From a virus, in IMG/VR virus record IMGVR_UViG_2757320713_000001, positions 1 to 32,735 of that record: DNA of 32,735 bases; one strand, given 5' to 3'. Numbering within the stretch: the first letter of the stretch is position 1; every line of letters starts with the position of its first letter. A program made the position numbers and the translations under genes. The notes under the pieces were generated by a model, which saw nothing but the letters and a program-made list of their open reading frames with translations, was not told the origin of the DNA and made no database searches. Shown piece after piece: positions 1-32,735 of the stretch.

Positions 1-594
1 ATGATAGATTATTTCAAATTTAGGAAATTAGGAATTTACAATTTTTCTCATTTTTTGCACAATTTACGCAAAATGACAGATTAATTGGAATTTTGGAATT
101 TTGAATTTTTTGCACCGCTCCAATTATTATTTGGAGGTGTAGAATTAATTGGAATTTCCAATTTATTGCGAAAGTTGGGAAATTTGCGAAAAAAACGAAA
201 AAAACGAAAGAAATTGGAATTTTCAATTTTTTGCATTAGTTGTGAAATTTTCGCAGAAAATGAAAAAAACTACAAATACCTAGTTAATATTCTGCAATTG
301 CAAAGGCTTAATTAGGGAACTGTAGTTTTTTTCATTTTCTGCGAAAATTTCACAACTAATGCAAAAAATTGAAAATTCCAATTTCTTTCGTTTTTTTCGT
401 TTTTTTCGCAAATTTCCCAACTTTCGCAATAAATTGGAAATTCCAATTAATTCTACACCTCCAAATAATAATTGGAGCGGTGCAAAAAATTCAAAATTCC
501 AAAATTCCAATTAATCTGTCATTTTGCGTAAATTGTGCAAAAAATGAGAAAAATTGTAAATTCCTAATTTCCTAAATTTGAAATAATCTATCAT
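1..594. repeat. 594-bp fold-back palindrome; probable read-through of a hairpin terminus or head-to-head junction, axis at 297/298
   Basis: Positions i and 595-i are complementary; mirrored track ORFs 20..226/369..575 and 85..315/280..510 confirm the axis. Centre 275-320 is imperfect, with a TGCAATTGCA core at 293-302. Confidence 0.9.
558..578 (-). promoter_or_regulatory. Rudiviral terminal motif AATTTAGGAAATTAGGAATTT (mirror copy at 17-37)
   Basis: One mismatch from the AATTTAGGAATTTAGGAATTT motif I recall near ligamenviral termini; partial AAATTCCTAAATT copies at about 621 and 693. Confidence 0.7.
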
Positions 595-838
595 TTTCTG
601 CAAAAAAGTTAAAAAATTGGAAATTCCTAAATTCCAAATAATTCTACATTTCCAAATAATTTTCCAACTATGATAAAAAATACTAATTTTCTAAATTCCT
701 AAATTACAATTAATCTGTCATTTAGTGAAATTTGTAATATAAAATTTGCAAATTCAAACTTTGGAAATTTGTAATAAATGTTAATTTGTGGATATTAATA
801 ACTACTAACTATAATATTATAATTTATAATTTGTAGGG

Positions 839-961
839 AACCAAACCCACAATTTAAAACTTTTAGTTACTAAACATATTCATAATTTATTTAAATTATT
901 AATTCTAGCAAACCAAAACCTCAATTTAAAATTGCTAAGTTACTAAACATATTGTTAATTT
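839..961 (+). repeat. Two ~50-bp degenerate direct repeats, 72-bp period
   Basis: AACCAAACCCACAATTTAAAAC..AGTTACTAAACATATT at 839 versus AACCAAAACCTCAATTTAAAAT..AGTTACTAAACATATT at 911. Confidence 0.8.
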
Positions 962-1068
962 GTTATATTTATTCATTTCGTTATTTGTTGTTAGTTTTTT
1001 GCGTTTAGTGTTGGAGAAATTGGAAGTTTAGAAAGAAAAGTTTATATACCAGAAGAAAGCATTTAATA

Positions 1069-1158
1069 ATGTTAGTGGGCATTATCTTTCTTCTTATTAT
1101 TATTTTTTTATATATATTATTATTAACATTTAAATTAGATAATTATATAACTACATAG
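1069..1158 (+). CDS. Candidate leaderless 29-aa hydrophobic micro-protein (MLVGIIFLLIIIFLYILLLTFKLDNYITT)
   Basis: Hand translation; BRE-TATA GAAAGAAAAGTTTATATA at 1031-1048 with the ATG at the expected start distance. Confidence 0.35.
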   Translation: MLVGIIFLLIIIFLYILLLTFKLDNYITT

Positions 1159-1584
1159 TTAGTATATTATATAATTAGCTAACTACTAATTAGTAGTTTA
1201 TAATTTAATAATTATAGTTTTATAGTTCAAGTGAAAAATATAGTTTCTTTTTTTCTTTCAATTCAATAGAAGATTCTGTATACAGTTTGGATTTATATCA
1301 GTATTTTATGGAGGAAATTGTAAGGAGATTTAATAATTTTGAGAATATATGAACTATCTAGTTATACAATATAATAATTATATAGTTATGTAGTTAGTAG
1401 TTTATAATTAATAAATTATGATCAAACCCAAAATAGGTTTTTTTACGCGATTTCACCGTTAGGAAACAATTTATCTCTGCAGTTATGAGAGAAATTGGAG
1501 AGACAGAATTTACACGTTCTCTATAGAGAGAGATGATGGAGAAGAAACGAAAAATAGAGATCTAAAAAAGGAGAGAAAAATTTA
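1141..1584 (+). repeat. Left copy of the inverted terminal repeat (part shared with the right end)
   Basis: Reverse complement of 32292-32735 at all positions checked (coordinate sum 33876); identity stops inside a TATA box. Confidence 0.95.
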
Positions 1585-1623
1585 AATATGAGTTTAGACA
1601 TATGTAAAATCAGTGAAAGAAAA

Positions 1624-1914
1624 ATGAACATGGATGAAAAGATAAATCAAATTTTGCAAAAGGCAAAAGAAGAAGGAGAAGCTTTTTTAGTTTCACTTAC
1701 TCCAGAACAATTGAGACAAAGTGGATTTGAAGAAAGTGAGGACTTTTTTAACTTTGAATTTGTGAAAATATATGTTCTATATGATGATCAATTCAAACTA
1801 AAATATGTTTTTAACAATGACCCAAGTAATTTTCTATACGAATCAAAAGAGGACTTAGGAGGATTAAAGGAGTTTATAGAAGTTGTTAAAAAATATCTAG
1901 AAGTTTCAGAATAA
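1624..1914 (+). CDS. Acidic 96-aa hypothetical early protein; anti-defence candidate
   Basis: The track start at 1588 lies at the TATA box; ATG 1624 follows GTGA SD and a class A promoter; T-tract downstream. Confidence 0.75.
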   Translation: MNMDEKINQILQKAKEEGEAFLVSLTPEQLRQSGFEESEDFFNFEFVKIYVLYDDQFKLKYVFNNDPSNFLYESKEDLGGLKEFIEVVKKYLEVSE

Positions 1915-2104
1915 TTTTTTTCTTTTTTTGTTTCAATTTTCCCAGTTATCGTTTTTTTCTCCAAATTTCTATTTTTTCATGACTATTTTCCAAAATTGTT
2001 AACATTATGAAGAATTTTTTTCAAAGTTAGGATAAAAATTCATGACTAACATTTATTGAGAGAAACATAAATATGTCATAAATATAAAAGAAAATCGATA
2101 TATT

Positions 2105-2629
2105 ATGAATATAGTTTTAAGAGAATTTGATAAAGAAAAATTTAATATAAATATCACTGCATGGTTAGATATTGATAATGATATTCAAAGTTGTTATACA
2201 AATTTTAAAGAAATTACGATAGTTACAATAATTCAAATGATTTCTGAAATTGTAGAAAAAGATGGCTGGGATTTACAATATTTTGAGAAAGATGAAGAAG
2301 AAAAATTATTTAATGCATTTATGAAAAATTCTAAAATTACAGTAAGATTAAATAAAAAGATAGATGAATTAAATTATGTTTTTGAAGAAACTATTGTTGA
2401 ATTTGATTTTCCAGAAATTGAGAAAAAGAGAATTGCGGAAATATATTTGAGTAATATACTTAATAATCTTTATTATTTTGATGAATGTATTATTTATAAT
2501 TTAGATGAAGGAGATATTAATTTAATACCAGAAGTTTTAAGTGATGAAGTTTATCAATTATTAAGTCCTGATGAAATAAAGGGAAAATTTAAGGAAAAGA
2601 TAGAGAAAATTAATACTGAAAAAGTATAG
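2105..2629 (+). CDS. Acidic 174-aa hypothetical protein
   Basis: Long ORF behind ATAAATATGTCATA (2067-2080); D/E-rich. Confidence 0.8.
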   Translation: MNIVLREFDKEKFNINITAWLDIDNDIQSCYTNFKEITIVTIIQMISEIVEKDGWDLQYFEKDEEEKLFNAFMKNSKITVRLNKKIDELNYVFEETIVEFDFPEIEKKRIAEIYLSNILNNLYYFDECIIYNLDEGDINLIPEVLSDEVYQLLSPDEIKGKFKEKIEKINTEKV

Positions 2630-2644
2630 ATGAGATGTGAAAAT

Positions 2645-2806
2645 ATGAATTTAAATACATCAATAGATCCAATATGGCTTTTAGTTATTGCTGGAATTTT
2701 TTATGAATTATTATTTATCTTTTTCTTATTAGAATTAAGACAGATAATGAAACGAATTGAAGAAGAAGAATTAGTCAGAATGTTAAAAAAGAAATATGGG
2801 GACTAA
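2645..2806 (+). CDS. 53-aa single-pass membrane protein (58 aa if started at ATG 2630)
   Basis: Hand translation MNLNTSIDPIWLLVIAGIFYELLFIFFLLELRQIMKRIEEEELVRMLKKKYGD; GTGA upstream; fills the gap after the 174-aa ORF. Confidence 0.6.
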   Translation: MNLNTSIDPIWLLVIAGIFYELLFIFFLLELRQIMKRIEEEELVRMLKKKYGD

Positions 2807-2905
2807 ATGCATTTTTATGCAAAATGTGATGTGGGCTACAAAGATAAAAGTTTAGAGAAAACTTTAAATATAAGTTTTTACATAGATTATATTGGTGAAA
2901 AAAGA

Positions 2906-3073
2906 ATGAAAGAAGTAAAAGTTGGTTCAACTACATATTACATACAAGATGAAGACGATTTAATAAGCGTAATTCATCAGTTGGCCCGTGAGGGCTATAG
3001 TATAAGTCAAATAGCTCAAGTGTTAGGAATAAGTGAACGACAAGTAAGAAAGTATTTGGAAGATTGTTGGTAA
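2906..3073 (+). CDS. 55-aa helix-turn-helix protein, SIRV1 ORF56a / SIRV2 P83-like
   Basis: YYIQDEDDLISVIHQLAREGYSISQIAQVLGISERQVRKYLE matches the recalled ORF56a sequence; GGTGA SD; the track's upstream extension spans the promoter. Confidence 0.9.
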   Translation: MKEVKVGSTTYYIQDEDDLISVIHQLAREGYSISQIAQVLGISERQVRKYLEDCW

Positions 3074-3290
3074 GTTAATTCTTTTTTTAATTTCCAATTT
3101 TTTCTTTTTCTTTTTCGTTTTTTTCATTAATTTATTTTTCTCTTATTTTTATCTAATTTTATCGATAATTTTTTTCACTTTTGACATATTATTTCTAAGT
3201 TTGAGAAATTTAGATAGCGTAAAATGAAAACGTAAAAGTTTGAAGAAAACTTTATATATAAGTTTTTACATAATAGATATTAGTGATAAA

Positions 3291-3539
3291 ATGAGTCAAG
3301 TAGAAAAGCAAAAAGTTAAATTAGGAAGAAAAGAAAAAGCGGTTTTAGATTTTTTGAAATCGTATCCTCAAGGAATATGGAAAGATGAGGTTATTAGACA
3401 TTTTTCATGGGCATCAAGATATGACTCTGTAATGAGTAAACGTTTGCACAATCTGCAGAAAAAAGGATTAATAGTGATAAAAGCAGAAGTTAATCCTTCC
3501 TCTGGAAGGTCAAAACAAAGAGTATATTTAAAACAATAA
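3291..3539 (+). CDS. 82-aa winged-helix-like DNA-binding protein
   Basis: LGRKEKAVLDFLK..GIWKDEVIRHF..KRLHNLQKKGLI..RVYL wHTH pattern; ATG 3291 after SD and class A promoter. Confidence 0.75.
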   Translation: MSQVEKQKVKLGRKEKAVLDFLKSYPQGIWKDEVIRHFSWASRYDSVMSKRLHNLQKKGLIVIKAEVNPSSGRSKQRVYLKQ

Positions 3540-3572
3540 TTTTTTTCTTTAAGCTTTTTCTTTTTTTTAGTT

Positions 3573-3764
3573 TTATTTTAATTCTCTAATTAAATCTTCT
3601 ATCTCATCTATTATATCTTCTATTTCTTCAATTTTTTGTTTTTCAAAATTATGTTCTTCATAGTTTTCAATAAGTTTCATACTTTCTTCTAGTTTTTCTT
3701 TTGCATTTTGCAATTCTTTTATTGCATCTTCAAGATCTGATATTATTTCATCATAATCTATCAT
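3573..3764 (-). CDS. 63-aa highly acidic coiled-coil protein
   Basis: 23 of 63 residues are D/E; the GTGA SD overlaps the stop of the upstream gene. Confidence 0.7.
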   Translation of the reverse strand: MIDYDEIISDLEDAIKELQNAKEKLEESMKLIENYEEHNFEKQKIEEIEDIIDEIEDLIRELK

Positions 3765-3770
3765 TTCTTA

Positions 3771-4034
3771 TCACTCTTTTATAATTTTTGAAACTTTTCC
3801 AATTGTTACATTTATTGTATTGCCAAAAGTTGAAAACCAAATTTCAAAATTTAATAGTTTATTATCAATTTCTAAATAACCAGCAATTTTATTTTTATTT
3901 TTTGTATAAAATATTATTCTTGGTTTTTCGTTAAAAATAAAAGCTTTATTTAGTAAATTTAAAATATCTTTTTCATTCATATTTTCAACTTTGTTTTTTA
4001 TTTTTTCCATTTGTTCTAAAAATTTTTCACTCAT
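3771..4034 (-). CDS. 87-aa hypothetical protein of a small rudiviral family
   Basis: ORF with own TTTATATGTCATA promoter and GTGA SD. Confidence 0.75.
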   Translation of the reverse strand: MSEKFLEQMEKIKNKVENMNEKDILNLLNKAFIFNEKPRIIFYTKNKNKIAGYLEIDNKLLNFEIWFSTFGNTINVTIGKVSKIIKE

Positions 4035-4086
4035 GTTTTCACAATTAATGTTATATTATATGACATATAAAAAGATTTTTATTTTT

Positions 4087-4704
4087 TCAGAATAAAGAGC
4101 CAAAACATTTTGCTTTAAATTCACAATTTTTACATAAATAATTATTTGCTCCTGGTATAGTTTTATAATCTTGTGATTTCATAAATTCTTTAAATTTCTT
4201 AATCCAGTCAATTGTCTTTTTCATATATTCATCTAATACTTTTTTGTCTATTTGAAATTGTCTAACTTCTTTATTTATTCTATTTAAATATATAATGTAT
4301 ACGTTATCAATTTTATAGTTTTGTTGTTGTAGTAAATAATAGTAAATTGAGACTTGGTAAAGATGATATTCCTTTATATTGAAATAGTTACTTGTGATAG
4401 TTTTAAGTTCTATAAGATCATTATTACAAATTAAGTCAATTCTTCCAGAAATTTTTATATTTTCAATTTCTCCTTTTATTTCAATTTCTGCTTTACAATT
4501 TAGTTTTTCTTGAAAATAATGTTCTACTTTTTCATGATATTGTTCTCCTAGGTCTAAAGTAATTTCATTTACGGCTTTCTCAAATTCAAATTTTCTACTA
4601 AAATAGCTTTTTCTAAAACAAATTCCAATTTCTGATGGAAATATTGTATCTTCTGGATATTTCATTTTAAAACTTTGTTTTACAAATTCTTCATAATTTG
4701 TCAT
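4087..4704 (-). CDS. Cas4-like (RecB-family) ssDNA nuclease with Fe-S cysteines, SIRV2 gp19-like
   Basis: [25 protein letters not shown] and [10 protein letters not shown] motifs; downstream of the ATPase. Confidence 0.93.
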
Positions 4705-4706
4705 TT

Positions 4707-6014
4707 TTAACCACCTAAATTACTAAATCTCATTAAGTTTATTATTCTGTTACAAATTTCTTCATTTTGTACTTTTCCAATTTGTAGATCTATATCTAGA
4801 GCTTGTAATAAAATTTGAATATCGATACTTTGCTCTTGTCTTCTAGATTCCAAATTATTGCAATTTACATAGTTATTAATACTATTTATTTTCTGTTGAA
4901 TTAATTCAATTAATGCTTTTAAAATTGATGGATATAATACTCTTGCATTTATAATTTTATCATAAGTTTTTTTAATTGCTAATTGAATAATATGAATTCT
5001 ATCTAAAATTGCTGAAGTAAATATTTGATAATTTTGTAAATAATCTTCTATATCTGGATTTACTAATTTATTAAGTGTATAAGAATATGGATTTCCAGCG
5101 TAAATAATTGGAATACATTTTTGAATAGTAGCAGATTTTGACTCTGTTCCAGCACCTCTTGTCCAAATACAATTTTCAATTCCAGTTGATAGAGTTGAAT
5201 TTATAGTATTTAGTTCTTTTGTTGAAAAACCATCTTTCCAATTTTGAATTTCATCAAATATCAATCCATTTGATAAAAATACAGCTCCATACATATTGTT
5301 TCGAGCATCGTAAACCAAATTGGCATATGTTGGAGCTTCAGTGTAATATCTAAAATTGAAAACTTCTTGTAAAATCATAAAAGTTGTAGTTTTTCCAGTT
5401 CCTCTGTTGGAGATTTCAATATAGTTAATTTGGCGTTTTGTTATTGGAGATTTGAAGAGCGGAAATAATCTCGGTAGGAAGAGGAAAATGTCATTTATTT
5501 CCATTTTTGAAGGATCATATCCAAAACTTTGAAGTAGTAAAGCATATGTTTGATATTCTTGATTTGCTAATTCAAATAATTCTTTTGCAATTTCATAATT
5601 GTTGGGTGGCTCAATTGAATAAATATCATAAATACGCCAACCTTCTATACCTTTTCTAATTTTGACAAACATGTAACTTGTAATTAAATTATAGAAATCT
5701 TCAGGATTATCAGCTATAAAATGTGGATCGAAATTTGTAGTAAAACCATTTTGAAATTTTGCTATTATTTCATCATCTTTAACTTTAAAATTAACAATTT
5801 TTGAAATAAACTTAACTTCATCATTAAATAATAAATAGCTTTGAAAATATTGTTGATCAATTCCGCGTTTATAAGCTTTTAAAATTTCAATTTTCTTTTG
5901 TTCTTCTATTTGTTTTCCAGAAAGAATTATATTAAGGACTCTTTCTGTATCTCTTGGATTATAAAAAAAAGAATGAGATTTTATTTTTTCAAGAAGTTGA
6001 TTTGAACTACTCAT
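4707..6014 (-). CDS. Lon-like AAA+ ATPase / ssDNA annealing protein, SIRV2 gp18-like
   Basis: Walker A NRGTGKTT, Walker B LIFDE; conserved operon position. Confidence 0.92.
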
Positions 6015-6039
6015 GAAAAAAAATTTATCTTATGACGTT

Positions 6040-6441
6040 TTAAAATTCATCTTCTACGTTTTTCTTTTCTCTTTTTTTCTCTTTCTTTTGCTCTTTTTGA
6101 CTTTCTGTATCTTCTTCTAATTCTAATTCTTCCTCTTGAACTGTATTATTATTCCTTGGTGTGAATTTTACATATTCGTTTAATAAGTCAGCATATTTAT
6201 TTAAGAATTCTGCAATTAATCTTAAATCTTCACTGTCATTTGCAGTTATTCCTAACTGCTTTCTGAAATTGTTTTGACTATGTATAGTCATAGAATATCT
6301 TACTTTACTATCTTGCGGAATTGCATTTAATTGAACTACCAATCTTTTTAATCCCTTAATTTTTAAAATTCTACTGGCTATTTTATTGTTTTGTTTTGCT
6401 TGACTTCCTAATTGATCTATTATTTCTTTAAGGGACGCCAT
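6040..6441 (-). CDS. ssDNA-binding protein, SIRV2 gp17-like
   Basis: 133 aa, basic N-domain and acidic low-complexity tail; first gene of the SSB-ATPase-nuclease operon. Confidence 0.85.
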   Translation of the reverse strand: MASLKEIIDQLGSQAKQNNKIASRILKIKGLKRLVVQLNAIPQDSKVRYSMTIHSQNNFRKQLGITANDSEDLRLIAEFLNKYADLLNEYVKFTPRNNNTVQEEELELEEDTESQKEQKKEKKREKKNVEDEF

Positions 6442-6541
6442 ACATACTCCCTAGTTTTATCTTTTTAATATGACATATTTATATATTTATAAAAGTACAA
6501 GCCATGATATTTAGAAGTTAAAAAAGAAGAGAAAAAAATAT

Positions 6542-6814
6542 TTAAATTACCTTGAAGAATATAGATCTTATTAATTTAGATATTTTCATGTTGTATTTAT
6601 TTGCTAATTCTACAAGTTTGTTGTAATATAATTCATCGACAGTAAAAAAAACACGCTCATCATAAATTTCACTGATTTCAATTTCTTTGAATTCTTTTTG
6701 AGAATTTAGAATTCTGTCAATTTCTTGTTTTATTGTCTCTCTTTTCTCATAAAAAAGATTTTTATACTTTGATGGTATACGTAATTCGATATACTTATTT
6801 CTTTGCTTTTTCAT
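6542..6814 (-). CDS. 90-aa protein with ribbon-helix-helix-like segments
   Basis: RVFFTVDELYYNKLVELANKYNMKISKLIRSIF is RHH-like; the N-half YIELRIP may be a second ribbon. Confidence 0.65.
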   Translation of the reverse strand: MKKQRNKYIELRIPSKYKNLFYEKRETIKQEIDRILNSQKEFKEIEISEIYDERVFFTVDELYYNKLVELANKYNMKISKLIRSIFFKVI

Positions 6815-6885
6815 AATTTTAGATATTTTCGGGCATTATATAAACATGACATATACATTTAAATGTCAGGTTTTCATTTACATGT

Positions 6886-7230
6886 GTGAACTGTGAAAAA
6901 GTTTTTAGTTATCATTTTCTTTATGTTTACACGTATTTTATTACTATTGCTACAAATTATCGTTATAATGATACATCTAAAATCTATAAAAAATTCAGAC
7001 AATATATTTATAATCATGATAAAAATTCTCATATTTATAGTGTGAAAGAATATACAACAAAATTTCATGGTTTACATTATCATGTTTTAGTTTTCACGAA
7101 TAAACGACTTGATTATTCCAGAATTCATAAGAAAATGCCTTCTCATAGTGATATAAATATTCAATTAGTTCCAAAAACAAAAAAAGATATAAAAAAAGTT
7201 TTAACTTATATGACTAAATCTAAAAAATAA
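6886..7230 (+). CDS. rep: HUH-superfamily Rep nicking endonuclease, SIRV1 ORF119-like
   Basis: YFITIAT, GLHYHVLVF (HUH) and YMTK motifs; GTG start, no in-frame ATG upstream. Confidence 0.92.
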   Translation: MNCEKVFSYHFLYVYTYFITIATNYRYNDTSKIYKKFRQYIYNHDKNSHIYSVKEYTTKFHGLHYHVLVFTNKRLDYSRIHKKMPSHSDINIQLVPKTKKDIKKVLTYMTKSKK

Positions 7231-7231
7231 A

Positions 7232-7519
7232 TTATTTAGTTTGTGACTGTTGTTGAGAACTTTGCTTTTTCTGTGCTAAAGAATTTACATCTGAAAGAGT
7301 ATCCATATTCAATAATGCATTAACGCCAAGAGTAGTGGTATCTTTAATACTTTCTATTGCACTAATTGTAGATTTTGTCATCTGATCTACTGCAATTTGG
7401 AATGATTGATTTGCTTGCTTTTGGTTGTAGAGATATACTATTTCTCCAACTACATATGAGCCTATTAGTACACCCATTAAGACAAGAAACCCTTCAATTG
7501 CATATTGTATTGTTGACAT
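7232..7519 (-). CDS. pvap: Virus-associated pyramid egress protein (PVAP; SIRV2 P98 / STIV C92 family)
   Basis: N-terminal TM helix, then DQMTKSTISAIESIKDTT.LG.NALLNMDTL.DVNSLA as in recalled P98. Confidence 0.93.
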   Translation of the reverse strand: MSTIQYAIEGFLVLMGVLIGSYVVGEIVYLYNQKQANQSFQIAVDQMTKSTISAIESIKDTTTLGVNALLNMDTLSDVNSLAQKKQSSQQQSQTK

Positions 7520-7617
7520 TTCAATTTTATTATATGCAAATTACTTAGTAATAAAGTTTATGCAAAAAATCGAAATATATAAATATGTCATAATGTTCAT
7601 TTATAAAATGAGGAAAA

Positions 7618-7779
7618 ATGATGGAGAAAGGGAAACCTGAAAGAGTTGTATTTGGAATTAATATAGATAAAGAATTGAAAACTAAATTAAAAGTTTATTG
7701 TGCTGAACATAACATTACATTAACTGAAGCCATAGAAACTGCAATTTCGGAATATTTACAAAAGAGGCAACAAAAATGA
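7618..7779 (+). CDS. svtR: SvtR-like ribbon-helix-helix regulator (53 aa; missed by track)
   Basis: Hand translation MMEKGKPERVVFGINIDKELKTKLKVYCAEHNITLTEAIETAISEYLQKRQQK matches recalled SIRV1 ORF56b. Confidence 0.9.
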   Translation: MMEKGKPERVVFGINIDKELKTKLKVYCAEHNITLTEAIETAISEYLQKRQQK

Positions 7780-7922
7780 GAGTCATAACAGTAAAAATTG
7801 ATGAAGATTTTCTAAAAGAAGTTGACAAATATGCCATGAATCATAAGTTAAACAGATCTGAAGTTGTCAGATTAGCAATTAGAGAATTTTTAAGTAATCA
7901 TGCTAATTACGAAAGTCGATAA
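7776..7922 (+). CDS. 48-aa CopG-like RHH protein (missed by track)
   Basis: MRVITVKIDEDFLKEVDKYAMNHKLNRSEVVRLAIREFL; ATGA overlap with svtR. Confidence 0.88.
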   Translation: MRVITVKIDEDFLKEVDKYAMNHKLNRSEVVRLAIREFLSNHANYESR

Positions 7923-7989
7923 AAATAAAAGAGAAAATTAAGCAAAAAATATTTTTTTATTTTCCATTTTCTGACAAATATATTTCTGG

Positions 7990-8232
7990 TCATTTTCTTC
8001 TTTTTAATCTTTCAATTTCAGCTTTAAGTTCATCAATTTCATCATAAATATCTACAAAGATATCATAAATTGCTACATATATAATTGCAAAAATTCCAGA
8101 TGCAAAAAATGTTGATATTATAACTATTGGCATATTTTTTACAAGAATTCCTAATGACATGACTATTAAAGCTAAAGACATTAAAGCTAAAAAAATTAAG
8201 AAAACTATTATTTCACGAAATTCTCTTTCCAT
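7990..8232 (-). CDS. 80-aa membrane protein, two TM helices plus C-terminal coiled coil
   Basis: Hydrophobic segments; position beside the capsid gene as in SIRVs. Confidence 0.75.
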   Translation of the reverse strand: MEREFREIIVFLIFLALMSLALIVMSLGILVKNMPIVIISTFFASGIFAIIYVAIYDIFVDIYDEIDELKAEIERLKRRK

Positions 8233-8244
8233 TTTTTCTCATTT

Positions 8245-8577
8245 TCATTTTTCGTTATCTGACGTATATATACTTTTATTAATCTGACCACATAATATTG
8301 TTAAATCAAAGAAAGGTTTGTTATATCTGTAATTTACTCTTATATATGGCGAATATCTAAAAGTCCTTTTAATGTAACTTATAATTCCATTCGCTCTTTT
8401 TATATATAAATTATGTGCCATAATCAGTCTTATTTTTAAAGTTAGCAAAGTGTCGTTATCCATGACGTGATAATAATAAATATTAGTTGGATAAAATGCG
8501 TTCAGCCAATTCAACACTTGATCGGTAAACTTTCTACATTCAATTATGATTATATCTTCCATGATTTTCATATTCAT
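8245..8577 (-). CDS. About 110-aa conserved rudiviral hypothetical protein (start uncertain)
   Basis: The track uses TTG 8586; in-frame ATGs include 8577 and 8562. Confidence 0.7.
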   Translation of the reverse strand: MNMKIMEDIIIIECRKFTDQVLNWLNAFYPTNIYYYHVMDNDTLLTLKIRLIMAHNLYIKRANGIISYIKRTFRYSPYIRVNYRYNKPFFDLTILCGQINKSIYTSDNEK

Positions 8578-8750
8578 AACTGACAATTAAATACTTTATT
8601 TTCAGTTAACATATAGTCTAATTAATAGTTATGAATTTCCCTAGTTATTACTGATATTTAATCCACAATTTCATCAACTTATATACATTATATAGTATAT
8701 ACGGCGTGAAAATTTATATTGTAGCAATTTTAAATATAAATTGACCAAAA

Positions 8751-9155
8751 ATGGCAAAAGGAAGAACACCAAGATCATATAGTCAAAGATATGCAAAATG
8801 GTCAGCTAAATTTGCATCATTTTCAAATCCTACCGTAGCATCTACTATATTATCAAATGTTTCGCCAGTTGCACAACAAAATTTCCAAACTCATGTTCCA
8901 AAATTTACTAGCGTAAATGAACAAGTTTCCAGCGTATTGTCAGAATATGGAATTACTGGTCCTAACAGAGCCATTTACCAAGGCTTTGGTTTGAAGGTAG
9001 CTAGAGCTTTAAATAGACTTGGCGGTGGACCGGCGTTAGTAAATATGATCAACGGTTTGAAAGCTTATTATATTTCAGCATTTAATGCTAATCCAACTGT
9101 TTTGGATGCAGTCACCAACATTATAACTGGTTCACCAACTGGTTATGTAAGCTAA
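8751..9155 (+). CDS. mcp: Major capsid protein (134 aa)
   Basis: MAKGRTPRSYSQRYAKWSAKF..GITGPNRAIYQGFGLKVARALNR is the rudiviral MCP. Confidence 0.98.
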   Translation: MAKGRTPRSYSQRYAKWSAKFASFSNPTVASTILSNVSPVAQQNFQTHVPKFTSVNEQVSSVLSEYGITGPNRAIYQGFGLKVARALNRLGGGPALVNMINGLKAYYISAFNANPTVLDAVTNIITGSPTGYVS

Positions 9156-9266
9156 AAAATTATAGAATATCTTTTAAGCTATTTTATTTTTTTATTTTTT
9201 CTTTTTCAGAACTTTAGTTCAAATTTAAAATTTAAAAAAATTTGTTTTTAACTTTTTAACTTGAAA
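9156..9266. terminator. T-rich terminator region between convergent genes
   Basis: TTTTATTTTTTTATTTTTCTTTTT after the mcp stop; A-tract on the opposite strand. Confidence 0.55.
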
Positions 9267-9437
9267 TTAATCATTATCATCAATTTCTGTTTCTATATAC
9301 TCATAATTTGTTTTACTTATTCTTTTACAATCACTAATTTTTACACCGGGATGATGTTTTTTCAAATGTGTAATCATAGCTTTTCTAGTTCTCGTTAAAT
9401 GTTGACAAATTGGACACTCAAATAAAAAGATACCCAT
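9267..9437 (-). CDS. 56-aa C2H2 zinc-finger protein
   Basis: FECPICQHLTRTRKAMITHLKKHH; ATG 9437 preferred over the track extension that overlaps the GT gene. Confidence 0.85.
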   Translation of the reverse strand: MGIFLFECPICQHLTRTRKAMITHLKKHHPGVKISDCKRISKTNYEYIETEIDDND

Positions 9438-9473
9438 GATATTTTTTAGTGTCATGACAAATAAAAAATTCAC

Positions 9474-10505
9474 ATGGAAGTGTCGAACACAGTTCGCCAC
9501 AAAACCGTAATTTTAACCATGAATTACTCATCTATTCGTAATGTGAGTGAAGATATTGCACAAGTTTTACGAAAAAATGGAGAAATTGTAACAATTTCAA
9601 CAAATCCATATTTAATTCCACAATCTGATAAATTAATAATTTTTATGCCTTTCCATCCACCATCTCTAAATCCATATTTGTATGCATTTAGAGAATTTAA
9701 AGGTAAGAAGTATTTTTATACAACTTGTGATGGTTTACCTAATACAAATATTGTAAATCAATATCTATTAGAAAATATAATATTTATTCCAAATTCAAAG
9801 TTTACAGCTCAAAATCTTCAAGAAGTTGGTCTTCAAACTGATCTTCCAGTTTTCCATGGTATAAATTTTGAAATTGTAGAAAAAGCTGAAAAATTATCCC
9901 AACAATTAAAACAAAAATTAGACAAAGATTTTCCAAATACAATAAAATTCGGAATTGTTAGTGGTTTAACTAAGAGAAAAAACATGGATTTAATGTTAAA
10001 AGTTTTCCAGGAGATAAATACTAAAATTCCAGAATTAGCCAAAAAAGTTCACTTCTTTGTAATTTCGCATAAAGACTTTAAAAATTATGAAGTTCCAGCA
10101 AATGTGCATTTTGTTGCTGAATTTGGACTAAATCCAAGAGAATATATTTATGCATTTTACAAAGTTATGGATTTTGTAATTGTTCCTTCTGGAACTGAGG
10201 GCTTTGGACTTCCAGTTTTAGAAAGCATGGCTATGGGTACTCCAGTAATTCATCAATTAATGCCACCATTTGATGAATTTACCTCATGGCAGTGGAACCT
10301 TTTGATTAAATCTAATGAAGTTGAAGAATATTATGATAAAACGCATGGACAGAAATGGAAAATTCATAAATTTGATATTCATGACATGATAAATGCAATA
10401 TTGATAGCTTCAGAATTGAAAGATAGAGAAGAAAGAAGTAGAAATCTAAAAGAATTAGCTAAGAGATATAATATAGAAAATTTATATGTCAGATTTTTAG
10501 AGTGA
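9474..10505 (+). CDS. GT-B (GT4-like) glycosyltransferase, SIRV ORF335-like
   Basis: PSGTEGFGLPVLESMAMGTPVI motif. Confidence 0.95.
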   Translation: MEVSNTVRHKTVILTMNYSSIRNVSEDIAQVLRKNGEIVTISTNPYLIPQSDKLIIFMPFHPPSLNPYLYAFREFKGKKYFYTTCDGLPNTNIVNQYLLENIIFIPNSKFTAQNLQEVGLQTDLPVFHGINFEIVEKAEKLSQQLKQKLDKDFPNTIKFGIVSGLTKRKNMDLMLKVFQEINTKIPELAKKVHFFVISHKDFKNYEVPANVHFVAEFGLNPREYIYAFYKVMDFVIVPSGTEGFGLPVLESMAMGTPVIHQLMPPFDEFTSWQWNLLIKSNEVEEYYDKTHGQKWKIHKFDIHDMINAILIASELKDREERSRNLKELAKRYNIENLYVRFLE

Positions 10506-10568
10506 CTTCAAGAGCTGGTTAATCGAAAAATTTATATGTTTTGAATGACATATAATTATAGTGAGACT

Positions 10569-10694
10569 ATGGAGGAAGTAATAATTGAATGTAAAAATTT
10601 CACAAAGTTTCATGTAAAGAAAAAGAAAGGTGTACAAATTAAAAATATCATACAAATGTGTCAAGATTTCGGATTAGAAATTAAGGTGTATTAA
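10569..10694 (+). CDS. 41-aa small basic protein (missed by track)
   Basis: MEEVIIECKNFTKFHVKKKKGVQIKNIIQMCQDFGLEIKVY; GTGA SD, TTTATAT upstream, 3 bp before the next ATG. Confidence 0.6.
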   Translation: MEEVIIECKNFTKFHVKKKKGVQIKNIIQMCQDFGLEIKVY

Positions 10695-10697
10695 AAA

Positions 10698-10997
10698 ATG
10701 CCAAAATATTATTATTGTTATATTTGCAAAACTACACTTATTGGAAAAAAAGAATTCAAAAAACATGCACAAAAACATTTTCATAATGAAAGATGTCCAT
10801 ATTGCAATATGAAAACAAAAAGATTGTCAATTCATTTAGCATATTATCATTTACAATTTAGAAGAAAAGCAGTCTTATTAAGGGATTTAGCAATATTAGC
10901 AAAGGAATACGGTAATATAAACTTTCTTTACGACAAAGATTTAAAAATTGACAATTACATCAAATTTCATATAAAAAGAATGATGAATAAGTTATAA
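10698..10997 (+). CDS. 99-aa protein with two C2H2 zinc fingers
   Basis: CYIC-x12-HAQKH and CPYC-x9-HLAYYH. Confidence 0.85.
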   Translation: MPKYYYCYICKTTLIGKKEFKKHAQKHFHNERCPYCNMKTKRLSIHLAYYHLQFRRKAVLLRDLAILAKEYGNINFLYDKDLKIDNYIKFHIKRMMNKL

Positions 10998-11021
10998 TTC
11001 TTTTTTTAGTTTGTATTTTTT

Positions 11022-11219
11022 TCACTTCTTGTTTTCTGAGTTTTTGTTTAATAAAACTGCTATATCTTTGCTTATTTCTTCAGATATATTTTTAATTATT
11101 TCTAAAGCTTCTAATATTTCATCTTCTTTAAGATCTTCATTTTCACTAATTTCATCAATTAGACCAAGTTGTAATTGTAATAGAACCTCAAATTTTATTA
11201 AATCTATCTTTTTTACCAT
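11022..11219 (-). CDS. 65-aa acidic hypothetical protein, rudiviral core-like
   Basis: ORF with TTTGTCATAT upstream; synteny with SIRV ORF64. Confidence 0.7.
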   Translation of the reverse strand: MVKKIDLIKFEVLLQLQLGLIDEISENEDLKEDEILEALEIIKNISEEISKDIAVLLNKNSENKK

Positions 11220-11256
11220 CTTTCCATCTAGATAGAAATTTAAAATATGACAAATA

Positions 11257-11484
11257 TCAAGTTTTACCTAGTTTTATTTTTATTTCTTCAATTTGTTTTT
11301 TTAATTCATTCTGATTTATCTTCAATTCTTCAATTTCTATTTTTAAATTTTGTAGTTCTGAATTAACTATTTCTTTAACTGCGTCTCTTAATGCATTCTT
11401 AATTTTTAAATAAAGTTGGACAATTGCGAATAGAGTAGTTACAAATGTTGAAATAATTGTTAAAATAAGAGTTATTTCATTCAT
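11257..11484 (-). CDS. 75-aa TM plus coiled-coil protein
   Basis: N-terminal hydrophobic helix, heptad C-terminus; overlaps the upstream gene by 8 bp. Confidence 0.75.
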   Translation of the reverse strand: MNEITLILTIISTFVTTLFAIVQLYLKIKNALRDAVKEIVNSELQNLKIEIEELKINQNELKKQIEEIKIKLGKT

Positions 11485-11845
11485 CTTTTATTCCCTCTAA
11501 TTGATCTTCTAAATTATCTAAATTTAAATTCTCATCTTCTTTAAATTTTTGGTAAACAGAATCTACTTGTTTCGCATAAGGTTGTGGGTAAACTACGCGA
11601 AAATCTGAAATACCAATTCTATTAGTTTCGGGATCTTTAGCAATGAGAAATTGAAAATAGAAAGTAAATCCAGGAATATATAAATCTACAACCATGGGCA
11701 ATTCTGCATTTTTTAAAACTATAATTGAATGAGGTAAATATTTACTAAGGCCATAAATTTGACCTTGAAGTTCTAGTTCTCTAATTTTATCTATCGCGAT
11801 TCTTACAGGACCGAAAATATTCGAAAACTCATCTTTAATTTGCAT
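11477..11845 (-). CDS. 122-aa conserved rudiviral protein, SIRV ORF110-like
   Basis: ORF and synteny. Confidence 0.75.
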   Translation of the reverse strand: MQIKDEFSNIFGPVRIAIDKIRELELQGQIYGLSKYLPHSIIVLKNAELPMVVDLYIPGFTFYFQFLIAKDPETNRIGISDFRVVYPQPYAKQVDSVYQKFKEDENLNLDNLEDQLEGIKDE

Positions 11846-12014
11846 GTTTCTTTATTTCATAAAACAAGAATAAATAAACTCAAAGCAAATTTGCTATATA
11901 CATTATATTATGTATATGCATTTGTTAATGAACGCGTAAAGCATAATTAGATTATGAATTTTGAAAATATTTTAATTTTTATCAATTAAAATTGTTAATA
12001 CTTTTATCTAAATC

Positions 12015-12173
12015 TTAAGTTAATATTTTTAAAATTTTTTTCTTATCAATCTTTTTATCAGTTTTGCAAGGTATATAAAATCCTTCATGTAAATCATACG
12101 GTTCACCATACCATAATTTTTTATTCAAATTACATGGCTCAATATTCCAATCTTTTTTCTTTTTAATTATCAT
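12015..12173 (-). CDS. 52-aa small protein (missed by track)
   Basis: MIIKKKKDWNIEPCNLNKKLWYGEPYDLHEGFYIPCKTDKKIDKKKILKILT; starts 14 bp after the 466-aa gene. Confidence 0.6.
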   Translation of the reverse strand: MIIKKKKDWNIEPCNLNKKLWYGEPYDLHEGFYIPCKTDKKIDKKKILKILT

Positions 12174-12186
12174 GTTTATCAATTCT

Positions 12187-13587
12187 TCATCTTTCAGCTA
12201 TATTTTTAAAGTTTTTGTAATAGAAGATTGGCTTATATTGTTTGGCTTTTGCAGACTTTTGAGCTAACTTAAGCGAATTTTCAACTTTTGCTTGACCTTG
12301 TAATTTCTCCCCAAGTTGTTGAGCAAATTGTAAATCAGTATTTGAAATTCCATAAAATGACCACTTATTCTTCCAATAATTCAAAAATTCATTATAAGGA
12401 AGTGTTCTTTTTCCAGTTGAATAACTATAATTTTGTTGATAAGGATATCTAGCAATTTCCAAAATTGCTGATGCTACCATTTTAGCATACCAAACATTAG
12501 AATATTTCTTATTTACAATTCTTTGGACTTGTAGAAATTGCTCATATGAAACTGCATAATTCTCAATTTCTGCAGAATATGTTATGTTTATTCCTCCTGG
12601 TGAAGGATCATAAAGATGCAATTTAAACAAACTTCCAAATATTGAAATTACAGTTTTATCAGCTGTTAAAATTGTTACTAAATCTAATTGTGTAACATTA
12701 TTAGGATTAAATTCAGGAATTAGCATAGCAAAATCTAATGGTGTATAATCCAATATCATTCCAAAAACATCAGCAAAATTTTGTAAAATCATATTATTCT
12801 CAAGTTGAACTTTATAAGTTGGAGAATTTTCAATTTCTGGAGCTAAAACACATCTATCGAGCCAACCAACATCTAACGCAAAACCACTATTAATTATATC
12901 ATTCAAATTTGGTATAAATGAAACTACAAATTTAGCTAAATCTGGAAGTTGATTAAAATTGAGATTTAAAGCATTTAACAAATCACCAACTCCAGTATTT
13001 TGAATATTATTAAGTGAATAATTATCAACATTTGGAATTTGAGTATTTCCAACTCCCAAAGTTGGAAGATCAATAGATATATTTGAAGCTGATAAACTAT
13101 TAAAATATTGTTCTATTTTTTCACATGCTTGGTTTCTATTTATAATTGTATTCGCTGACTGGAAAACACTTAAATCAAAATATGTCTCATCAAAAACTGC
13201 AGGCTGATATAAAATTGAACAAAGATTTACATAATTATCATAAAGTTGTGTAGATTTGTTTATAAAATCAAGACCAGAAGTTTGACCATAAATTCCACTT
13301 TGACCTAATTGTAGAAAACTAAATGAATTTGTATTTGGATTAAATATTGACATTGCTAAATTGTTTAATGCGGAAAGTAAAGATGAAATAATTGTAGCAT
13401 ATGCAATTCCATAATTAGTATTTATACCTGGAGGAATTTGAATATTTTCAAGTGGAGTTGGCAAAACTGAGGAAACTCCAGCGTTAAACATTTGCGAAAA
13501 AGCGGGAAAAGTATTTCTATTCAATACTTTTTGATAAAGATGATACTTCATAGATGCGATATTTCTATTACCTACTCTTCTTCCCAT
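12187..13587 (-). CDS. Minor virion protein, SIRV2 P488-like
   Basis: 466 aa, N-terminus MGRRVGNRNIASMKYHLYQK; synteny. Confidence 0.85.
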   Translation of the reverse strand: MGRRVGNRNIASMKYHLYQKVLNRNTFPAFSQMFNAGVSSVLPTPLENIQIPPGINTNYGIAYATIISSLLSALNNLAMSIFNPNTNSFSFLQLGQSGIYGQTSGLDFINKSTQLYDNYVNLCSILYQPAVFDETYFDLSVFQSANTIINRNQACEKIEQYFNSLSASNISIDLPTLGVGNTQIPNVDNYSLNNIQNTGVGDLLNALNLNFNQLPDLAKFVVSFIPNLNDIINSGFALDVGWLDRCVLAPEIENSPTYKVQLENNMILQNFADVFGMILDYTPLDFAMLIPEFNPNNVTQLDLVTILTADKTVISIFGSLFKLHLYDPSPGGINITYSAEIENYAVSYEQFLQVQRIVNKKYSNVWYAKMVASAILEIARYPYQQNYSYSTGKRTLPYNEFLNYWKNKWSFYGISNTDLQFAQQLGEKLQGQAKVENSLKLAQKSAKAKQYKPIFYYKNFKNIAER

Positions 13588-13721
13588 AATTATTATATCT
13601 GTAAATGTAGAAAATAAAACTTAATTCTAATACATAATATAATGTATATCAGTTTTACTCTTTGATCTCATCATATTCAATTCATAAAATATATATTTGT
13701 CATAATTTGAGTTACGAATGT

Positions 13722-14183
13722 ATGCAATTACAATTTAGAATAGAAGAAGCAAAAGATAAAGAATTAATAAAATTTGTAAGAATGTTGATAGATTATTATC
13801 ATTCTCAAGGAATGCCTTTGGGAGGCGGTGCTGGAAAAAATAGCAGATATTTTATGTATATTGCTAACGACAGTGAGCAAGATTTTATTGTAGCAGTAGC
13901 ATGGTTACACGATAATACGCCTTTTCGTTACATAGCTCAGGATTATAAAATTCCAAATGACAGAAGTTATTTTATTAGAAGAATTACTAAAACAGCTCCA
14001 GGAGATTATGACGTTAGTTTTCTAATTGATTTAGCTAAAAAGTTAAAAAATGATGGAGTTGAAGTATTATGGACACTAGGATTTCCAGAACACTCTAATA
14101 CTTTATTCAAGAAAGCTGGATTTGTTGAAGTTGGGAAAACAAATAGAACTGGACATCCAATTTTCGTGAAGTGGTTAAAATGA
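13722..14183 (+). CDS. GNAT-like acetyltransferase (153 aa)
   Basis: HSNTLFKKAGFVEVG motif; the track's TTG extension covers the ATATTTGTCATA promoter, so ATG 13722 is preferred. Confidence 0.8.
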   Translation: MQLQFRIEEAKDKELIKFVRMLIDYYHSQGMPLGGGAGKNSRYFMYIANDSEQDFIVAVAWLHDNTPFRYIAQDYKIPNDRSYFIRRITKTAPGDYDVSFLIDLAKKLKNDGVEVLWTLGFPEHSNTLFKKAGFVEVGKTNRTGHPIFVKWLK

Positions 14184-14488
14184 CAATTGTTGTAATTATA
14201 GATAAAGAAGTTGAAAATTTGGAATGTATAAAAGAAGGAGGTAGAGATTTATATGATGATTTTATAGGCGTTTTGTCAGATTATGAAATTGTAAATGAAT
14301 ATGCTGTTAATGTAAGTGATGAAACATGGGGAAAAATAAGAGATGATTCTATAAAAAGATTATTTTTAGATGAAAGTGATGAACAAAGTTCATCACAAAA
14401 TGAATTTAAATATTATTTAAAAAACGCTAACTATGTATTTGTTTACAAGGACGGAAAATATAAATTATGTTTACCAATAAATGATTAA
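14180..14488 (+). CDS. 102-aa acidic hypothetical protein
   Basis: ATGA overlap with the GNAT stop. Confidence 0.75.
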   Translation: MTIVVIIDKEVENLECIKEGGRDLYDDFIGVLSDYEIVNEYAVNVSDETWGKIRDDSIKRLFLDESDEQSSSQNEFKYYLKNANYVFVYKDGKYKLCLPIND

Positions 14489-14498
14489 AATAAAAAAA

Positions 14499-14780
14499 TT
14501 ATAACTTATGTTTTTTAATCTTATTTGCTATATATACTGATTCGATAATTGAAAGAAGTGTTTCAAGTTGAACATCATCTTCTATGAGCATTCCAAAAAA
14601 ATAACCAAAGAAAATAATTAAAGAATCCATACTTATTTTTTCATCTTTATAACTTTCTAGTATATCGTAAAAAGCGTACTCTAAATAGCTTACTTGTTTT
14701 TCTATAATTTTAAGTGAATTTTCATCTGGATGAAAAGTTTCTTTAAAAACTTCTATTATTTTTTCTAAGCCTTTGTCCAT
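14499..14780 (-). CDS. 93-aa hypothetical protein
   Basis: Own TTTAAATTTGTCATA promoter, divergent from the resolvase. Confidence 0.7.
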   Translation of the reverse strand: MDKGLEKIIEVFKETFHPDENSLKIIEKQVSYLEYAFYDILESYKDEKISMDSLIIFFGYFFGMLIEDDVQLETLLSIIESVYIANKIKKHKL

Positions 14781-14852
14781 ACTTATCTATATAAAAATTT
14801 TCATTATGACAAATTTAAACATATATATGTCATAGTTTTAAAATTTTAGCTG

Positions 14853-15236
14853 ATGAATTTTAGACAATCTGGAAAATATTATGAATATAAAACTGTTGAA
14901 TTTCTTGAAAAAAATGGCTATAAAGCTATAAGAATTCCAGTTTCTGGAACTGGAAAACAGCCAATTCCAGATATTATAGCAATTAAGGATAATACAATTT
15001 TTCCAATTGAAGTTAAATCAACTTCACAAAATTATGTTGTAGTTGATAATTTTCAAATTGATAAATTGTTTAAGTTCTGTGAGATATTCAATTTTTGTAA
15101 TTGTAAACCGTTAATACTAGTTCATTATAAAAAATATAAAAATGTCATAATATATAATTTGAAGCAAGATGTCAGAGAAAAAAGTAAAATCAAATTTGAA
15201 TACAGAAATAACAGCAAAACTGTATTTAGCACTTGA
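14853..15236 (+). CDS. hjr: Hjc-family Holliday junction resolvase
   Basis: GKYYEYK..LEKNGY..RIPVSG..PDIIAIK..PIEVKS PD-(D/E)xK motifs. Confidence 0.96.
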   Translation: MNFRQSGKYYEYKTVEFLEKNGYKAIRIPVSGTGKQPIPDIIAIKDNTIFPIEVKSTSQNYVVVDNFQIDKLFKFCEIFNFCNCKPLILVHYKKYKNVIIYNLKQDVREKSKIKFEYRNNSKTVFST

Positions 15237-15378
15237 CGACTTAACATTAGCATTAGCTACTTGCGATGATGAAAATATTAGAAAGAGTGAAGTTTTTCAA
15301 AAAGCTCTAGAAGTTGTAAAAATTGTCAAAGAAATGAGAAAAATGCAAGTAAAACCGCCAGATGAAGAAAAATCCTAA
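15169..15378 (+). CDS. 69-aa conserved protein overlapping the hjr 3' end
   Basis: ORF; synteny with SIRV ORF69. Confidence 0.7.
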   Translation: MSEKKVKSNLNTEITAKLYLALDDLTLALATCDDENIRKSEVFQKALEVVKIVKEMRKMQVKPPDEEKS

Positions 15379-15400
15379 ATTTCAATTTTTTTCAAGTTTA

Positions 15401-15426
15401 AGAGATATCAAGTTTGATATAACTCT
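15401..15426 (+). terminator. Stem-loop AGAG-ATATCA-agtt-TGATAT-aa-CTCT followed by T-tracts
   Basis: Complementary arms seen directly; function inferred. Confidence 0.35.
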
Positions 15427-15584
15427 TTTCATCTAAAATTTTTTTCTTTATAAATCTCGTTACACTCTTTCTTTGCGTAAAATTACGTTAAGAAAAATAA
15501 AAATCTCGAGAGATAAGAGTTTAAAAAGATTTCTTGTAAATTTACGACTTTAGTTTATATACTCATCATTACAATTTGTTACGC

Positions 15585-15650
15585 AGTCAGCGAAATAAAA
15601 GATCATTAGATGAATTGAAAGTACGTGCTTGATTTCAAATTTCAATTTTT
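15585..15650 (+). ncRNA. Candidate ~65-nt small RNA in a long intergenic region
   Basis: TTTATATA at 15554-15561, a locally GC-richer ORF-free segment, then TTCAATTTTT. Confidence 0.25.
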
Positions 15651-15792
15651 CATATCATAAAAAAATCGAAAAGTAAAAAAGGTTTTACTTCTTCAGTTGA
15701 AAACTTCAAAAAAAGAAAGAAGATTTTTACATAAAACAATTTTTACTTTTACAACAACATTTATAATTTTATAATATACACATGATAATAAT

Positions 15793-18700
15793 ATGAGTTT
15801 CTTATTAAATCTTGGAGATTTAGGTACATTTTTTTCAGATGAGCTAACAGCATTAGAGAATTTTGCAAATTTCTTAAGCTCTGATTTTATAAACTTTTTT
15901 AGTGCAGTAGTTAATGATATTGAAAATGTTGTAAGTTTCTTAGGTCAAGCAATTAGTGATATTCCAACTTTTATGCAAAAAATTGCTAACAATTTCTTGA
16001 CGATTTTGCAAAACTTTGTACAAACTGCAATTCCAGTAGTTTCAGGATTTTTAACATTTCTTGAACAACAAATTATAAATGTATTTCAAGATTTGTCTTC
16101 TTTAGCTTCTACATTTATTAATGATGCATATTCATTTTTACAAGGTGTTGTAAATGCATTTGCAAATTTAATAAGTACAATAGTTCAAGATTTTCTAAAT
16201 AATTTTGGTCAAAATATGAAACATATTAGTTCTGCAATTTCTCAAGTTACTCAATTTTTAACTCCATTTATCGCTCCAGTCACTTTAGGAAAATTTTTGC
16301 CAGCAATAATAGATAAATTAGCTGAAATTTTGCCAGAAGTTGAAATTGATTTAGCGCCAGTTGGCTTAGGCGGAAAAATTCCAATTAACTTTGGAGAAAT
16401 TGTAAAAGCGTTTGCTGAAACTTCAGTTGACTTTTTAAATGAAGTTAGACAAGAAATACAAACTACGCTTAAGGAGTTTATAAAAGAGCCATTTATTTCA
16501 GATTTTAAAATTACTGCGAGAGAAATATTTAATGAAATTGGTCTTGGTGATTTACCATTTGCTGACCCACCATTTACACAAATAGCGAAATGGGTTGGCT
16601 CAAGATCATTTTCTGAAATAAAAGATCATTTAAGAGAAACAATTTATTTAACTGGATTTCCAGCATGGTTTACTGATGCTTATCTAGAATCTCCAGTTGA
16701 TGATTTTATTCCAAGAAATCCGTTATTTAGACCAGTAAATATAAGAGATGTAATTTTAGCTTCCCAATATGGAATTTTAGATTTTAGTGCAGTTTCGCAA
16801 TATGCAGAAAATAATTTGATAACTCCAAAAACTGCAAAATTAATGTATCAAAATGAGACTGCTAGACTTTTACAAAGAGCAGTTGAAGAAGGAATTAGAC
16901 AATTTATAGTTTCTCCAGAAAAAGCTTATCAAGAAATAATACAAAATGTAAATTTAGCTGGAAAGGATCTATTTTTAAAAGTTTTCTCTTTGGAGTATAA
17001 TTATGCAGTTCAAAGAATCGTAAGACAATTTTTAAGATCACTTTTGTCGAGAGCTTTAACGAATTTTGGAAGACCTTACATAGATTTAAAATTCCTAGAA
17101 TCTACAGTTCAAAAATTATTTAAAGAACTAAATTATCCTGAAGAAGTTCAAAATGTTTTCAACATAATGATTGAACAATCTCAAATTGTATACACTAATC
17201 AACTTTTATTATCACAACTAGAACAAATTACTAAGCTAGGAATATTTGACGAAAAGAAAGTAAAAGCAGAATTGAAAGCTAATAACTTTAATGAGCAAAT
17301 TGCACTTACAATTTTACAATATGAACTCCAATATGTACAATTACAATATATTCTTAAAGAACTTCAATTTAAACTACAAAATTATATTATTAGCACAAAA
17401 GACGCAGAAAATCAATTAAAGAAATTAGGCTTTGATTCATCTATAATTTCTGAGATAATTTTTGAATATCAAACAGCTCCATTAACAAAATATCAAATTA
17501 GCCAAATTGAAAGTTTGGCTAGAAAAGGATATTTATCAGTTGATGAAATTAAAAAACAATTACATTCATTAGGAGTAATTAAGGAATTTGAAGACATATT
17601 TATCAATTACACAAGTCAAGAAATTCAAATATCAACAACTTTAAGTATTGTAAAAGAACAATTAAGAAACTTCCTAATAGATTCAAAAACTGTAGAAAAT
17701 GAATTAAAAGTGTTGAAAATTAATGATTATTTAATAAATGAGATAATTCAAGAAGAATATAATATAAATATTGCTAAATTACAATTATCATATTTAGAAA
17801 CTTTAGCTAAGAATTTATACTATGATCAAGCTCAATTATCTAATGAATTATCCAAAATTTTGAAAGATAAAACTGCAATAGATCTTTATGTTCAAAGATT
17901 TTATTATGAATATGTATTTCCAAAAATTGTCAATTATTACGTAAGTTTAGCAAGGCATGGGATAATTGGAAATATTAAAAATTTACCAAAAGAAATTGTA
18001 GATTATGAAATTAATCCACAAATCCAAATTTTCCAACTTACAACAGAATTAGAATATATAAAATCTTTACTAAAAGATCTACAAATAACACCAACAAATG
18101 CTGAAAACGAGTTAATAAAATTAGGAATGCAAAAAGATTTAGCTAATTTATTTGTACAAACTTATATTCCGACACTTTATAGTTTACATACTATAATTGG
18201 AAATATTGTAAATGGACAACTCTTTAAAGTCGGAAAAGTACCCGTGAATCTAGGAAATGCTGAATCACAATTAAGACAATTAGGAATTCCTGAAAGTCAA
18301 ATAAAAATATTGTTAGAACAATATGCATCCAGTTTTGGTTTAGAAATTTGGAGAAAATACTTGCCTTCATTAAGTGTGATTGAGACCGCAATAAAGTATA
18401 ATTATCCAGAAAAACAATTAATTGACTATTCATTTATACCTTCTGAATTTCTTAACTTATACTCTAACTTATATCAATATGAACTAATTGGACAATATGT
18501 ACAATCCTTAAAGACTGACTATGTTCAATTATTAGTTTATGGAGTTCAAAATATTCAACTTGAAAGTATAATGAAACAATATGGAATAAATGAAGTGCTA
18601 TTAGGAGTTCTAAAATTATCAGCTCAAATTAAGAAAATATTAACGGCCTACCAAGAGTTATACTTAACACCGTCTAAAGCACTTTCTATAAGTGAATATG

Positions 18701-18978
18701 TATCAAATCCAACACAATTATTGCAAAAAGTATTTAGTGAATTTCAAGTTCCTAGTGATTTACAAAATACTTATCTTGAGTATGCAATAAATAGAAGAGT
18801 TAGGACATATGTAAGCGAAATAATCTCAACAATCAGTTTATTATTTGAGAAAGGCAAAATTGACTTAGGAACTGCTCAATCTTATTTACAACAACTACAG
18901 AAATATGGATTAACAAATGACGAAATTCAATTAATAATCCTCAATTGGCAGTTACGTTCAAATTTGTCAAGTTCATAA
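15793..18978 (+). CDS. Large virion protein, SIRV2 P1070-like (terminal structure/fibre)
   Basis: 1061 aa; amphipathic N-region and repeated helical units (LKKLG / LHSLG / LIKLG / LRQLG). Confidence 0.92.
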   Translation: MSFLLNLGDLGTFFSDELTALENFANFLSSDFINFFSAVVNDIENVVSFLGQAISDIPTFMQKIANNFLTILQNFVQTAIPVVSGFLTFLEQQIINVFQDLSSLASTFINDAYSFLQGVVNAFANLISTIVQDFLNNFGQNMKHISSAISQVTQFLTPFIAPVTLGKFLPAIIDKLAEILPEVEIDLAPVGLGGKIPINFGEIVKAFAETSVDFLNEVRQEIQTTLKEFIKEPFISDFKITAREIFNEIGLGDLPFADPPFTQIAKWVGSRSFSEIKDHLRETIYLTGFPAWFTDAYLESPVDDFIPRNPLFRPVNIRDVILASQYGILDFSAVSQYAENNLITPKTAKLMYQNETARLLQRAVEEGIRQFIVSPEKAYQEIIQNVNLAGKDLFLKVFSLEYNYAVQRIVRQFLRSLLSRALTNFGRPYIDLKFLESTVQKLFKELNYPEEVQNVFNIMIEQSQIVYTNQLLLSQLEQITKLGIFDEKKVKAELKANNFNEQIALTILQYELQYVQLQYILKELQFKLQNYIISTKDAENQLKKLGFDSSIISEIIFEYQTAPLTKYQISQIESLARKGYLSVDEIKKQLHSLGVIKEFEDIFINYTSQEIQISTTLSIVKEQLRNFLIDSKTVENELKVLKINDYLINEIIQEEYNINIAKLQLSYLETLAKNLYYDQAQLSNELSKILKDKTAIDLYVQRFYYEYVFPKIVNYYVSLARHGIIGNIKNLPKEIVDYEINPQIQIFQLTTELEYIKSLLKDLQITPTNAENELIKLGMQKDLANLFVQTYIPTLYSLHTIIGNIVNGQLFKVGKVPVNLGNAESQLRQLGIPESQIKILLEQYASSFGLEIWRKYLPSLSVIETAIKYNYPEKQLIDYSFIPSEFLNLYSNLYQYELIGQYVQSLKTDYVQLLVYGVQNIQLESIMKQYGINEVLLGVLKLSAQIKKILTAYQELYLTPSKALSISEYVSNPTQLLQKVFSEFQVPSDLQNTYLEYAINRRVRTYVSEIISTISLLFEKGKIDLGTAQSYLQQLQKYGLTNDEIQLIILNWQLRSNLSSS

Positions 18979-18988
18979 ACTATAACTC

Positions 18989-19804
18989 ATGAGTGTAAAC
19001 CTCTGTAAATATGAAGCAGAAAATATATCATTTAAAGATTTAGAAAAGTTAAAAGATAATATATATTATGAAATTAAATATGATGGAACTCATGTCTGTT
19101 TAAAATTTGAGAATGAGCTAAAGATTCATACAAGAAAAGATATACCTCATGACAAAACTTTTCAAGAACTTTTTTTGAAAGTTCCAAATATTGAGGAAAT
19201 TATAAATTATATAAAGAAAAATAATCAATATATAATACATGGGGAACTTATACATAAAAAGACATCAGCATTACAGATTCACAAAAATGAAACTCCGGAA
19301 TTTATAATTTATGATGTCTTTGACAAAGAAAGTAACAAATATTTAAAACCAACTGAAGTTGATAGCGAAATTTATGCATGGTATCCAGAAATTTGTTTAG
19401 ATTTAGATGATTTACTTGATATTATAACTAAAGAAAAACTTGAAGGTTTAGTAGCTAAAATCTATAATCCGAAATTTGCAAATTGTGAAGAAGGCAAAAA
19501 CTTCAACTTATGTCTCTACAAATATAAACCTTATTTTTCAACTTTAGGAGTAATATTCAAGCCTATTAGAAGGGAAATTGATGTTAGACAATTATCATTT
19601 TTATTAGGAGAAATTGATAATGATTTAAAGAATAATAAAGATGAATGGTATAGAAATCATCCAGAACTTTATAAATTCTTTATCGAAAATAAAGATAAAA
19701 TAATATCTATTTTACAGAATAAGAATTTTGAATTACAAATTGAAAAAAATACACATTTAGACATTAAGAAAATTAAAGAATATATTACAAATTTCAAAAG
19801 ATAA
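18989..19804 (+). CDS. ATP-dependent ligase-like nucleotidyltransferase (271 aa; RNA or DNA specificity unknown)
   Basis: Motif I EIKYDGT, III IIHGEL, IIIa FIIYDVF, IV EGLVAK, V LYKYK in canonical order. Confidence 0.88.
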   Translation: MSVNLCKYEAENISFKDLEKLKDNIYYEIKYDGTHVCLKFENELKIHTRKDIPHDKTFQELFLKVPNIEEIINYIKKNNQYIIHGELIHKKTSALQIHKNETPEFIIYDVFDKESNKYLKPTEVDSEIYAWYPEICLDLDDLLDIITKEKLEGLVAKIYNPKFANCEEGKNFNLCLYKYKPYFSTLGVIFKPIRREIDVRQLSFLLGEIDNDLKNNKDEWYRNHPELYKFFIENKDKIISILQNKNFELQIEKNTHLDIKKIKEYITNFKR

Positions 19805-19823
19805 CAACATTTAGACCAAGCCA

Positions 19824-19843
19824 TATACATAATATTATGTATA
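19824..19843. promoter_or_regulatory. Perfect palindrome TATACAT-AATATT-ATGTATA upstream of the 566-aa gene; best copy of a repeated motif
   Basis: Related copies at 11896-11917, 13630-13647, 24699-24716 and a variant at 8681-8700. Confidence 0.6.
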
Positions 19844-19885
19844 AGCTATGTGTGTTTATTTCTGTCAAGTTAATAATTTTTTCAT

Positions 19886-21586
19886 ATGAGCTTACCATAT
19901 AAAGTACGTTTTAAGTTACCGTTAGAATTTCTAACGTTACAAGACTGGAATAATTTTGTGCAAAATTTGTTATTTATAAATCAATATGGTTCAGCAAAGC
20001 TATTACAATATTATCAAAATGGGAATTTTCAAAATCTAAATGATGTAATTGCTGACTATTTATTTGTTTCAGCTTTAAAAGTAGCTGGATATAATGTTCT
20101 TCATAATTTATCACAACCACAAGCTTATACATTTGGGGAAGGAAAACAACAGCCATTTGAAAGCATGGCAAATAAACCAATAATTCAACTGAAGTCTGTA
20201 ATATTTCCAATTCTAAATTTTCAGATACAATTATCTAAAGTTAGTAAACAATTACAGCTACTAATTCCTAAACTAACAAGTAAAATTATAACTCCAAACC
20301 AAATTGCTGGAACACAATTCCAATTTTCTGGAACTTCAAATGTACAAACATTAATAGAAGATTATTTAGATCCATCGTATTTACAAACTTGGAGAGAAAT
20401 AATAATACAAAATCTTGGAACTTCTGCAGTTCAAATTAATAATTCTATCTATCTAATGCCTAAAAATTGTTTAAAAATAACTGCAAGTTCACCAAGTGAA
20501 ATTCAACTAACTGCTCAAACTCCAACTTTGCTAAGTGAAGAAATTGAATTTGTTGGAATTCCAATTGTTACTTATACAATTACAATAACAAATAGTCAGC
20601 CAGATCCAACTCCTTCACCATTTCAACAATTACTTCAACTTAATCTTTCTTCAATATTATCGAGTCCAAGTCAGCTTTTGAATTTACAATTTTGCTTAGA
20701 TGTTAATTGTAATACTCCATTATATGCATGGATTGAAAGTTATACTTCTAATTTATCAAATGTTTATATTTGGGTAAATTTGCCAACTTCAATACCAGCA
20801 AATTCATCAATTACAATTTATATGTTTATAAGAAATTCAATTCAGTATCCTTATACTGGAATGAGACCAGATTTATCCGTGAGTTATGCACAATATGATA
20901 ATGGAAAAAATATATTTTTAATTTATTTCAACGGAAATGAACCATTATCTAATTTTAATAATCAAGGAAATTCATTAACTCAAATATCTACAACCGGACC
21001 GTTAGGAAATACAATAAATGCAATTTATATAAGCGGTTATAATTCACATTTTGGATTTGTATATACTCCCAAATATATATCAAATCAGCCAGTAATTGCA
21101 GAATCATCTGTAATAGATTTAGGAAATCAAACAGGTGGATTAAATGCAGATAATGGATTTTCTTCAATTGTTGATAGTACTTCAATTTCTAGTTTAAATG
21201 CAATAAGTGTAGATATGGGGTATTCTGGTTCTTATTTTTCTAATGATTACTTTATAAGTGGAACTCAAACTTCCAATGTAAACCCAGCAGGAACTGCAGT
21301 ATCACAGTGGCTTTATGCATGGGTCGTATATTCTGGATCATCAAGTACTTCATGGTATGGATGTATAGCACCTCAACTTTACAGTTCTTCAGGAGGATAT
21401 TGTGGTACAGTTGGCAATAATCCATTTTCTAGTTCTTCTCAACTATATTTAGGTATAATTGGTAGTGTAAATTCTAGTTATCAATGGCAAACTGCATGGA
21501 ATTTTATGAGGTTAAGAGCTTATCCTCCAAATAACGTAATGCCTTCAAATTCTCAACCACAAAAGACAATAGTTCTAGTCACGTGA
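19886..21586 (+). CDS. Minor virion protein, SIRV2 P564-like, with DUF2341-like beta-rich C-terminal adhesin region
   Basis: YAWIESY..WVNLP..IPANSSITIYM pattern and S/G/N-rich C-half; synteny. Confidence 0.85.
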   Translation: MSLPYKVRFKLPLEFLTLQDWNNFVQNLLFINQYGSAKLLQYYQNGNFQNLNDVIADYLFVSALKVAGYNVLHNLSQPQAYTFGEGKQQPFESMANKPIIQLKSVIFPILNFQIQLSKVSKQLQLLIPKLTSKIITPNQIAGTQFQFSGTSNVQTLIEDYLDPSYLQTWREIIIQNLGTSAVQINNSIYLMPKNCLKITASSPSEIQLTAQTPTLLSEEIEFVGIPIVTYTITITNSQPDPTPSPFQQLLQLNLSSILSSPSQLLNLQFCLDVNCNTPLYAWIESYTSNLSNVYIWVNLPTSIPANSSITIYMFIRNSIQYPYTGMRPDLSVSYAQYDNGKNIFLIYFNGNEPLSNFNNQGNSLTQISTTGPLGNTINAIYISGYNSHFGFVYTPKYISNQPVIAESSVIDLGNQTGGLNADNGFSSIVDSTSISSLNAISVDMGYSGSYFSNDYFISGTQTSNVNPAGTAVSQWLYAWVVYSGSSSTSWYGCIAPQLYSSSGGYCGTVGNNPFSSSSQLYLGIIGSVNSSYQWQTAWNFMRLRAYPPNNVMPSNSQPQKTIVLVT

Positions 21587-21761
21587 GGTCAAACATGATG
21601 TTCTTTAATTCAAAATTAAGTTCATTCGGCTTTAATTCAGAATTTAAAAATCTCCAGATTTGCCTCATACCGAACAAGTGCAATTTTGGAATTGATAATA
21701 TAAAAATTATGAATATAGTTTTAAATCATTTATTCAAAATTAAGCACGTAGTGATGTAAAA

Positions 21762-23297
21762 ATGTCTTCAACTTACTGCGTTCAATTACCAGAAAATCTT
21801 TTATTATTATCTATGACTACAGTAAATCCTATAAACTTTACATCTTTGCAATTTTCATTAAGCGTAAATTCGCTAGTTATATTTCTATTCTCAAAATATC
21901 CTTTTAATTCTGGTTATTACAATAATTTTTGTATAAATCAAGATGAGTTTGGATTTGCACAAGTTGGACAAACTTTCAATATAGATCTATCAAATTATCA
22001 AGGATATTATATGCTAATTTTAATTTATCCACAAGGAATTAATTTAAAGAGTTCTAAAAGTTGTGTCTCGATTCAAGGTTTAACTATGACTTTTCAGAAT
22101 ACAACAATTTCACCAATTACAAGTGAAACTGTAATTAACAATTTTGATGGTCAAGAAGAAACCGGATTTTGTACATGTTATGATGGTCAAAGTCATGTAA
22201 TAGAAATTCTATGTAATAATTCAAATTATGTTTCTGCTATTTTATTAAATAATTTAAATAATCAATTACTAATAATGACTTGTCAAGGATTTGTATATGA
22301 AAATAATACAACTGTAGGATTTATAACGCCAAGTACATGTGGTACTTTTGGTTCATATTTAACAGCAGAAATAACATTTATTGCAAATCAATCAGTTATA
22401 GATTTTCTAAATAATAATAATATCTCTTATAATATTTTATCATCTACTGAATGTCAACCAACTTATAAATTATTACCATGTACTTTACCATGTAAATCGT
22501 TTTACCAAATTACAAAATTATTATCTCCACCAACTAAATATTCTATAATATCTTCAAAATTATGGAATGAAATTGTACAAGACCTATATCTAACTTATAG
22601 TGTATTTAAATATATTAATTATTTAACACAATATGCATATTTAGACTATATATATCCTACAATTTTAGACTTTTATAATTTTTATGAAAACTTTCAACCA
22701 TATCCATTTACTCAATTATTGTATGCACAAAAAGGAATTCCATTAACTGTAAACGATTTTAACAAATTAATAGATGCAATTGTAAAATTAGCAAATGAAA
22801 ATGATATAAAATTGAAAAAAGGACTTTCTTATGTTCAGCGTGATCAAGTCGTAAGAGCTTCACAATTTGCAAATATAGTTTATAATGTTAATCAATTTCT
22901 AACTTTTAATTATAATCAATATTTTCTATTAGATTGTAATGGATCAATTTTCTCGAATTTATTGAATAAACAAAATGCATTTTTAAATGTCATAATTAAT
23001 AATTTAGTAACTTCACTTAATATTCCTTCAAACGTTTATATTAAAAACTTATTAATATATACTTCAAATCAAACTATTTATAATTATGGTGTAATAGATA
23101 AATTAATAATTAATATTAATAACGGCGAAATTTATCTTAATGGAAATTCATTTATAAATTTTCTACTTATAACTGACAATAATAATAATATTTATGTAAA
23201 TGATAATTCAGTAATAAACAATTTAATTTGTATTAGTAATACTGGCACTATAAATATCTCATCAAATGCAATAATTAAAAATAATCAATGTGCTTAA
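21762..23297 (+). CDS. 511-aa protein; C-part SIRV ORF309-like with N/I-rich beta-helix-like tail, plus Cys-rich N-terminal region
   Basis: LLSPPTKYSIISSKLWNEIVQDLYL begins near residue 255; synteny; GTGATG SD. Confidence 0.75.
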   Translation: MSSTYCVQLPENLLLLSMTTVNPINFTSLQFSLSVNSLVIFLFSKYPFNSGYYNNFCINQDEFGFAQVGQTFNIDLSNYQGYYMLILIYPQGINLKSSKSCVSIQGLTMTFQNTTISPITSETVINNFDGQEETGFCTCYDGQSHVIEILCNNSNYVSAILLNNLNNQLLIMTCQGFVYENNTTVGFITPSTCGTFGSYLTAEITFIANQSVIDFLNNNNISYNILSSTECQPTYKLLPCTLPCKSFYQITKLLSPPTKYSIISSKLWNEIVQDLYLTYSVFKYINYLTQYAYLDYIYPTILDFYNFYENFQPYPFTQLLYAQKGIPLTVNDFNKLIDAIVKLANENDIKLKKGLSYVQRDQVVRASQFANIVYNVNQFLTFNYNQYFLLDCNGSIFSNLLNKQNAFLNVIINNLVTSLNIPSNVYIKNLLIYTSNQTIYNYGVIDKLIININNGEIYLNGNSFINFLLITDNNNNIYVNDNSVINNLICISNTGTINISSNAIIKNNQCA

Positions 23298-23300
23298 TAT

Positions 23301-23344
23301 AGAACTTTTACATATTCGGTTTTAATTTTAAATTAAAAAGTTCT
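23301..23344. terminator. Inverted repeat AGAACTTTT-N26-AAAAGTTCT between convergent genes
   Basis: 9-bp arms at 23301-23309 and 23336-23344. Confidence 0.4.
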
Positions 23345-23366
23345 AAATTTGACCTCATAATGCTCT

Positions 23367-23849
23367 TCATAATTTACAAAATATAAATTCTTTATTATCA
23401 TCAGTTATAAAAGTTAGAACTGTACCGTATAATTTTCGCATTAAATCAAATCTGTTTTCTGTCCATTCATGAATAGCTATACAATATTGTTTGTATTTTT
23501 GTAATTGAGAAAAATCAAGTTTACTTTCGCATCCCTCACAATCCATAACTAAAATATCAGCATTTGGATATTCTTTTCCAGTCCATTCGCCGTAAACTTC
23601 AACTTTATCACATATTTGAAATTCTTTACAAACTTTTTCTTTAAATCTTTTATTCAGCTCATCACTTTTTTCATAACCAATTATTTTCTTTGCACCTTTA
23701 AGAAGAAAATACAAAGCAGAACTTCCACAATCATTTCCAATTATTATAATTGTTTTATTTTCAACTTGCAATTTTCCATATGCATAATCAAACTCATGCC
23801 AATAACAACACTCTAATTTACAAAAATAATCTTTATAATTTATACTCAT
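23367..23849 (-). CDS. SAM-dependent methyltransferase, SIRV ORF158a-like
   Basis: IIIIGNDCGSSALYF..GAKKIIGYE and LVMDCEGCE motifs. Confidence 0.9.
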   Translation of the reverse strand: MSINYKDYFCKLECCYWHEFDYAYGKLQVENKTIIIIGNDCGSSALYFLLKGAKKIIGYEKSDELNKRFKEKVCKEFQICDKVEVYGEWTGKEYPNADILVMDCEGCESKLDFSQLQKYKQYCIAIHEWTENRFDLMRKLYGTVLTFITDDNKEFIFCKL

Positions 23850-23851
23850 GA

Positions 23852-24655
23852 TTAAATGACCTCAAACAAAGCATAAACTTTAGCTTTCCCGGTAGCCCAT
23901 GCGTAAACATTTGCAGGATTATTTACATGTATTTCTAAACTATCATTTGGCAAAATTGGGAAATTATTGTATAGATTATTGCCAATGTAAACTATGTAAT
24001 TACTTAAATTCTGTAATATTATTCTAACAGTTTCTATGGATGGACCAGAATATAAAGGACTAGGAGTTGTGGAAACATCTAATTGTAGACCTTCTATAGT
24101 CGGCGGTGATAAATACAAACTTAATTTATTTATTGTATTAGCTAAACCAACTGTAGCTAAATATACATAGTCAAGTACATATTCTATAGAATTCGCAATA
24201 ACATAAATTGCATTTTGTAATGAAATTCCTAATTTTTTAGAAATTGAATTTATCAAAATATAAAATGACTCATAAAAGTTATCAAAATTTTGTGTAAGTG
24301 TATTACTAATTTGATTAGGTAATTTGATAATTGAGTAATATAATTGTTCATTTGAATATAAAATTAAATTTATTTGTTGTTGAGCAGTTGAAATAAATCC
24401 AGCGATATAAATTGGATCTAGTTCTGTTAAAACTGGTTGTCCAGCTATATAAATTTCATCATAGAAAAATCCAGAACTAGCATTTATTGAACCTGGAATT
24501 GTTAAATTTCCATTTTTTAGAATTGAAGTAACTGCATTTCCACCAGTCTCATACAATTGAATAAGTAAAAGTGATGCAGTATTCCACATGGAAGAAGTCA
24601 ATCTCTGAAATGGTGAAGCTAACAAACTTGAAATTGAAGCATATGTAATGCTCAT
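23852..24655 (-). CDS. 267-aa conserved rudiviral protein, SIRV ORF269-like
   Basis: PFQRLTSSMWN resembles the KLWN / QDWNNF motifs of the neighbouring virion-type proteins; synteny. Confidence 0.8.
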   Translation of the reverse strand: MSITYASISSLLASPFQRLTSSMWNTASLLLIQLYETGGNAVTSILKNGNLTIPGSINASSGFFYDEIYIAGQPVLTELDPIYIAGFISTAQQQINLILYSNEQLYYSIIKLPNQISNTLTQNFDNFYESFYILINSISKKLGISLQNAIYVIANSIEYVLDYVYLATVGLANTINKLSLYLSPPTIEGLQLDVSTTPSPLYSGPSIETVRIILQNLSNYIVYIGNNLYNNFPILPNDSLEIHVNNPANVYAWATGKAKVYALFEVI

Positions 24656-24786
24656 ATGTTTATATACTTAAATTGTAGTAAAAATAAACTCATAGCTTAT
24701 ATATCATATTATGTATATAGCTTGATCTAATTGATCTTATAACGAATTAGCAATATTTTAATTTGTCATGAACTTGAGAAATAATT

Positions 24787-25392
24787 ATGAAAATCTTTAC
24801 TTTTGTTGGATTTACAAAACATCTGGAAGAACTAGATTTTGATTATGTTGTAGTAGATAGAACTTTTAATGATTTAACTCCCCAGTTAATCGATAAATAT
24901 TCAGATAAAATAATATGGAATGAGACAAATAGTAATGTAAGATGGATCAGAATTGCTAAACAATTACTTAAAATTCTAGAAGTAGTTAAAGATTTAGATG
25001 ATGATATATTTGCGATAATTGATAGTGATCTAATTGTTCCAAAAATTAGAGAAATTGATCCACAAAATAAAATTTTAACGCTTTGTTATTGGCTTTATTA
25101 CGAGTGGGCTAATGAAATAAGACCTTTCTGCTCTGGAACAAATTACATATTTAATAAAAAACATATCGTAATTTTAGAAACTGCAATAAATGTTTATTTA
25201 GAAAAAGAATATTATAAAGAATTTCCAGTGGATATATTTCTACATGACCATATTTTGCATATAAATATATTAAAATTAGGAACTATACATTATGTAAAAA
25301 CTCCTGAAGGTGAGAAAAAAATGGAATTTACATTTAACGATATAAATCAAGTATTTAAACATATTCCAGAATTTGTTTTAATATCTTGGTGA
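24787..25392 (+). CDS. GT-A-like glycosyltransferase (201 aa)
   Basis: FAIIDSDLIV DxD motif; tandem with a second GT. Confidence 0.8.
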   Translation: MKIFTFVGFTKHLEELDFDYVVVDRTFNDLTPQLIDKYSDKIIWNETNSNVRWIRIAKQLLKILEVVKDLDDDIFAIIDSDLIVPKIREIDPQNKILTLCYWLYYEWANEIRPFCSGTNYIFNKKHIVILETAINVYLEKEYYKEFPVDIFLHDHILHINILKLGTIHYVKTPEGEKKMEFTFNDINQVFKHIPEFVLISW

Positions 25393-25399
25393 TATTTAA

Positions 25400-26464
25400 T
25401 TGGAAAAACCGATTTATTACGTTTACCCTCAGCACCATGACGTTTCATTCAAATTTGTGGCTAAAGAACATATTAAAATGTTGAGAGAAAAATATACAGT
25501 TTACGAAATTCCAGCATTATCTTTCTATCAATTTACACCTTTCAAATATCCAATTTCTATAATTCACCCATTCTTCTATAGCATATGGCACTGGGGAAAA
25601 GTTGAATTTTCTTTCTTTGAACAGTATAGAAGCCGAGTTTCAGCAATTGTAGGAGTTGAAGTAGCTGACAGTGATAGAATTTCAGAAAAATTCATAGATT
25701 ATGCTAATAATTATGCTGATAGATTAATTGGAAATTCAGAATGGACTATAAACGCTTTTAAAAATTCTGGACTAAAAATTCCAATTTTCAAAGTTGTTCA
25801 TAATTTCAATTCTAGATTATTGGCAAAAGATAATGAGTTAAAAGTTGATGAACAAGTTAAATATATTGAAAAAGTTAAAAATGAGAAGAAAATTAAATTG
25901 ATATTTATTTCACTTTGGCATTCTGATTTTAGAAAAGGAGCGGATTTATTTCATAATATTGCTAAAGAAATACAAAAAGAAAGAGACGACATTTATTTTT
26001 TAGTTAAATCTGGAGGGCCAAGGACAGATTTTCAAGATTTGAGAATGTTTAATTTGACTGGAAATACAGATTTTGACAATATTGTTAAAATGTATAGAAT
26101 TTCTGACTTATATTTGTTGCCTTCAAGAGGCGGAAGTTTTGAACTTAATGGACTAGAGGCATTCATTTCCAAAATTCCGACAATTGCCACAAAAGGTGGT
26201 GCATGGGAAGAATATTTTCCTAACAATTTAAAAGATTTATTAGTAGATTCTTGTAGATTTCCAGATGTTCTTTGGAATAATCCAATTCATATTGGACAAG
26301 GAGTAGAAATGTGCATAAATAACGCAATAGAAAAAATCTTAGAAGTTCTAGATAAACTAGATGATTATAAAGCAAAAATTGAAGAAAACTATAACTTTTG
26401 GCTAGAAAACTTTAGTTATGAAACTGTAAAAAAACAATTATTTAACGCTTTGACTTTTACTTAA
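25400..26464 (+). CDS. GT-B glycosyltransferase, SIRV ORF356-like, TTG start
   Basis: PSRGGSFELNGLEAF..IPTIAT; GGTGA SD before the TTG. Confidence 0.92.
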   Translation: MEKPIYYVYPQHHDVSFKFVAKEHIKMLREKYTVYEIPALSFYQFTPFKYPISIIHPFFYSIWHWGKVEFSFFEQYRSRVSAIVGVEVADSDRISEKFIDYANNYADRLIGNSEWTINAFKNSGLKIPIFKVVHNFNSRLLAKDNELKVDEQVKYIEKVKNEKKIKLIFISLWHSDFRKGADLFHNIAKEIQKERDDIYFLVKSGGPRTDFQDLRMFNLTGNTDFDNIVKMYRISDLYLLPSRGGSFELNGLEAFISKIPTIATKGGAWEEYFPNNLKDLLVDSCRFPDVLWNNPIHIGQGVEMCINNAIEKILEVLDKLDDYKAKIEENYNFWLENFSYETVKKQLFNALTFT

Positions 26465-26809
26465 AAAATCATAAATTTTTAGTAATGCTTCAATATTTTC
26501 TTCTCTCTTTAACTTCTTTATCTCTCTTATTATTTCATCATAAATATTATTAATTTTAATCAGTTCTAAAACTTCCTTAATTAGTAAAATTGAAAATCTA
26601 TGAGATTGTTGAACTATAACATAAATTTTTCTTGCTAATTTTTCAGCATCAAATTTATCATATTCAATTGAAAGTTCAACATCTGAATATTTTGCGGTAA
26701 CATTATTTTCATAAAGAGTCAAAAAAAGTTTATATTTGTCTTCTACAATTACTTCAGCTTGATTATCATTTATCTTAACTATCACGTTTTCTCTTAACTT
26801 AAACTCCAT
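26438..26809 (-). CDS. About 123-aa hypothetical protein
   Basis: Exact ATAAATATGTCATA promoter at 26833-26846; 27-bp convergent overlap with the GT. Confidence 0.75.
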   Translation of the reverse strand: MEFKLRENVIVKINDNQAEVIVEDKYKLFLTLYENNVTAKYSDVELSIEYDKFDAEKLARKIYVIVQQSHRFSILLIKEVLELIKINNIYDEIIREIKKLKREENIEALLKIYDFLSKSQSVK

Positions 26810-26898
26810 GTCTATCAATATAATATATATTTTATGACATATTTATTTCTTTAAATTTCGAGTAAATCTTAAATTGGTCATAATGTAGGAGCTATGAT

Positions 26899-28089
26899 AT
26901 GGAATTTAAAAGAGAAAGTTCCGGAATAATAAAAAGCTTTTCAGCATTAGATATTTTTTCAATTAATCTTTTGTATATGGGAATTTTAAGCGGAATAAGC
27001 TATCCATTATTTGTCTCTGAAATGATGAAAAATGTAAACTTATTATTTGCAATTTTAATAGGCTCTGCTTTTGGAATTCCACTTTTAGTAATGTACTATT
27101 TGCTAACTAAGAAAATACCGTTAAATGGAGGAGATTACGCTTATATTAGATCTTCATTTTCTCCAAAGTTTTACACAATTTTCGGAATTTCACTATGGCT
27201 AATTTACGTATTTTCAGCTCCAGTTTTATCTGATCTTGTATTGTTAAATTTCAATATTCCAGTAATTGATAAGTTTTTAATTTCAGAATTATTATTTGCT
27301 ATTGCTTTACTTAGCATAGTTAAAAAGTCAATTTATGCATATATTGTAGACGGAATTGCAATTTTACAAATAATTGTTTCTTTAATTCTGCCAATTTCAA
27401 GTTTCCATTTTCAAGCCCCAAATTTCATATTATCAAACACTTTACTTTCAGCTTTACTATTTGATTTGTCTATGTTTCTCTTCATAAATGCGATTAGTTA
27501 TATAGCTGGCGAAACAAAAAATGTAGACAAATCCATGAAAATTGGATATTTCTTAAGTTACTTTGTAGTTACAATATTAGCGTTATTAGACAGTTATTCA
27601 AATTTAAATATCTTATTTCTGTTAATGCCGATATGGTTTATGAGTTATATTTTTGTTACTTCTATGATTCAAAGTAGATTAATTCAAAATTTAGCATTTG
27701 ATAAAATCTTACCTGAAAAATTTGCAAAAATAACGCCTAATGCTTTACTGTTAATCTTTATCGCTGATACAATTGCAAACGTTTTAGAAAATCTATTTAA
27801 TTTCTCAATTTCATTTGGATTTGATGGATTATTATTCATTTTCTGGAACTTTATAATTGTTAGTTTTGCATTTCTAAAGCTAACAAACAAAAAACTATTA
27901 TTTTCAATAGTAATGATTAGCCTAATTTTACAGATCTTCTTATTCTTTTATCTAGGCATATCAAATTCAATATTCTATAATTTTGTAATTCAAGGAAATG
28001 TTCTATTTGCAATATTAAGAATATTGCTAATGCCAATTTTAGGAGGAATTATTTACTTGTTAAGGAGAAAAATTATAAACGCTGAATAA
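26899..28089 (+). CDS. APC-superfamily permease-like polytopic membrane protein (396 aa)
   Basis: FKRESSGIIKSFSALD N-terminus as in Sulfolobales amino-acid permeases; GGDYAYI, AGETKN; about 11-12 hydrophobic segments. Confidence 0.85.
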   Translation: MEFKRESSGIIKSFSALDIFSINLLYMGILSGISYPLFVSEMMKNVNLLFAILIGSAFGIPLLVMYYLLTKKIPLNGGDYAYIRSSFSPKFYTIFGISLWLIYVFSAPVLSDLVLLNFNIPVIDKFLISELLFAIALLSIVKKSIYAYIVDGIAILQIIVSLILPISSFHFQAPNFILSNTLLSALLFDLSMFLFINAISYIAGETKNVDKSMKIGYFLSYFVVTILALLDSYSNLNILFLLMPIWFMSYIFVTSMIQSRLIQNLAFDKILPEKFAKITPNALLLIFIADTIANVLENLFNFSISFGFDGLLFIFWNFIIVSFAFLKLTNKKLLFSIVMISLILQIFLFFYLGISNSIFYNFVIQGNVLFAILRILLMPILGGIIYLLRRKIINAE

Positions 28090-28091
28090 AG

Positions 28092-28994
28092 ATGAAATTG
28101 GTATTTGGCATTTCTAGTTCAAGAAGTTATTTTTTTAAAACTAATTTTCCAATTTTAGTTAATCAACTAAGATTTAAAAGAAAAACATGGAGAAATGAAA
28201 CTTGGGTTGATAGTGGCGGATTTCAAATTATAATGCATAACTTAAAAATTTCTGTAAATGATGTCTTGCAAAAGTATAAAAGTGTTAATGCTTACGCATT
28301 TTTTTCTCTCGATATTCCTAGCGTTTTTGCACCTCTTGACAAACGGAATTTTGAATATTTTGAGTATCTCTACACAAAAATTGAATGGATAGAAAAAATT
28401 ATACCAGTTTTACATATTTATCCACTTCAAGATTTGGATAAAGCTATTGATTTTTACAAACAATACAGTTATTATTTTGCAATTGGCGGAATAATGACTT
28501 CTAGCAAATTAAGAGTTTTACAATATACATTTCCATGGATTTATTACCTAAAAAGAAAAGTATCTTATCTTCACGTTCTCGGTATATCATCTCCATATTT
28601 TTTACAAATTTTTAATAATATACAAAGCATGGATACCGCATTTTGTTCAATAATTTCAGCATTTAAAGAAATAATTTGGGTTAATGGATCTAGGAGATAT
28701 ATTGGAAATATGAAAACAAAAAGGGAAAGATATAAAATTACAAAAGAAGAAAAAGAACAATTGTTTGAATTTTTAGATAAGCATAATTTCCCATTTGAAT
28801 ATGACTTAAATAATAGGCATATTTTAGAACTAATAAACGCTTATATTCTATTGTATCATAATTGGAAAATTAAGAATAAGTATACTGAATATGCAGAAAA
28901 ACTTAGAAAAATGGGATTAGACAGTTTGACAAGCGAGTTAATTAGAAATTATAAAATTGCAAATGAAATATTAAAACAGAAAAGAGAAAAATAG
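28092..28994 (+). CDS. tRNA-guanine transglycosylase-like (TGT/DpdA-related) protein (300 aa)
   Basis: WVDSGGFQ, FSLDIP, IIPVLH, FAIGG, LHVLG and SMDT motifs of the TGT barrel; 2 bp after the permease. Confidence 0.85.
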   Translation: MKLVFGISSSRSYFFKTNFPILVNQLRFKRKTWRNETWVDSGGFQIIMHNLKISVNDVLQKYKSVNAYAFFSLDIPSVFAPLDKRNFEYFEYLYTKIEWIEKIIPVLHIYPLQDLDKAIDFYKQYSYYFAIGGIMTSSKLRVLQYTFPWIYYLKRKVSYLHVLGISSPYFLQIFNNIQSMDTAFCSIISAFKEIIWVNGSRRYIGNMKTKRERYKITKEEKEQLFEFLDKHNFPFEYDLNNRHILELINAYILLYHNWKIKNKYTEYAEKLRKMGLDSLTSELIRNYKIANEILKQKREK

Positions 28995-29008
28995 AAGATA
29001 AAAAAATA

Positions 29009-29566
29009 TTAACTTAATAATTTGTCTAATTGCTCATCATAAATTACTTCAACCTTTCCATCTTTAATCACTATTTTACCTGACAAATTCTCGCCGAAAT
29101 ATTGTATCAAATATCCGTATCCAGCAGTTCTAACTCTACCGCTTATGCTATACTGAATTTCTACATCTCCATTACAATAAAGATGTTTAACCTCTCCGAG
29201 ACTTCCTCTAGGACTTCTCAATATTTCAAAATCTTCACATTCACCGCTAAGCACTTTGAAATAAACACCGCCTCTATAACCTGATGGTAATTCAATAACA
29301 TATAATGTATTTCCCGGTTCAAACTTTATGATTGGAGTTCCCTTTTCTGTTACAACAATTTTTGCATTTGCTAATTTTACCGTAAACTCATTAACTCTAT
29401 CAAATTCTATAAAACTTCCATTTTCACCGCTTTCTACAAATCTTCCACTGAAATATATAACTCTTCCTCTAGCTCTATCACCAATTTCAGTTATATCCAA
29501 TGCCTTGTCCTCAAAAAATGGATATTTCTCATCTTTTAAACTAACTTGAACTTTTAACTTATTCAT
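29009..29566 (-). CDS. 185-aa beta-rich hypothetical early protein
   Basis: Class A promoter and GGTGA SD; Gly/Arg motifs SGYRGG and RSPRGSLG. Confidence 0.8.
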   Translation of the reverse strand: MNKLKVQVSLKDEKYPFFEDKALDITEIGDRARGRVIYFSGRFVESGENGSFIEFDRVNEFTVKLANAKIVVTEKGTPIIKFEPGNTLYVIELPSGYRGGVYFKVLSGECEDFEILRSPRGSLGEVKHLYCNGDVEIQYSISGRVRTAGYGYLIQYFGENLSGKIVIKDGKVEVIYDEQLDKLLS

Positions 29567-29825
29567 TCTCTTATCACCAATATCTATTATGTAAATCTTT
29601 GTATTTAAAGTTATCTCTTAATTTTTACGTTTATATCTTACGCTATTTTTATCATTAAATTTCTTACTGTATAATTCCTCTTGATTTTAAAATATTATCC
29701 CAAAATTGAGAAAAAATAAGCATGAAGATAGATGATAAAGAGTAGAAAAATAAAATTAATAAGTTAAAAATTATAGATTAACAAAAAGAAAAAAATTATA
29801 GATAAAAAACGATTAATTTAAAACT

Positions 29826-30548
29826 TTAATCAACTTTATGACTTTTAGGTCTTGGATGCGTTATTAAATAATATTTATTTCCACTTAGCATAACTGAATT
29901 TTCGCCATGGTCTGCTGATTTCATAACAAATGTTGTAGAATTTTGAAGATATATCAAAAATGCAATACCAGGTGTTGAAAATAAATCAGTTGCTAATACA
30001 GGATTTGAAAATTGTATCTCATGATTATAAATTGTCAAACTGTTTACATGATTGAGACTAAGATTTAATTCGCTATTTGGTGGTGGAACTTCATAAATTT
30101 CCAAATTGCCTTGATTAAAAACTAAAGAAAATTGATATAATTGTCCTTTAATAAATATATCGAAAAAGTCTATTGCATAATTGGTATAATTAATAAGTAA
30201 TTTTTTAGAATTAAGATTTGAAAGTTCTATTTGTTTTAATATAAAGTTTTTCATATCCTCTAAACTTCTTGTAATTTTATTTCTTCTATAAACTGAAATT
30301 ATTGATGGAGCTGGCGTATAATATATGCCTTTAGTTTCATCTAATTGATTACCATCATACTTAAAACAACCGTTAAACGTTAATCCTGACCTAGAAATAT
30401 ATTTAGAACAATTTACATAATGATTTGAAATTAACGAAATTTTTGTAACTTGACCATTTGAATGTTTCAACATAAAAACGATTGGCAAATATTTTATTTG
30501 TTTTAAAATTTTAACTTCATACTTTTTTTGGTCTTCAACTTGGGACAT
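29826..30548 (-). CDS. acrIIIB1: AcrIIIB1 homologue (type III-B anti-CRISPR)
   Basis: YVNCSKYISRSGLTFNGC, GIYYTPAPSIIS, NYAIDFFDIFIKGQLYQF, IYNHEIQFSNPV, TPG, SADH and THPRPK align with recalled SIRV2 gp48; GGGTGA SD before ATG 30548. Confidence 0.85.
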   Translation of the reverse strand: MSQVEDQKKYEVKILKQIKYLPIVFMLKHSNGQVTKISLISNHYVNCSKYISRSGLTFNGCFKYDGNQLDETKGIYYTPAPSIISVYRRNKITRSLEDMKNFILKQIELSNLNSKKLLINYTNYAIDFFDIFIKGQLYQFSLVFNQGNLEIYEVPPPNSELNLSLNHVNSLTIYNHEIQFSNPVLATDLFSTPGIAFLIYLQNSTTFVMKSADHGENSVMLSGNKYYLITHPRPKSHKVD

Positions 30549-30577
30549 ACGACTTATCACCCGTAAATGAAAATATG

Positions 30578-30666
30578 TTATATGACAAATTTATAACTTT
30601 CTTTATTTTTCGATTTACAAACTTTCTAAAATGTTAGTATTACTATTTGAAACGTGAGAAAAATTA
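30578..30666 (-). repeat. 89-bp upstream module, second copy at 31346-31434
   Basis: Ungapped hand alignment, about 74/89 identical, including TATA-TTGTCATATAA and CTAAAATGTTAGTATTA. Confidence 0.85.
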
Positions 30667-30727
30667 TGCATGGAGAAAGAAAACAAAAAACAAAAAAATA
30701 AAAAATAAAGAATACGAAAGAAAAAAA

Positions 30728-31042
30728 TTAGTATATATTCCAAAGTAATAAAGCAATTAGCTTTAAAATTTCTTCACGCGTACCTTCAATTACTTTTTCA
30801 TTGTTTACATCTTTGTAAACTTTATAAAGCCTTGCAATTTTTTGTAGTATCTTAACAAAATCAATATCTTCTGGATTTAAATAAGTAAAGCTAATTTCAT
30901 TTTTCGTATCATTTATTCTTATGTTCAATTTGTTATATTCTATAGACTTTCCCTTTACTTCAGCTAACTGAATTAAAAAATTAACATTAACTTGTTGTTC
31001 CAATACCTCTTTCATTTGACTTTGACTTTTTTCTTGACTCAT
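30728..31042 (-). CDS. 104-aa hypothetical early protein
   Basis: Class A promoter, GGTGA SD before MSQEK. Confidence 0.78.
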   Translation of the reverse strand: MSQEKSQSQMKEVLEQQVNVNFLIQLAEVKGKSIEYNKLNIRINDTKNEISFTYLNPEDIDFVKILQKIARLYKVYKDVNNEKVIEGTREEILKLIALLLWNIY

Positions 31043-31129
31043 CTTTTTCACCATTATCTATTATCTCTAAACTTATATTTAAATTTTTCTCTATCTTTTC
31101 ATGTCTTCATTTTTCGACTTATAATTATG

Positions 31130-31318
31130 TTAATTTTCATGATCATTATACTTTCTTTCATAAATGACTTTCCCATGAATTTTTAATACACCAGTTCTAT
31201 CAAATTCAGCTAACGCATTCAAATACTCCTTGTAAGCTTTGATAATATAATCTATTCTATTATGCATTCTTTCTAGAATTTTTTTCTGCTCAGCAGTTAA
31301 TTTATGTACTCTTGTCAT
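31130..31318 (-). CDS. 62-aa small protein resembling a conserved ligamenviral family
   Basis: KLTAEQKKIL..IDYIIKAYKEYLNALAEFDRTGVLKIHGKVIY; own GTC-type promoter. Confidence 0.75.
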   Translation of the reverse strand: MTRVHKLTAEQKKILERMHNRIDYIIKAYKEYLNALAEFDRTGVLKIHGKVIYERKYNDHEN

Positions 31319-31527
31319 TTTTTATCATCTACAAATCATCATACGTTATATGACAAATTTAAAAGTATCTTTAATTTTAGATTTACGAATTTCCTAAAAT
31401 GTTAGTATTATTATCCCAAACATGAAAAAAAATATTGATAAAAATAGAAGATAATAAACATAAAAATAGGAAGTTAAAATATAAAATTATAAAAATAAAA
31501 TAAAATTAAGGAAAAAAGTTAAAAAAA

Positions 31528-31755
31528 TTATTGAATTTGTTGTTGTGAATTAAAACGAGAAACGAGAGAAGAAAATAATTTTTGTGCATATTTTTGATCA
31601 AATCCATGATAATAAAAAAATCTATTTTTTTCTGAAATTTTATAAACCGCAAATCTTGACTTTGAACAACAATTACATTTAGCTAAAGCAAAATTGTTCA
31701 TTTGTTGAACTATTTCAAAGTCATGAAATTTTACATCAATAATTTGAATCTTCAT
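31528..31755 (-). CDS. 75-aa hypothetical early protein
   Basis: Class A promoter GAGAAAACTTTAAATATAAGTTT; CNCC motif. Confidence 0.7.
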   Translation of the reverse strand: MKIQIIDVKFHDFEIVQQMNNFALAKCNCCSKSRFAVYKISEKNRFFYYHGFDQKYAQKLFSSLVSRFNSQQQIQ

Positions 31756-31916
31756 AACTCTCAATTATATATATGTCTAAACTTATATTTAAAGTTTTCT
31801 CTAAACGTTTATCTCTCTATCTATCTACTTTTTTATCTTATATTATCAATTTTTATCTCAAAATAGAAAATATAAAATAGAAGATAATAAAAATAAAAAT
31901 AAAAAAAACAATTAAC

Positions 31917-32255
31917 TTAATATAGACTTAATGACTTCCAGCCGGTAAAGAAATTGAAAACGTATACTATTTGATGTTTTTGGCTCTGTGAATTATATTT
32001 AATTCTTTCTTCAACCAGCAATATTACCGTATCACTCTTGGGAATAACAGCATATTCAAATTCTCTTGTATTATCATCAGCATCATTAGTATTCATCAAT
32101 ATCAATTCATATTCGCCATAAATCTGTTTGATTTTTGCGCTCCCATCTTTCCCTTTATACTCTTTAATTGTCAAAAAATATTTGGCCTCATTTCTTCCCT
32201 CTTTTATCGACTGTTCTATTAATTGATTGATTTGTTCATCGGTTAATTTTTTCAT
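31917..32255 (-). CDS. 112-aa hypothetical early protein
   Basis: Promoter partly supplied by the ITR, GGTGA SD; C-terminal VIPK..VYVF..GWK pattern recalled from small ligamenviral proteins. Confidence 0.78.
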   Translation of the reverse strand: MKKLTDEQINQLIEQSIKEGRNEAKYFLTIKEYKGKDGSAKIKQIYGEYELILMNTNDADDNTREFEYAVIPKSDTVILLVEERIKYNSQSQKHQIVYVFNFFTGWKSLSLY

Positions 32256-32291
32256 CTTTTCACCAACATATTATATGTAAATTCTCCTTTA

Positions 32292-32735
32292 TAAATTTTT
32301 CTCTCCTTTTTTAGATCTCTATTTTTCGTTTCTTCTCCATCATCTCTCTCTATAGAGAACGTGTAAATTCTGTCTCTCCAATTTCTCTCATAACTGCAGA
32401 GATAAATTGTTTCCTAACGGTGAAATCGCGTAAAAAAACCTATTTTGGGTTTGATCATAATTTATTAATTATAAACTACTAACTACATAACTATATAATT
32501 ATTATATTGTATAACTAGATAGTTCATATATTCTCAAAATTATTAAATCTCCTTACAATTTCCTCCATAAAATACTGATATAAATCCAAACTGTATACAG
32601 AATCTTCTATTGAATTGAAAGAAAAAAAGAAACTATATTTTTCACTTGAACTATAAAACTATAATTATTAAATTATAAACTACTAATTAGTAGTTAGCTA
32701 ATTATATAATATACTAACTATGTAGTTATATAATT
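32292..32735 (-). repeat. Right inverted terminal repeat, truncated
   Basis: Matches 1141-1584; the window ends mid-repeat. Confidence 0.95.

Follow-up and report, generated by a model that had tools for sequence, protein, structure and literature searches.

The window (the whole 32,735-nt stretch of viral DNA analysed here) comes from a Yellowstone Usarudivirus, a rod-shaped virus of Sulfolobus, and is most likely SIRV10. In both of its arms, copies of one promoter module stand ahead of short genes. The features are listed below, with the scores of the modules against a weight matrix (PWM) and the identities of the gene products to relatives listed in the study discussed further on.

1141-1584 (partner 32292-32735), no strand: inner inverted terminal repeat, portion within the window, 444 nt with zero mismatches
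1544-1623, +: module 1, consisting of upstream element, BRE, TATA box (1581-1588), proximal block and AGTGA, to the ATG; 40.2 bits
1624-1914, +: 96-aa gene, ADG.07 / phrog_15508; 59% identity to SIRV11 gp50 (listed ADG.07); T7 run at +1
2826-2905, +: module 2, 40.9 bits; lies within a mechanically longer 88-aa ORF (2807-3073)
2906-3073, +: aca8 homologue, 55-aa HTH protein and putative repressor of the module; HTH_23 E=6e-8, phrog_7067
3214-3290, +: module 3, with an upstream CGTAAAA-N6-CGTAAAA element; 35.6 bits
3291-3539, +: 82-aa MarR/Lrs14-like winged-helix protein, ADG.02; 72% identity to SIRV11 gp02 (listed ADG.02)
29009-29566, -: 185-aa gene, ADG.06; 100% identical to SIRV9 gp51 (listed ADG.06)
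29567-29646, -: module 4, 31.8 bits
29826-30548, -: AcrIIIB1 homologue, 240 aa from the ATG at 30548 or 244 aa from a GTG at 30560; 39% identity to SIRV2 gp48 (E=1e-42)
30728-31042, -: 104-aa gene, ADG.01, phrog_4746; 64% identity to SIRV11 gp01 (listed ADG.01)
31043-31120, -: module 5, the clearest rearrangement junction; 35.7 bits
31130-31318, -: 62-aa Phd-like gene of a viral antitoxin family, ADG.17; 90% identity to SIRV9 gp03 (listed ADG.17)
31528-31755, -: 75-aa gene, ADG.08; 100% identical to SIRV8 gp04 (listed ADG.08)
31756-31830, -: module 6, 41.6 bits
31917-32255, -: 112-aa gene, ADG.05; 70% identity to SIRV5 gp01 (listed ADG.05)
32256-32332, -: module 7, 33.1 bits; the terminal repeat, in its right-arm copy, supplies the BRE half

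A sequence-only reading of the window had proposed that seven copies of a promoter and ribosome-binding-site module mark single-gene cassettes in both arms. The positions and strands that it gave are all correct, as are the ORF lengths counted from the post-module ATG (96, 55, 82, 185, 104, 75 and 112 aa). When the whole window was scanned with a 36-nt PWM built from the seven sites (a gapless block of 12 nt on the BRE side, the TATA box and 16 nt), these sites scored 31.8-41.6 bits and the eighth-best position 11.3 bits, as expected by chance: the best scores in 200 Markov-1 random windows had a mean of 11.8 and a maximum of 24.4. On leave-one-out scoring, only the other six sites outranked each site. 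Given these ranks and the gap in score between the seven sites and everything else in the window, the number of module copies is exactly seven. A search with a 23-mer core at up to three mismatches returned 5 sites against 0.02 expected.

Every copy has a purine-rich BRE (GAGAAAAM) abutting a TTTAWATA TATA box, the two holding the most information-rich columns, and a conserved 13-nt proximal block, AAGTTTWKACATA, downstream of the TATA box; the distance from TATA start to ATG is 38-43 nt in all seven. The module sequence was described correctly in the sequence-only reading but is longer, as a conserved upstream element extends 5' of the BRE and TATA box to about -35 from the latter. The claimed upstream match between modules 3 and 4 (3214-3258 and 29646-29602) is exact at 36/45, and the 24/25 match of their leaders, TTTACATAATAGATATT[A/G]GTGATAA, is seen in the same alignment. 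A GGTGA-like Shine-Dalgarno, part of the proposed consensus, is found 6-9 nt 5' of the ATG in six of seven copies, but copy 6 (31756-31802) has TGAGAG in its place. All seven genes are followed by a T5-T8 run no more than 25 nt past the stop codon, and the description as single-gene cassettes therefore holds. Judged by sequence, the copies are strong core promoters of archaeal type, each driving one short gene.

The genes behind the modules are unrelated to one another, as had been stated: all-pair BLASTP of the seven proteins gave no significant match (best E=0.037, over 16 aa). The products are an Aca8 regulator, a MarR/Lrs14-like wHTH protein and five small uncharacterised proteins. Both DNA-binding assignments of the sequence-only reading were borne out, by the HTH_23 match for the 55-aa protein, which has 57% identity to SIRV2 gp01/gp54, and by a predicted winged-helix fold for the 82-aa protein (pLDDT 83.5; Foldseek TMq 0.65-0.70 to MepR, MexR and AbfR2). 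These two regulators are not obvious effectors. The 185-aa protein has a confident all-beta predicted fold (pLDDT 92.9), for which no structural match was found in the PDB. The five uncharacterised proteins form virus-only families and are predicted anti-defence proteins; none resembles any known Acr.

The Aca8-associated early regulatory sequence of Rudiviridae was described by Bhoobalan-Chitty et al. in 2024 (Nat Commun 15:3699; PMC11065993), whose Supplementary Data 1 lists SIRV10 gp01, 04, 05, 44, 46, 48 and 49 as ADG.07, Aca8, ADG.02, ADG.06, ADG.01, ADG.08 and ADG.05, respectively, together with the neighbouring AcrIIIB1 and Phd-like genes. By tblastn, each of the seven window genes matches another listed member of its own cluster. 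In that study the motif is borne by 11 of 13 SIRV2 immediate-early genes, including acrID1, acrIIIB1 and aca8, and precedes aca8 in every aca8-bearing virus (prevalence 1). Our window PWM found four to nine sites per genome in SIRV2, 4, 5, 7, 8, 9, 11 and V60, preceding 54 ORFs of 14 families, with aca8 included in every genome; the module is thus conserved ahead of 14 protein families across nine genomes, the window included. The SIRV2 matches precede gp01/gp54 (aca8), gp02/gp53 and gp03 (AcrID1 family), gp05, gp08 and gp47 (AcrIA3), the same genes that were published as immediate-early and motif-bearing (PMC11065993). We find no essential difference between the window and the published description. 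Both have a BRE and a TTTAWATA TATA box with similarity extending around the core promoter, both have small single genes of the same protein families at both genome ends, and in both the sequence sits before aca8 inside its over-long annotated ORF, as reported for the SIRV2 gp01 promoter (PMC11065993). The seven-copy promoter arrangement is real and already known, having been reported in 2024 as a mark of early candidate anti-defence genes in this group of viruses.

The published count for SIRV10 is nine ADGs; the additional two, AcrIIIB1 and ADG.17, are without the seven-copy motif here and have a separate class of promoter. The AcrIIIB1 homologue, which is outside the seven-gene set, has its own class-2 promoter at 30561-30666, and a second class-2 promoter lies at 31319-31434 before the Phd-like gene; both score at background with the seven-copy PWM. 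There is no terminator between the Phd-like gene and module 5. In SIRV4/5/7/11, module 4 is missing and the homologue of the 185-aa gene sits 10 nt after the AcrIIIB1 homologue. The function of the Phd-like antitoxin family was tested for SMV1 gp44. As the AcrIIIB1 and Phd-like genes, both with validated relatives, use the other promoter class, the motif is neither necessary nor, on present evidence, sufficient for anti-defence genes. The earlier proposal of a candidate anti-defence set agrees with a published, partly experimental framework in which all seven families are predicted ADGs for SIRV10, but two members of the set are regulators and the motif misses AcrIIIB1 and the Phd-like gene.

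Very probably, the seven repeats are copies of a virus-specific early regulatory sequence found in rudiviruses that carry aca8. The anatomy of the module, its seven-copy specificity, its conservation across 14 families and nine genomes and its homology to SIRV2 promoters were observed in this analysis; early timing is taken from the literature on the homologous SIRV2 promoters, and both timing and transcription start in the window rest on that homology. Host TBP, TFB and RNAP would fire all copies upon entry of the genome into the cell. The G of TTGGTGA, ~30 nt past the TATA start, is the probable transcription start, and the leaders would then be 8-13 nt long with the Shine-Dalgarno at their 5' end. 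Aca8, made from copy 2, is the probable repressor that would shut the set down, its own gene included. The wHTH protein could act as another regulator of the virus or could, as AcrIA3 does, repress a promoter of host defence, and the five uncharacterised proteins may serve in anti-defence.

It is very unlikely that the copies are instead generic strong Sulfolobus promoters, alike through BRE/TATA constraint and cassette duplication and lacking a dedicated common regulator. The concentration of information in the BRE and TATA columns would fit such an origin, as would the multiplication by duplication of the SIRV2 AcrID1-family genes (PMC11065993) and the absence from the supplements of that paper of an EMSA for Aca8 on the module. 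However, similarity reaches past these elements, into the 16 nt that follow the TATA box and ~35 nt upstream, the PWM scores every other promoter in the 32.7-kb genome at background, and the module precedes aca8 in nine of nine genomes; moreover, the seven proteins are mutually unrelated, so whole-cassette duplication cannot account for the copies. A tentative alternative is an immediate-early regulon whose members would mostly act in taking over the host or in regulating viral genes, as transcription factors or replication helpers, rather than in defence inhibition. Two of the seven products are DNA-binding proteins, the five others lack resemblance to a known Acr, and of six motif-bearing SIFV2 genes only one scored in a screen for inhibition of subtype I-A. 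Against this, SIRV2 AcrID1 and AcrIA3 are driven by the same promoter class, and the families are variable, dispensable in close relatives and adjacent to AcrIIIB1 and Phd-like genes, a pattern typical of counter-defence genes and not of core take-over functions.

The sequence-only reading had also suggested that the repeats could serve as homology anchors for gene swapping. In its full form, which we regard as a tentative alternative, the modules would be mainly portable homology patches at which, along with T-rich terminators, ordinary homologous recombination could join non-homologous cassettes, shift them from arm to arm and swap them among co-infecting viruses; promoter function would be real, with sequence uniformity kept for genome plasticity. 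Cassette order does vary, as g112-g75-g62 is in the right arm of the window and the left arm of SIRV8/9, while the g96-g174-g58-aca8 block is in the left arm here and the right arm of SIRV4/5/7/11. Homology blocks of all seven relatives stop at 31076-31117, within module 5, where g62 adjoins g104 in the window and a g96-like gene in SIRV8/9. The terminal repeat also ends at a module: the BRE half of module 1 is part of it, perfect identity stops at 1584, the fourth TATA base (TATA+4), the inner end lies -25 to +40 nt from a module TATA start in the eight other genomes, and a single repeat-type BRE half occurs with five or more different downstream halves and genes. Neither recombination nor this boundary is discussed in PMC11065993. 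Metagenome contigs have joints at or beside modules (32324 to 29640 in three runs, 31800 to 29623, and 31046 to 32308), but the shorter side of these joints is just 23-34 nt. Unique ends of homology blocks are over-represented in non-coding DNA as a whole, and inside it modules are not enriched (8/31 vs 22% expected, p=0.38); T-rich terminators or class-2 promoters hold about as many junctions. The near-identical tracts shared with SIRV9, products of recent allelic exchange, mostly end in coding sequence (~4 of eight boundaries, with one at a stop codon and one in a module, at 3278), and the tract carrying g185 has module 4 in its interior. That a junction is placed in a module is due in part to the method, because BLAST alignments by construction run into any shared sequence. 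The anchor proposal thus has partial support: some rearrangement junctions do map to modules, but without enrichment over other non-coding DNA, and selection on promoter/operator function is the simpler account of module conservation between the viruses of Iceland and Yellowstone.

The early regulatory set shares with phage acr-aca operons (Aca1/Aca2-type) a very strong early promoter before small fast-evolving anti-defence genes and a small HTH protein in the same regulon, thought to silence the promoter once the first burst is over. In the phage systems acr and aca form one operon under one promoter, whereas the window has seven copies of a promoter type, of archaeal BRE/TATA architecture, over monocistronic units in both arms; as far as tested, Aca8 is not homologous to bacterial Aca families, its Pfam matches being only to generic HTH domains. 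Poxviruses and asfarviruses have linear genomes with hairpin ends, inverted terminal repeats and a conserved core, and their ends carry variable early host-interaction genes that are reshuffled between arms and strains. The likeness to the window is one of architecture only, the viruses, hosts and promoter machinery being unrelated. Integron cassettes likewise form arrays of short single genes, unrelated and dependent on a promoter, between copies of a repeated sequence and in an order that differs among relatives, but they are promoterless and an integrase moves them at attC sites. In the window every cassette comes with a promoter, and among the arm genes, which were scanned for families, no recombinase was evident. 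Junctions in the window occur in modules, terminators and coding sequence, a spread that general homologous recombination would be expected to give.

The window holds exactly seven copies of the promoter module. A position weight matrix (PWM) was built from the gapless 36-nt block obtained by aligning the seven copies on their TATA box, and the motif scan that the sequence-only reading had proposed returned all seven of its sites, each at the position and strand it had reported. These sites score 31.8 to 41.6 bits, and the window position ranked eighth reaches 11.3 bits; over 200 random Markov-1 windows the best score averaged 11.8 with a maximum of 24.4. When each site was left out of the matrix, only the other six outranked it (ranks all ≤7), and the core 23-mer alone gave five matches at ≤3 mismatches where 0.02 were expected. 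The copies lie at both termini and read inwards, three on the + strand (1.5–3.3 kb), the other four on the − strand (29.6–32.3 kb). The 36/45 and 24/25 matches reported between the copies preceding the 82-aa and 185-aa genes are correct, as are the ORF lengths of 96, 55, 82, 185, 104, 75 and 112 aa. The seven downstream genes are indeed unrelated, with no pair of proteins giving a significant BLASTP match. From 5′ to 3′, the module contains the following elements:

Upstream element, about 25 nt: CGTAA-N8-CGTAAAA (copies 3 and 4), with similar versions present in copies 1, 5 and 7
BRE, purine-rich, directly before the TATA box: GAGAAAAM, AAGAAAAC or GAGATAAC
TATA box (TTTAWATA): TTTAAATA or TTTATATA in six copies, TTTATAAA in copy 7
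Proximal block: AAGTTTWKACATA, 3′ of the TATA box, followed by a variable 8–12 nt
Shine-Dalgarno position: GGTGA in four copies, AGTGA in two, TGAGAG in copy 6
ATG: 38–43 nt downstream of the TATA start

Given that Sulfolobus TATA boxes are centered near −26/−27, transcription would begin about 30 nt downstream of the TATA start, where TTGGTGA has its pyrimidine-purine step, and the leader would be only 8–13 nt long with the Shine-Dalgarno sequence at its very start. T5–T8 runs, the archaeal termination signal, occur within 25 nt past the stop codon of all seven genes, and these are therefore monocistronic units. The TATA-flanking palindrome AAACTT-N7-AAGTTT is not put forward as an operator; it is perfect in copies 2, 3 and 6, and its arms show no co-variation by eye in the other copies or in relatives.

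The window is a linear rudivirus genome of 32,735 nt and about 25% G+C, with a core 87–90% identical to those of the Yellowstone Sulfolobus islandicus rod-shaped viruses SIRV4–9 and 11 and about 75% identical to that of the Icelandic SIRV1. The SIRV10 locus tags match its gene order, with aca8 as the fourth gene, the AcrIIIB1 homologue as gp45 and the predicted anti-defence gene (ADG) family ADG.17 present. From gene order and family content, the window is very probably SIRV10 or a near twin.

In SIRV2, 11 of the 13 immediate-early genes have in common one regulatory sequence that contains a strong BRE/TATA promoter, and the motif-bearing genes include aca8 (gp01/gp54), acrID1 (gp03) and acrIIIB1 (gp48); the aca8 promoter lies inside an over-long annotated ORF, the real product being 55 aa (Bhoobalan-Chitty et al. 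2024, PMC11065993). The HTH protein Aca8 is the probable repressor of the set, its binding to the sequence being a proposal, and the scheme was extended to 17 aca8-carrying rudiviruses with SIRV10 named explicitly (PMC11065993). Supplementary Data 1 of that study gives nine ADGs in SIRV10: gp01 (ADG.07), gp04 (Aca8), gp05 (ADG.02, MarR-like), gp44 (ADG.06), gp45 (AcrIIIB1), gp46 (ADG.01), gp47 (ADG.17, viral antitoxin), gp48 (ADG.08) and gp49 (ADG.05) (PMC11065993). The statement in the sequence-only reading that shared promoters are known to precede anti-defence genes of archaeal viruses agrees with this work.

The features of the Aca8-associated regulatory sequence recur in the window, namely the BRE/TATA elements, extended sharing among multiple genes, a motif-bearing aca8 and inward-reading terminal genes. 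Module 2 (40.9 bits) stands directly 5′ of the 55-aa ORF at 2906–3073, inside an 88-aa ORF. The window PWM also finds the SIRV2 early promoters of gp01/54, gp02/53, gp03, gp05, gp08 and gp47 (AcrIA3), and it detects 4–9 sites in every Usarudivirus checked; the sites precede 54 ORFs of 14 families, aca8 being included in 9/9 genomes. Judged by sequence, the module is a member of the described regulon, since the matrix recovers the SIRV2 early promoters and the aca8-linked sites in nine genomes. The finding is already known in that the published work covers the clade and very probably this genome, and it adds no new principle. Immediate transcription on infection is a property known for the homologous SIRV2 promoters only (PMC11065993).

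Genes behind modules 1–7 (named by length in aa), with family and matching family member
g96: ADG.07; listed member SIRV11 gp50, 59% identity
g55: Aca8, 2906–3073; 57% identity to SIRV2 gp01/gp54; HTH_23, E = 6e-8
g82: ADG.02; listed member SIRV11 gp02, 72% identity
g185: ADG.06; listed member SIRV9 gp51, 100% identity
g104: ADG.01; listed member SIRV11 gp01, 64% identity
g75: ADG.08; listed member SIRV8 gp04, 100% identity
g112: ADG.05; listed member SIRV5 gp01, 70% identity

For every window protein, a different listed member of its cluster was matched at the annotated coordinates, and the family assignment is thus independent of the window being SIRV10. The g82 model is a three-helix winged helix (pLDDT 83.5) that most closely resembles MarR-family repressors and AbfR2, an Lrs14-type protein of Sulfolobus (TMq 0.65–0.70). 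On this model g82 may regulate viral genes as a second such factor, or it may instead act on a host promoter by analogy with AcrIA3 (SIRV2 gp47), a wHTH protein aimed at such a promoter. BLASTP detected no relationship of g82 or g104 to AcrIA3 (E = 13 and 0.84, respectively), and what g82 and AcrIA3 have in common is the general wHTH fold class only.

A tblastn search of the seven proteins against SIRV2 gave a match for Aca8 only. Pfam detected no domain in g96, g185, g104, g75 or g112, all of which fall in PHROG families without function. The product of g185 (29009–29566, − strand) has a high-confidence all-beta AlphaFold model (pLDDT 92.9, pTM 0.89) and belongs to a family, ADG.06, of 45 cluster representatives that are all at least 58% identical. 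Foldseek of this model against the PDB returned TM<0.3 noise and no structural neighbor, and the ESM Atlas gave no usable match for g185 and none for g112. In the SIRV2 tblastn, Pfam and AcrIA3 comparisons, the seven module-driven proteins show no homology to the validated AcrID1, AcrIIIB1, AcrIIIB2, AcrIII-1, AcrIA3 or Phd-like vAT. The proposal of a candidate anti-defence set is backed by the listing of the families as ADGs but not by homology to validated anti-defence proteins, and five members, the small proteins g96, g185, g104, g75 and g112, stay predictions. In Sulfolobus rod-shaped viruses the module serves as a handy tag for genes that are immediate-early and probably directed against host defences, a use that has been published before; in this virus it marks the five small proteins and the MarR-like regulator as first candidates against CRISPR I-A, I-D and III-B and toxin-antitoxin defences.

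The arm genes that do have validated relatives, the AcrIIIB1 homologue g244 (39% identity to SIRV2 gp48) and the Phd-like gene g62, whose family ADG.17 is validated via SMV1 gp44, are not among the seven. The promoters before them belong to another class, TTTTAAATTTGTCATATAAC together with a conserved ACTAACATTT and a CGTAAATC element upstream, and sit in 175-nt paralogous spacers, with a weaker copy elsewhere:

30554–30728: class-2 spacer before the AcrIIIB1 homologue
31322–31496: class-2 spacer before the Phd-like g62
2030–2104: weaker class-2 copy before the 174-aa gene

These class-2 promoters have no match to the seven-copy motif, and their best PWM score is below background. No oligo-T tract was found at 2807–2850, after the 58-aa gene, or at 31096–31129, after the 62-aa gene, these two genes being the immediate upstream neighbors of copies 2 and 5. 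For this reason transcripts from class-2 promoters may continue into aca8 and into the 104-aa gene, which would give both a second, differently regulated source of mRNA. Two starts are available to the AcrIIIB1 homologue at 30546–30560 (− strand), GTG 30560 inside its own GGGTGA Shine-Dalgarno sequence and ATG 30548, the SIRV9 annotation (240 aa); the gene probably begins at the ATG rather than the GTG. In SIRV4/5/7/11 (L004 29473–30760, L005, L006, L007) the homologue of the 185-aa gene follows 10 nt past the AcrIIIB1 homologue without a module, and this arrangement probably means a common transcript for both. A 260-nt spacer with module 4 parts the AcrIIIB1 homologue from the 185-aa gene in the window and likewise in SIRV9 and V60.

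The order of the cassettes is not conserved, as their arm positions differ among relatives. The group g112-g75-g62 occupies the right arm in the window and the left arm in SIRV8/9, the block g96-g174-g58-aca8 is on the left in the window and in the right arm in SIRV4/5/7/11, and g104 has switched arms in the direction opposite to that block. At copy 5, the homology blocks of 7/7 relatives end at 31076–31117; the 60 nt 5′ of its TATA box are nearly identical to the SIRV8/9 site driving a g96-like gene, but the downstream gene differs. At least five different downstream halves occur behind one ITR-type BRE half, AGGAGAGAAAAATTTA. Positions 1141–1584 and 32735–32292 form a perfect inverted repeat, the inner terminal repeat, whose perfect identity extends to base 4 of the TATA box. 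For the eight further genomes compared (L001–L008), the innermost repeat alignment ends −25 to +40 nt from a module's TATA start, placing the inner end in or next to a class-1 (seven-copy type) module in 9/9 rudivirus genomes checked. The upstream half of each arm's first promoter consequently lies inside the repeat, and the genes behind it differ. Metagenome DNA contigs from four hot-spring/aquatic runs, compared with the right arm, also have joints near modules, but the shorter side is just 23–34 nt and they are weak support for recombination there.

The sequence-only reading had suggested that the modules could be homology anchors for gene swapping. Long homology blocks have 44 unique ends, of which coding sequence contains 13 (66% expected) and non-coding DNA the other 31, and as alignments extend into shared sequence by construction, junctions in modules are partly expected. 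Class-1 modules hold 8/31 of the non-coding ends against 22% expected (p = 0.38), and a specific enrichment of breakpoints in modules within non-coding DNA was rejected on this result; T-rich terminator spacers and class-2 promoters account for the remaining non-coding ends. Four tracts are mismatch-free or nearly so against SIRV9:

2054–2613
3278–4037
28860–29819
31276–32115

Their flanks are 10–25% diverged, and such near-identical tracts embedded in diverged DNA indicate recent recombination between SIRV lineages of Norris Geyser Basin. Of the eight tract boundaries, one falls within a module (3278), about four interrupt genes and one coincides with a stop codon. Genes with tract ends inside them include the TGT gene, g62 and g112; the g185 tract has its module in the interior. 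The anchor proposal is partly supported: cassettes are reshuffled, with some junctions and the repeat end at modules, but junctions show no preference for modules over other non-coding DNA. An integron-like system would have a dedicated site-specific recombinase and a recombination site at each cassette end. The junctions here are spread over modules, terminators and coding sequence, which argues for general homologous recombination, acting throughout the arms. Non-homologous cassettes can be joined in shared non-coding sequence only, and the module is one such site; a terminal-repeat boundary in a module is to be expected if the two arms differ cassette by cassette.

A tentative and somewhat doubtful extension is that rudivirus arms form a recombinase-free cassette exchange system. 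Each accessory gene would have an early-promoter module on one side and a T-rich terminator spacer on the other, and these repeated non-coding sequences would be the sole homology that unrelated cassettes possess. Through ordinary homologous recombination, whether between the arms of one genome or between co-infecting viruses, anti-defence genes could then be reassorted, each arriving with a working early promoter, and the inner end of the repeat in or next to a module in nine genomes would be a footprint of the exchange. If true, such reshuffling would explain how the anti-defence repertoire is renewed without a dedicated recombinase. No mention of this reading, or of the repeat boundary in a module, was found in the literature searched. 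Two points go slightly beyond that literature: the terminal repeat ends inside or next to such a promoter in all genomes compared, and cassettes have changed arms, their junctions lying in non-coding sequence that they share. The recombination idea is a small addition with partial support.

At the ends of the record, the outer ~1140 nt on the left have no counterpart at the right end. Positions 1–594 are a palindrome of 297+297 nt with 97% complementarity, best read as a covalently closed hairpin terminus that the assembler read through.

Follow-up and report, generated by a model that had tools for sequence, protein, structure and literature searches.

The window, the whole stretch of 32,735 nucleotides analysed here, is derived from a SIRV-type rudivirus, probably SIRV10. 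It carries a permease gene and a transglycosylase gene in tandem on one strand, separated by 2 bp as described in an earlier note on this sequence (Table 1). Both ORFs correspond to real genes, since they are under purifying selection (pairwise dN/dS of 0.10–0.24 among SIRVs). Two candidate TATA-like boxes precede the permease ATG. From the centre of the second box to this codon the distance is about 27 nt, and a leaderless transcript would therefore follow from its use. These boxes may be fortuitous, the genome being 75% A+T and such motifs common. The two genes are probably transcribed together. Judging from its ORFs, and from the listing of SIRVs as DpdA-only viruses in Hutinet 2019, the window appears to be devoid of folE, queD, queE and queC. 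No match to the ArcS-core domain DUF5591 was found in the window.

Table 1. Positions of the two genes, of their upstream elements and of the putative active-site codons in the window.
Feature	Position	Strand	Basis or remark
Candidate TATA-like box TTTAAA	26850-26855	+	upstream of permease ATG; sequence reading
Candidate TATA-like box TTAAAT	26869-26874	+	upstream of permease ATG; sequence reading
Permease gene (396 aa)	26899-28089	+	ORF and translation; ATG start; TAA stop 28087-28089
Spacer AG	28090-28091	+	2 nt between permease stop and transglycosylase ATG
Gene of the predicted DpdA-like transglycosylase, minimal TGT fold (300 aa)	28092-28994	+	ORF and translation; ATG start; PHROG 887; AF2 model
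Asp40 codon	28209-28211	+	invariant W-V-D-S-G-G-F/Y-Q motif; aligns with first catalytic Asp (DSGAYQ) of arcTGT/TGT
Asp74 codon	28311-28313	+	invariant L-D-I-P motif; aligns with base-recognising Asp (LDIPT) of arcTGT/TGT
Asp181 codon	28632-28634	+	S-M-D-T; aligns with second Asp of arcTGT D-x-F-D (DSFDS)

The 396-aa product of the upstream gene matches PHROG 8289 ('aminoacid permease') with an E-value of 6.5e-200, and its assignment to the APC superfamily, already made in the earlier note, is borne out by the structural model. The AlphaFold (AF2) model (pLDDT 85) displays 12 long helices and matches the 12-TM LeuT-type fold of solved APC transporters (TC 2.A.3; SLC7 LAT/CAT, AdiC, ApcT, GkApcT) with Z scores of 30–35. 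The closest structures are those of SLC7, AdiC, ApcT and CAT proteins, the Z scores for SLC7, AdiC and ApcT being 31–35. The VIA Z scores are 35.4 for y+LAT1 (8xyj), 34.0 for AdiC (5j4n) and 31.3 for ApcT (3gia), with about 363–365 of the 396 residues aligned. The viral protein differs from the APC family by its shorter length and by its low score against Pfam AA_permease_2 (E 5e-4; 19.6 bits for a gathering cut-off of 27), a cut-off that is exceeded by the cellular relatives (P0093, P0099, P0100, P0102, P0103 and P0108). It is 90–150 residues shorter than its Sulfolobaceae relatives because of loop deletions. The GGDY.Y and GE.KN signatures are common to the viral permease and its cellular relatives, and GE.KN, which follows TM6, is also present in those relatives that pass AA_permease_2. 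Pairwise dN/dS values of 0.10–0.17 among SIRVs indicate purifying selection.

The nearest cellular kin of the viral permease are Sulfolobaceae proteins annotated as amino acid permeases (APC), and 5–7 paralogues of its subfamily are present per Saccharolobus genome. All rudiviral permeases group with two Sulfolobus permeases in a clade (SH-aLRT 99) nested inside the Sulfolobaceae permeases. The neighbours of the closest cellular permeases (loci L003 and L005) are a glycosidase, a GNAT protein, PaREP1 and a TnpB-like gene, and give no clue to the substrate. The known transporters of 7-deazaguanine precursors are YhhQ and the QueT/QrtT proteins (PMC5372724, PMC11130926). Their likeness to the viral permease (YhhQ/COG1738; QueT/QrtT ECF S-components) is confined to the proposed role, as both fold and family differ. 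A full Pfam scan at E<=1 returned AA_permease_2 alone, with nothing for YhhQ/COG1738, QueT or NCS1, and the full Pfam and NCBIfam scans detected no known preQ0 or queuine transporter family (YhhQ/COG1738, QueT/QrtT). The earlier note had invoked the NCS1 nucleobase symporters, which belong to the same superfamily. This argument hardly applies to the permease of the window because its relatives pass AA_permease_2, its kin are Sulfolobaceae amino acid permeases and the matching structures are those of SLC7, AdiC, ApcT and CAT. No NCS1 entry is found among the 50 best structural matches, the LeuT fold being common to both groups and a distant kinship possible. Sequence and model thus identify the protein as a complete, compact 12-helix APC transporter of the amino acid/polyamine branch, probably not one of the nucleobase or preQ0 type.

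The 300-aa product of the downstream gene matches PHROG 887 ('queuine tRNA-ribosyltransferase') with an E-value of 1e-66. It has no match to any Pfam family at E<=1, including the TGT model PF01702. Searches of PDB chains with the permease, the 300-aa protein or a profile of 17 enzyme relatives gave nothing at E<=10, so that fold searches were needed. With the AF2 model of the enzyme (pLDDT 83), Foldseek retrieved 188 chains at E<=0.001 with a probability of 1.0, and the top matches listed are all TGTs. The VIA Z scores are 20.3 for 7nq4 (258 aa, 3.1 A) and 20.2 for 1iq8, human QTRT1 and archaeosine TGT both scoring about 20. Alignment of the 17 enzyme sequences to the Sulfolobaceae arcTGT with hhalign gave an E-value of 1e-3. 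The homology to TGTs is therefore visible by fold, PHROG 887 and hhalign, but not by Pfam. D40, D74 and D181 are invariant in the 17-sequence alignment. From the TGT literature, we take D40 to be the first catalytic Asp (general acid/base), D74 to recognise the base and D181 to be the covalent nucleophile. The TGT/DpdA-like identity proposed earlier is thus upheld by family, fold and the alignment of these three Asp with arcTGT.

Compared with arcTGT (1iq8) and bacterial or eukaryotic TGT (7nq4, 1p0e), the viral enzyme has the same TIM-barrel catalytic fold (Z 18–20 over about 250–260 residues), and its DSGG.Q, LDIP and D-x-x-D-type motifs align with theirs. However, the identity is 10–15% and the viral protein has 300 residues instead of about 500. 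It ends at residue 300, the structural alignments stop at the catalytic domain, and the C1, C2 and PUA domains are absent. No conserved Cys and no Cys/His cluster that could form a zinc site was found in the 17 aligned sequences, and the canonical base-pocket Gln is not conserved in the viral family, as seen both in the alignment and with hhalign. The resemblance to DpdA follows from these features, because the protein is short and devoid of Cys and PUA, like phage DpdA. Phage and viral DpdA, including that of STSV2 (STSV2_15), share with the rudiviral enzyme a minimal TGT fold without PUA, the catalytic Asp and a viral genome apparently without preQ0 synthesis genes. The rudiviral enzyme differs from STSV2 DpdA in forming a separate branch and in having no ArcS-core partner in the virus. 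It is 65–94% identical to its SIRV and SRV orthologues and 37.5% identical to the STSV1/2 protein, and the rudiviral branch lies outside the cellular and STSV clade (SH-aLRT 99). Pairwise dN/dS among SIRVs is 0.13–0.24, again indicating purifying selection. A feature search of the Atlas returned viral clusters only, partly labelled TGT or DpdA. No longer fused form (553–2000 aa, e.g. full ArcS) was found, which is weak evidence. Taken together, these features identify the protein as a predicted zinc-free, minimal TGT-fold enzyme of the DpdA kind that has kept the catalytic Asp set.

The permease gene lies directly upstream of the enzyme gene on the same strand in 22 of 22 SIRV-like IMG/VR contigs. 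Both SIRV1 and SIRV2 carry the two genes, as stated in the earlier note; in SIRV2 they are named gp14/ORF399 (permease) and gp13/ORF310 (enzyme). The intergenic distance ranges in SIRVs from -4 nt in SIRV4, where the ORFs overlap, to +8 nt, the gap measured in SIRV2. The tandem order is preserved through a change of place, the pair being found on the minus strand of the left arm in SIRV2 and on the plus strand of the right arm in US SIRVs. Outside SIRVs, the two genes are adjacent but convergent in SRV, they are 4.6 kb apart on opposite strands in SBRV1, and the permease is found alone in ARV2 and SSRV1. Conservation of the adjacency does not extend beyond one clade, the invariant tandem being restricted to SIRVs. 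Both genes are present in four Rudiviridae lineages, the permease only in two and neither in four, and the enzyme never occurs without the permease. This nested distribution is not significant (15/210 = 0.07, calculated by hand before correcting for shared ancestry). Scanning IMG/VR with the permease profile returned SIRV-like contigs only, all of them already covered, and no further permease-only virus. A 207-aa gene follows the permease gene in ARV2 and SSRV1. It was considered as a hidden TGT-like or DUF5591 gene and rejected by Pfam, hhalign and BLASTP; it belongs to PHROG 17844, a family without assigned function, and the window encodes no homologue of it.

A cellular homologue of the enzyme, of about 295 aa and with the same motifs, was detected in 30 of 47 Sulfolobaceae species (profile E 1e-88 to 1e-118). 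Its gene is always next to an ArcS-core (DUF5591) gene (29–30 of the 47 genomes), which is the constant partner of the enzyme in cells and in STSV viruses. In STSV2 the pair is located beside thymidylate synthase and DNA methyltransferase genes. In S. islandicus, S. solfataricus and S. shibatae it belongs to a co-directional six-gene array encoding the TGT-like enzyme, DUF5591, a HerA-like protein (DUF87, E 2e-37), a KAP-like protein, a 229-aa protein and a NurA-domain protein (E 4e-16). No PADLOC model matched the viral enzyme, the cellular enzyme or the ArcS-core protein; the HerA-like neighbour alone was matched. No APC permease was found within 10 kb of the cellular enzyme gene in 10 of 10 inspected chromosomes, and STSV1/2/4 carry the enzyme without a linked permease. 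The chromosomal pair, to which HerA, KAP and NurA are added in Saccharolobus, therefore has an ArcS-core partner and no permease nearby, the opposite of the viral arrangement. Co-occurrence of the two genes, suggested earlier as a check of their coupling, holds within rudiviruses, where the tandem is found in all SIRV-like contigs and every genome with the enzyme has the permease. It breaks down elsewhere, with the permease-only ARV2 and SSRV1, the split genes of SBRV1, and the enzymes of STSV1/2/4 and of 30 Sulfolobaceae chromosomes without a linked permease.

The genes needed for the supply of the base are present in the hosts. QueC, in an ORF of GAT-QueC size, was found in 47 of 47 Sulfolobaceae species, arcTGT in 44 of 47 and QueD in four of four Saccharolobus genomes, and these genes account for a source of preQ0 for the viral enzyme. 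G+ has also been reported for the tRNA of Sulfolobus and Sulfurisphaera (PMC11298593). Supplementary Data 1 of Hutinet 2019 (PMC6884629) counts SIRV1, 2, 4, 5, 7–11 and SRV among the DpdA-only viruses, which the same paper proposes to rely on host preQ0 or on uptake. In the DpdA-only Salmonella phage 7-11 the mark is present when the host makes preQ0 (PMC6884629). The earlier note named the host or the outside as the origin of the base; the host alone would suffice.

The reading that we favour, with a probability of about 0.55, is that of a two-gene accessory cassette of SIRVs, composed of two host-derived genes, one for an APC permease and one for a DpdA-like enzyme using host preQ0, without any implied dependence of one on the other. 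The analysis shows directly what the two proteins are, which folds they have and which residues they conserve, that both genes are under purifying selection and in what order they lie, and that the hosts possess preQ0, QueC and arcTGT genes. The permease would have descended from the multi-copy Sulfolobaceae amino-acid permease family and would most likely move an amino acid, a polyamine or a similar organic cation across the membrane of the infected cell. The enzyme would most likely replace some guanines of the viral DNA by a 7-deazaguanine, either preQ0 itself or one derived from it, with the base presumably drawn from the preQ0 pathway of the host. We lean towards DNA rather than tRNA as the target because the cellular homologue adjoins an ArcS-core gene, followed in the three species named above by HerA/KAP/NurA genes, and the STSV2 pair adjoins thymidylate synthase and DNA methyltransferase genes. 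The accessory status is deduced from the spontaneous loss of SIRV2 gp10–gp14 in culture, as the resulting stock reportedly propagated like wild type on S. islandicus LAL14/1 derivatives (PMC6315595). The variable base-pocket Gln and the missing Pfam TGT match weigh against the cassette reading. It also leaves unexplained the tight tandem packing, the relocation of the genes as a pair and the restriction of the rudiviral enzyme to permease carriers. The 22/22 tandem, its survival of the change of arm and strand and the lack of any rudiviral enzyme without permease hint at a functional link.

Such a link had been proposed in the earlier note, in which the permease brings in a 7-deazaguanine base (preQ0, preQ1 or similar) that the enzyme inserts into viral DNA or host tRNA. 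The invariant SIRV order, in which the gap varies from -4 to +8 nt, the confinement of the rudiviral enzyme to permease-bearing genomes and the adjacency in SRV, even though convergent, are consistent with this coupling. It also has a precedent, since the preQ0 transporter YhhQ is found in some phage genomes, and DpdA-only phages have been suggested to depend on uptake (PMC6884629). However, the permease falls in the amino acid/polyamine branch with no Pfam match to the dedicated transporters or NCS1, and the hosts synthesise their own preQ0. The permease also exists alone, the cellular and STSV enzymes do without it, the SBRV1 genes are split and the nested distribution falls short of significance. 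Supply of the enzyme's substrate by the permease therefore finds weak support, the branch, host preQ0, distribution and the ArcS-core partner all speaking against it; it is possible, but distinctly unlikely and less likely than the host-supply cassette. A substrate better suited to the permease family than a nucleobase would be an N-donor of the lysine, arginine or glutamine type, imported for a host DUF5591 ArcS-type step converting DNA-bound preQ0 into an archaeosine-like base. In T. kodakarensis, ArcS adds L-lysine to preQ0 (PMC11298593), the partner of the enzyme family in hosts and STSV is an ArcS-core protein, and the structures closest to the permease are carriers of cationic amino acids (y+LAT1 with Lys, CAT4, AdiC). 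This scheme is inferential throughout. A DUF5591 gene is missing from the window, the cells are rich in amino acids and already possess 5–7 paralogous permeases, and the enzyme/ArcS-core pairs of cells and STSV are not accompanied by a permease gene, which together make it highly improbable.

The enzyme could instead act on tRNA, adjusting translation in the infected cell by an exchange of bases in tRNA of the host or in mis-modified tRNA, with the permease unrelated. This would fit the database name 'queuine tRNA-ribosyltransferase' and the TGT fold with its catalytic Asp set. Characterised archaeal cellular TGTs all act on tRNA, and the PUA domain is reportedly dispensable for archaeosine formation. 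However, a full-length arcTGT is already available in nearly all hosts (44/47), the viral protein is without C1, C2, PUA and the zinc subdomain, and the cellular homologue is linked to the DNA enzymes HerA and NurA. The DNA of the related STSV2 contains deazaguanine, as dCDG at 0.04% of G, and minimal TGT-fold viral proteins have so far been DNA enzymes (PMC10516641). We consider a tRNA target unlikely. A tentative refinement of the cassette reading, conceivable though well short of even odds, gives the DNA mark a role in counter-defence: the viral enzyme would copy the 7-deazaguanine mark by which the host DpdA-like/ArcS-core/HerA/KAP/NurA cluster would recognise self DNA, and the viral DNA would thereby escape the nucleases. 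The co-directional six-gene array of S. islandicus, S. solfataricus and S. shibatae, the homology between the enzymes of virus and cell, whose catalytic residues are the same, and the shielding of DNA from restriction by bacterial and phage DpdA marks (PMC6884629) argue for it. Against it, the SIRV2 stock without gp10–gp14 is reported to grow like wild type on LAL14/1 derivatives (PMC6315595), the rudiviral enzymes belong to an old lineage external to the cellular clade and are no recent capture, and the part of the host cluster in restriction is putative. An extension to the whole pair, in which the enzyme forges the host self-mark and the co-transcribed permease supplies a limiting deazapurine base or an ArcS-type amino-acid N donor for fast marking, appears very doubtful.

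Both genes already bear annotations, and the enzyme entered the catalogue of DpdA proteins in 2019 (Hutinet 2019). The idea that the base comes from the host or is taken up has likewise been discussed in print, so that the specific APC link alone is new. In the literature on rudiviruses and transglycosylases or permeases, no paper was found in which the two genes are considered to function together, and the literature searched contained no measurement of rudiviral DNA modification. The permease link itself, drawn from gene order within one virus clade, is weakly supported. If rudiviral DNA carries 7-deazaguanine, DpdA-type DNA marking would reach the best-studied archaeal virus model. Such a mark would also tie DpdA-type marking to the host cluster that joins a DpdA-like/ArcS-core pair with HerA and NurA. 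Finally, a transporter feeding a DNA-modification enzyme would, if confirmed, represent a new kind of viral auxiliary module.

The window (32.7 kb, G+C about 25%) groups by megablast with Yellowstone Sulfolobus islandicus rod-shaped viruses, and its positions 26000-30000 match SIRV9 at 94% and SIRV8 at 91.5% identity. SIRV4-9 and SIRV11 recur among the matches of every search and SIRV10 among none; since the searched sets exclude the record of the window, it is probably SIRV10. The permease and the TGT/DpdA-like enzyme are encoded by two plus-strand ORFs 2 bp apart, exactly as the earlier note had placed them, and the junction reads TAA-AG-ATG. Both are under purifying selection (dN/dS 0.10-0.24) and, judged from sequence, are functional genes. 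The permease is nearest to that of SIRV8 (dS 0.20, compared to 0.40 for SIRV9; 96.7% amino acid identity to SIRV8), whereas the enzyme is nearest to that of SIRV9 (dS 0.13, compared to 0.64 for SIRV8; 94% amino acid identity to SIRV9). Relative to these SIRV loci (L144 and L145), the recent histories of the two genes differ, and the cassette is at the sequence level a recombination mosaic. T7 runs occur 69 times in the whole window versus 141 in shuffles, half of expectation, possibly because oligo-T terminators are selected against. On the sense strand, the enzyme ORF contains two T7 runs and the permease ORF contains none.

In Pfam the permease matched AA_permease_2 alone, below threshold (E 5e-4); it matched PHROG 8289 at E 6.5e-200. 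Searched exhaustively with phmmer, 1.84 billion representatives yielded only 50 relatives. The nearest are other rudiviral permeases, followed by proteins of 466-554 aa that pass Pfam AA_permease_2 and, where named, are annotated in Sulfolobus, Sulfuracidifex and Stygiolobus as APC or amino-acid permeases. In the alignment the viral protein is a loop-trimmed form of its cellular relatives that retains the GGDY.Y and GE.KN motifs, the latter typical of the amino acid/polyamine/organocation family. Its AlphaFold model (pLDDT 85) has 12 long helices and superposes on y+LAT1, CAT4, LAT1, AdiC and ApcT (Z 31-35, about 363 residues). All rudiviral copies form one clade with two cellular Sulfolobus permeases (SH-aLRT 99) within the Sulfolobaceae permeases, of which Saccharolobus genomes have 5-7 paralogues. 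The ARV2 and SSRV1 copies join a cellular sequence with a support of 93 (the tool's mark is 95%) and may represent a separate capture. Neither Pfam, relatives, fold nor tree tied the permease closely to nucleobase carriers or known preQ0 transporters. Permeases 70% identical to that of the window were also found on contigs L001 and L002, in assemblies under the names of Streptomyces gamaensis and Planomonospora alba, almost certainly because rudivirus DNA has contaminated these bacterial assemblies.

The enzyme had no Pfam or NCBIfam match and matched PHROG 887 at E 1e-66. It is modelled (pLDDT 83) as a TGT catalytic barrel, for which the top Foldseek matches were TGTs only (probability 1.0), and VIA scored it at Z 20.3 against human QTRT1 and Z 20.2 against Pyrococcus arcTGT. 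Among the residues invariant in 17 family members are D40 (WVDSGGF/YQ), D74 (LDIP), H161-x-L-G and D181 (SMDT); no cysteine is conserved across the 17. When the family profile is aligned with that of Sulfolobaceae arcTGT, D40, D74 and D181 fall on the TGT aspartates, two of them catalytic and one base-binding; on this alignment the enzyme looks catalytically competent. Like phage DpdA, it lacks the zinc subdomain and any tRNA-binding extension. Proteins of SIRV1, 2, 4, 5, 7-11 and SRV stand in the list of DpdA-encoding viruses without preQ0 genes (Hutinet et al. 2019), and dCDG has been measured in the DNA of STSV2 (Cui et al. 2023), whose enzyme is 37.5% identical to that of the window. One enzyme cluster bears the RefSeq name 'MULTISPECIES ... 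[Bacteria]'.

Ten lineages of Rudiviridae were surveyed by tblastn and profile searches, and no case of the enzyme without the permease was found among them. The chance probability of this nested distribution is 15/210 = 0.07 by our own calculation, with no correction for shared ancestry. In IMG/VR the permease lies directly upstream of the enzyme on the same strand in 22/22 SIRV-like contigs. SIRV2 has the cassette on the minus strand of its left arm, and US viruses have it on the plus strand of the right arm, with the same order and spacing. The co-occurrence across archaeal viruses that the earlier note had proposed as a check holds in the SIRV-like contigs, but breaks down where ARV2 and SSRV1 carry the permease alone and STSVs and cells the enzyme without a linked permease. 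In ARV2 and SSRV1 a TFB homologue precedes the permease, and 10 nt after it lies a gene for a 207-aa PHROG 17844 protein, unrelated to the enzyme and without homologue in the window. In SIRV2, one of the viruses in which the earlier note placed both genes, the enzyme is gp13 and the permease gp14. These two were stated to be absent from SRV (PMC6315595), which is contradicted by SRV ORF419 and ORF294, convergent genes with overlapping ends. SIRV2 gp10-gp14 were spontaneously lost in a laboratory stock (Mayo-Munoz et al. 2018, PMC6315595), and all SIRV2 deletion mutants but the last (gp37) were reported to propagate as efficiently as wild type (PMC6315595). Neither permease nor enzyme is therefore needed in rich laboratory culture, which fits accessory or niche functions.

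Positions and arrangement of the two viral genes and of the cellular gene cluster
Feature	Location	Strand or arrangement	Size, content or carriers
Permease ORF	26899-28089	+	396 aa
Enzyme ORF	28092-28994	+	300 aa
Cassette	26899-28994	+	permease and enzyme
T7 runs in enzyme ORF	28130-28136, 28299-28305	sense strand	
Both genes		tandem	US and Icelandic SIRVs
Both genes	L123:1987-4108	adjacent, convergent	SRV
Both genes		4.6 kb apart, opposite strands	SBRV1
Permease without enzyme, and its neighbours	L120:2131-4887, L121:2167-4887		ARV2, SSRV1
Neither gene			ARV1, ARV3, MRV1, SMRV1
Six-gene cluster	L149:1915-9802 (Saccharolobus islandicus chromosome); also L148, L150, L151, L152, L100	co-directional	TGT/DpdA-like 294 aa; DUF5591/ArcS-core 188 aa; HerA-like DUF87 ATPase 537 aa; KAP-NTPase-like 1012 aa; 229-aa protein; NurA-domain protein 363 aa

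The host sample comprised 47 Sulfolobaceae species genomes, each reached via a permease locus. In 30/47 chromosomes a single ORF, about 295 aa long, matched the viral-enzyme profile (E 1e-88 to 1e-118); among these are the chromosomes of Saccharolobus islandicus (with a Yellowstone strain), S. solfataricus, S. shibatae, Sulfurisphaera spp., Acidianus spp., Stygiolobus spp. and Sulfuracidifex. This gene adjoins a DUF5591 gene of roughly 185 aa, present in nearly the same set (29/47), whose product matches the archaeosine synthase ArcS core (Pfam E 5e-19; NCBIfam ArcS alpha, positions 269-411). The two genes overlap as a pair in STSV2 and STSV4; the window lacks DUF5591. Four further co-directional genes follow the pair in S. 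islandicus, S. solfataricus, S. shibatae and others, and Sulfurisphaera species have the first two genes only. From gene order and domains, the six-gene cluster in natural SIRV hosts seems to couple a DNA-marking module with a nuclease module. No permease homologue lay within 10 kb of the cellular enzyme gene in any of the 10 chromosomes inspected. The cellular enzymes form one clade (SH-aLRT 99) with the STSV sequences nested in it, which points to recent capture; the long-branched rudiviral sequences fall outside it, which suggests an old lineage of viruses.

QueC (PF06508) was matched in a 463-511-aa ORF in 46 of the 47 genomes, a size that agrees with the GAT-QueC fusion described in Crenarchaeota (PMC5485725), and by a shorter match only in the remaining one. 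An arcTGT of roughly 500 aa (PF01702) was found in 44/47 and QueD in 4/4 Saccharolobus genomes. Sulfolobus acidocaldarius and Sulfurisphaera tokodaii are reported to have archaeosine in their tRNA (PMC11298593). The hosts would therefore make the preQ0 substrate, and a virus with DpdA only is explicable without an importer. The base was expected to come from the host or from outside, and these genes favour the host. According to Cui et al. (2023), Q and G+ pathway proteins are not encoded by the STSV2 host, S. tengchongensis; at the level of the family, our counts for QueC (47/47) and arcTGT (44/47) contrast with this.

The best-supported reading is that the cassette consists of two host-derived accessory genes: an amino-acid/polyamine-type permease, and a DpdA-like base-exchange enzyme that would most likely mark viral DNA, with preQ0 made by the host. 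The earlier note was right about the identities and the tandem pair, and went further in proposing that the permease imports a 7-deazaguanine base which the enzyme inserts into viral DNA or host tRNA. That SIRVs keep the two genes tightly packed, and that the distribution in Rudiviridae is nested, does speak for some link. However, the family of the permease speaks against such a role, the host has its own preQ0 pathway, the enzyme's conserved partner elsewhere is the ArcS-core gene, and either gene is carried alone by some viruses, so that we regard this coupling as unlikely. A coupling in which the permease supplies an amino acid appears more doubtful still.

Sister-virus RefSeq records already annotate the gene pair ('aminoacid permease' and 'queuine tRNA-ribosyltransferase'), and the enzyme is already catalogued. 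The more interesting lead is the chromosomal enzyme homologue, set in what looks like a marking and nuclease cluster of the hosts.
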